Assembly (NCBI RefSeq): GCF_004010195.1 | Contig: NC_057758.1 | Span: forward strand, 8,583,011-8,647,010 | Direction of reading: 5' to 3' | DNA: 64,000 bases | Source of the DNA: Chiloscyllium plagiosum | Taxonomy: Eukaryota | Shown: positions 1-64,000 of the stretch, in pieces | How the letters are laid out: each line of letters opens with the position of its first letter | Numbering within the stretch: position 1 is the first letter of the stretch | The notes under the pieces: generated by a model | What the model saw: only the letters and a program-made list of their open reading frames with translations | What the model was told of the DNA's origin: nothing | Database searches by the model: none | Program-made: the position numbers and the translations under genes

Positions 1-80
1 GCGTGTGACAGAGTGTAACTGTGTGTAACAGCGTGTGACAGAGTGTACCAGCGTGTAACAGTGTGTAACTGTGTGTGACA
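1..80. repeat. Degenerate 10-bp minisatellite (GxGTGTRACA-like), running off the window start
   Basis: Units gcgtgtgaca/gagtgtaact/gtgtgtaaca repeat about 8 times. Confidence 0.8.
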
Positions 81-284
81 GCATTTGCCTGACCTGCGTG
101 GCTGAACTTTATTCACATAAAAAGTTTAAACTACAACAACATCCGTTAGCTTCGTCCCAGAAAATCACTGTAAAGGGAAAGGCCCCCAGCTACACAAAGG
201 CATTGAAACATCCACGTTATATACAGCTTAATGTCATACATGTACTTTCCAAATGATGAAATCTGAAATCCTGCAATCACTCAC

Positions 285-510
285 ATCATATTCACTTTTT
301 TGTGTTTCAGACATTTCATTCAGCTGCATAATGTCTTGTTCCAATGTGGAAATCTGTACATCTGTCTCCCTCAGCCTGCCCTCCAGCTGCTCAGTCACGT
401 CTGATTTGGTCAACTTCAGGAATCTTGCCTTTGTTTTGAGAGGTTTCTTTTCCTTTTGCATTGCTTCATCACGCTCCTCATATTCAAGGAGCAAACCCCT
501 CATTTCTTCA
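285..510 (-). CDS. Possible isolated coding exon, coiled-coil (TRIM-like composition)
   Basis: Minus strand: ctctcctcag acceptor, open frame EEMRGLLLEYEERDEAMQKEKK...QLEGRLRETDVQISTLEQDIMQLNEMSETQKSEYD, then a gtgagt donor; E/K/L/Q-rich heptad character; no partner exons seen. Confidence 0.3.
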
Positions 511-611
511 CTGAGGAGAGATTAACTAACTGCCTATAAACTTTCAGCAGCACCATCACAATCTAGTTCACTCAATTCATCCACAATCTCACCCCAAGTG
601 CAAGGGGTAAG

Positions 612-1089
612 TGGAGATGGGTGCACTTCCTGCAAGTGTAATCGGCAGGGACGTCTAAGGCATTCCTCACCTCATACATGTTGCAGGAGGAACATTGCAC
701 TGCCTTCACTGCCATCCCTCTAAAGCTAACTTTTCTTTTCAAAAAACTGGGTCTAAAGAATACAACAAGCAAAATTCAGCACTTACCTACTTACCACAAC
801 AGATGTTATTATTAGGTTAGAGGAGGAGGGCGGGTGGGAGGCACTACCCGTGTAGTGCGTCGGATTCCTCTCCTTCGCGCTTTTAAAGGGGGAAAAAACC
901 TACCCAGGTAAGCTTACACTAACTGCTTCCGGGTCTCGGCTGCCCCTCTGGTCGGCGTCACTTCCCCCTGGTGCTCCCGCTCTTTCTGTGAAGAGAGAGT
1001 GCAAGAGAAAAAAAAAACACCGCTGCCCGCTACCGGTAAGCACTTTTAAAACCAAACGGTCTTACCTTCGCTGCTGCTCGCACTGAAGT
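612..1089 (-). mobile_element. CR1-type LINE, 5' UTR plus start of ORF1 only (3'-truncated)
   Basis: MAVKAVQCSSCNMYEVRNALDVPADYTCRKCTHL is a CxxC...CxKC ORF1 zinc-finger motif, also seen at 62776-63042; CpG-rich 5' UTR upstream. Confidence 0.75.
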
Positions 1090-2589
1090 TTATTGATCTG
1101 ATGAGATTGTTGCGGACTTTGAAGTAGTGTGATGCATTTGCAGAAACCATTTCGTGAATACATTGAAATAAAAGGTCCACTGACACCCAGCTCACGAATA
1201 ACACAAGTTAATGTAGCATTTAATCAGCAGCTGAATGAGCACAAAATGCCAGAGCAGAGTCGGTCATACACCTTGGGGTAATTTTCATTAATGTAGTTTG
1301 GTGTATTCTGGCTGGTGTAGACATGTTGCGCTGAACGGCCTGTTTGTGTGCCACATAAGAGTCTATCACTTTAATTCTTGAAAATAAGAAATATCTCACC
1401 ATTTCCATAGCTTGTGAGCATCAATTGGTGAAGAATATAATCTCCAAGGTCACATTGCTTCTCGACTTGAATCGAAACCATTTTCCCTTCACTGTCACTT
1501 GTTCAGAATCCTGTAACTCTCTGAAAAAAAATGTTAGTGGTCCTGCACCAAGTGGACCACTGGATTTCACTAACACATTATGAGTGGAAATTAAACATAG
1601 GCAACAGATTTTCTAAGGAAACTCACCTCACAACAACAACTGAAAGGAAACTGCACTATTAAGACATCTTTTCGATATTATCTAATTTCTAAAGCAGTTT
1701 CAAGGGAGTTTTTCACTTGTTTAAAAACACATTTGGAACGTTGTGCCTATCAATCTGAAAGGAAAAGCCTTCATGTTCATGAGAATGGTCTCCTAATTTT
1801 TCGGTAGCTGAAGTAGAAACTCGCATCAGGTATAAGTGTTCCTTCCTTGCCCATACAACGTTAGTGTGTCATTTTTAGTCAAGGATCTGCCTGCCTCTGC
1901 CTTAGGAATATTCAATTTCGTGGCCTTCATCTCTCTCTGGGAGGATAGTTTCACAAACACACAACACTTTCAGAGGGGTGAAACAACCCACATCTTATGA
2001 AATGAGATATTCTTCAGTTTTACTTTCCATCCAGTTCTTGTAATCTCTCATATAAACTGAAGCATTATTTCAGAATTCAACATAAAAAGACTATTCGGAA
2101 TATTCTGAGGTTAAAAATGATCACATATTGTCCAGCTAATCTCCAGGAGATCCAGGGCCAGTCTGGTCAATATTTCCTCCTGAAGTACAATTCTTCACAG
2201 GAGTCAGTAGAGTGAATCTTCTCTGGACTGCTTTGCATGTCATTATGGCCATAGGTCTTTCGATGTTCTCTCACCAATACCCTGTAAAACTGTAAAAAGT
2301 TCTTTCTACATCTGAATGAATTCTGTTTCAAAAAAGTTTCAACATTTGTCTGGCCTATCTAACACTTTGATGTACACGACACTTTTTGTGTGATCCAGGT
2401 GCCTGATTCCTCTGTGCCTCAATCCAATCTCTCCATTTTAATAATTCGTGCGTTTCCATTTAACTTCCAACATAATTCAACAAAGACACATTTCCATTCT
2501 ATGCTCCATACACCAATATTGTTGTTCATTTGACCAACTTATATCTCTTCATTAACTTGTGTATTCTTCATATACAAATTAAGAAAAAG

Positions 2590-2809
2590 TAAAAATATTA
2601 CATTGTTAATTCCATTGGAATGTGGCGACAACCTATGTCTTTGACCAAATATTCTGTCTGTATTATGGAAGAATACAAATATTTGAAATTGTCTGTGTCC
2701 TCTCAAGCAGGCTCGCATGTTTATATTCTTCCATAATGCAAACGGAATATTTCGTCAAAGACATAGGTTGACGCCACAATTCAGTGGAATCGACAATGTC
2801 ATATTTTTA
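2590..2809. mobile_element. 220-bp hairpin, MITE-like
   Basis: Arms of about 90 bp (taaaaatattacattg...gaatacaaatat vs atgtttatattc...caatgtcatattttta) around a loop of about 35 bp; begins and ends with TA. Confidence 0.6.
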
Positions 2810-2904
2810 GTCCATGTCCAAGCTATAAATTAGCAACAATGCTAAAATGTTTTGTAGTCCCATCACTCAGTTCCCATCACTGAGATATGGACAGATGGTG
2901 TAGA

Positions 2905-4485
2905 ATCTGGGTGGGTGGAATTGAGAAACAACAAAGGTTAAAAAGGCAGAAAACAGCGAGTGAGAATAAAAATGATCATGTCAGTATGGTAGCCAGTGAC
3001 ATGTGATATTCCGCAAGGCTCAGTGTTGGGACGACGACTTTTTACTTTGTAAATTAATAATCGAGATGAATGTTCTAAGGGCATTCTGGTTCACTTTTCA
3101 GATGATATAAAGATAGGTGGAGAGACAGGTGGCATTGCAGAAGGGGAGTGGCTGCAGAAGGGATGAGACACCTTCGGAGAGTGGGCAAAGAAGTGGCAGT
3201 ACAATAAGGGTAAGTGTGAGGTCATGCACTTTGGTAAGAGGAATACAGGCATAGGCTAGTTTCTAAATGCGGGAAAATTCTTCAGTCTGAAGTGCAAAGA
3301 GACTTGGGAGTTCTCGACCAAGATTGTCTCAAGGTGAACTTGCAGGCGAATCAATTGTTAGGAAACTTTTATATCATGACACAGTGTGTTTTAAAGTCTT
3401 ATATTCACTAAAAGAACTGTGAGTCGACTCATAAACAACAACATCTGTTTATTGAACACAATTAATATTAGAACATTAAATTGTACGAGAATGTAACGAA
3501 ACACACTTCAAACTACCTTTTGCTTTAACTTAACTTTATATGATCGTATACCACCCCAACAGAACGTTGCCGGGCTCCACATGCTGATTTCTCCTTCTTA
3601 CGATGGGCTTGGAGGTATCTTCTGCTTTGCTGGTTATTCTTGATTTACTGCGCGAAGTGTGGTTTTACGGTTATTCTCATTCTTCAGATTCTTCACCTCA
3701 TTTTGGGAGGATATGGAAGATCTGTCAACAGGATGACCATGTTGGATAACTCAGATCAATCAGACCCAAAAAGGGGGCGGCACATTGATGGCTCAAAGGA
3801 GGCATCCCGTTGTCCCATTCAAATTCAACACCAGGTTTGTACTGCAGGGTCTGGAGCTGTCAAGTTTGTTTACAAACCGTCTGTGGGTAGCTGCAGCCTG
3901 TCTGGAGTCTGCAACATGTGGATTAGCACAGAGAGTTTACTCAAGGCCGGGATCTATTTCCCAGCATGCTTTAATCATGGTTCATTTTTGTAACTCCATG
4001 ATAATTTGTTATTGTCCATCATAATTTCATTATTTCAGGTGGCAAGGCTGGTCACAAAGGCAAATACGATGATGACATTTATTTTGAGAGGGCTTGAATA
4101 TAAAAGCATGGATGTAATTCAGAGACTCCATAAGGCTCTAATCAGACCGAATTTGGATTATTGTATGATGCTTTGGGCCCCATATCTCAGGAAGGATATA
4201 CTGCCCCGGGGCGTGTTCAGAGGCAGATCACAGGAGTAGCCTCAGGAATGAAAAGCTTAACATATGAGGTCTCTGGAATTAAACTCGTTGAAGTTGAGAA
4301 GGATGAGGGGATCTAATTTAATCATGTAAAATACTAAATGTCTGGCCAGAGTAAATGTCAGAAAGATGCTTCCATTCTTAGGCGGGAAAGGATAGGCGGG
4401 CGGCATAGTATCATAGTTAAGGGGTTACCTTTTATATCGGAGAGAAGGAGAAATGTCTTCAGTCAGAGAGTGATGAATCTAAGGT
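2905..4485 (+). mobile_element. Degraded CR1 ORF2 (reverse transcriptase, 3' part) interrupted by an LTR-like insert
   Basis: gttccgcaaggctcagtgttggga-like and ttttcagatgatataaag (FADD-like) motifs; RGLEYKSMDVIQRLHKALIRPNLDYC peptide. Confidence 0.8.
3372..4056 (-). mobile_element. Probable solo LTR inserted in CR1
   Basis: About 685 bp splits the CR1 word gttaggaa/aggcaaat; the minus strand starts TGTGAC and has AATAAA near its 3' end; the other terminus is degenerate and no clear TSD is visible. Confidence 0.5.
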
Positions 4486-4489
4486 AAGA

Positions 4490-4686
4490 ATGGAAGTGTC
4501 CTTCCTGAAAGGACATTAGTGAAGCAAATGAGTTTCAATCGATTCATAATCACCATCAGTCTCTTAATTCCACATTTGAGTTCAAGCTGCACCATCTACC
4601 ATGGCAGAGTTCAAATCCAGGACATCAGAAAATTAGTTGGGTCTCTCGCTTAAAAGTTCAGCGAAAACACCACTATACCACTGCCT
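4490..4686 (-). mobile_element. tRNA-derived Deu-domain (SacSINE1-like) SINE, 5' part
   Basis: Minus strand ggcagtggtatagtggtg...catggtagatggtgcagcttgaactc...actaatgtcctttcaggaagg; same family at 21590 and 22450. Confidence 0.6.
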
Positions 4687-4959
4687 TGCCCAGTCCTCCA
4701 GAGTGTGACTAACTTGTGTAATATGATTTGCCTGAGACTTTTCCCTCAAGCTATTATTGATTTCCGTGTCAAATCATGGAAGATTTTTCTTCATTATGCA
4801 ATTCCTCTCACCAAAATACTTTAATTGAGAGGTCATGTAGTATGTCGTTGTGTCTTTACCTTCTTTTTATCTGTCCTGCCCTTGACAGTTTTGTTATCTT
4901 CCTGGCTAGTCCACCCAATCCAACACCTTCATTAGCCCAATATAATTATCATTGCTCAA

Positions 4960-6130
4960 CACTGAAACCGTCATATGTGACTCTGTGCTTATACATTCAA
5001 TCTGAGTTTAAAACTACAGTGCGTTGCTGTCACTGCGTCCAAGAGGATCCTAAAGCAAATTCATTTATCAATCCTTCCATGTCACATAATATCAAATCTG
5101 AAGTAAACCGTTCTCTGGTTGAATCCATGACATGTTGCTGTCAAAAATATCCTTCAGTCCGTCTAAGAATTGTTCTTCGAGGCTACCTTTGCCAAGTTGA
5201 TTAATTGAGTCAATATGCACGTTCATCCAACTGTTGTGCCCTTGTCACCAGCCGTCATTATTTCCGAACTCAGAAATGTGTCGGGAGAACAGCGGCTGAA
5301 CTTTACTCTTCTCAAGAGGTTTCTTCTCTTGCTTTATGTTTTTGCCTGGACTGATTTACATGCCGTTCCCTCGTGCCAATATCATTACCGAATGCGGCCT
5401 TGATATCATACTTAACCAATACATCAATTCCACCTCTTGCTTCTCCTTGTCTAACCTTCGGGAATAGTGAGTGCCCTTGGACATGCCACTGACCAGTCCT
5501 GATCTCCCTGAAACCATGTTTCAGCAATCTGCATCAGGTCATACCCATTTGTCTCTTTACCTATTGTCAGCTCATCAATATTTTTCCAAAGACTTTGTAC
5601 TTTTAGGTCCAAAATTTTAAAATAGGTTTTATTGGTTTGTCTTTCCCTTCTAATACTTTTTGTACACTAGCTTCCTGATCTCGCACACTTCACTCCCCAC
5701 ATCACCAACAATGTTCAACCTTATTTGTTTATCACTGATAATTATGCGCCTAATCTCTATCATTTATTCCAATTTACAACTCACATTTTGAATTGACATG
5801 TTCCATTCTATATCATGGTCATGAGACTGGCCATGCCTGCTGTCCTATTCACCTCTAACTTCTGCTCAGTTTCTGACCTGCTGCTTTGGTTCCCAGCCTC
5901 CTGGTTTATTAGTGTAAATCCTCCCAATGTCCACAAGCAAACCGCCCCAAAAAAATGTTGGTGCTTCTCCAGTTAAGATACAACCTGTCCATTTTTGAAA
6001 GCTCACTCGCCCTGGAAGAGAACCTAATGATCACAAACTTGAATCCCTCACCCCTGTACTAGTTCTTTAACCACATGTTAAACTATACCACCTTCCTAAT
6101 CATTACCTCTTTTCCACTAGGCCCGAGGCG
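4960..6130 (-). mobile_element. Degraded CR1: ORF1 esterase C-terminus and ORF2 APE endonuclease N-terminus
   Basis: Frameshifted peptides AETWFQGDQDW, KVRQGEARGGIDVLVKYDI and KMDRLYLNWRSTN. Confidence 0.7.
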
Positions 6131-6154
6131 TAATTCAGACGTTTCAGCGAATTG

Positions 6155-6242
6155 TTCTCTCTCTCCCACACACACACACACACACATACGCATGCACACG
6201 TGCACACACAGACAGACTAATACACACAAATGCACACATGAG

Positions 6243-6275
<33 letters not shown>

Positions 6276-6290
6276 ACAAACACACATCAC
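6155..6290. repeat. (CT)n(CA)n compound microsatellite (copies at ~8550-8675 and ~25435-25710)
   Basis: Read directly from the sequence. Confidence 0.9.
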
Positions 6291-7366
6291 ATTACTTTGT
6301 AGAAGAATACCAATAACCTTATAAATAATCAGAATGACAATTGGAATGAACGAAATGGTTAAATGCAGGATGAGAACAATTAGGGTTACTCTTCATTAAG
6401 CAGAACGGTCAGGGCTATGCACTTATTGCAGTGCTCAAAATTATGGAAAAATTGGCAGCATAAAATGCGAATACTCTGTTTCTGTTCGTTGGCATTACAG
6501 CGTCCAGGAGACCTAGTTTCAAGATTTTCAGCACAAGAGCTAGGAGTGAGATAAGGAAAAACTTCTTTTTTGAGAGATTTGTTAGAATTTAGAATGCTCT
6601 GCCTGGGAGAGTTGTGAATGAAGATTCAAAAGGGAACGGGATATATATTTGTAAGTTACGAATGTAAAGGGCTGCAGAGACGGGGTGGCAAATTGGAGGA
6701 GTTTGTGAGACATTTCTGGAGCCGATGCATACACAGTGGCCCAATAACCTCCTTCTGTCCATTAAAGTTCTGTGCTCTATCATGTACAGACGCAAGTCAA
6801 CATCAGTATCTGATTATTTCCTGTTGTAAATGCTGGCAAATATCTGATCATATTTACTGCAGCATAACCATTTAAAATGCAAGTATTGCAATGTCAGCTT
6901 GATGATGATTTCTAATTATTACTCAGCACATACATATTTTAAATCTTGTATCCCAATTGCGAAAACAAATATTTCTTTGCTTTGGCACAAAACAATATGT
7001 AAATGTTTGACTTTCCTCTCATAAGGAAATATGTTCATCATTTTTTATCACTAACCAACTGTCGCATTAAATGCCATTCATTCTTATAAAAAATGCAAGA
7101 TTTCAAATTATTGTTCGCTTCAACGTAATTTTATAAATCATTTATTTAAGTTAATATTCACAGTGCATGTAGAATTACTGTCATTTCTCAATTGTTGGTA
7201 AATAGCTGAAGTTTCGTGCTTTTAAGTGAGAAATTAAACTGATTGTTATTTAAATATATGAGAACGCTTTTCCCATATGATTGTTCATTTATTTTCTCAC
7301 TCTAAATATATAATCGGTCAGACGCGAAGCACTTTCCAAATGTTGGTGTGACAATGTATTTATTTG

Positions 7367-7866
7367 NNNNNNNNNNNNNNNNNNNNNNNNNNNNNNNNNN
7401 NNNNNNNNNNNNNNNNNNNNNNNNNNNNNNNNNNNNNNNNNNNNNNNNNNNNNNNNNNNNNNNNNNNNNNNNNNNNNNNNNNNNNNNNNNNNNNNNNNNN
7501 NNNNNNNNNNNNNNNNNNNNNNNNNNNNNNNNNNNNNNNNNNNNNNNNNNNNNNNNNNNNNNNNNNNNNNNNNNNNNNNNNNNNNNNNNNNNNNNNNNNN
7601 NNNNNNNNNNNNNNNNNNNNNNNNNNNNNNNNNNNNNNNNNNNNNNNNNNNNNNNNNNNNNNNNNNNNNNNNNNNNNNNNNNNNNNNNNNNNNNNNNNNN
7701 NNNNNNNNNNNNNNNNNNNNNNNNNNNNNNNNNNNNNNNNNNNNNNNNNNNNNNNNNNNNNNNNNNNNNNNNNNNNNNNNNNNNNNNNNNNNNNNNNNNN
7801 NNNNNNNNNNNNNNNNNNNNNNNNNNNNNNNNNNNNNNNNNNNNNNNNNNNNNNNNNNNNNNNNNN
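7367..7866. other. Assembly gap, exactly 500 N
   Basis: N run; the round size suggests a placeholder of unknown length. Confidence 0.99.
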
Positions 7867-10776
7867 TAATTGTTTTCGCAATTGGGATACAAGATTTAAC
7901 ATATGTATGTGCTGAGTAATAATTAGACATCATCATCAAGCTGACATTGCAATACTTGAATTTAAATGGGTATGCTGCAGTAAATATGATCAGATATTTG
8001 CCAGCATTTACAACAGGAAATAATCAGATACTGATATTGACTTGCGTCTGTACATGATAGAGCACAGAACTTTAATGGACAGAAGGAGGTTATTGGGCCA
8101 CTGTGTATGCATCAGCTCCGGAAATGTCTCCCAAACTCCTCCCATTTGCCACCCCGTCTCTGCAGCCCTATACATTCGTAACTTACAAATATATATTCCG
8201 TTCCCTTTTGAATCTTCAATCACAACTCTCCCAGGCAGAGCATTCTAAATTCTAACAAATCTCTCAAAAAATAAGTTTTTCCTTATCTCACTCCTAGCTC
8301 TTGTGCTGAAAATCTTGAAACTAGGACTCCTGGACGCTGTAATGCCAACGAACAGAAACAGAGTATTCGTATTTTATGCTGCCATTTTTTCCATAATTTT
8401 GAGCACTGCAATAAGTGCACAGTTTTGTCCGTTCTGCTTAATGAAGAGTAGCCCTAATTGTTCGCATCCTGCATTTAACCATTTCGTTCATTCCAATTGT
8501 CATTCTGATTATTTATAAGGTTATTGGTATTCTTCTACAAAGTAATGTGATGTGCGTTTGTCTGTGTGCGCGCGTGTGTATGTGTGTGTGCTCATGTATG
8601 CATTTGTGTGTATTCGTCTGTCTGTGTGTGCACGTGTGCATGCGTATGTGTGTGTGTGCGTGTGAGAGAGAGAGAACAATTCGCTGAAACGTCTGAATTA
8701 CGCCGAGGGCCTCGTGGAAAAGAGGTAATGATTAGGAAGGTGGTATAGTTTAAAATGTGGTTAAAGAACTAGTACAGGGGTGAGGGATTCAATTTTGTGA
8801 TCATTAGTTTCTCTTCCAGGGAGAGTGAGCTTTCAAAAATGGACAGGTTGTATCTTAACTGGAGGAGCACCAACATCTTTGTGGGGCGGTTTGCTAGTGG
8901 ACATTGGGTGGATTTACACGAATAAACCAGGAGGCTGGGAATCAAAGCAGCAGGTCAGAAACTGAGCAGAAGGTAGAGGTGAATAGGACAGCAGGCATGG
9001 CCAGTCTCCTGACCATGATGAAGAATGGAACATGTCAATTCAAAATGTGAGTTGGAAATTGGAATAAATGATAGAGATTAGGCGCATAATTATCAGTGAT
9101 AAACAAATAAGGTTGGACATTGTTGGTGATGTGGGGAGTGAAGTGTGCGAGATCAGTAAGCTAGTGTACAAAAAGTAGTAGAAGGGAAAGGCAAACCAAT
9201 AAAACCTATTTTAAAATTTTGGACCTAAAAGTACAAAGTCTTTGGAAAAATATTGAAGAGCTGACAATAGGTAAAGGGACAAATGGGTATGACCTGATGC
9301 AGATTGCTGAAACATGGTTTCAGGGAGATCAGGACTGGTCAGTGGCATGTCCAAGGGCACTCACTACGCCCGAAGGTTAGACAAGGAGAAGCAAGAGGTG
9401 GAATTGATGTATTGGTTAAGTATGATATCAAGGCCACATTCGGAAATAATATTGGCACGAGGGAACGGCATGGAAATCAGTCCAGGCAAAAACAAAAAGC
9501 AAGAGAAGAAACCTCTTGGGAAGAGTAAAGTTCAGCCGCTGTTCTCCCGACACATTTCTGAGTTCGGAAATAATGACGGCTGGTGACAAGGGCACAACAG
9601 TTGGATGAACTTGCATATTGACTCAATTAATCAACTTGGCAAAGGTAGCCTCGAAGAACAATTCTTAGACGGTCTGAAGAATATTTTTGACAGCAACATG
9701 TTATGGATTTAACCAGAGAACGGTTTACTTCAGATTTGATATTATGTGACATGGAAGGATTGATAAATGAACTTGCAGTTAAGGATCCTCTTGGACGCAG
9801 TGACAGCAACACGCTGTAGTTTTAAACTCAGATTGAATGTATAAGCACAGAGTCACACATGACGGTTTCAGTGTTGAGCAATGATAATTATATTGGGCTA
9901 AGGAAGGAGTTGGATTGGGTGGACTAGCCAGGAAGATAACAAAACTATCAAGGGCAGGACAGATAAAAAGAAGGTAAAGACACAACGAGATACTACATGA
10001 CCTCTCAATTAAAGTATTTTGGTGAGAGGAATTGCGTAATGAAGAAAGATCTTCCATGATTTGACACAGAAATCAATAATAGCTTGAGGGAAAAGTCTCA
10101 GGCAAATCATATTACACAAGTTAGTCACACTCTGGAGGACTGGGCAAGGCAGTGGTATAGTGGTGCTTTCGCTGAACTTTTAAGCGAGAGACCCAGCTAA
10201 TTCTCTGATGTCCTGGATTTTAACTCTGTCATGGTAGATGGTGCAGCTTGAACTCAAATGTGGAATTAAGAGACTGATGGTCATTATGAATCGATTGAAA
10301 CTCATCTAGTTCACGAATGTCCTTTAAGGAAGGACACTTCCATCCTTACCATAGATTCATCACTCTCTGACTGAAGACGTTTCTCCTTCTCTCCGATATA
10401 AAAGATCTTCCCTTAACTATGATACTATGCCCCCCGCCTATCCTTTCCCGCCTAAGAATGGAAGCATCTTTCTGACATCTCCTCCGGCCAGACATTTAGT
10501 ACTTTGCATGATTCAATTAGATCCCCTCATCCTTCTCAACTTCAACGAGCTTAATTCCAGAGACCTCATATGTTAGGCTTTTCATTCCTGAGGCTATTCC
10601 TGTGATCTGCCTCTGAACACGCCCCGGGGCAGTATATCCTTCCTGAGATATGGGGCCCAAAACATCACCCGATAATCCAAATTTGATCTGATTAGAGCCT
10701 TATAGAGTCTCAGAATTACATCCATGCTTTTATATTCAAGCCCTCTCAAAATAAATGTCATCATCGTATTTGCCTT

Positions 10777-11461
10777 TGTGACCAGCCTTGCCACCTGAAA
10801 TAATGAAATTATGATGGACAATAACAAATTATCATGGAGTTACAAAAATGAACAATGATTAAAGCATGCTGGGAAATAGATCCCGGCCTTGAGTAAACTC
10901 TCTGTGCTAATCCACATGTTGCAGACTCCAGATAGGCTGCAGCTATCCACAGACGGTTTGTAAACAAATTTGACAGCTCCAGACCCTGCAGTACAAACCT
11001 GGTGTTGAATTTGAATGGGACAACGGGATGCCTCCCTTGAGCCATCAATGTGCCGCCCCCTGGTTGGGTCTGATTGATCTGAGTTATCCAACATGGTCAT
11101 CCTGTTGACAGATCTTCCATATCCTCCCAAAATGAGGTGAAGAATCTGAAGAATGAGAATAACCGCAAAACCACACTTAGCGCAGTAAATCAAGAATAAC
11201 CAGCAAAGCAGAAGATACCTCCAAGCCCATCGTAAGAAGGAGAAATCAGCACGTGGAGCCCGGCAACGTTCTGTTGGGGTGGTATACGATCATATAAAGT
11301 TAAGTTAAAGCAAAAGGTAGATTGAAGTGTGTTTCGTTACATTATAGTACAATTTATTGTTCTAATATTAATTGTGTTCAATAAACAGATGTTGTTGTTT
11401 ATGAGTCGACTCACAGTTCTTTTAGTGAATATAAGACTTTAAAACACACTGTGTCATGATA
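10777..11461 (+). mobile_element. Mirror copy of the probable solo LTR
   Basis: tgtgaccagcc...aataaa...gtgtcatgata, the reverse complement of 3372-4056. Confidence 0.5.
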
Positions 11462-12017
11462 TAAAAGTTTCCTAACAATTGGTTCGCCTGCAAGTTCACC
11501 TTGAGACAATCTTGGTCGAGAACTCCCAAGTCTCTTTGCACTTCAGACTGAAGAATTTTCCCGCATTTAGAAACTAGCCTAATGCTGTATTCCTCTTACC
11601 AAAGTGCATGACCTCACACTTACCCCTATTGTACTGCCACTTCTTTGCCCACTCTCCGAAGGTGTCTCATCCCTTCTGCAGCCTCTCCACTTCTGCAATG
11701 CGACCTGTCTCTCCACCTATCTTTATATCATCTGAAAGGTTAAACAGAACGCCTTTAGAACATTCATCTAGATCATTAATTTACAAAGTAAAAAGTCGCC
11801 GTCCCAACACTGAGCCTTGTGGAATATCACATGGCTACCATACTGACACGATCTTTTTTATCCTCACTCGCTGTTTTCTGCCTTTTTAACCTTTGTTGTT
11901 TATCAATTCCACCCACCCAGATTCTACACCATCTGTCCATATCTCAGTGATGGGAACTGAGTGATGGGACTACAAAACACTTTAGCATTGTTGCTAATTT
12001 ATAGCGTGGACATGGAC

Positions 12018-12238
12018 TAAAAATATGACATTGTCGATTCCACTGAATTGTGGCGTCAACCTATGTCTTTGACGAAATATTTCGTTTGCATTATGAAAGA
12101 ATATAAACATGTGAACCTGCTTGAGTGGACACAGACAATTTCAAATATTTTGTATTCTTCCATAATACAGGCAGAATATTTGGTCAAAGACATAGGCTGT
12201 CGCCACATTCCAATGGAATTGACAAAGTAATATTTTTA
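12018..12238. mobile_element. Mirror copy of the 220-bp hairpin
   Basis: Reverse complement of 2590-2809 with a few substitutions. Confidence 0.6.
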
Positions 12239-15200
12239 CTTTTTTTTTAAATTTGTATATGAAGAATACACAAGTTAATGAAGAGATATAAGTTGGTCAA
12301 ATGAACAACAATATTGGTGTATGGAGCATAGAATGGAAATGTGTCTTTGTTGAATTATGTTGGAAGTTAAATGGAAACGCACGAATTATTAAAATGGAGA
12401 GATTGGATTGAGGCATAGAGGAATCAGGCACCTGGATCACACAAAAAGTGTCGTGTACATCAAAGTTTTAGAGAGGCCAGACAAATGTTGAAACTTTTTT
12501 GAAACAGAATTAATTCAGATGTAGGAAGAATTTTTTTACAGTTTTACAGGGTATTGGTGAGAGAACATCGAAAGAGCTATGGCCATAATGACATGCAAAG
12601 CAGTCCAGAGAGGATTCACTCTACTGACTCCTGTGAAGAATTGTATTTCATGAGGAAATATTGACCAGACTGGCCCTGGATCTCCTGGAGTTTAGCTGGA
12701 CAATATGTGATCATGTTTAACCTCAGGATATTCCGAATAGTCTTTTTAAGTTGAATTCTGAAATAATGCTTCAGTTTATATGAGAGATGACAAGAACTGG
12801 ATGGAAAGTAAAACTGAAGAATATCTCATTTCATAAGATGTGGGTTGTTCACCCCTCTGAAAGTGTTGTATGTTTGTGAAACTATCCTCCCAGAGAGAGA
12901 GATGAAGGCCACGAAATTGAATATTCCTAAGGCAGAGGCAGGCAGATTCTTGACTAAAAATGACACACTAACGTTGTATGGGCAAGGAAGGAACACTTAT
13001 ACCTGATGCGAGTTTCTACTGCAGCTACCGAAAAATTCGGAGACCATTCTCATGAACATGAAGGCTTTTCCTTTCATATTGATAGGCACAACCTTTCAAA
13101 TGTGTTTTTAAACAAGTGAAAAACTCCTTTGAAACTGCTTTAGAAATTAGATAATGTCGAATAGATGTCTTAATAGTGCAGCTTCCTTTCAGTTGTTGTT
13201 GTGAGGTGAGTTTCCTTCGAAAATCTGTTGACTATGTTTAATTTCCACTCATAATGTGTTAGTGAAATCCAGTGGTCCATTGGTGCAGGACCACTAACAT
13301 TTTTTCAGAGAGAGTTACAGGATTCTGAACAAGTGACAGTGAAGGGAAAATGGTTTTGATTCAAGTCGGGAAGCAATGTGACCTTGGAGATTATATTCTT
13401 CACCAATTGATGCTCACAAGCTGTGGAAATGGTGAGATATTTCTTGTTTTCAAGAATTAAAGTGATAGACTCTTATGTGGCACCCAAACAGGCCGTTTGG
13501 CGCAACATGTCTACACTAGCCAGAATACACCAAACTACATTAATGAAAGTTATCCCAAGGTGTATGGCCGACTCTGCTCTGGCATTTTGTGCTCATTCAG
13601 CTGCTGATTAAATGCTACATTAACTTGTGTTATTCGTGAGCTGGGCTGTCAGTTGGCCTTTTCTTTCAATGTATTCACGAAATGGTTTCTGCAAATGTAT
13701 CACACTACTTCAAAGTCCGCAACAAGCTCATCAGATCAGTAAACATGGTTGCATTGTTTAATTATTATGAGGAAATTGGATTTTTCAAAAATTCATTTGG
13801 GATTTTAATGGAGCTAGTCCAACATTAATTGCCGTTGAGAAGTTCCAGTCCAGATGGCGTTGGACCATCCAAGTGGCTGTTGGGAGGGAGTACCAGCTGT
13901 ACATCTCATGTGCCAGTTTAGCTGTGAGTAAGTATTACTGGTGATGGACGTCGAGTTAAACAAGCCGCTGGACTGTGATGAACAGCTGGCAGGAAAACGC
14001 AGTATAACTGACTGTCAAAGCGAATACGTGGCAAGCAATTTATTATTCTGCAGAGGAATAACAACCTTACAACTAGAAGTCTATATAAAATGAAGGAAAG
14101 TTTGTTTCTACGTTATTCGTGTCCTTAAACTAAGAGTGTCAAACAACTGGAGTAATGTTCGTGGGCTTATTGAACGAAACTTGCACTGAGCATGTGAATT
14201 ATCTTGGATATTTTCAGAGCTGGATTGGCTGTCCTCGGTTTTGTAAGTACAGATACTCCATGGTATGATGCTGATTTGTAATCTCCACACTTACTGAGCA
14301 CATTTCGATGGAACAAACCAACAATTACCATTGGGTGGTGCTTCCCAATATATCATGGATTCGTATCATAAAGAAAATGCCTATTAAATCTGGCACCATC
14401 AAGTGCTGATACAAGTGTTTTGCCAAGTTTGTACTCTTTCCTTCCTGAACCACCCTCACAGGCAATGCATTCCAGAAACATATCACCCTCTGGGTTCAAA
14501 ACAGATTTTACAAATCCTCACTCAATCTCTTGTCTTTCACTTTAAACATGTATCCCCCTTGAATTTAACCGTTTGACTAAGGGGAACAGCTGCTGTCTGT
14601 TCACTGTGTCTGGATCTCTCATGCTGTTATACGCCTCTGTCAGGTTCTCACCATAAACTTCTTTGCTCCAAAGTAAAGTTAAAGCAAATCTCGTCTATTT
14701 TCATTGTTTGAGTACTCCCTTCTTTTGTTATTCTTTCAAAGTGCAGCATCTCACCTAATGCAGTGTTAAGTATTTCAGTCGTTGATCTGGCCATCTGAAC
14801 AATCCGGTTGTACGCTCCTGTAACCTAACACTTTCGTCCTCACTCTGAACCATCGGAATAATCATTGTGTCATCCACAACATTGTTTATCATGATCTAAC
14901 CCCCACCCCCATCTCCCACATTCTTATCATCAACGTGTAAGAATATCAGAAACACAGCTTGATTTTCTACCTGTTGTTGCAGAGGAAGAATTGATAATTC
15001 CAGTCTATAGTTATCCCTCTTTTGGGGAATTTGCAGCATGGTGCAGGAAAGGGAGCTACGAAGAGTATTTTGGACATGCAACTGCATTCTGCTTTTATAC
15101 TCCGGCCCTTTGCATTTATTATTCATAAGGCTTGTACGTCATTAAACTTGGAGTCGCATTTGGCATTGTGCACTGCAACGTTTCCATTTTATGTGGGCCT

Positions 15201-16949
15201 GCAGCTCATTCTTTATAACATTAGCTGTAATCCCGTCAGAGTACAGGGAACCTTTTTTTTAATCTGCAGGATGGACGCAGGCTCATTCATGAAGTTTGTT
15301 TGAAAGAACTAAGGTGATGAGGATAAGGATTCAATTAAATTCTGCATTATAAGCATGCAGTGGAAGATCAAATTACATTCTCATTTCTACAATGAATTGG
15401 AAGCAAATTCCTAGAAAAAACAAAACACCTACCGTTCTGGATATTATTTAGTGACATAACGTGACATGACGTTGAGACAATGAATTGGAGAGAAAAGAAA
15501 ATGTCTGCACTTCATGGAGGTTCAGAAATGTAGCGTGGATGTACAATATGAACAAGAATCCTGTTAATAAAAGAAGTAAGAGAATAATTTTCCTCATATT
15601 CAAAGGAAACCAGATCCCGATTTTCCTTAACAGTGATGTTTGATTGGCCATCAATCTCAGTTTTCCAACTGCATTGTTTTCCCTGCCACAGATAGACCTT
15701 CTGACACACCACCTCTTCTTCTTATTCTTTCCTTACCCACCTACTTTCCTTGCATTTTCCCTTCTGCTGTGACATACCCCTGCACTGGCCATCTCCCTTC
15801 ACACATCTCGCACAGTATATCACACCAGTTCCCTATCACTCCCACTTTCCCTGACTCTCCTTTTCGCTTTTTGCTCTCACACTAAATGTTGGAAATTGCT
15901 GACTTCTGTGCTATTACTTGTCATCAGTGAATGGTGCGTTTGAAATGATCACTGTCCAACAGCAACAGAGAATAGAATGTTTGCCACAGTCTGATGCGCC
16001 ATGAGCAGGATGGCTTTGTTAGAAATTGGTAGAGTGGAGTTTCTCCCGGTTCCTTTATCACAACACTTCACCAAACAGCCTCATCACCAACATGACAAGC
16101 AACTTGGGACTGAATTGGAACTCCATGCATCAATTTTCTTTTGTATATTGTTAGGATATTGTTTAAGCAATCAGTATTCTTGCCTTTTGCTCCTTATTCT
16201 TTTAACTGATCTGCCAGTATAATTGGAAGTGAGATCAGAGAGACTTCCCTTTCAGTCGAAGCAGGACTTGACTGAGCGTGGAATCAAGGGCCCTGAGCAA
16301 AACTGTGATTAATGAGAATTAGAGAACATTCTGCACTAATAATGGGAACAATGGGAAAACAATCTCTACATGTTATCTTCCAAGTTACGTGCCATCCGGA
16401 CCAGAAACAAATTTGCTGTTCCTACACTACCAGCTGTTAAATCATCTTGGAATGTGCCTACAAGCAGCTGTGTGTGTGTGTGCATCACTTGGACAGAAGA
16501 GTTTCAAGGAGGCTGCTCTATGTCATCTTTTCCAGAGTGATTGCGTTTGACACGTAAAATCTGCCCATGCTAGTTCCTTCCGAAATCCATGGATGACTGT
16601 GCCCTTTACCAATCTATCTTATGTTTCCACAGTTTCATCTAAAGTTTCAGAAATGGAAGACCATGCTGAATGAGTATGACCCTAGTGATATTGTGGTCAT
16701 GTTTGGGGTCCTTACTTCAATCGGTTATTTATTGAGGATTGATCATGTGATTCGTGGCCACTGAATTCAACATTTTCATGGTGATTTATGACACGCAAAA
16801 TGCTATGAATATTTAGGACTCTGTTAAATAAAAAGTTTTTATTTTTTCATTCAATGACCATAACCAAATACATGAGAGTTAACTGAAATGGCAGCATCAC
16901 TGTTCCCTTTCATATCAGAAAAATATCCACATTTCAAAAGAAAAAAGAA

Positions 16950-17120
16950 TTTGGAAGTGCTGGAAAACTTCAACAAGTCCAGCAGCATCTGAGCAGAAAG
17001 AGAATTAACGTTCTGAGACCGATATGACTTTTTCAGAGCAGAATCATGTTCGTCTCAATATGTTAACTCTCTTTTACTCTCAAGATACTGATTCATCAGC
17101 TGTGTTTCACCAACATTTTC
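16950..17120. mobile_element. Degenerate palindromic repeat made of two inverted Penelope/MER6-like termini
   Basis: gtgctggaaaacttcaac...agcagcatctg...ttaacgtt is mirrored by tgttaactct...agatactg...tgtttcaccaacat. Confidence 0.5.
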
Positions 17121-17179
17121 CACTTGTATTTGAGATTTGCAAGTTCCCACGTATACGCTAACACAGTTACATATTTGGG

Positions 17180-17485
17180 TGGGTGCCACGGTGGCTCAGT
17201 GGCGAGCATTGCTGTCTCGAAGCACCTGGGAACCTGCGCTCAATTCCATCCTTGGGCCACCGCCTGGAGTGAGCTTTCATATTCTTCCCATGTCTGCAAG
17301 TATTTCGGCCAGGTGTTTCTGATTCCTCCTAAATGACCATGAAAAATTGTTCATGTGCAACTATTTGCTTTAACTATGGGAAATAGAGGAATCCTGTCGG
17401 AGGTGGATCTGCATGCAATGTTCTTCAGAGAATCAGTGTCAGCTCGATGGGCCGAATGTTTTACATTTCACTTTAGAATTGTATA
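17180..17485 (+). mobile_element. HE1-like tRNA-derived SINE
   Basis: cacggtggctcagtggcgagcattgctg A-box head; gctcgatgggccgaatg LINE-like tail. Confidence 0.65.
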
Positions 17486-17642
17486 TCATTATTATAACAA
17501 AGGCGGTGGTTACTGAGGCCAACATCTCGTATCAGCACGTAATGAGCTATATTTCTACTGATGTGTTCTGCATTCTTCCCATATACCTGCACATTGTGTT
17601 ATTCATGTCGTGGTTTTTAATTCTGAATATCCTGTGCATCGA

Positions 17643-19596
17643 TGAGCCAGGAGGGAACATGAGAAGTCGTTGGTAGATTGGGTCAAGCAAAACCCGAAGG
17701 CATTCGATAACTAAATAAAATGACTAGAGTAAGATTAGAGCCTATCAAGTGTAACAGTGGGAATTTGTGCTTGGAGTCAGAGGAGGTAGGGAAATCGAGA
17801 CCTGAATGTTTTCACCAGTATTCACACTAGAAAATAGCAAATGCTGTAGAGGTTAATCTTGAGGTACAGGGCAGTAGATTAGATAGGATAAAGGTTCACA
17901 AGGAAGGTTTTTAGCAATTCTGGAAAGTGTATAATAGATAACTCCCCTGTGCCAGATGGGAATTATCCTCGGATTCTCTGGGAAGCCAGGGAGGAGATTG
18001 CAAAGCCTTTGGCTTGAATATTTATGTTGTCATTGTCTACAGGAATAGTGCAGGAGGCTGGAGCATAACAAATATTGTTATCTTGTTCAAGAAGGGGAGT
18101 ATAGTCTAATTATAGACCAGTGAGCGTTACTTTGGTTGTGGGTAAAGTGTTGAAATTGTTAAAGAGATAGTGTTTATACACATCTAGAAAGGAATAATTT
18201 GATTAGCTATCGTCAACAAGGTTTGGTTAAGGGCTGGTCGTGCCTCACAAACCTTATTGATTTTTTTGGTTGTGGGTAAAGTGTTGAAATTGTTAAAGAG
18301 AGTGTTTATACTCATCTAGAAAGGAATAATTTGATTAGCTATCGTCAACAAGGTTTGGTTAAGGGCTGGTCGTGCCTCACAAACCTTATTGATTTTTTTG
18401 AGAAGGTGACCAAACATGTAGATGCGGGTAAAATTGTTGACGTAGTGTATATGACATTCAGTAAAGCGTTTGGTAAGGTTCCCCACGATAGGCGATTGCA
18501 AAAAAATACGGAGACATGGGATTGTGGGTAATTTAGCGGTTCGGATCAGGATTGGCTAGCTGAAATAAGACAGAGTGTGGTTGCTGAAGGGAAATGATCA
18601 TCCTGGAGCTCAGTTCCTAGTGTTGTACCGTCAGGATCTGTTTTGGGCCCACTGTTGTTTGTCATATTTATAAACGATCAGGATGATGACGTAGAAGGAT
18701 GGGTTTCGTAAATTTGCAGATGACACTAAGGTCGCTAGAGTTGTGGATAGTGCCAAACGAGATTGTGGGTTTCAATAGGACAGAGATAATTTGGAGACTG
18801 GGTTGTGAGGTTGCAAATGGAATACAATGCGGAACAATGTCAGGTGATTCACTTTGGATGGAGCAACAGGAATGCAGAGGATTCGTCTCTTGGTAGTGTC
18901 AATGAGAAGAGATTCCTCAGTCCTCATGTACATAGATCCCTGAAAGTTGTTACACAGTTTGATAGGGTTGTTCAGGAGACATATGTTGCGTTTGCTTTTA
19001 TTAGTAGAGGGATTGAGTTTCGGAAACATTGTGTCATGTTGCAGCTGTACAAAACCCTGGTGCAGCCACACTTGGACAATTAAATGCAGTCCTGGTCACC
19101 TCATTCATGGAAGGATGTGGAATCTTTGGAAAGGGTTCAGATGAGCTTGACAAGCTTATTGCGTGGTATGGAGGTAGGGTATTACGAGGAAAGGCTGAGG
19201 GACTTAAGGCTGTTTTGATTTGAGAGAATGTTGAGAGGGTGACTTAATTCAGACATATAATATAATTAGAGATTAGATAGGCTGGATAGCGAGAGCCTTT
19301 TTTCTTGGATGGCAATGACTAGAACGAGGATACGTCGCTTAAAATTGAGATATAATGGATACAGGACAGATGTCAGAGGTCGTTTCTTTACTCAAAGAGT
19401 AGCGGGGTGTGGAACGCACTGCCTGCAACAGAAGTTGACTCGCCAACATTAATGACATTTAAGTGGTCATTGGATAGGCATATGAATGAAAAATCGAGTA
19501 GTGTAGGTTAGATGGGCTTCAGATTGGTTTCATAGGTTGTCACAACATTGAGGGCAGAAGGGTCAGTACTGCGCTGTAATGTACTATGTTCTATAT
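17643..19596 (+). mobile_element. 5'-truncated CR1/HER1 LINE (RT domain to 3' tail), pseudogenised
   Basis: QGLVKGWSCLTNLIDFFEKVTKHVDAGKIVDVVYMTFSKAFGKVPH, aaatttgcagatgacactaag (KFADDTK) and LQLYKTLVQPHL; tail gtaatgtactatgttctatat. Confidence 0.9.
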
Positions 19597-19694
19597 GTGC
19601 ACAACCCCGTCGAACTGTATATCCTCTGATTAAATACTTATGCAGCATACTATTCTTTCCGTTTGATATTGCCCTGTTCACATCATCGAATGCA

Positions 19695-19980
19695 TATCGT
19701 GTGGAAAAAGGTCTTTGGAAGAGTAACCAACACACACCCATTCTTCTACCCCCGATATTGACCCCTCACGAATGTGCCTAACCTACACATCGGTGAACAC
19801 AATGAGAAGATTAGCGTGGCCAATTCACATAATCTGCACATTTTTGAACTGTGGGATGAAATACGCACAGACCTGGGGAGAATATGCAAACTCCACACAG
19901 AGAATCGCCTGAGGTTGCAATCGAACCAGACCCCAAGCACTGTGAAAGTGTAACGCTAAGTCCTGACCCACAGAGCCACA
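19695..19980 (-). mobile_element. HE1-like SINE
   Basis: ggggagaatatgcaaactccacacag is the reverse complement of the ctgtgtggagtttgcacattctcccc core seen at 27660 and 40450. Confidence 0.75.
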
Positions 19981-20878
19981 TCCGCAATCAGCATTCTATC
20001 TCAGATTCGTTGCTCTGTTTTGCATTTCATTCTGTCTGCCAGAAAGCGTGATGGTGATTGGGGAATTTTCATTGTATGCCCCTCAAATCTCCACAACCTC
20101 TGCTCCCATTCCTTTCTGTCTCCTAACTCATGTCATTTTCATTCGTCCCTGGCTCATTAATCCATTGGTTTTAACGAACAAGGTCTTTGTACATGGCATT
20201 TTTTCTTGCACTGAAGTAAAAAAAAAGTAAATCTCACTGTTTTAAAGCGAATAAAACAGCATTAAGACGCTTGCCAATTTAAAAAAAAAACTGAAGAGCA
20301 ACTCGTGTGTGGACATTTCAGCGCCTTCAGACAGCAGTCAGAGTCATGTCCAGACCTATCCAAGCATCCTCTCTAAGGCCAGGGCAGCTCTGCCCAGGGA
20401 CAATCTTTTGGTTGGCAGTTTTTCTAGCTGAGGAGAGAACAGCACAATAACAACAACTTGATTGTGTGATTTTTGGGGCTGCAAGCCCTCACAACATTGT
20501 ACATGAACAACACAGCAAAATCATCTAACCTGCAAAAAGAAAACATCCATCAATTCCCCCCACCCCTCCCTCACCCCCACCTCAGCACTGATTAACTAAT
20601 GATCGGAGACCAATACCTAGTGATGTCGACATCCAATCCACTCCCGTTGTTAATGTGAGCTGAAAATGTTGTCATGAATGGGGTTAACTGGAACTGTTTG
20701 TTCAGTAACTGTGATTGATGTCAGTCTCCATGGACTCTAACTGTATCAATATAGGCTTTCTCTTTCCTATTAGTAAGGGACTTCTTTCGGTGCTTTATCC
20801 CATGATAGCAGCAGATTCATCACCTCCAACACGAACGGAGTCAGTAGCTACAGAGACAGGGAGAGGAGATATCAGAAT

Positions 20879-21167
20879 ATGAGAACAACAGACTTGAATG
20901 TTCCTGTAATGGATCATAACCTGATAACTTTAGACTGGAATGTTACAGCAATGGATCATAATCTAAGAACATCAGACTGGAATATTCCAATAATCGATCA
21001 GAATCTGAGAACAATAGACTGGAATGTTACAACAAGGCACAGGAGTTTATCCGATGGTCTTTTCTGGTTTTCCTGGTCTGGGTCAACATTATCATTGCAA
21101 ATATTCGGTGTACTGATGATTATTCAGGCAGGTTATTATCCCACCCTCGCTATTGTTGGTGTTCCTG
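20879..21167 (+). CDS. Exon 1 of GPR139-like GPCR gene B (long repeat-containing N-terminus plus start of TM1); exon 2 not found
   Basis: 96 codons ending IQAGYYPTLAIVGVP + G|gtaagt; same motif and phase-1 donor as exon 1 of gene A (YYPILAAIGVP + G|gtgagt). Confidence 0.85.
20891..21037 (+). repeat. Coding 42-nt (2 x 21-nt) tandem repeat, about 3.5 units
   Basis: gactKgaatRtt recurs at 20891, 20933, 20975 and 21017. Confidence 0.9.
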
Positions 21168-21589
21168 GTAAGTTTTTCAATCTCTATCTATTTATTACTT
21201 ACATAAACCATGTTGAACTTCATTGCCTTTTTTGTTGTCTATATCTGGTAAAGACAGAAACTATTGCATTTAGTTCCATTATAAATTCCATTCATTATCC
21301 ACAAATTCAAGACCCCTCCCTCACAAACATCTGAAATAAAACTGTGAGGATACTTTTTGAATTGAACTGATGTATGTCTTGGTTTTGTCTCCATCAGCAA
21401 ACCTGCCCATTTCCAGCTTCATAATACACTGAGTCACCACCACTGTGTCAGTGCTGTTGCTGAATAAAAAATTGCCTATGCCTTGCTAAAGGTCATACTT
21501 TACAGTTACAGTTGTCTTCTGGCCACTGCTCCAGTTACGAATAAATCGATTACAAACTGGTAATGGCTCTAAAGTAAGTTCATGATAGG

Positions 21590-21860
21590 AACACCGTGTC
21601 AGAGTAGTAATGTCGCTGGATGGGTAATTCAGAGGCACAGGTTAGAATACTAAAGATACTGTCTCAAATCCTACCACAGCTGATCGTGAACTTTAATTCA
21701 ATGATAAGAATCGAAATGGATTGAGAGTGACTTCAGACCCACAACAATGTGCTTGGCTCTGTACTGCCTTGTGGAATGTTCACAATTAAGGACAATTAGT
21801 GATGGTCATCAAATGCTGCCCTTCACAGTGATGCTGATATCCCATGAAATACCAAAAAGA
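21590..21860 (+). mobile_element. Deu-domain SINE, internally deleted
   Basis: agtagtaatgtcgctgga head; gtgacttcagacccacaacaatgtg and ggacaattagtgatggtcatcaaatgctg tail. Confidence 0.55.
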
Positions 21861-22027
21861 AACATTAAATCAAACAAAGGAAGCTACTGAAAATCTGAAA
21901 CACAAAGAAGCAAAGTGCGGGGGAAACTGAACAGGTTTGGCAGCTTCTGTTGAGAGAAAAAACAGAATTAACGTTTTCATTCCACTCATCATGCATTAGA
22001 TCTGAAAGCAGCTGGAAAATATTGTAT

Positions 22028-22205
22028 CACTCACCTATTGTACTCTATGCTACTTTCTCCCCACCCCCACCCCCCTCCAGCTTATCTCTCCATGCTTCAG
22101 GCTCTCTGCCTTTATTCTGGATGAAGGGCTTTTGCCCGAAACGTCGATTTCCCTGCTCCTTGGATGCTGCCTGAACTGCTGTGCTCTTCCAGCACCACTC
22201 ATCCA
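22028..22205 (+). mobile_element. Penelope-like terminal fragment
   Basis: gatgaagggcttttgcccgaaacgtcgattt...ctgctgtgctcttccagcacc, the reverse complement of the termini at 27380 and 57600. Confidence 0.7.
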
Positions 22206-22449
22206 AAATATTGCAATTTGTTTAGTGCAGTGAGTTGAATATGTGGAGGAATGGAGATATAGAGAAAAAGATTCAAAAAAAGCAATTGTTGATAATCAGC
22301 GAGGATGGAAATAAAATGTGATATTAATCTCGGTGTTTTTCATTTTTTCCCCATATTCCTGAGTATTATGCCCATGTAGATATCTATCCAATCCCCTTTT
22401 TAAAATGAGGTATGTTTCCTCTGTCTCTCTTCCCTGAGTGTGGTCATCT

Positions 22450-22932
22450 TCTTTCATTCATTAATGCGACATGGGTGTGACTGGCTGGGCCAATATATAT
22501 TTCCCTTTCCGGGTTGCCCATGAGAAGGTGTTGGTGAGCTGCCTTCTTGAACAATAGCAGTTCACATGCTGTTGGCTGCCAGTGCTTAGATCTGTTTGGT
22601 TTCATTTCTTTGAGACCTTGTAGTGATATAACTGAATGCTGGCTTGGTGATTTCAAAGGGCAGTTGAGGTTAATCACATTGCTTTGGGTCTGGTCTCACA
22701 TGTAGGCTTGACCACATGAAGATGACAGATTTCCCTCACGAAGGACACAATTAGTTAGGTGTTTGTTTTTATTTGACAATTGACAAACTTTCGTTAGATT
22801 GTTAATCCAAATTCTCAATTGAATTCAAATTCCACCATCTGATGAGGCGGGACTCAAGCCCTGGTCTGAGTCACGAGCTGGGTCCCTGCATTAATAGACT
22901 GGAGATAATAGTACTAGACCATCGCATCCTCC
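22450..22932 (-). mobile_element. Deu-domain SINE, near full length
   Basis: gaattcaaattccaccatctg, gggcagttgaggttaatcacattgc and gagctgccttcttgaac motifs. Confidence 0.65.
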
Positions 22933-23529
22933 ATTGTCAACTACTTCTATGGAGAACAAAACTGGTAATGTTTCAGGTCACAGGGACTGTGCGGAGCTGC
23001 AATGGTTTTTCAGCCAGGAATAGAAACTGAGGCGAGAAAGCAATTTGTTAACTCTGAGTGGGTGTGACATATATACAGAGATTTGACTTGTTCTCATCAC
23101 TGGAAAGTCAGAGGAGGTTCCCTGGATGGTTTTCTTGGCTTTGTGTTATCAGCTACTGCAATGATGTACGGAAACCTGAGGGACTGGTGTCCCCACTCTG
23201 GACAAGGTTCGGGCACTGCATTTTGGAGAGAGTATGGGTCTGCAGAGACTGCATAGGAAGGAGCAGGACACTGCACTATCCATTCTGAGATTTCCACAAA
23301 TATTTCTCAATGTTGTACCTTTTCCGTGTGCAATGTGTGAAGACATTTAATTTCAGCAATGACGTCACAGAGCTGTGAAACCTCCATCAGCACAAACTGT
23401 AGTCTCACACCAGGGAGAGGACTGTACTCAAAATGCCCATCAACTGTTTTGATTCTGGATCTTTTCAGGCAGGAGTGGGTGAAGTATCCATTTTGAGAGA
23501 GTGCAATCCTCTCATGTACTCACAAGGTG

Positions 23530-24029
23530 NNNNNNNNNNNNNNNNNNNNNNNNNNNNNNNNNNNNNNNNNNNNNNNNNNNNNNNNNNNNNNNNNNNNNNN
23601 NNNNNNNNNNNNNNNNNNNNNNNNNNNNNNNNNNNNNNNNNNNNNNNNNNNNNNNNNNNNNNNNNNNNNNNNNNNNNNNNNNNNNNNNNNNNNNNNNNNN
23701 NNNNNNNNNNNNNNNNNNNNNNNNNNNNNNNNNNNNNNNNNNNNNNNNNNNNNNNNNNNNNNNNNNNNNNNNNNNNNNNNNNNNNNNNNNNNNNNNNNNN
23801 NNNNNNNNNNNNNNNNNNNNNNNNNNNNNNNNNNNNNNNNNNNNNNNNNNNNNNNNNNNNNNNNNNNNNNNNNNNNNNNNNNNNNNNNNNNNNNNNNNNN
23901 NNNNNNNNNNNNNNNNNNNNNNNNNNNNNNNNNNNNNNNNNNNNNNNNNNNNNNNNNNNNNNNNNNNNNNNNNNNNNNNNNNNNNNNNNNNNNNNNNNNN
24001 NNNNNNNNNNNNNNNNNNNNNNNNNNNNN
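23530..24029. other. Assembly gap, exactly 500 N
   Basis: N run. Confidence 0.99.
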
Positions 24030-25433
24030 TTATTGATTTCCGTGTCAAATCATGGAAGATTTCTCTTCATTAGGCAATTCCTCTCACCAAAATACTTTAA
24101 TTGAGAGGTCATGTAGTATCTCGTTGTGTCTTTACCTTTTTTGAATCTGTCCTGCCCTTGATAGTTTTGTTTTTTTCCTGGCTAGTCCACCCAATCCAAC
24201 TCCTTCATTAGCCCAATATAATTATCATTGCTCAACACTGAAACCGTCATATGTGACTCTGTGCTTATACATTCAATCTGAGTTGAAAACTACAGCGTGT
24301 TGCTGTCACTGCGTCCAAGAGGATCCTTAACTGCAAGTTCATTTATCAATCCTTCCATGTCACATAATATCAAATCTGAAGTAAACCGTTCTCTGGTTGA
24401 ATCCATGACATGTTGCTGTCAAAAATATCCTTCTGACCGTCTAAGAATTGTTCTTCGAGGCTACCTTTGACAAGTTGATTAATTGAGTCAATATGCACGT
24501 TCATCCAACTGTTGTGCCCTTGTCACCAGCCGTCATTATTTCCGAACTCAGAAATGTGTCGGGAGAACAGCGGCTGAACTTTACTCTTCCCAAGAGGTTT
24601 CTTCTCTTGCTTTTTGTTTTTGCCTGGACTGATTTACATGCCGTTCCCTCGTGCCAATATAATTTCCGAATGCGGCCTTGATATCATACTGAACCAATAC
24701 ATCAATTCCACCTCTTGCTTCTCCTTGTCTAACTTTCGGGAATAGTGGTTGCCCTTGGACATGCCACTGACCAGTCCTGATCTCCCTGAAACCATGTTTC
24801 AGCAATCTGCATCAGGTCATACCTATTTGTCTCTTTACCTATTGTCAGCTCATCAATATTTTTCCAAAGACTTTGTACTTTTAGGTCCAAAACTTTAAAA
24901 TAGGTTTTATTGGTTTGTCTTTCCCTTCTAATACTTTTTGTGCTCTAGCTTCCTGATCTCGCACACTTCACTCCCCACATCACCAACAATGTCCAACCTT
25001 ATTTGTTTATCACTGATAATTATGCGCCTCATCTCTATCATTTATTCCAATTTCCAACTCACATTTTGAATTGACATGTTCCATTCTTCATCATGGTCAT
25101 GAGACTGGCCATGCCTGCTGTCCTATTCACCTCTACCTTCTGCTCAGTTTCTGACCTGCTGCTTTGGTTCCCAGCCTCCTGGTTTATCAGTGTAAATCCA
25201 CCCAATGTCCACTAGCAAACCGCCCCACAAAGATGTTGGTGCTCCTCCAGTTAAGATACAACCTGTCCATTTTTGAAAGCTCACTCGCCCTGGAAGAGAA
25301 CCTAATGATCCCAAAATTGAGTCCCTCACCCCTGTACTAGTTCTTTAACCACATGTTAAACTATACCACCTTCCTAATCATTACCTCTTTTCCACGTGGC
25401 CCTAGGCGTAATTCAGCCGTTTCAGCGAATTGT

Positions 25434-25466
<33 letters not shown>

Positions 25467-25522
25467 TACACATGCACACGTGCACACACAGACATACTTA
25501 TACACACAAATGCACACATGAG

Positions 25523-25553
<31 letters not shown>

Positions 25554-25670
25554 ACAAACACACATCACATTACTTTGTCGAAGAATACCAATAACCTTTT
25601 CAATAATCAGAATGACGATTGGATGGAACGAAATGGTTAAATGCAGGATGCGAACAATTAGGGCCATGAG

Positions 25671-25701
<31 letters not shown>

Positions 25702-26609
25702 ACAAACACACATCACATTACTTTGTAGAAGAATACCAATAACCTTATAAATAATTAGAATGACAATTGGATGGGACGAAATTGTTAAATGCAGGATGTG
25801 AACAATTAGGGCTACTCTTCATTAAGCAGAACGGACAAAGCTGTGCACTTATTGCAGTGCTCAAAATTATGGAAATAATGGCAGCATAAAATACGAATAC
25901 TCTGTTTCTGTTCGTTGGCATTACAGCGTCCAGGAGTCCTAGTTTCAAGATTTTCAGCACAAGAGCTAGGAGTGAGATAAGGAAAAACTTCTTTTTTTGA
26001 GATATTTGTTAGAATTTAGAATGCTCTGCCTGGGAGAGTTGTGAATGAAGATTCAATAGGGAACGGATATATATTTGTAAGTTACGAATGTAAAGGGCTG
26101 CAGAGACGGGGTGGCAAATTGGAGGAGTTTGTGAGACATTTCCAGAGCTGATGCATACACAGTGGCCCAATAACCTCCTTCTGTCCATTAAAGTTCTGTG
26201 CCCTATCATGTACAGACGCAAGTCAACATCAGTATCTGATTACTTCCTGTTGTAAATGCTGGCATATATCTGATCATATTTACTGCAGCATAACCATTTA
26301 AAATGCAAGTATTGCAATGTCAGCTTGATGATGATGTCTAATTATTACTCAGCACATAAATATTTTAAATCTTCTATCCCAACTGGGAAAACAAATATTT
26401 CTTTGCTTTGGCACAAAACAATATGTAAATGTTTGACTTTTCTCTCATAAGGAAGTATGTTAATTATTTTTATCACTAACCAAATGTCGCATTAAATGCC
26501 ATTCGTTCTTTTAAAAAATGCAAGATTTCAAATTATTGTTCGCTTCAACGTAATTTAATAAATCGTTTATTTAAGTTAATATTCACAGTGTGTGGCAATG
26601 TATTTATTT
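24030..26609 (+). repeat. Segmental duplication copy 3 (direct relative to copy 1; matches ~4754-7365)
   Basis: Begins ttattgatttccgtgtcaaatcatggaagat; has a private 148-bp tandem duplication (25517-25812) and lacks ~180 bp of copy 1 (7166-7345). Confidence 0.95.
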
Positions 26610-27329
26610 AAATACCGACAATGAGTATGTAATTGTAATCACGTCTATAGTCAGATCGCAGATTCTTTGTTCGAAATAAAATAAAATGTGCATTCTTTAT
26701 TTTTGAATCATTAAATGTTGACAGGAGTTTGTATTTTTGTTCCATAAATATAACATCAAGCTCATTGTTTTCAGAGATGACGTAATTATTGTTTGGTTGA
26801 ATAATCATACTTCACATCTTATTTTTGCGCAATTCATGAAACATAACAAATATTCGGATCATAAACTCATCACCTTGCAATCATAAGCTTCGTTGAAAAT
26901 AGATTTAAAAGGATCTGAATTCAGGCAGAGCGTTACTGAAGCTTATAGCTGCCTGTGGCACTGATTGAGATCCTGGCCTGCACTGAAATGTATCCAGAGC
27001 ACGACCACGTGATTCAGGGCAGCCATTCAATCATTATTTCACAACAAATCATTTGGAATCCACCTTGGGCCGGGGGAAACTAGCCACCAGGCTATCATTG
27101 GTCTCTATGTAAGTACAAATGCTGTCCAAATTAGACATCATTGACTCGCGAGCAACCAAGCTTTACGAAATCATTTTCAGTCAGACCCTGGCCCAGAAGG
27201 GCATATGTGAGGACATGGAGTGTCAGAAGCACACCACACAAATCACTGACGGTGAAGACATTTGGCCTATCTCCCAGACTCCATTCGTCTGCAACCTATA
27301 CAGACACTGAGTGGAGATGTTAACAAGGT

Positions 27330-28395
27330 GAAAGTGAAGACAGCAGGTGCTGGAAATTAAAGTCGTGAGGCTGCAGTTGGAAAAGCACAGCAGCTCAGGC
27401 CGCATCCAAGGAGCAGGAAAATCGACATTTAGTGCAAAAGCCCTTAGATAGCAATAAGAATGGGATCCATGAGGGTGGAGTGATAAATGGGAGTGGTTGG
27501 GGCTGGGGAAAGGTAACTGAGAGTGCGATAGTTGGATGAAGGTGTGGGTAATGGTGATACAGCGGAGAGGAGGATGTAGTGGATAGGTGGGAAGGAAGAT
27601 GGACAGGTGGGCACGGTGACTCACAGTGTCAGGGACCAGTTTCGATTCCAGCCTCAGGCAACTCTCTGTGTGGAGTTTGCACATTCTCCCACAAATCCTC
27701 ATGAGTTTCCTCCGGGTGTTCCAGTTTTCTCCCACAGTCCAGAGATGTCCAGACCAGGGGAATTGGCCCTATTAAATTGCACATAGTGAAAGGTGCATTA
27801 GTCAGAGAGAAATGGGTTACTCTTCAGAGGTTTGGTACGGGCTTATTCGGCCAAAGGGCCTGCTTCCACTCTGTAGGGAATCTTAAAAAAAAAACCCTTT
27901 CCCACTTTGAATAAAAAGATGGGACGTATCACGAGGGCGGTGCTAAGCTGGAAGTTTGGAAATGTGATAAGGTTGGAGGAGGGGAAGTGTGGAAACTGGT
28001 GAAATCCACATTGATGCCATGGGGTTGGAGTGTCCTGAGGTCCAAGATGAGGTGGTAAGGAAGGAGCGATGCATGAAGCCCTGGACCTGCATGTCCTCAG
28101 CAGAGTGGGAGGGGGAGGTGAAGCGTTCAACCACGGGGCTGTGGGGTTGCTTGGTGCGGGTGTCCCAGAGATGATCTCTGAAGTGCTCAGCGAGTAGAAG
28201 TCCTATCTCCCCAACGTATAGAATACCACATCGGGAGCAACGGATACAGTCGCCGACATGTGTGGAATTGCAGGTGAAACCTTGATGGATGTGGAAGGAT
28301 CTTTAGGGCCAGTGGGAAGAGGTGTGGGCACCTTCCTGTGGTGGCAGGGGAAGGTGCCTAGAGAGGAGAGTGAATTTTTGCGGACCTGACGCGCA
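27330..28395 (-). mobile_element. Penelope-like element fragment (GIY-YIG region and terminus) with a nested SINE
   Basis: VERFTSPSHSAEDMQV peptide; colinear with 57555-58455. Confidence 0.75.
27608..27894 (+). mobile_element. HE1-like SINE nested in Penelope
   Basis: gcacggtgactca head, ctgtgtggagtttgcacattctcccc core, ggccaaagggcctgcttccactctgtagggaatc tail, then an A run. Confidence 0.8.
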
Positions 28396-28404
28396 CTACG
28401 TATC

Positions 28405-29345
28405 TTTTATCCTGCATTCTGCATTCATATTTGATTGTCCAGAACGATTCGCTTCAGGCTTTTCCAGGTTGAAATCCACTTATCAGCCCAGTTATTCCAG
28501 TCCATGTCCCATTGCAAACTACAACAACCCTCCACACTATCCACAATTCTACTGACCTTTGTTCCACCGACAAATGTAATAGCCCACCCTTCCAATTCCT
28601 CATCCAAATCATTTATAACAACCAGAAACAGCAGAGTTCCCAGAATCGAATTCTACAGAACACCACTGTTCACCGAGCTGCAGACTGAATACTTCCCATT
28701 TACTATCACTTTATCATTTATAACAACCACAAACAGCAGAGTTCCCAGAATCGAATCCTACAGAACACCACTGTTCACCGAGCTGCAGACTGAATACTTC
28801 CCATTTACTATCACTTTGTGTCTCTATGGGCCAGTCAATTCTGTACCCAGACAGACAGGTTTCTCTGTATCCCCAGCCTCGTTACTTTCTGAATGAATGT
28901 ACCCTGGAGACCGTGATCAAACACCTTTTTAAAATCCATGCACTCCGCATCCACTGCTCGACCTTCTTCAATGTGTTTGATCCTATCCTCAATGAGTTCC
29001 ATAAGCTTTGGGAGGCATGGCTTGCCCTTCACAAAGTCATGCTGACTAATTCTAATCAAGCTATGATTTTTCAAGTAATCATAAGTTCTGTCTCTCAGAA
29101 TCCTCTCCACGACTTTGCCCAATACTGATGTAAGACTGACTGGACTGTAATTCTCAGGACTATCCTAATTCCCATTCCTGAACAAGGGACTAACATTTGC
29201 AACCCTCAATCATCTGGCACTTCTCCAATGGAGAGTGAATACGCAAAGATCATCGCCAAAGGCGCAGAAATCTCTTCCCTCTCTTCCTGTAGGAACCTAG
29301 GGTGTTTACCCTCTGGCCCAGGGGATTTATCTATTCTTATGTTTG
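28405..29345 (-). mobile_element. CR1 ORF2 RT fragment
   Basis: GKVVERILRDRTYDYLKNHSLIRISQHDFVKGKPCLPKLMELIE...MDFKKVFD. Confidence 0.85.
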
Positions 29346-29879
29346 TACTTCAATTAGTCTGTCCTCCAGCTGAAATTGTCTACTCCCTGTCCAATAAACT
29401 GATTGATTGTTTTCTATTTCAGGGCTATATAACGTGCTGCTTCACTGAGCATGTATGATCCCAATATCCTGTGAACCATGGAATGAAAAGTATGGGAAGG
29501 CATGAATGCGCTCCTGATGAAGGGGTGATGCCCACATCTTTGACTGTCTTGCTCCTCAGGTGTTGCCTGACTGGTTTTTCGTTTCCAGTGCCACACTTTT
29601 CGACTCTGATCTCCAGCATCTGCCGTCCTCTTTTTCCCTATGATTGACGGCTGTCCCCTCTGCACACTGAGCAGGGAATTAATCAGCAGAAACACATTGT
29701 ATGTGGAGCAGACTGCTCAGTTCTGGAAAATTGCATTACATTAATACATCTATTCAAAACAAAATTGCATTTCAACAAATACTAATTGAGTCCCAGAGTT
29801 ACAGTTTTGGTACATGAATTGGGCAGTTTGATAAGGAACAGTGAATGACTGGAGAACTCCGAGGTACAGAGTATTCCAG

Positions 29880-31500
29880 GTGTTATATTGCAGGGTGGAT
29901 GTGCTTTACCTTAATGCTGGGAATGTTATTGGACAGACAGATGTGATATTGGAACAAGGTGGCATGTGGAAATGCGACATTGTTGCCATTACAGAGATGC
30001 GTTTGAGGGAGGTCAGGGCTTACTACTCAATGTATTGTGGCACAAGAACTCTCAGCAGGACAGGAGAGGGGTAAAATAGGAGGTGGTGTTGCATGATTAG
30101 TTATGGAGTAGAAGTTACTACAGTAAGGAGGGGCGATATCTTGGAAAGATCTTCTAATGAGGCTTGGTTGTTAGAGCTCAGGATCAAAACCATGGCAGAG
30201 GCACTGCTGGGAACATATTATAGATCCCCAGATAAAAGAAAGTACAGGAGCAGATATAAAACCAATTTACTGAGTTGTGTAAAAACAACAGGTTTATTAT
30301 ACACAGGCATTTCATTTCCAAGCATTAATTCGGGCAGTGAGAATATTTTAAGAGGGGAAAGATGCCTTTAAATTTATTGCAGAAATCTCCTTGTATCATC
30401 ATGGAGCAGATACAACAATGGGTGTGGCAGTGATGTGCCTCCCTGCGAGGAATGAAGCCAGTCAGGATATTGCAGGCAGGATTGGGAAAGCAGCATACGG
30501 CCAGTGACCATGACATCATGCATTTTATGTTTGGTAAGGAAAAGATTTTAAAAATGCACTATCTGGTAAATAAAAGTTTTTTGGATTGGGGAGACCGATT
30601 TTATGAAGAAATATGAGGGAAACTGTCCAGAATACAGTGGCTGCTGCGTGAAACTGAAGCAGAACACCGTGTGGCGGTGGGTTGGGGGATCACTTGATCA
30701 AAATGGAATTAATGAGAGTGTCCGCCCAACGTGTTACACGAAAGATGAAAATTTGGAAAACAAGCCCAGAGAACCTCGAGTGTCAACAAAAAAATCAGAA
30801 CAGAATTAAAAACGAAAGAGAAGCTTAAAGCAGGTACAAAGTGCAAAGTGAGCAGGTCAATGGATGCACGAAATGAATTTTGAAAGAGTCGGGCTAACCT
30901 TAAAACTTCAGGAGAAGAGCAGAAGGGGAATCGTGATAAAATATTTATGGGTAAGATTAACAAGAATCCAACGACATCATATCAGTTTATTAAGAGGAAG
31001 AGGGTAACACCAGATAGAATGGGGAGTATTAGAGACAAAGGGGGCAACCTGTGCACGGAGCAACAGGATATGTTAACCACGGGCTTCATGTCGGTCTTCA
31101 GTTGGGAGAAGCAGTTCCTGGATTCAGGGAGAGTAACAGTGTGCCCTTGAACGATTTGGTACAGAAGCCAAGGAAGAATTGGAAGTTTATGCTGGTTAAG
31201 ATGAGGAAGAAGAGCACAAGCTCTGACATTTTTTTTATTTTTCTCTTGTCTCTGGCCACAGCGAAGGTGTGATGGGACTTGATAACATCTTACGTTGGCA
31301 CAACTCTCGCATAGAGTGCGAGAAATAAGGCATGGGATTAAAGACCACCAAGTCTCCCAACAGTGAGAGGGCAACAATTGTAGACAATTCTGAGGGCTGT
31401 TGAGGTTAGATCATTAAACATCTTGAAGGCTGAGGCAGACTGATTATTAAACAAGGATTTGTTCTAGGGAAAATGCAGTCAAGTAGAATGGGGATTCTCA
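29880..31500 (+). mobile_element. Old degraded CR1 ORF2 (APE endonuclease and linker)
   Basis: LYLNAGNV...DIVAITEM, LLGTYYRSP, KNPTTSYQFIKRKRVTPDRMGSIRDKGGNLC. Confidence 0.7.
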
Positions 31501-32031
31501 AAATAAATATAACGGAATTGAACAGAAAAGCAAAGTCAGTGCGCAGATAGCAAGAATGTTGCTTCAATGTCTAATGCCATTCTTTTTCCAACAGCCCTGT
31601 GTTCACTGGAACATAACTTCTCTCCCTTTGGAGTGATACATAGTTTGGAACGCAATCGACGGATTCAAGGATTTCATTAATGCAGTAGGAATAGACAGAA
31701 AGGACGAGGGGACAGCGACAACGCGGGTTGGCTGTTGGGGTGAATATTTGCCTCAGCGCAGTCACCACCAGAAGAAGGAAGACTCAGAAAGAGACCCTCC
31801 AAGTACAAGTAATACGGTGCTCTAGAGAGCAGGTCGTCATGTGCTTGGTGTCAAGGAATGTCTAAGGCACAAACATTGCATTACTGTAGTGTCTCCCTTC
31901 TTCCCTAAACAAAACTAAATGTGGTGGAGTAGAGAAAATGCAGTTGGTAGCAGAGTAAGTAGTAAGTCATTGGTTTGAGAGGCTTCAGACAGCAGCAGCT
32001 CAGAAAAAAAGTACAGGCAAGCTCAAATAAA

Positions 32032-32849
32032 NNNNNNNNNNNNNNNNNNNNNNNNNNNNNNNNNNNNNNNNNNNNNNNNNNNNNNNNNNNNNNNNNNNNN
32101 NNNNNNNNNNNNNNNNNNNNNNNNNNNNNNNNNNNNNNNNNNNNNNNNNNNNNNNNNNNNNNNNNNNNNNNNNNNNNNNNNNNNNNNNNNNNNNNNNNNN
32201 NNNNNNNNNNNNNNNNNNNNNNNNNNNNNNNNNNNNNNNNNNNNNNNNNNNNNNNNNNNNNNNNNNNNNNNNNNNNNNNNNNNNNNNNNNNNNNNNNNNN
32301 NNNNNNNNNNNNNNNNNNNNNNNNNNNNNNNNNNNNNNNNNNNNNNNNNNNNNNNNNNNNNNNNNNNNNNNNNNNNNNNNNNNNNNNNNNNNNNNNNNNN
32401 NNNNNNNNNNNNNNNNNNNNNNNNNNNNNNNNNNNNNNNNNNNNNNNNNNNNNNNNNNNNNNNNNNNNNNNNNNNNNNNNNNNNNNNNNNNNNNNNNNNN
32501 NNNNNNNNNNNNNNNNNNNNNNNNNNNNNNNNNNNNNNNNNNNNNNNNNNNNNNNNNNNNNNNNNNNNNNNNNNNNNNNNNNNNNNNNNNNNNNNNNNNN
32601 NNNNNNNNNNNNNNNNNNNNNNNNNNNNNNNNNNNNNNNNNNNNNNNNNNNNNNNNNNNNNNNNNNNNNNNNNNNNNNNNNNNNNNNNNNNNNNNNNNNN
32701 NNNNNNNNNNNNNNNNNNNNNNNNNNNNNNNNNNNNNNNNNNNNNNNNNNNNNNNNNNNNNNNNNNNNNNNNNNNNNNNNNNNNNNNNNNNNNNNNNNNN
32801 NNNNNNNNNNNNNNNNNNNNNNNNNNNNNNNNNNNNNNNNNNNNNNNNN
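32032..32849. other. Assembly gap, 818 N
   Basis: N run. Confidence 0.99.
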
Positions 32850-33936
32850 ATCGTTCTGGTGAATCAACTGCGTATTCAAATTGACATGGATTGTCACATA
32901 CCCGCTCCTCACTTTCCTGGTTTCAAAAGTCAATTGTAGGGCTGCTCTATCATCGCCTGTGCCTTGCAGATTAAACCACACTTCACTCTTTGTATGTCTC
33001 TCGGCCACCTGCAGATGAAATTTAGCCTGAAACAAGGTGATGCTTTTCCGATGTTAGACCGTGGAAGGGCAACATCAACAAAATGCTTCAATATGAAACT
33101 GGATGCAGAAATGGAGAAGGCTTCTTTTTGCGTTCCAGATTCTTTCAGCAGCAGAGAGAGTTCAATGAATAAAAAGCTGTTTTTTCATTGATTAGTCCCT
33201 GCATTGGAGAAATGACAGTTTGTTTGCAGAAACAGGCAATGGAGATTTCAGTTTGTAAGGCCATACATGGATGAAGACGCTAATTGCAGAATCTGTTAAA
33301 ACCAATTCCCTGAGATAATGAAGTGCTTCAGCATTACGTGGTTATTTATACAAATTTGAAATAGACTGTGAGAATTGAAATGCAATGGAGATTTCAGTTT
33401 GTAAGGACATACATGGATGAAGACGCTAATTGCAGAATCTGTTAAAACCAATTCCCTGAGATAATGAAGTGCTTCAGCATTACGTGGTTATTTATACAAA
33501 TTTGAAATAGACTGTGAGAATTGAAATTACACAATATGCCGTTAAAGTTTAACCGCTCAAGTGGAGGTGTGGAAGCCTATTTCAGAATTTTTCAATGTTT
33601 AAAACCGAAGTTAGGCTTGTTTTATCCAGAAAGCCGGAATTTATAAGGTACTAAATGAGACTTCAAATGTTGTGCTGTGCAAAAATAACATAAGCTCGAT
33701 CTGAAAGTTGAACATAAATCCTCCATCACCAGAGATACATATTATTTATTTGGCGGCATTTTTGAGGAACAGAGCATGCATGTGAGAGAGTGAGTACGAC
33801 GGTGAGGGAACACGTGAGATTTTGTGGATGATTTTATTTTAAGTGAGAGATTGCGCTTCAATGTGTGTGAGAGGTACGTGTGCAATTGTGTCATTCAGTC
33901 AGATGATGAGTAGTTGCCTTCAAACCTGCATCTGGG

Positions 33937-33962
33937 TGAGTGTGTGTGTGTGTGTGTTTGTC

Positions 33963-34005
<43 letters not shown>
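33937..34005. repeat. (TG)n microsatellite
   Basis: Read directly from the sequence. Confidence 0.9.
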
Positions 34006-34008
<3 letters not shown>

Positions 34009-35574
34009 CACGTGCGATTGACTGTAAGTGTGTGAATACATGCCAGAGTGTTTGTGTACGTGGACTTATGCACATGTGACAGACTGAGTGTCTGCCGTTA
34101 TCTACATATTTCTATGTCTACGTGTGTGAAGAGGATGTCCAAATGAATGCTAATATCTTTAATGCCACAGGATTCTGACGAAGAATGAGTCCCATCAATT
34201 CTGAAGATTCAGAATAAAATTTCCTGGCCATGATTGGAAGCGAAGCAATTATCATTCGAATTATTGACTGCACCGTCATCTTAAATTTTCAGTGCTATAA
34301 AAACCACCTTCCAAGGACCATAATGATAAATAATGTCGCACCGTTTTGAACAGAAGCATTCTGTTTACTTTTTCCATTCTTGCTACAAAAACAAATTACT
34401 CTACAACAACTATATTCCCACTGCAATTCTGAAAAGTTATTCATGAGGCGTAGACATAAAATTCGGTGATACAATGAATGTAGCAGGCTCAGCTCCATTC
34501 AGTACCGTCTTATTCCCATGTTATAATATTTAGTAAGAAAATTGCCCTGCCTCAGGGACAATACCTCATTGATACTGGAAATGTAGATTTTAAAGGGAAT
34601 TGAGATTATTAATAGATCACTAAGTTATTTTTCAAATATCTGCTGAACATGGGCATGTCTTTGCTGTATTTTCCACCTGGTAAATACTTGTCCACTCAAT
34701 GAATCCGTCCACATCTATTTTCTGTTGTTATGGTCGTACTCAAAGTTATCTCACATAACGTCACCTCGCCATTAATGATGGAGTCACTACATTTGCTCCC
34801 TTTGACTAAATTACCGATATTGATTCTACAGTGCAGCGGTTTCATGAGTGACTGTTCTGGCACCCCCATTAATGCCAACACAGTAACATGAGAATGACAA
34901 TTTTAACCGTCCACTATCCAATGTTCTATTCAATGGTTGGGTAAGAAAACAGTTGGATAAATTTGACAAAACCCCTCAGCTCACGTTTAAAACAAGGCTG
35001 TTGCAAGAAATAAAGTTGGTAGTTGCGATGAATCCAAATGCTAACCAGTGAGCAGGGCATTTGTTATGCAAATACCAGTGAATTGCATTGCCAATGAACC
35101 GGAATATATCTTTTTTGACAATGAATGTGCAAACTATTCTCATGGTTACTAATTGGTTGGGATGTATCCTGCTTGAATAGCAAATGATATAACAAGGAAA
35201 TTTCCTCCATTCTTATGTAGATGCCACCGTTGTATTAAAAAAAGCATTGTTTCGCACACGTCAGGTTTTGGAGTATTCACTAACATTGGCAGAACACTTC
35301 GTTGGCTAATTTACTTTGTAAACTTCATTATAATGAGTTGTGATACGGAGTGAATTGAATTGAATGAGTGCTGGCAGGGTCTCTGAAGCAGTCATTATAT
35401 TATGACATGGTTTATTTCTGACATTTCAGAACGGACGGTTAGGATTTCTTACATTTAATGAACAATGGCTTGTTTTCAAGGCATTGAACGCAGATCTGAG
35501 AACATTAATTGAACAATTGTAAATAGTGTTAGTGATGATGTAACCTGAAATTGTCACATGAGGATTTATGGGTG

Positions 35575-35582
35575 TATAAGTA
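35575..35582 (+). promoter_or_regulatory. Possible TATA-like box of GPCR gene A
   Basis: TATAAGTA 80 bp upstream of the ATG; position is the only support. Confidence 0.25.
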
Positions 35583-35654
35583 GACGATAACTTCCACTGG
35601 CTCAGCCATGCACAACTCGTCTAGTGGCGAAAGATTTTCGAGGTAAAACAGAAA

Positions 35655-35724
35655 ATGGGACAAACTGCAATTCTGTTGATGAAAGAAATTTACTATCCGA
35701 TTTTGGCAGCCATTGGTGTGCCTG
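35655..35724 (+). CDS. Exon 1 of GPR139-like GPCR gene A
   Basis: aaaATGg context, MGQTAILLMKEIYYPILAAIGVP + G|gtgagt; joins in frame to ag|CG AAC CTG (A-N-L-L-T-I). Confidence 0.9.
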
Positions 35725-36272
35725 GTGAGTTGCATCATTTTCTATTCTTATCGTATGTGAACTGCTTGTTCTTTCATCTCATTCGAAATGTAGAATAATA
35801 GAAGATATTTATACGAATGCAGAAATGCTAGTTCCAAAAATTGACATTGGTGGAGAAATGTTGACAGCATCTGCGATGACAGAAGCAGCGTCAATGTTTC
35901 AGGACTCGTGAATCTTTGCAGCAATTCTACACTTCTTTGTTTTATTTGAACTGTTACCAGTTATTTGTATTATTTAGCCATGTCTTATGTGAAGTTTACT
36001 CGTAATTAATTACACTGTATGGCACTCCGCTCGAAATTTTAGCAGAACAATTTGAGCCAAATATTTTTCATTCGTGTCCTCTTGAAGGGTCAGCTTTCAA
36101 ACAGGTCATGACTCATTATAGGTAGGTTTCCCAGTGAATCGCTTTAACAAATCAAATCCCAGCAGGGTATTTTGTGTTGTCGCGTATAGAGGGAACATTC
36201 CATGCACAATTGTATCCATTACAATCTTAAGGAGAAAAATGAAATATTACCATCTGTTTTAATTCTTTACAG

Positions 36273-36829
36273 CGAACCTGCTGACTATTGTGGTTCTTTT
36301 CCAAGGAAACTGCGCTCTTTCCAAGTGTATCTCTGTCTACATGATGGCCATGGCAACGGCAGATCTACTGGTCATGCTCAATAATGTATTAATATACTAT
36401 ATTTTCAGTTACCACTTTCCAACCTCATTCCTCTCACAGACCTCGGTTTGTAAATTCATTATATACATGACAGGAGTTACTCTTGATTGTTCCGTTTGGT
36501 TCACTGTTTCCTTTACTTTCGACCGATATGTGGTGATCTGCTGCCGAAAGTTTAAGACGAGGTACTGCACTGAAAGAACGGCAGTCGTGGTTGTTACAAT
36601 TCTCATTCTCCTCATCTTTTTGAAAGACGTCCCAATTTTGCTTGCATTTGATCCTGAGATAACAATTAATAAAAGACAGTGGGGATGCCGGGCAAAGGCA
36701 TCTTTCTTCTCCTCAGATTTTGGTGAATCTTTTGTCTGGTTTCACAATTCTTTACAGCGAACCTGCTCACTATTGTGGTTCTTTTCCAAGGAAACTGCGC
36801 TCTTTCCAAGTGTATCTCTGTCTACATGA
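36273..36829 (+). pseudogene. Partial duplicate of exon 2 (TM1 to start of TM5), reading out of frame into the second copy
   Basis: Acceptor aattctttacag ends at 36272; 485-bp period; frame ends FVWFH-NSLQRTCSLLWFFSKETALFPSVSLST*. Confidence 0.85.
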
Positions 36830-37662
36830 TGGCCATGGCAACGGCAGATCTACTGGTCATGCTCAATAATGTATTAATATACTATATTTTCAGTTACCAC
36901 TTTCCAACCTCATTCCTCTCACAGACCTCGGTTTGTAAATTCATTATATACACGACAGGAGTTACTCTTGATTGTTCCGTTTGGTTCACTGTTTCCTTTA
37001 CTTTCGACCGATATGTGGTGATCTGCTGCCGAAAGTTTAAGACGAGGTACTGCACTGAAAGAACGGCCGTCATGGTTGTTACAATTCTCATTCTCCTCAT
37101 GTTTTTGAAAGATGTCCCAATTTTGCTTGCATTTGATCCTGAGATAACAATTAATAAAATACAGTGGGGATGCCAGGCAAAGGCATCTTTCTTCTCCTCA
37201 GATTTTGGTGAATCTTTTGTCTGGTTTCACAGCGCTTCCCTCATTTGGTTCCCTTTCATTTTGATTTCCACATTTAACTCATTAACCATCAGAAAAATTG
37301 TATTGAGCAATCGAGCCAGAAGAAGAATTCAAAGTCATAGCAGTGAAAATCAGAGCGATGCCGAAATGCAGAACCGAAAGAAATCCATCAAGTTGCTCTT
37401 CGCTATTTCAAGCAGTTTCATTTTGTTATGGTTGACACATGCCGTGACATTAGTAATGACCAAACTGACAAACACCACTTATTACCGAGGTGATCGCACA
37501 GACCCAGGATACATCACAACTGAAGTTGCAGCTCTCCTGAGATATTTTAGCTCCTCGCTGAACCCGTGGATTTATGCAGCGACCCAAAAATTATTCAGGG
37601 ATCAAGTGAAAAATGCATTGTTTTTGCCCTGTACGCTATTTATCAGATTCACTAGGAAATGA
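36758..37662 (+). CDS. Exon 2 of GPR139-like class A GPCR gene A (324 aa when spliced to 35655-35724)
   Basis: Acceptor aattctttacag ends at 36757; seven hydrophobic segments, TM2 MAMATADLLV, TM3 SVWFTVSFTFDRYVVIC, TM6 FILLWLT, TM7 SSSLNPWIY, helix 8 FRDQVK. Confidence 0.92.
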
Positions 37663-40362
37663 GGACAAAATCACGAAAATATTGAAATCAACTTTCGCTA
37701 ATTAAAGTTTCAATTTCAAGGCATTTCCATTGTTGAAGTGATTTCTTTACAGTGTGGTGTCAATCAGAACGCGATTTTGTGAAACTTTCTTGCAATGTAC
37801 AGAGGAGCTTTGTTCCTGAATTAATTTTGCGCATGAGATCCGATGCCATGTGGAGAATTAAAACTTGCAGAAAAAGATAGGTTTCAGGCAACAGCAAAAT
37901 AAATACATTAAGTTAGAAATGACATTCTCCTGCCAGCGTTTGCAGAACAGGGATTCAAATGAATTTGCGTAATATTAGCAGAAATAGTATATGAAGCAAC
38001 AACCGAAAAAAGCACAGGGCGGTGCTGAACGCAGATTATAGGGTCGACAAGGAGTAATGAGTTGGCGATGGTTAGCAGTGTGGGAAATGTGAGCAAGAGA
38101 TCTCGGAGTGTGGATTAAAGATTTCAATGGAAATGTGTATCATGTTGTCCACATTCTTGATAAAAATCGAGGAAGTTCCATTAATCGTCTATGTGGAAAC
38201 AAATGTCTCCAGAGGAGAGTATGGGGAATTGATTGAAAGATACCATTTCATTGGCGCATTTCAGATAATTTGACTGGGGTTATTGCTGGTATGGATGCAT
38301 TGTCTTGATAGCAAAATCTAAACAGATAGAGACATTCATCTCTGGACTTTACAAAATGTGAGATTATTTCAATGTAAGAGAATGTATTCAAAAGTTATTT
38401 CACAGCGTAAATGTTCAGAGTATTTTCCAGTTCATTGGTAAGTCAAAGACAGAGTCTCAGAAGAATGGAGTGATGATTTAAGACTGAGCTGAGGAGGGAT
38501 TTCTTCTTTCAGATTTGAGCATTTGATTTAATTTGATTTGAGCTATTGTCCCATGTATCTAGGTGCAGTAAAAGCTTTGCTTGCGAACAGTGCGGGCAGA
38601 TCATTGAAAACAAGGACACTGAGATCATAGATGAGAAAGGAACTTCGGCAGAGGAAGACATGCAGGTTGTACCACACAGGAAATGCGTGTGGCAAGGTAA
38701 AGTTGAACAAGATCAACGTGAAGTGAAGTTAGAAAGTTTATTCCTCAGTTTAATAACGGCAGGGAAGGAACTTATCTTGAATATGCCAGTGCGTGTATTC
38801 AAATTTGAATCAACTCAGCATAGAGAGCTGGGGGAGGGAGGAGTTCATTGAATATTATTTGTGGTGAGATTCATGATTTCTGATCAGTCGTGAAATCGTG
38901 CTTAATGGGGGAAAACAGGCAAGTGGCCATGAGGGATTTTAGTCAATTGAATGTAAAGGCTAGCTCGAAAAACTGAGCAATCTTCCCTCATTCGTGTATC
39001 TTCAGGTCTTATGATCTTCTAAATTTCTAATTTTCTGCGGTTATGAGTTAGAACCTCATCACAGAACATGCCGAAATTGTTCTGGGTGGGTTGCGCTTTG
39101 GCGGCTCCACGTGGACTTGTTGTGCCGAAGAGCCCATTTCACACTGTAAGTAATTTAGTCTAATCTAATCTAACATAATTTTGCAAAATATCTCATTGTT
39201 CCAATTTTAATTTTCTGCGGTTATGAGTTAGAACCTCATCACAGAACATGCCGAAATTGTTCTGGGTGGGTTGCGCTTTGGCGGCTCCACGTGGACTTGT
39301 TGTGCCGAAGAGCCCATTTCACACTGTAAGTAATTTAGTCTAATCTAATCTAACATAATTTTGCAAAATATCTCATTGTTCCAATTTGAGCGGTTGGTCA
39401 TCATATCGGATCGAATAACAGTTCTGCTCCCATTGGTACGTGTGATATTATCCTGACTTGTGATAGATCTTCTTCAAGAGTGTTCATTGATGTTCTACTC
39501 ACGTCCAACGTTTCTGTCCACATCCGTCTCGCCTGTATCTTATTCAAGGTTGCCTAATTACAAATGCGAGTAATAATAGAACTTGCTTCTCAATCCTTTT
39601 TTGTCTAGGTTCACTCAATTTCACTTGTCAGTATCGGTTGCGGATTCGTTGTACTCCCTCATCGTCCATGGTTGAGGATTGTGTCAGACATCTTAAGCTT
39701 TGCAAATACTTGTTGTAAGGCGGGCATCATCCGTACTTGCTCTAAATCAAATGGCAGGCATGACGTGAAGCGCAAATTGCGCTATGTGATGGGATAGTGT
39801 GATCTTGAAGATTCATATGATATTTCTGTGGTTGATTCGCATCATCGTCCATTTCACAGTTTGAGCGAAATGTTTGTGGGGAATTAGGGTTCAAAGGTAA
39901 ATTCCAGAACACACATTTGCACGAAATGTAATTCTCATTGTCTTAAATTTCCTGCCCCGTGGATTTGGGAATATAGCTATGTTCATCTTTCTGATCAAAC
40001 CCGAGAAGACATATTCAATATGCGTTATTATTCATACGTTTTGCATTTGTGCTTGTAATGTAGTTTGGAAGAATGTTCTTTTCTTTCATAAGCAAATCCT
40101 TTCCTTCTACAATAGGGCCCTGGGCTTATCAAACATCTTCAAATGTTATCCTCTAAAATTAATGCTGCTGTCTTCAATTGAGCACTGTCATTTCAACCCT
40201 TATTCGGGCTTTCAATGGAAAGTCATCAAGATTCCCCTAAGTCAATGTTGTTTGTGGCAGTTGACGGGTATGAATTCAGTCAAGTACCACTCTCTATGGA
40301 TCGGGTCGAGTTTGTGTCACATCTGTCCTGCTGTCCATAGTTCACATGTGTGACATAATTGT

Positions 40363-40484
40363 GGGCAGCACGGTGGTACAGCGGTTAGCACTGCTGCCTC
40401 GCCACGCCAGAGACCCACGTTCAATTCCTGCCTCAGGCTACTCTCCATGTGGAGTTTGCACATTCTCCCCGTGTCTGTGTGGGA
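40363..40484 (+). mobile_element. HE1-like SINE, 5' part
   Basis: A box cggtggtacagcggttagc, B box cgttcaattcc, then the ggagtttgcacattctcccc core. Confidence 0.8.
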
Positions 40485-40489
40485 TCACT

Positions 40490-40960
40490 TCTACTGTGAG
40501 TTCAGTCCATGTGCGTACCACTCTCTGTGGAAAAAAAAAACATTTGACCTCAGGTTCCCTTTTATTCCCACCACTCTAAACTTAAATTCGTGCTCTCCAA
40601 TTCTCAATTTTACAATCTTCATAAAAGACTTGAATGTATTCACCCTATTCTTTATGAAGTTCAGCCTCGTCCTCAGTCTGCAAGTTCAAAAAAAATACTC
40701 CTGGCTTGTCCAACACTCCCTCCAACACAGACCATTGAGTCCACGCCACAACTTTGTAAACCTCTTCTTCTACCTTTGCAGTTTATTAGCATCCTTGCTG
40801 GAACAAGATGTTCACAAGTGAACACAATATTCCATCTGCAATCTCACCAGCATCTGAAATAACTGTAAGATAACATCCCAATTTGTACCCTTAATGTCCT
40901 GATTGATGAATGCCAGGGTGGCAAAATCTTCTTCACTGACATGCTCCCCTGTGATTCCAA
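40490..40960 (-). mobile_element. CR1 3' fragment
   Basis: LAFINQDIKGTNWDVILQLFQMLVRLQMEYCVH. Confidence 0.7.
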
Positions 40961-43900
40961 TCACAGAGCCCTTTCCCTCCGATGTCTGTTCCTGAATGGA
41001 TCTGACAATCAACTGACATGAATTTTGATTTTGATTTTGAAAGTAGAACTGTGACTATTGTATATATTAATTAGATGAAGTTACATGACATGTGGAATAA
41101 ATGGATTTTGATCATCTTGTGGGTCTAGCACAGCCACTGACGCCCTTCCTCCATAAATCCCATGAAAGGTTGTCACACGACAAAAGTCCTCATGGCTTTG
41201 AAGTTATGCAGTTAACTTGGATAAAGATGTGGTTAGTGGAGAGTAAACAGGATCATATTTTGCATGACGAGCTGGGACGGGTGGTGTGATAAGTAGGTCG
41301 CTGATAAAGGTGCTGTCATGTACAATCGACTTCAATGACTTAAATAAATGCAACAAGTGTCACCAGGTTCACTAACAAGAACGCGTTGGGCAGGACATAA
41401 ATCTAAGGAGAAGACCCAAGAGTCTGCATACAGATATGGGCATGTTCATGAATTGGGCAATTAATTTGCAGATGGAATATATGGTACAGAAATGTACGTC
41501 ACATTAGTCGTAAAAGTAGGTAGAAAGAATTTTGCTATTTTAACTTCTAACAAATCGCAAAATCTTGGCGCATCAGTTTGAAGGATTAACACCATAAGAG
41601 GAGTGAATGTTTGTTCCCAGCAGCGATTTACAAACTATCTCAGTGAAAGTGTATGATCCCCATTCACTGCGCAATCCACATTACAGATGCAGTGACAATG
41701 ACAAATGTGTGAGGGCAGATTTCTGACTGGATATTATGACATTACAACATGAATATACTAACTGAAACAAGATTTGCTACATCCTATCATATCATATGCT
41801 CATCTGTCAGTATTATATGAATTATGTTCAGAATACTGGGTGATGAAACATAATAAGATTCGGAGTTGTTGGAACAAAAGAAACACCGCAGATGTTTTTT
41901 CGTAGATGATGAGAAAGCATTGAGCATTAAAACCCGGGCATTTGACTGTCCTTGTGCAAAGTTCAGCAAGTTAAGATGACGGCGCTGCCAATGAGGAGGA
42001 CAGATAATATTTTGTCTGTTACTGCCAGGAGACTGTGTTAAGAACGTGAGGGAGTCTCGCAGGAGAAATGCACTGCAACAAATTTTCCGATTCTCTGAAA
42101 TGATTTGTGTCATTTGGAGTTTTCCTGACATGTACAGTCCAATCGTCACACAAAGGCACAGGCGCACACGAACTCGACCTCAGATAATCAAGTTCTCACT
42201 TAAGTGCACACAGATGATCTCACACAAAAGGGCTTACATATCCACACATGCACTCACACACTATCACTCACGCATACACTTTCACACAAGATGCAAGGGA
42301 ACTTTAAACATCATATCGATTCAGTGATTGTAATGGAATTTTTAAACATGTGATATTACTTCACAAAAATGACATTAAGAGTAATCTGAAATATCATTCT
42401 AACCCTGAATTACGAATGGTAATTTGCCTCAGTGATGTCTGTCCATTTCTGCTATTTTCCTACTTTCCTCCTAAAATGTATGCGTGTGATCCCTCAACAA
42501 AAAAAAAATGTCATAACTATTTCCCTATTTTCAAGACAAAATAAAGAAACTTGTCCTGAATCTCGATTTATTTTAAAAGAGACGGTCTTAGCTGCATTGC
42601 GCTTTCATGCTGTTCCACAAATGGAACCTTTTTTATTCCACATTCACCATTATAAGTATCTTACATAATTGAGAAAAAATATCTGTCAGTTCATTCTTCA
42701 TCTTTCTCTCGTTCAGCAAGTTTGGCTTCTGTTTAAAAACTTCGATAATTGGTGTTTTTTTGGCTGCAGAGTCGTCAATTCCAACGGATTCTGACTCCTT
42801 TAAAATCGTGGTCGGAGAAAGGACATACAGTTCATGTTGACAAGGTGTAAAGCTCTGAAAATAAGCTAATGCTATCGGCATAGATAAGATCACTACTACA
42901 TGTTCATTGAGCCCGTATTGCCTTCTATCTGATCATTACGGGCTCACTACCATTCGAGAGGACTTAACTGATTTTCTACCTTGAAAATATTCCACATGTT
43001 GATTTCAGACTTATCTAATCGAATATGCCGAGTGTATTAAATGAACAACACCCCAAACGTTCTGACAGAGTGGTAACCCCGAGCACGTCTATCTGAAATG
43101 ACTGCTCCAAAACCAGAATGAGTGAATTCTCGAGCAATCACTGACTACTTGATTGCAACGTGTTCCTCAGGAATGCTGTTCTCACCATTTCTCCTGTAAA
43201 CTTAACTGATCGTTTTCCTTCATCTGACCAAAAATATCTATCCTGATAAAATGTCTCACTGCTCCCCAGACCTGTCTGAACATAAGAACTCACACGTTGG
43301 GCATGTCTAACCACGATTTAATTACTTTATATCCACCAACACCTCCCAGCTGAGCACACAGTCTTGTCCTTAAGCCGGTACCTCACAGAACTAATCGCTT
43401 CCCTACCTCACATACATTGGCATCATGTTCTGCTCAAGCAGGTGTCCACCTGAAGCATGTGTCCATCTGAAAAACATCGCCACTCACCGAACTAGCGATT
43501 CAGACCAAAGTCTCATTCATGAACCCATAAATCTACTGAGAGACCAGAGTCTCAACCAACTCCATTGGGACACCACATCCCAGTGTAAAACGGTGCGTAT
43601 AGTATCTTTTCTCTCCGCTTTTTACTTCAAAACGTCACGCCTGCACTGACCCTAAGATCATGCAGCCAGAATTGGACGGCTTGGCAGAAGAAGCGTTCTG
43701 AGGAACGTACACTGTACACGAAACATGAGCTCACATTTATCTCAATACATGCAGTATTGATCTAGTTCAGCAATTTCTCTCTTTGTTTTTTGAAAGAATT
43801 GTAGATCTGTATCGTCACAGAGATCGTGTTCAAAAGTGCCCAAGCTGATAGCAACAACACTGCCTGTGATTTTCGGTGGTAGTGTCAGGGTTCCAACTCA

Positions 43901-44794
43901 TATAGTGTTGGGCAACTTATCATTTGCTGTGCAGAGAACATGAAAATGATGGAAGTAAAATAGGTGCACTGGATTTTTGTACGGTTCTGGCCGAACAGCA
44001 AAGTATCCTGATGGCATTTTATGCAATGTTATATGAGAAAGCATTGGTCCCATTCAAAATGAAAATGCTGACTGTCTCGTCTAAGAAATATCAATGGGCT
44101 ATACGGGGCAGAGACAGTAGGGGTTAAGAGTGTTATTGACAGGAAGGGCAGGAAGGGAGGGAATAAGGGAATAGAAATGGAAGGCAAAACAGAGCATGTG
44201 TCACGGACAATGTACAGCACACTATGCATGAAATGTAAGAAATGAAGTTTTCCACGAGCATATGCAGAGGGACTTTCTCTGTCCCGACGATTTCTTTGCC
44301 GTTCATTCTGTACTTATCATTCTGTTTCTCAGCACCAATGTGTTCACCTTATTTCTTACCTTTCACTGCCTCTGTCTGTTCTTCTGTCCAACTCTCCCTG
44401 TGTCTGCCCTTCGACTCCCCCTTCTTTCCTTCTCTCTCACACGCAGTTTTCTGTCTGCTGCTCAGTGAGGGGAAGGCGGGTGCTGTTATGCACGTGTCTA
44501 GACATAGCGGGGCTTTTATCAATACAGAGCGAGACTTGGAGGAACTATTGTGCATGATGAAGTCTTACAGTGGTGTGAAATTAGAAGGAGTGGTAAGGTA
44601 CGAATCCAAGATTAAGCATCATTTGGATTTGGATAAAATATTTGATAACGAAATGTTTGATGGAATGATAATTCGAGACAGGGGAATATTTGGGAGGCTG
44701 CACAATGTATGAGAAAGGGCAATATTCAGTGATAGACGATATTGAGGAGGGGATGAAAGTTGAGGTTGGGGTGCAAACTTTGGAGATTTTCGGA

Positions 44795-45840
44795 AAATAT
44801 CTCGAAACATACGGAGGCATGTGAGTGAGGGTAATTTGGTGGTATTGATCAGAAATTAGCCAGCTGAAACAAGACAGACGGTGCTGGGTGGTGGTAAATG
44901 TGCATCCTGAATTTAGATTATTAGTGGTGTACAACAAGGATCTGTTTTAGGGCCAATGCTGTTCTTCATTTTTGTAAATAACCTGGATAAGTGTGGAGAA
45001 GGATCGGATAGTACATTTGCTGATGACAAAAAGGTCGGTAGAGTTGTGGACTGTGCTGAAGAATGTTCCAGGTTACAGAGTGGCATAGGTGAGCTGTAGT
45101 GCTGGGCGGAGAGGTGGTCAATGGAGTTTAATGTGATAAGTATGAGGTGGTTCACTTTTGAAGAAGCAACAGAGTTATTGCCTTATGGTAATTTTCCTGT
45201 TCGTGCGGAAGAGCAAAGAGATCTCGCCTGTCATGTACATAGAAGCTTGAAAGTTACAAAACAGGTTGATAGTGTTTTCGACAAGGCATACGCAGTTTGA
45301 CTTTTATTGGTGAAGAGACTAAGTTTGGAACCATGAGGGCATGTCGTAGCTGTACAATCTCTGGGGCAGACGCACTTGGAGTATTGCTACAGGTCTGGTC
45401 ACCGTCTTTTCAGAAGAATGTGAAAGCATTGTAAAGGTTTCAGAGCAGATTTACTCTGAGGGAAAATCTTATCTGTAAAGGCTGAGGGGCGTGAGGCTGT
45501 TTCGTTCGAGAGAAGGAGGCTGAGAGGCGAATTAATTGAGACATATCAGATGATCATTGGGTTCAATAGTCTGGACAGTCAGACGCTTTTTCCTCAGATA
45601 GTGATAGCTATTATTAAGGGACATAACATTAAATTGAGGGATAATAGATATGGAACAGATATCTGAAGTAGTTTCCTCACTCAGAGGCTCGGGACGTGGA
45701 ACACCTTGATTGCAACAATATTAGATTCGCCAAATGTTAGAGGTTTTAAATGGTAATTTGATGCACATATGGATTTAAATGAAGTAATGTTGGTTTGATG
45801 CGATTCAGATTGCTTCCACAGATCGGCGAAACATCGACAT
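44795..45840 (+). mobile_element. CR1 RT-to-3' fragment
   Basis: ggtgtacaacaaggatctgttttagggcca (GVQQGSVLGP) and tttgctgatgacaaaaag (FADDK). Confidence 0.85.
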
Positions 45841-46574
45841 CGCCTTAGGGACACCATGCACAGATGATTGACAAGGATATTTTAAGTGATTATTAACTTC
45901 AGCCATGAGGATAAATTGAAGAAGTTGGGCCTAATCTCCCGGGTAAGAAGAAGGTGAAGACGAGATCTGGCAAAGGGTCAGGGAGCAGGGTTGGACTGAG
46001 TAGGCAGCAAGAATTTGTTCTTGCTCAATAAGGAATAAGATGGGCACAGATTTAAATTGCTGCGCAAGAGAAGCAATGCTAAAATGAGGAAGACATTTAT
46101 TTTCTCCAAGCAAGTATACAGTGTGTAGAAAATGCTGGCTGGAAATCGTGTCACGGCACTTTCAAGTGAGATATTGGCTGAAGGTCATTGGCTAGTTACT
46201 GGTATGCCCAGCTATTAATATGGAATCTCCCCTGAGTCTGTGCCTGTCCGGACAACGCTGTTATCAGAATCGGCGATCTCAGACGAGAGGGTGATCTCGG
46301 GGTTCACGGAAAACTGACCACATTTGATGCTTGAATTGATTGCGGAGGCTATGTGAGGTCTGACTCCTAAACTTACCCGTTCAAACCGGCTGCACTGTTT
46401 ACCATTTCTTGTCCATAAACCATTTGTCATCAGACGCTGAGAGAACACTGGGCGAGAGTTAACATCCCTAATAGTGAGTGAGAGAGTGAAGCAGAGTTAA
46501 CGTTCCCTGTCTAGTTCGACTCCCCGGCAGACTTAAACTCAGCAGACCTAACAGGAACTGCGTGTGGTAGAGGC

Positions 46575-46596
46575 GGAGAGAGAGAGAGGAGTTGTG

Positions 46597-46630
<34 letters not shown>

Positions 46631-46640
46631 GTGACAGATA
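46575..46640. repeat. (GA)n/(GACA)n microsatellite
   Basis: Read directly from the sequence. Confidence 0.85.
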
Positions 46641-46814
46641 GAAGGATTCATGGATTCAGAATAACCACTTGGATGAAAGCTCATTGCGAGTGCACAGGAA
46701 TTAGGTTAGAATTGGATCAGACATGGGGCGTATTTGGTTGAGACATAGAGAATACTGACAGTGTGCGATGGAATGGCCATGAGAAGTTGTTTCCACTGGT
46801 AGGAAGTGGAGAAA

Positions 46815-47518
46815 TGTCCTGTAGCTTTAAGAAAGTTAAAAACTAGCTGAACTACCTGACAGCATCAAGTGTTCTGAACAATTTACAATGTGACATTTAG
46901 TCCAGCGGCTAGTGTAGCTGTTTGACTGAAGACAAAAAGAAATCAAAATCGAATTCGGCCACACAGTTTAACTTATGCCACAACATATCAAATTCCAAGC
47001 AATTCCGAATTGGGTAGTTGGACAACATTAATACCAATGAAATGATCTGATGCCTTGGGGTCGGAAACTGAATAAAAATACCACAGCTGGGGGAGAAATA
47101 CCAAAAACAGCAACAGATGTCGGCGGCTCGTGGGAACTATGTGAAATGTACCTGTCTCCAGAAGGATTTGGCACAGTAAGAAATAAAGGTCAGCACCGAC
47201 CTGAGGAGCAAACCTACAGAGGAATATATGCAGAACATTTTCAACCGTTGGCTGGCTTTGAAATTCGATTTTTTAGCAAGTCTTTATCGGGGTTTTATTG
47301 GACGACTACTATAGAAGGTAAATAAAATATTGGTGAGATGAAGGAGTTGTAAATAGCTGCAAGTTAATTATACTCTATTATACTTTAAGAAATAAAGTTG
47401 TTTATTTTTACTTTAACTAGTTCTTGTCCTCTCGAAATTTTCGCAGATCACAACAAGCATTAAATATTTTCTGTGTTGCTGGATTAAATTAAGCAGTGGG
47501 TTCCCCCTTGACCTAACA
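46815..47518 (+). mobile_element. Probable solo LTR inserted in a CR1 3' fragment
   Basis: 704 bp from TGT to ACA, with AATAAA at ~47391; flanks ggagaaa / tcttcagccagcggg rejoin as a CR1 motif; TSD unconvincing (gaaa/gtat). Confidence 0.6.
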
Positions 47519-47624
47519 GTATCTTCAGCCAGCGGGTACTGACTCTATGCAGTGGATTACTGCACAAGGCTGGACATGCCAAGTGATTGAGTATATTTAA
47601 ATCCTGAAAGATTTTTCCCTTATC

Positions 47625-48005
47625 ATTAAACTCTGACCATTAAGTCTGGACTCTGTCACCATCGGGAACATACTTCTGCATCCAAGCTGTTAAGTAGTGT
47701 TGGAGTTTTGTAGCTTTCTCCGAGATCTCTAGTGAATACAATTCTAAGCGACTCTGATGCCCTCTCTTTGCCTGAGCTCGGATGGCTACGTTGTCCATAT
47801 TTGAACTTGTGTCATTCACTGTCTGTGCATTCGGAAGTGAAAGTGTATTGGTTGTATCTGGCAGTGACAAGTCGATGATCATGCACTTGTATGAATTGTT
47901 TTCTTCCAGTTGTCCAATGTAGCCGTGCTTTCACAGTCTTTGCGCCGTGTTCTGTACATGACATCTGTCCTGTTGAATGTGTGTGTATCGGGTCTTTAAC
48001 CTTTT
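47625..48005 (-). mobile_element. Degraded Penelope GIY-YIG fragment (second family)
   Basis: RVKDPIHT, RTDVMYR, and NMDNVAIRAQAKRGHQSRLE resemble the Penelope endonuclease C-terminus. Confidence 0.55.
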
Positions 48006-48799
48006 GAGGAGATCATGGATGTCTTTATTGGTTTAACCTTATTATTTTTCCCTTATAAGACAGAACGATAATCTGAATAGCAGATGAAGGTTAATTTTAA
48101 TAAATGCAAGATGTTGCATTTTGCAAATGTAAGATTGCTAGTTTTCCTTTGTTCGTGTCAATCTGTTCACCCTTCCACAAACATCAAGGAAGATTCATAA
48201 CCAGACCAGGAAGACTAAAGAAAGCTCAGTGAAACATTGAACTCAACTTCAAATCATTATTAAGACAGCAACCGGCGAAAGGAACAGAGAAGATGGGGAG
48301 ATTATTTTTTGTCACAGTGAATGATGCTGGTTACCTGAAAAGGTAAGAAAACGAAGTTTCAATATCCTGTCAGTTTCATTCTAAAGTTAGAAGTGTATCT
48401 CCACATGAAACAAGAAAGGTACTCCCAGTTTTGATTGGTCGAGAAATAAAATATCACTCTTAAAGAGCTAGTAGAAGCACATAAGGCGAACAGCCTTTCA
48501 CTGCGTGGAAAGACATGACGCAATCTTGCACAAAGCTAACCTTTCTGATCCGAAAGGACACTGCTCATAGAAACTACTTGATACAATTAACAAACAACCA
48601 AACCTGGGTTTAACAATCAGAACTGAACACAAGTTCTGCCCAGGAGTACATACTGTTTTGTTGTAATTAATATTTGGTGTTGCCGATGTTGTACTGTGTG
48701 GGGGCGGTGGTGGTGGTGGTGGTGGGGGGGGGTGCAACGATGTCAAAAATTGCAACATCCCAGGTTATAATCCAACAGTTGAACGGTCCGGTCCAAGGG

Positions 48800-49521
48800 A
48801 GTGTTGCTGACCAAAGAGATCTTGAAGTGCAGCTTCTTAGTTCCTTAAATGTAGAATCGCAGGTAGTTAGGGCAGGGAATAAAACTTTTGGTATGCTTTC
48901 TTTTATTGATCAGAGTATTGCGTTTCGGAGTTAAGAGTTAATGCTGAGACTGTAGAGGACGTTAATTAGGCCACTTTTGGAATATTGTGTCCAATTTTGT
49001 TCTCCTTCCTGTCGGAAATATGTTGAGAAACTTCAAAGGGTTCACAAATGATCTACAAGTTTGCCAGGATTGGAAGATTTGAGCTCGAGGGAGAGGCCGA
49101 ATAGGCTGGAGCTCTTTTCTCTGGAGAGTCGGATGCTGAGGGATGACCTTATAGAGCTTAATAAAATTATAAGGGGCATGGATAGAATAAATAGTCAATT
49201 TCTTTTTCCCAGGTGTGCAACAGTCTGGAATAAGAAAGCATACTTTAGGTTGAGATGTGAAAGAAGTAAAAGGGACATATGTGCCATCGTTTTCTCACAG
49301 AAGGTGGTGCCTGTGTGGAATGAGCTGCCACAGGAGGTGGCGGGTTCTGGTTGAATTGTATCATTTAAGCAGCATCTGAATCTGTATATGAATAGAAAGG
49401 GCTGAGTGGGAAATGTGGCAAGTGCTGGTAAATGGCACTGGATTAGCTTCGGATATCTGGTCGTCATGCATGAGTTGGACAGAATGGTGTGTTTCCTTTC
49501 TGTAAATCTCTGTGACTCTAT
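48800..49521 (+). mobile_element. CR1 3' fragment with tail
   Basis: PGLEDLSSRERPNRLELFSLESRMLRDDLIELNKIIRGMDR...FSQKVVPVWNELPQEV; tail tgtaaatctctgtgactctat. Confidence 0.9.
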
Positions 49522-51759
49522 CTGTCAGGACTCGTAATTGAGCCAGATTAAAAACCCTTCAGGGAACTCCCTTCTCTGAGTTCTCTCTGACCGACCTCGT
49601 TGTAATCATTACACTCGTTCTAAGCCATTCATCCTTCAAATATTGTCCGAGGTGATACTCAAACTCTGCTCATGCGATATAAGTGAATGCCACGGATTCA
49701 TGCCCCGCCAGTTGAAGTGGCGATTTACACAGATTTACTAAATTAAAGCCCAGTTACGGTGTGGTAGGGAACCATTCGAACGGATGAACTATCCCTCAGT
49801 GCCAATCTCATTTCTTTTTCATCATATGCCTTGCATATCTTTTCTATTCAAATCACAATTCAATGCCACTTTTAAAGCTCTCAATTGAAATATCATATTT
49901 GCAGGTATTGCATCTCACACACTGATTCCTCATTGATTGAATAATGTTTTCCTCATCTCACTCTGGCTTTGAGAATTTCTTCTTGTCGAGTTCAAAGTTA
50001 AGCATTCAATTCCATCGGGTAATGCACAATGTGAATACATAGTAGGCCGATATTTCAGAAGTTACAGTGTGTAAAGGCAGCTGGATCAAACTTTAAAAGC
50101 TCTCGTCGGACCACTGCTGCAACTTTCTGAATGGTTTTGGACTCCTTAACTAAGGAGTCTCAGCCGTGATATTCAACTGGATTCATGAGCATTTGTACAT
50201 GATCTAGTTAGGGTAAGATTCACAGAAAGAGATACATGGGAGAGACTTTTTTAAAAAAAACGTCACTCGTAGGATATAGGCAGTTGGTTGTGTCAGCATG
50301 TATTAACCGTCCCTAATTTCAGTACATTCATTATATTCAGGTCCAAATATATTTGACTATTTTCTATCTGTGCAGGTATTCTGAAATAATAAACAATGTT
50401 TCCATCTAACACGACGTCTCTGTCTCTTTTCACGTTTCATCTTTTATTTTCCAAAACTGACAATCTGACAGTGATTGCCTAATGCCCACTGAATTTGAAT
50501 GGGAAATTATACAATTCCTTTATCCTTGCACCTGGGTTATTTTTATTGTCGAGCCTACGGAGAAAATGGAAAATCGTGGAGGTTTGTGGTTTGAGTTGGT
50601 AGTGTTAGCGGTGGCAATATTTGTATTCTAAATCTGCCTAAAACACCAAAAGAAGAGTAAATTATCGAGAATGCTGGAAATATGATATAAGCCATGCATA
50701 CTGTCCCAGTAAAAGGTTATCGACTGGATTCTTTTTCACACCAGTGAATTTACTGCACCTAATGAGTATTTCCAACTTTTCTGATGTAGATTTCTGGATA
50801 AATTGTGGGTAGACCATGCCAGGTTCCAGAGCGCCAAGTCCAGAGTTTTGGTCAATTCCTACTCACATTCCTACTGCATGCATTTTTGTCTTTCTCACTT
50901 CACTTTGTCCACCATTTAACACTGACCATTTTATCCGTCTGTCTCTCCATTACTCTCTGCATTTGGAAGTATGGCAAGGAGTGGAAATGTACAGTGAACA
51001 GTAGTTCGTACATGACTACTCTTCCATACCTGCTTTTAGAAAATTTAAATAGATATTCCTGTAGCGGATATATTATTTCTGTAACATTACACACCACTTG
51101 GTTTTGCATGTTTGATCGAGGTTTTAGTCCGTACATCGTGGAATTTACAACTCGGTTCCTGAGACAATGACGATTTCAAGATACAGTCTGCAACTGTGGA
51201 GTTACGATTGGGCGTTGCAGCTTGGTCAATTTGTTGGTGGTTTGGGAAGTTGAAAAATAATGTGAAAATGCAATATTGTCGTGAATTCTTTCCATCGTTT
51301 TCCTAAAGCAAATATACATACTCTGTTCCCAGAGCTTGTGTCTTTCATATAATGTTCTTTAGTAGTAGAAAGATGATGCCAGTGTGTCAATTGCTATAGA
51401 TTTGCTCGTGAAATTCCAATCAGATCAAGGTTACAAGTCCGCGTGTAAACCATTTCAGGAAATGGTTTTATCGTCTATTCTAAATATCTAAATATTGGCC
51501 GTTATTTGCAATGAAGCAACTGCAGCAGATAACAAAATCAATGATAAGGCTGACAATGATCGACTTATTGTCACACTTCTTTCGTTACATCTTCTTGTGA
51601 ATAATGTTTACAATTTACGGCAATGAAACGGTAACTTCAAATAAAATAAAACACCCTTCTGAATCGAAATTAAAGACGGTGTACAATTACTTAAGTAGAT
51701 AGTCGATAATGTGTATATTTAATCATTTATATTTCAAAATCGCTTTCTCTGTTGCAGTA

Positions 51760-52230
51760 GTCCGATGGTGGGACAGATGAATGTGGAGAGATTGGACCAG
51801 TTAGCATTATATTCATTGGGCTCTATAAGATTGTGTGGATGGATGTGCGAGAAACCTTTAAAATTTCTAACAGGGTTTGATCGGGTAGACACAGAAATGA
51901 TGCTCCACATGCCTGGGAATGTAGGGCTAGAACTCTATGTTCTAATAATAAGGGATAGGTCATTTAGGACTGAGGTGAGAATAGATTATGTCAGTCAGAG
52001 AATGAAGAGCTTGTGGAATTATCCACAACAGGAAACTTTTGCGATCGAAACATTGAATACATTCAAGATATATGTTACTATTTTAACTGTAAAAATAGCA
52101 AAACGTATTTCGATAATGCAGGATCACAGTACAGATTTGGATGGTCAGCTATGGAAATTTGTATTGTTAGACCACGCCCAGGAGGCTACATGGCCCACTC
52201 CTGCTCCGATATCCCCGATTTCTATGCTTC
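51760..52230 (+). mobile_element. CR1 3' fragment
   Basis: ERLDQLALYSL...LTGFDRVDTE...FRTEVR...SQRMKSLWN. Confidence 0.75.
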
Positions 52231-54348
52231 CAAGATACAGCACATTTATTTTTATGTCTTTTACAGTGTCTGTCTCTCAAGCATAAGTAATTTATTTTTT
52301 TGCGTTCTTCAAATAAAAATAAAATACTAAGCGCTTATTAGAATTTGGAGTGAGTTTATTTTATTGCCTGATTTTTCGGTTACTCACATTAAATAATAGT
52401 CACACCAGAGCTTGGTAAGGACTTCACTCCAGTTTTCATTACATAAGGTAATATTTAACATGTCAGGTCATGCTTGTGTTTAATATTTAACGTACTTACC
52501 AAACTGCATTATTTCCAAGTTAATCCTTTCTGCCAGAGTCTGGAAAGAAAGTCGTTATCCTGCTTAATGAATCAAGTAGCTTAATTCGAAATGGTCTTGA
52601 ATCCAAAATATTCAAGACATTCGAAATGGTCTTGAATCCAAAATAAAACATTTCTTCCGAATTCCTCTCTGTTGGAAATAAATGAAAAATAGTGGATTAC
52701 CTCTTTTTTTGATACTGTTATTTTATATGTCGAGTGATTACGATGCACAAATGTACTTTCGATTCTTGGTGGACCATTGAATCTACTCGTATTTGGCGCA
52801 ATTTTTGCTGTCTGCAATCTGAGTGCATTGATCAACATCCTTTGAAAAAATATTTTATTCTGTCATACGAAAATGTTACACAGAGCAAGTTAAGTTCAGA
52901 TGCATCGTGCAAGCGATTTGATGTTTCTTTTCCACTGGTGCAAGCATTCATTCTGTAATATATCTGTTGCTACATAGAATGTCGTTGCACAACATGACGG
53001 TGAGAATAATCTTCCAATGATTTAGGCAAGATGTGTTATTTTATATCTACGGTTGTTTTTATACAGCATCTAGCATTTACCTTAATCTTTATCCACGTTT
53101 AATAGTAGGCTGTGCGTATAAAATGGTCTAACCATAAAGATGCAGTTTGTTTTTATTTTCATTCACTATGACTTTCTGTCCCTGAGTGCTTCTGCTGTCA
53201 ATAAGGTGCAGACGACATTCCTGAAGAATATTGAGTAGGCACGCAGAGTAAATATCATATCGTCTGTGTAATGGAGAGTAAGAAGTAATGAAAGTTAATT
53301 CTCTTCAGAGAATTAATTGGTAAACGTAGCCACGTGACACCAACATGAGCCTTGGAGAAAGTCTCTGACTTTAGACCCTTTCAGACTTAAAACAATGTAT
53401 TAAATGCAATCATATTCCTATTCACCACCATCTCTGTTTTCCTCCTTGTGTTAAATTGCATTCAACAATTTTCCTCTGCGTGTAAAAGAGAATAAAACGA
53501 AATGTGCAGCAACGTTGATTTCTTCAGCAAGAACTTTGGTCCATCGCTATTTAGTTTTGGTTCTTTCCTTTCCTGCCAAATCAAAACTTCTCAGAAAGTA
53601 CACTTCCCATAAATAAGATCAGAGAATGATTGTTTCAATAAATCATGGAAACCATGTGATATTCAGTCTACCGCAGTAATTTTCATTTATGCACTATCCT
53701 GTTTCTTCCAGTTGAATATTTTTAGTTTTGTTGACTAAAGCGTTTTACACTTCTGCACTTATACCCAGTTCCATAATGCTTTTTATATGCTTTTATCCCA
53801 ACTTTTTGTCTATCACTTCTAAAATTGTTTGAGAACATGTGATGAGCATAAATGTTGACCAGTGGACTGACAGATTCTGGTCAGTGTCATAACCGGTACA
53901 GAACCTAACCATTGTGTTTCTTCTTACCTGTACTTCTTCAATATTATTCCTCATTGTATCACGTCCTGTGAAATTATGTGCATTTGGCAATGCAGCTTAT
54001 GTTCAAAGCCTGTATTTCACATTTTTCTGTCCATTTATACTCTCGTTGGTTCCCAGCGTCTACCCCTACATGAGAACCCTTAGTCATAAGATTATTTTTA
54101 CTTCAAAAATGACCAAAATCTGGGAAACAGACTTGTAAAACAATAAGTGCTGACATATTTCCTCCAAAAAATCAAGTAATGATAGAAGTTAATGACTTAT
54201 CTTATTCAATTCAGTTGTAGAGTACATCATGGAATCATAGTTCTGATTATTCTGTAGCGATTGTTGGTTTTTGTAATCATATTCAATTGATGCTTTCTTT
54301 GTGGCAGCAGTCAAAATTAATGGCAACGTTCTGCGATATTTATTTCAG

Positions 54349-55110
54349 TTACCATAATGGCCATCATAATTCTGTATCGCGGAAATTGTGGCCTCTCTAA
54401 ATGCATCACGTTCTACTTGTTGGTAATGTCAGCAGCAGATCGAACACTGGTCATTTTCAATGTCCCACTGAAAAGGATTAACAATATTCATTTTCCAGTT
54501 ACATTTCTGTACATCACTCCTCTGTTTGTAGTTAGAATTGTTCTGTTTCTTATGACCATGGACTGTTCTATTTGGTTCACGGTTGCTTCGACATTTGATC
54601 GTTTTATAGTCATTTGTTGTCAGAAACTGAAGTCAAGATACTGCAACATGAGAATGCTGACATCGGTTATTGGAGCTGTGAGTGTTGTCAACTGTTTAAG
54701 CTCAATTCCCTGGTACTTCGTATTTGTCCCTGCTTTTGTTACTAATAATGTTCCATGATTTTGTATCTTAGCACCAGGACATTATACTGCATTCGTCTGG
54801 ACAATCTATGAGTAGATGCATAGTATTATTACACCTTTGCTTCCAATTATATTGATTCTTGTGTTCAACGTTCTCACTGTCAGGAATGTAATAGTCACCA
54901 TTAGAGTCGGCCTGCGTCTTCAGGACCATAAAAAAAGACGGTAGAATCGATCCTGAAAATGTAACCCGTAGAAAATCCTTAATTTTGCTCTTCATTTTAT
55001 CTGCTAATTTCATATTGTTGTGGATGACAAATATAGCACATTCTTTGGCTGGCAAAATGTTATTGTAGCTATGAAGACAAGACATGTAATCATCCAATGC
55101 AGACTCGATG
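54349..55110 (+). pseudogene. GPR139-like GPCR pseudogene C (exon 2 homologue, TM7 missing)
   Basis: tatttcag acceptor, phase 1; IIILYRGNCGLSKCITFYLLVMSAAD...DCSIWFTVASTFDRFIVICCQKLK; stops TGA 54756 and TAG 54813; frameshift before DPENVTRRKSLILLFILSANFILLWMT. Confidence 0.9.
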
Positions 55111-57554
55111 GGTCGAAACACTTCTTCTAATCCGGGTAGTTTTACGATGCTACATCAGTGTGCACACTTTTGGAAAGGGTAATTTATGTGATGGTTATGT
55201 TGTATTACTCTCCAAATTGTTTTCAATTGGTTCATTCTGTGACAGCATTCTTTAAATTTAACTCTCTGACTCTCATTGGTTTGTGATTCCCCACTGTAAT
55301 GGAAAATTAACAAAATTAACATTTACTCTGAAATCTGAAAGAGAATGCTTTTCTGAATTACATGCTTTGCTGAATCTTGCAGTCGAGGATACACCTTGGC
55401 TTTACTGAACTTTGCAAATATTCAACCTGATCCTGCGAACAGTCGAATTCAGCAAAAAGGCTAAGGAAAACAGAAAGACAGTAAGAAATTATATACACAG
55501 CAAGAGGATGGGCAAATAAGAGCTCGAATGTTTCCCAGCTCTTGGCCTTGACCGTGTAATAAGAATAGTATAAAAAGGATATGTGACATTTGTTCAGGGC
55601 CCTTACACAAGGCGTTTCTGTCAAGTATATTAGTCCCCTGCATGCAGAGGTTAAAAATAAAGGTTTTTCTCTGCTGTTGCTCGCAGTTGAGTCGAGTCAG
55701 TTTAATTTCGACAACATCACCAAATATCACCCTTTCGTTAAGCTCTTGGATAACACTAAGAGCACATCTTTTTTGCGAGTGGTGTACTTTCTCAGATGAA
55801 AATCGTTTGAAACGTCATCAGGTATTTTACTGATCCTCCAGAATTGCGCAGTGTTGCCGTGTTCCTCTATGAATTTCTACATCTGACGTTTTCTGCGCAG
55901 CAGCTGGCAGGTTACCATAACCAACATGAGCTGGAACCCTGAAACTAACTGCTGACAGTTTATTTTCTGCTCACCAAAATTTAATTGACGAGACTGAATT
56001 GCGATTCTTCAAAACAAAAACCTTCAAACTCTGGCTCCAGGATCTTAGAGTGAGTGCAGCCTGAACATTTGGAACACGAAGTGCAGACGAAGATGTAATA
56101 GACACTGTGCTGAGCATGGTATCTGATGCGGAAAAATATGTTGCTGGAAAAGCGCAGCAGGTCAGGCAGCATCTAGTGTACAGGTTTACTTGGTTAAGTC
56201 TCTGGTTTCTGAAACATTAATGGGTCAGTGAACAAATAAGTGGTCCGAACATTTTGAGTCTTTGAGTCATCCAAAACAGAGAAAAACAAACTCATTCAAT
56301 CTAACCAAGCATGTTCCGAAACTAAACTAGTCTCATCTGCCTCCGCATGGCCCATATCCATTCAAACCTTTCTTACTCATGTATTAATCCAAATGTTATT
56401 TTAAACTTGGCAAGTTAATTGGCATCCATCGCTTCATCCAGACCTTCATTCTACACAGGAAGCTCTCCCATTGTAATACATGCTGTTCATCGCGTTGTTT
56501 TTAAATCTTGCTCTTCTCATGTCAAAAACGTTCAATACTATACTTGAACTCTTGAAAAGTGGATGAGTAGCCTGTGATTTCCAGGTGCAAGCTACTTGAT
56601 CTGGTCACATCAATTAGCTGCTTGAGCTGGTGATATGAATGAGTTCGGCAAGTGAGTATTTGTGTATTGTACATCGGCGTTTACCTGATTGAACGATTGA
56701 AATGTATAGTTATTGGAGGATCTGACTGATTCTGAGTAATTGGAGAGTGAAATGACATGCTGTATGTGTAGTATCTCTGTGTAGGTAGGTCTAGTTAGCC
56801 TTGAAAACTAGTCATTGTGATAGATGTCTGTGGTCTGCTGAAGTCAAAGAGTCAGCCGCACTATCAGGGTAATTGGACATTGCAGCTTTTCCGAGGAACA
56901 CGTTGCAATTTAGCGTCATTGAGTAATCGAGTATTAATTCGTTCTCTTAGTGTAGCATTCATGACAGGTAGATGAGATTTCAATTATCAATCTCGCAGAA
57001 CATCAATCAGGTAGGTTGTCGTTTGCATTTCAGTGTAGTTCTCTCAGCAAAAACAATTTTGCAAATCCGATATTGACGTGTGCAATGTTTCCAAGGTAGA
57101 ACTGCAATTACACCTTATGCATTGACAGTAAGTCCATAATGGGCATTTCTGGAAAATATAGGCTCACTGTTCCTTCACGGACAATCTAATCTATTACGAG
57201 AGGTTTGGCTTCTTTTCAGGTGTTGACATGTTGTTCAAATTTTCATTGTACTCACTCTTTCCAAAGTTGATTCTGAAGTTATCAACATTTCTTTGCAACT
57301 GACGACACGACAGGTGATAATAAACAGATATCATCGAAGACTGGAGATGGCAACTAATTTGGCTCACTAAGTGAAAGCTAAAAAGTGACCTGGCAGACAT
57401 CTTCTTGCTTCGAAAATGTGTTAATTATTCGATTAGATATTGCAAGATTTCGTGACATGTCAAAATCTACAGGAATAGACGTTCTTCCTGTTTTCTCGAT
57501 AATGTGACTAATATTGCTATGCATTAATTGCTCGTCCAATCAATGTACATCGGC

Positions 57555-58455
57555 GAAAGTGAGGACTGCAGGTGCTGGAGATTAGAGTCAAGTGTGTGGT
57601 GATGGAAAAGCACAACAGGTCAGGTAGCATCGCAGGAGCAGAAAAATCGACGTTTCGGGCAAACGGCCTTCAGCCCTTCATGCGAGTGGGAGCGTCGGGG
57701 ATGTAGAGATAAATGAGAGGGGGCAAGTTATCTGAGAGTGCAATAGCTGGACGGAGGTGGGAGTACAGGTGATAGGTCGAAGGTAATGGTGGAGTGGATA
57801 GTTGCAAAGGAAGATTGACAGATGGGAGAGCTCATGAGGGCGGTGCTGAGCTGGAAGGTTGTAACTGAGATAAGGTGGGGGAGGGAAAGTGAGGAAACTG
57901 GTGAAATCCACATTGATGCCATGGGGCTGGAAGGTCCCACGGTGGAAGATGAGGCTTATTTCCTCCAGACTTCTCGTGGTATGGAGTGGCGATGCCCTTG
58001 GTGGAGTGGGAAGGGGAGTTCAAGTGTTCGGCCACGGGACAGTGGTTGGTAGGTGTGGATTTCCACAAGATGCTCTCTGAAGCGTTCTCCGAGTAGGCAT
58101 CCTATCTCCTCAATGTCTAGCAGACCGCATGGGAAGCAACTGACACAGTACATGATATGTGTGCAAGTGCAGGTGAAGCATTGATGGATATGAAAGGCAA
58201 CTTCTGGGCCTTGGACGGACTCGAGTGGGACGGTGTGGGCGCAGGCTGTGCGATTCCTGCGGTGGCGGGGAAGGTGCTGGGCATGGAGCGTGGCGTAGTC
58301 CTGATATCGTAGTTGTAGGGAATCGTCTTTCCAGAAAGTGGATGGGGTAGGGAGGGAAATATGTCTCTGGTGGTGCAGTCCATTCGTAGGTGGCTGAAAT
58401 GGCGGAGGATGATGCGATGATATATGGATGTTGGTTGGGAGACTATATAGGATCA
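57555..58455 (-). mobile_element. Penelope-like element, GIY-YIG endonuclease region plus terminus
   Basis: FTCTCTHIMYCVSCFPCGLLDIEEIGCLLGERFREHL and CPVAEHLNSPSH. Confidence 0.85.
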
Positions 58456-59109
58456 ATCCTATTATAAGAAATATTAATATGTCATCACGAGTATCGAAAA
58501 ACGGAGCAGTTGGGTAAATACCACAAAACTAATTGCCATTCGACAGAACAAACATCCCTCAGCTAACTAGAGAAAAGTTGGCTCTCACAGTCATCAATGA
58601 CAAAGTCATAAGAATAGACGGGGGAAACTGGATTCCAGACTGATTGACAGAGGTAACAAGGAATGTTCCAGAGGACATGTAACCTAGTGGTAATTTTGAG
58701 AAAATAAATGTTGTTCTTTTTTTGGTATATGGGTGGGATTTTTTTTATTGGAGTAGCATACCATTCCAAAATTATTTTATCAGGGAATACTTAGCAGTTC
58801 GATGCTTTGTTTATACTTTAGTTAATTCTGTCACTGATGCAGTTAGATAACCAGATTGTTTTTTCCTTTATTATCAATTGAGAGTAATGGATTTATTTTA
58901 TGTAATCACTTGCAATTAAAATATTCCATTTTGACAAAACCTTTTACAGGTTCTCTTTGAGTACTTTTGCGTTATTTGTCAGAGGGAGAGGTGTCAACCT
59001 CTAATTGATAATAAAACCTTCCTCGAGAAATATTTACTTCTCTCAAAAAACTGAATCGCTTGAAAGAAACATCGCGGATGTACCGTGACATAGTTATGAA
59101 ATGACAATA

Positions 59110-63040
<3,931 letters not shown>

Positions 63041-63074
63041 AAAATTTTGTAGCGTTATGGACCCATAGCGTCAG

Positions 63075-63900
63075 GGCGTAATACAATTTTACAGCGTGGA
63101 GACAGGGCCTTCTGTTCAAACTGCTCCATGCTGACAAAAATGTCCCTTCTCAGTAACCCCATTTCCCTGCACATGGCTCATATGTTTCTAAACCGCTCCG
63201 AGTGACGTATTTATCCAATGTCTTTTAAACCTTCTTAATGAAGCTACCTCAAACACTTCCACATGCTGCTCAGACCATATGCGTCTCACCACCTATATAA
63301 AAAGCTACTGCAAACATTTCCTTTTATTCTGGTCTTCCTGCCCTTAATACTGTCTTGTTCTCCGTTCCCCAATCTTGGCAAAGAAGACTGAGTGCATTAA
63401 TCGACCCATGCCTCTGACAAGATCATGGAGACATCGAGATGTATAGCACAGGAACAGATCATTCGATCAACTCGTCATGTCGACCAGACATCCTCACCTA
63501 ATCCTAACCCATTTGCCAGGAGTTGGAAGATATCCCTCTAAACTCCTCCTAATCATTTACCAATCCAGATGACTTTTAAATATGGACAACCCTTATCAAC
63601 ACATCTTGTCACTTGATCAAAGAACGCTAAAAACTTTGTTAGGCATGACCTCTCACGCATAAAGCCCTACTGAGTACTCCTAATCAATAATTTTCTTTAC
63701 AAATGCATGTGCATATTATTGCTCAGATTCTTTTCTAGTGGCTTGTCTGCCACAAATGTTAAGCTTACGGGCTATATTTCCCAAATTTTTTTTGCAGCCT
63801 TTTTTTTGAATAAGGGCACAACAGACTTCTCGAATCTCATCTTTGACTAAAGGTGTTGCAAAAATATCAGGCAGTGACCCCAGGTGTTTTTTTTTCTTTC
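63075..63900 (-). mobile_element. Stacked CR1 fragments (two 3' tails and one RT piece)
   Basis: acagcgtggagacagggccttc and tatagcacaggaacagatcattcg reversed tails; ttaggcatgacctc...aaagcc RT motif. Confidence 0.6.
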
Positions 63901-64000
63901 GCTTCTTTCAGTGAGTTTTCTACATGGCTAGAATTCCATCATATCAGGCAACATTCCGAAAATCTTTTCTGTAACCACTCCAAAGTACATACTCACACAG

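Follow-up and report, generated by a model that had tools for sequence, protein, structure and literature searches.

The 64,000-nucleotide stretch of Chiloscyllium plagiosum DNA analyzed here (the window) carries three pieces of a family of two-exon class A GPCRs, a gene (A), a lone first exon (B) and a pseudogene (C), and genome-wide the family numbers upward of 1,300 copies and fragments. We found that the family multiplies along with segmental duplications while its copies often decay, that positive selection acts on the extracellular loops of the HIP branch, the largest one sampled, and that purifying selection maintains the transmembrane and signalling frame. Judged from sequence, the family may be a sensor repertoire for external, probably peptide-like cues, a reading to which we assign roughly an even chance. 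Each member would bind a different set of ligands, which would be peptides or peptide-like, at the rim of its pocket, the receptors would signal through a G protein, and the cells bearing them would be sensory cells of the nose, mouth, skin, gill or gut.

A motif in the second exon had 1,342 exact matches in the genome and a motif in the first exon 1,580 and 1,598, while the reversed-pattern controls had none. All 130 scored candidates, out of 7,510, had E < 1e-86; about 49 of them lie on small contigs and may include alleles. Among the first 100 listed copies of the second-exon motif, 35 were open, 44 broken and 21 gapped; assembly error may have raised the broken share. A rough extrapolation from the 35 of 79 that could be scored gives perhaps 500–600 copies with an open second exon. 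Over the first 9 Mb of contig C8, 56 first exons were counted against 11 second exons. Family members were present in sharks, rays and a chimaera (P0150). The sequence-only reading, which had posited a cartilaginous-fish expansion with birth-and-death turnover, is supported by these counts, the copies being clearly anything but few genome-wide. The large size, clustering and birth-and-death turnover of the family are those of a chemosensory repertoire. The OR, TAAR, V1R/ORA, V2R, FPR and MRGPR repertoires of vertebrates show the same multigene organization together with variable ligand sites, although they represent a receptor lineage different from the shark family.

The window and its flanks form a tangle of duplications. 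One segmental duplication block (11044..43392) is mostly 91–97% identical to G000:C101594, where the copies resembling B and A have one stop each, and an inverted duplicate block (41857..58124) is 94–96% identical to G000:C49 at about 8.663–8.680 Mb, where a second broken copy of C is found. The window also holds six two-copy repeats. Since all six are single in the paralogous segments, they point to assembly joins. What counts against this is their density, with 6 in 62 kb of the window and 1 in 279 kb of the contig outside it. An assembly-wide occurrence of such repeats was not supported by the density of 1 in 279 kb.

All three pieces lie on one strand, as had been proposed, and this is the plus strand. 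The first exon of gene A (35655..35724) has 23 codons plus one base, ends in IGVP at a phase-1 GT donor, and is preceded by a TATA-like box about 80 bases upstream. Its second exon contains a 485-bp tandem duplication (36261–36745 and 36746–37230) with eight differences between the copies. Copy 1 (36261..36745) comprises an acceptor and the first 473 bases of the exon; copy 2 and the rest of the exon (36746..37662) give an exon starting at 36758 and ending with a TGA at 37660–37662. If the first AG is used (exon from 36273), the frame shifts and a 208-aa product results; only the second AG gives a 324-aa class A GPCR. A weaker acceptor in copy 2 was considered and dropped, as the pyrimidine content is 0.71 at both. 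The earlier description of A as intact is conditional: the duplication must be skipped or must be an assembly join. The closest copy on another contig (C97904, 98%) enters a gap ahead of the copy junction. At that junction (36745/36746), neither a joint nor a bridging piece was found among the 24 listed of about 190 pieces (contigs of three runs, X1 and the likely DNA runs X5 and X7). On balance we lean slightly toward an artefact over a real duplication. The observation is not a chance one: the product of A matches Pfam 7tm_1 (PF00001, 91 bits against a cut-off of 30.5, E 1.1e-25) and its AlphaFold2 model has seven transmembrane helices with a pLDDT of 87. A is possibly a working member of a slower-evolving branch.

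Exon B (20879..21167, plus strand) is open, with 96 codons ending in VGVP at a phase-1 GT donor, and belongs to the HIP branch. A 42-bp repeat of 3.9 copies (20871..21035, plus strand) codes for a 14-aa N-terminal unit, the number of which ranges from 0 to 10 among relatives, and the exon has two N-V-T sequons. All 11 blastp matches of B fall in the HIP branch, to which neither A nor C belongs; 10 of them run on into a HIP-like second exon and the remaining one is a fragment. No HIP-like second exon was found downstream of B on the plus strand in the 200 kb covered, apart from assembly gaps, of which two (23530..24029, 500 N; 32032..32849, 818 N) could hide one. The view of B as an orphan exon stands within that range. 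The YYP motif that had been noted in both A and B is indeed shared by their first exons, but it reads YYP.LA, one residue shorter than first given. The second exon of C (54349..55089, plus strand), which is of another branch, is broken, as the earlier pseudogene call had it. It has two stops (54756 and 54813), then a frameshift in an A run (54930–54936), and after that further stops at 55066, 55072 and 55087. Profile scans in all six frames revealed neither a first exon for C nor any further family piece in the window. Aligned over 232 aa, A and C share 37% of their residues, and the motifs attributed to both are present in both. A single gene formed by B and C, with A nested between them, was ruled out, as B and C belong to different branches. 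B and C are best read as debris of the duplication process. Alternatively, surplus first exons with variable N-termini may be spliced onto shared second exons in the largest branch, in the manner of the protocadherin cluster, to give combinatorial receptors. The family would in that case be an unrecognized chondrichthyan chemosensory one whose working genes number several hundred and greatly exceed the known smell and taste families in size. B would then be an alternative first exon, and on paper it splices in frame to the second exon of A; we regard this as improbable.

Selection was analyzed by branch, with omega estimated by our own codon code together with Nei-Gojobori counts. The HIP sample comprised 23 open copies, two distant ones of the original 25 having been left out. 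Here dN/dS was 1.07 in the extracellular loops, 0.26 in the transmembrane (TM) segments and 0.33 inside, and model M2a was preferred over M1a (2dL 435) with an omega of 7.5 at 5.9% of codons, a site-model signal that gene conversion among paralogues can inflate. All 16 sites with a posterior above 0.95 lie in ECL1–3, which make up 71 of 297 codons, and a tree-free split-half test agreed in 40 of 40 cases. In 22 B-type exons, pN and pS were 0.42 and 0.39 in the N-terminal segment versus 0.13 and 0.34 in TM1. Across 25 open copies of the branch of A, we found no positive selection, and omega was flat at 0.31–0.35 in all regions. The suggestion that the receptor repertoire is diversifying thus applies to the loops of the HIP branch and not to the branch of A.

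These values bear on two other explanations. One is mostly neutral amplification, in which the genes are copied because they happen to lie in blocks prone to duplication, and all but a small core lack a function. The 91–97% duplications in and around the window, with A-, B- and C-like copies often broken, the 44 of 79 scorable copies that are broken among the first 100 listed, and the excess of first over second exons on C8 would all fit it. However, the TM dN/dS of 0.26, the restriction of an omega of 7.5 to loops, the omega of about 0.33 in the branch of A and the persistence of the family in sharks, rays and chimaera speak against it, and we consider it hardly probable. The other, and the main rival, is that the receptors are immune or barrier sensors, by which leukocytes or epithelial cells detect microbial or parasite peptides, a task that in mammals falls to formyl-peptide and Mas-related receptors. 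Positive selection throughout the loops is no less typical of immune receptors than of odorant receptors; its confinement to the outer loops and the variable N-terminus would suit an arms race, and the pseudogene load is high. Although the branch of A, which is not under positive selection, argues against immune function, we rate this explanation as no worse than rather unlikely.

Upstream of nine related A-type first exons, Olf/EBF-like sites were not enriched (2 versus 1.2 expected), a result of a small test that would fit the immune explanation; homeodomain sites numbered 21 versus 8.8 expected in sequences that are not independent. The region of A had no reads in about 2% of one single-cell RNA run, a sample too small to be a test. 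The part of a catshark study covering a brain-plus-olfactory library lists no GPCR among the 50 top genes, which is a weak test for a family of many genes (PMC11979771).

The build of the receptors is part of the case for a repertoire of sensors for external cues. A matches 7tm_1 and has the seven-helix fold of class A; across the family the R of the FDR motif is invariant, and in the TM7 motif both N and Y reach a conservation of at least 90%. Because the TM3 and ECL2 cysteines are at least 90% conserved, the AlphaFold2 model of A has an ECL2 hairpin and peptide receptors head its fold matches (by VIA-align; Y4R, Z 25.5, rmsd 3.2, 268 residues aligned), we conclude that the family has a peptide-receptor build; the comparison with GPR139 (7vug) gave Z 23.9, rmsd 3.2 and 258 aligned residues. 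On this conserved frame the pocket columns are diversified across 149 members, as in a chemosensory repertoire, with 18 different residues at position 6.51.

The pieces had been described as GPR139/142-like, with amino-acid sensing of the GPR139 kind suggested, and neither description was supported. A separate GPR139, 84% identical to the human protein, is present in the same genome. A is 22% identical to GPR139 (19–22% to GPR139 and GPR142) and 30–32% identical to two other GPR139-like vertebrate genes, with which the tree groups the family. GPR139 and GPR142 form their own clade (100/100) with the family outside it; the best tree places the family with L1, L095 and P0248 (95/89). Constraining the family to group with GPR139/142 cost 17.35 lnL units (p-AU 0.06), which is not a formal rejection. 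L115 entered the large tree in a wrong reading frame and later trees were made without it. By identity and tree position, the family is neither GPR139 nor GPR142, and its kinship with GPR139 is distant. GPR139 and GPR142, class A orphans activated by L-Trp and L-Phe (PDB 7vug, 9m42), do resemble it in belonging to the same wider clade, in the 7TM fold and in a phase-1 intron in TM1 at G-x-P|x-N, where the donors of A, B and L1 and the acceptor of this genome's GPR139 agree, as the sequence-only reading had claimed. GPR139, however, stands apart from the family as a conserved gene of its own in this genome, and it has neither the TM3 and ECL2 cysteines nor the longer ECL2.

The Trp/Phe site of GPR139 includes F109, H187, W241 and N271 (PMC5430874), and R6.51 (R244), which docking places in contact with the carboxyl group of Trp/Phe, is a residue that activity depends on (PMC8807744). 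None of the 149 members keeps all five residues; A has G, H, W, H and A at F109, H187, W241, R244 and N271. Sensing of free aromatic amino acids in the manner of GPR139/142 would be in line with the intron, the wider clade, the p-AU of 0.06, and the retention of W6.48 in 138 of 149 members and of H5.43 in 56 of 149. Since R or K is found at 6.51 in only 14 of 149, and the five key residues never occur together, we consider it very improbable.

The nearest relative of the family is an unnamed salamander gene (100/99), near GPR210-type orphans, and the two lie outside the clade of L1. In the best tree the chondrichthyan genes are monophyletic without the salamander gene, with weak support (70/18). 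This gene is likely, from its tree position, the pro-orthologue kept in bony vertebrates; the relation to bony vertebrates would therefore be many-to-one and not one-to-one. L1 (G000:C26) is conserved in coelacanth, teleosts, amphibians and reptiles and shares the intron, and it is 30–32% identical to A, but unlike the family it retains R6.51 and is represented in this genome by a single clear orthologue. Pfam PF10324, the Srw model, is found in GPR139 orthologues, whereas gene A matched only 7tm_1. GPR210A/B and a third subtype (Rinne et al., 2019, PMC6504862), a paper whose main text does not mention sharks, and ‘Orphan 139-like’ (PMC5207463) are, like the family, non-mammalian GPR139-related orphans. 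GPR139/142 share an origin with the myosuppressin/FMRFamide peptide receptors (PMC8514136). From the same receptor group came nematode srw, proposed sensors of environmental peptides (PMC2576165), which resemble the family in species-specific expansions and gene loss and differ in that they expanded independently, in invertebrates.

Reproductive or self-recognition receptors for pheromone, seminal peptide or gamete signals, possibly in the gonad or reproductive tract, are a further possibility that we hold to be quite improbable, as hundreds of copies exceed the number usual for gamete receptors. Positive selection at the ligand face would suit such a role, the wider clade holds the insect sex-peptide/MIP receptor (PMC8514136), and in the catshark the testis expresses some of the V2Rs (PMC11979771).

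We favor the reading of the family as a repertoire for external cues. In a literature search mostly outside subscription journals, we found no published description of this chondrichthyan expansion, and RefSeq puts the GPR139 name on family members, which are thus hidden under the automatic label ‘probable GPR139’. Cartilaginous fishes have a reputation for smell, with which small OR, ORA and TAAR sets sit oddly. A relative paucity of GPCRs has been described in these fishes (PMC8455134), and the catshark has 5–8 genes each of OR, ORA and TAAR (PMC6368271). On sequence grounds, the family is likely an overlooked set of chemical sensors, and an unnamed vertebrate orphan kept in salamanders is its likely seed. 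Whether the receptors would serve smell or immunity, a family this big would alter that picture.

Within the window, three pieces of a family of two-exon class A GPCRs of cartilaginous fishes lie on the + strand, as the sequence-only reading had reported, and profile scans of the window revealed no others. All of the 120 closest protein matches listed come from sharks. The first exon of piece A has 23 codons (35655-35724, +), and in its second exon the first half is tandemly duplicated (unit 485 bp, 8 differences between copies). Splicing to the second acceptor yields the intact 324-aa protein claimed earlier, but the first acceptor, equal in pyrimidine content, yields 208 aa, so that the claim holds for one of two acceptors. 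B (20879-21167, +) is an open first exon of 96 codons carrying a 42-bp repeat, and C (from 54349, +) is broken by stops and a frameshift.

The duplication in A is one of six two-copy tandem repeats (105-485 bp, 94-99% identical) between 18131 and 39387, all six of which are present singly in paralogous segments. Their density is far above that of the rest of contig C49, such repeats being rare elsewhere (1 in 279 kb of C49, 1 in 233 kb of C8, 3 in 51 kb of small contigs). Copy 1 has the base common to paralogues at 7 of the 8 differing sites. We lean toward considering A's 485-bp duplication an assembly join. Recent duplications make up the region. The stretch 11044-43392 is also found on C101594, where the B-like and A-like copies bear stops; further B-like exons occur on both C49 and C93924, and a broken copy of C sits in inverted form about 30 kb downstream. 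A 5.9-kb inverted repeat (1088-13744, 96%) is centred on a gap (7367-7866), and 24030-26590 repeats part of one of its arms. The window also holds what we take, from motifs in translations, to be decayed LINE-like reverse-transcriptase/endonuclease fragments (3994-4236, 10597-10839, 18280-19080, 30075-30368, 48671-49351 and 60285-60983).

The window (G000:C49:8583011-8647010 of the 3.56-Gb genome searched) is a partly decayed slice of a larger receptor repertoire. A 31-base motif from the end of TM3, in exon 2, has 1,342 exact genome matches. For two motifs of exon 1 the figures are 1,580 and 1,598, and the reversed controls matched nowhere. These counts omit divergent copies such as C, which lacks the exon-2 motif, and may include alleles on small contigs, where about 49 of 130 protein-search matches lie. 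Of the 7,510 candidates in that search these 130 were scored, all at E < 1e-86. Among 100 listed exon-2 matches that were fetched, all from C1-C8, 35 were open, 44 broken and 21 gap-interrupted, and 71 belonged to the branch of B, named HIP after a motif. The exon-2 matches and the balance of open and broken copies bear out the proposed birth-and-death expansion in cartilaginous fish. A rough extrapolation that disregards exon 1 suggests 500-600 copies with an open second exon. Of twenty non-boundary representative proteins, two had no readable organism and the rest came from sharks, rays (Mobula, Rhinoraja, Amblyraja, Leucoraja, Hypanus) and, in one case, Callorhinchus. Other tandem rhodopsin-type clusters in the 7tm_1 listing lie at G000:C37 (~14.9-16.8 Mb; long matches, some with stops) and G000:C29 (~31.7-32.1 Mb).

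Database proteins join B-type first exons to HIP second exons. Four open HIP second exons on C8 were examined: three have their nearest first exon 22-30 kb upstream, the fourth has none within 63 kb, and two have more than one upstream. In G000:C8:1-8961990, first-exon motif matches outnumber second-exon matches (56 vs 11), a local surplus not seen genome-wide. The simplest account is debris left by duplication, or gaps that fall on exon 2 (14 of the 71 HIP copies are gapped); alternative first exons are less likely. Another B-type first exon (L333, G000:C7:112692409-112695442) contains 10 near-perfect 14-aa repeat units, a coding minisatellite that determines how long the N-terminal stalk is.

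The GPR139/142-like identity proposed earlier was not supported. The single genome match to a GPR139 motif encodes a protein with 84% identity to human GPR139, and A is only 22% identical to GPR139, compared with 31.8% to L1 and 30.5% to a salamander gene; A, B, L1 and GPR139 share a phase-1 intron. L1 (L094, L234, L235; G000:C26:36599040-36601743) is a conserved two-exon GPR139-like orphan with one clear orthologue in the genome (64% identical), known from coelacanth, sturgeon, teleosts, amphibians and reptiles; its relatives extend from sharks to reptiles, with no mammal among 120 matches listed. Some L1 database models are fused to TMEM183A names. The salamander gene (P0221, P0391, P0394) is unnamed and has no one-to-one counterpart in the shark genome (best match 37%). 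It formed one clade with the family in both FastTree (193 rows) and IQ-TREE (40 rows; support 100/99), which grouped (95/89) with L1, the unnamed protein P0248 and L095 (G000:C98156:21305-22210), a single, long-branched GPR139-like gene with R6.51 outside L1 and the expansion. GPR139 and GPR142 fell outside. Constraining the family to GPR139/142 was 17.35 log units worse with p-AU 0.06, so this deeper placement is favoured but not proven. On the trees, the salamander gene is likely the pro-orthologue of the shark expansion. The name GPR210A/B was given by Rinne et al. to orphans of fish and coelacanth that are related to GPR139 (PMC6504862, in the portion available), and the available part of a review table has an "Orphan 139-like" entry (PMC5207463).

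GPR139 requires F109, H187, W241 and N271 (PMC5430874) and R244 (PMC8807744), according to the accessible text of both papers. At the R244 position (6.51), GPR142, L1 and L095 have R and the salamander gene K; L1 has C/S/G at 6.48. Among 149 family members this position has 18 states, with R or K in 14, and none keeps all five Trp/Phe-site residues, which makes GPR139-like amino-acid sensing very improbable. The pocket is variable within a conserved signalling frame. Unlike GPR139, the family retains the TM3 and ECL2 cysteines. The predicted model of A's exon 2 has a hairpin in ECL2 and resembles peptide receptors most closely in fold, although such modelled likeness is no proof of function.

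The idea of receptor-repertoire-like diversification stood for HIP loops but not for A's branch. The HIP set comprised 25 open copies with a median DNA identity of 85%; in the 23 that remained once two distant ones were dropped, pN/pS was 1.06 in ECL2 and 1.31 in ECL3 vs 0.15-0.44 in TM helices. Assuming no recombination, M2a was preferred over M1a by 435 (2dL; omega 7.5, 5.9% of codons), and all 16 confident sites fell within ECL1-3. Sites chosen in one half of the copies gave pN 0.54 vs pS 0.34 in the other, related half in 40 of 40 splits. The membrane-proximal N-terminus of B-type exons (n=22) had pN 0.42 and pS 0.39. In A's branch (30 protein-search loci, 28 taken, three with stops dropped, 25 open copies), positive selection was not found and omega was 0.31-0.35 throughout, which counts against a general claim of loop selection. 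We regard neutral amplification of the family as improbable, and a reproductive signalling role as only slightly less so.

Family members would signal through G protein, with peptide-like ligands and a sensory use. External chemosensation is the role we give an even chance, and immune or barrier sensing is a more doubtful one. Promoter motifs in 9 loci scanned did not support olfactory use. As analogue we chose nematode srw (PMC2576165, as far as its available text goes), which shares with GPR139/142 an origin in a peptide-receptor group, according to the available part of PMC8514136. In their accessible sections, PMC8455134 describes cartilaginous fishes as poor in GPCRs and PMC6368271 reports small OR, ORA and TAAR sets. 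RefSeq already includes models of family proteins, most of them under the name "probable G-protein coupled receptor 139", and our literature search found no paper describing the expansion: the available portions of PMC11979771 do not mention GPR139, those of PMC10620051 do not mention GPCRs, and those of PMC12294341 have no bearing on the family. The receptor repertoire is real and apparently undescribed so far, and the salamander gene provides a simple handle for ligand work.
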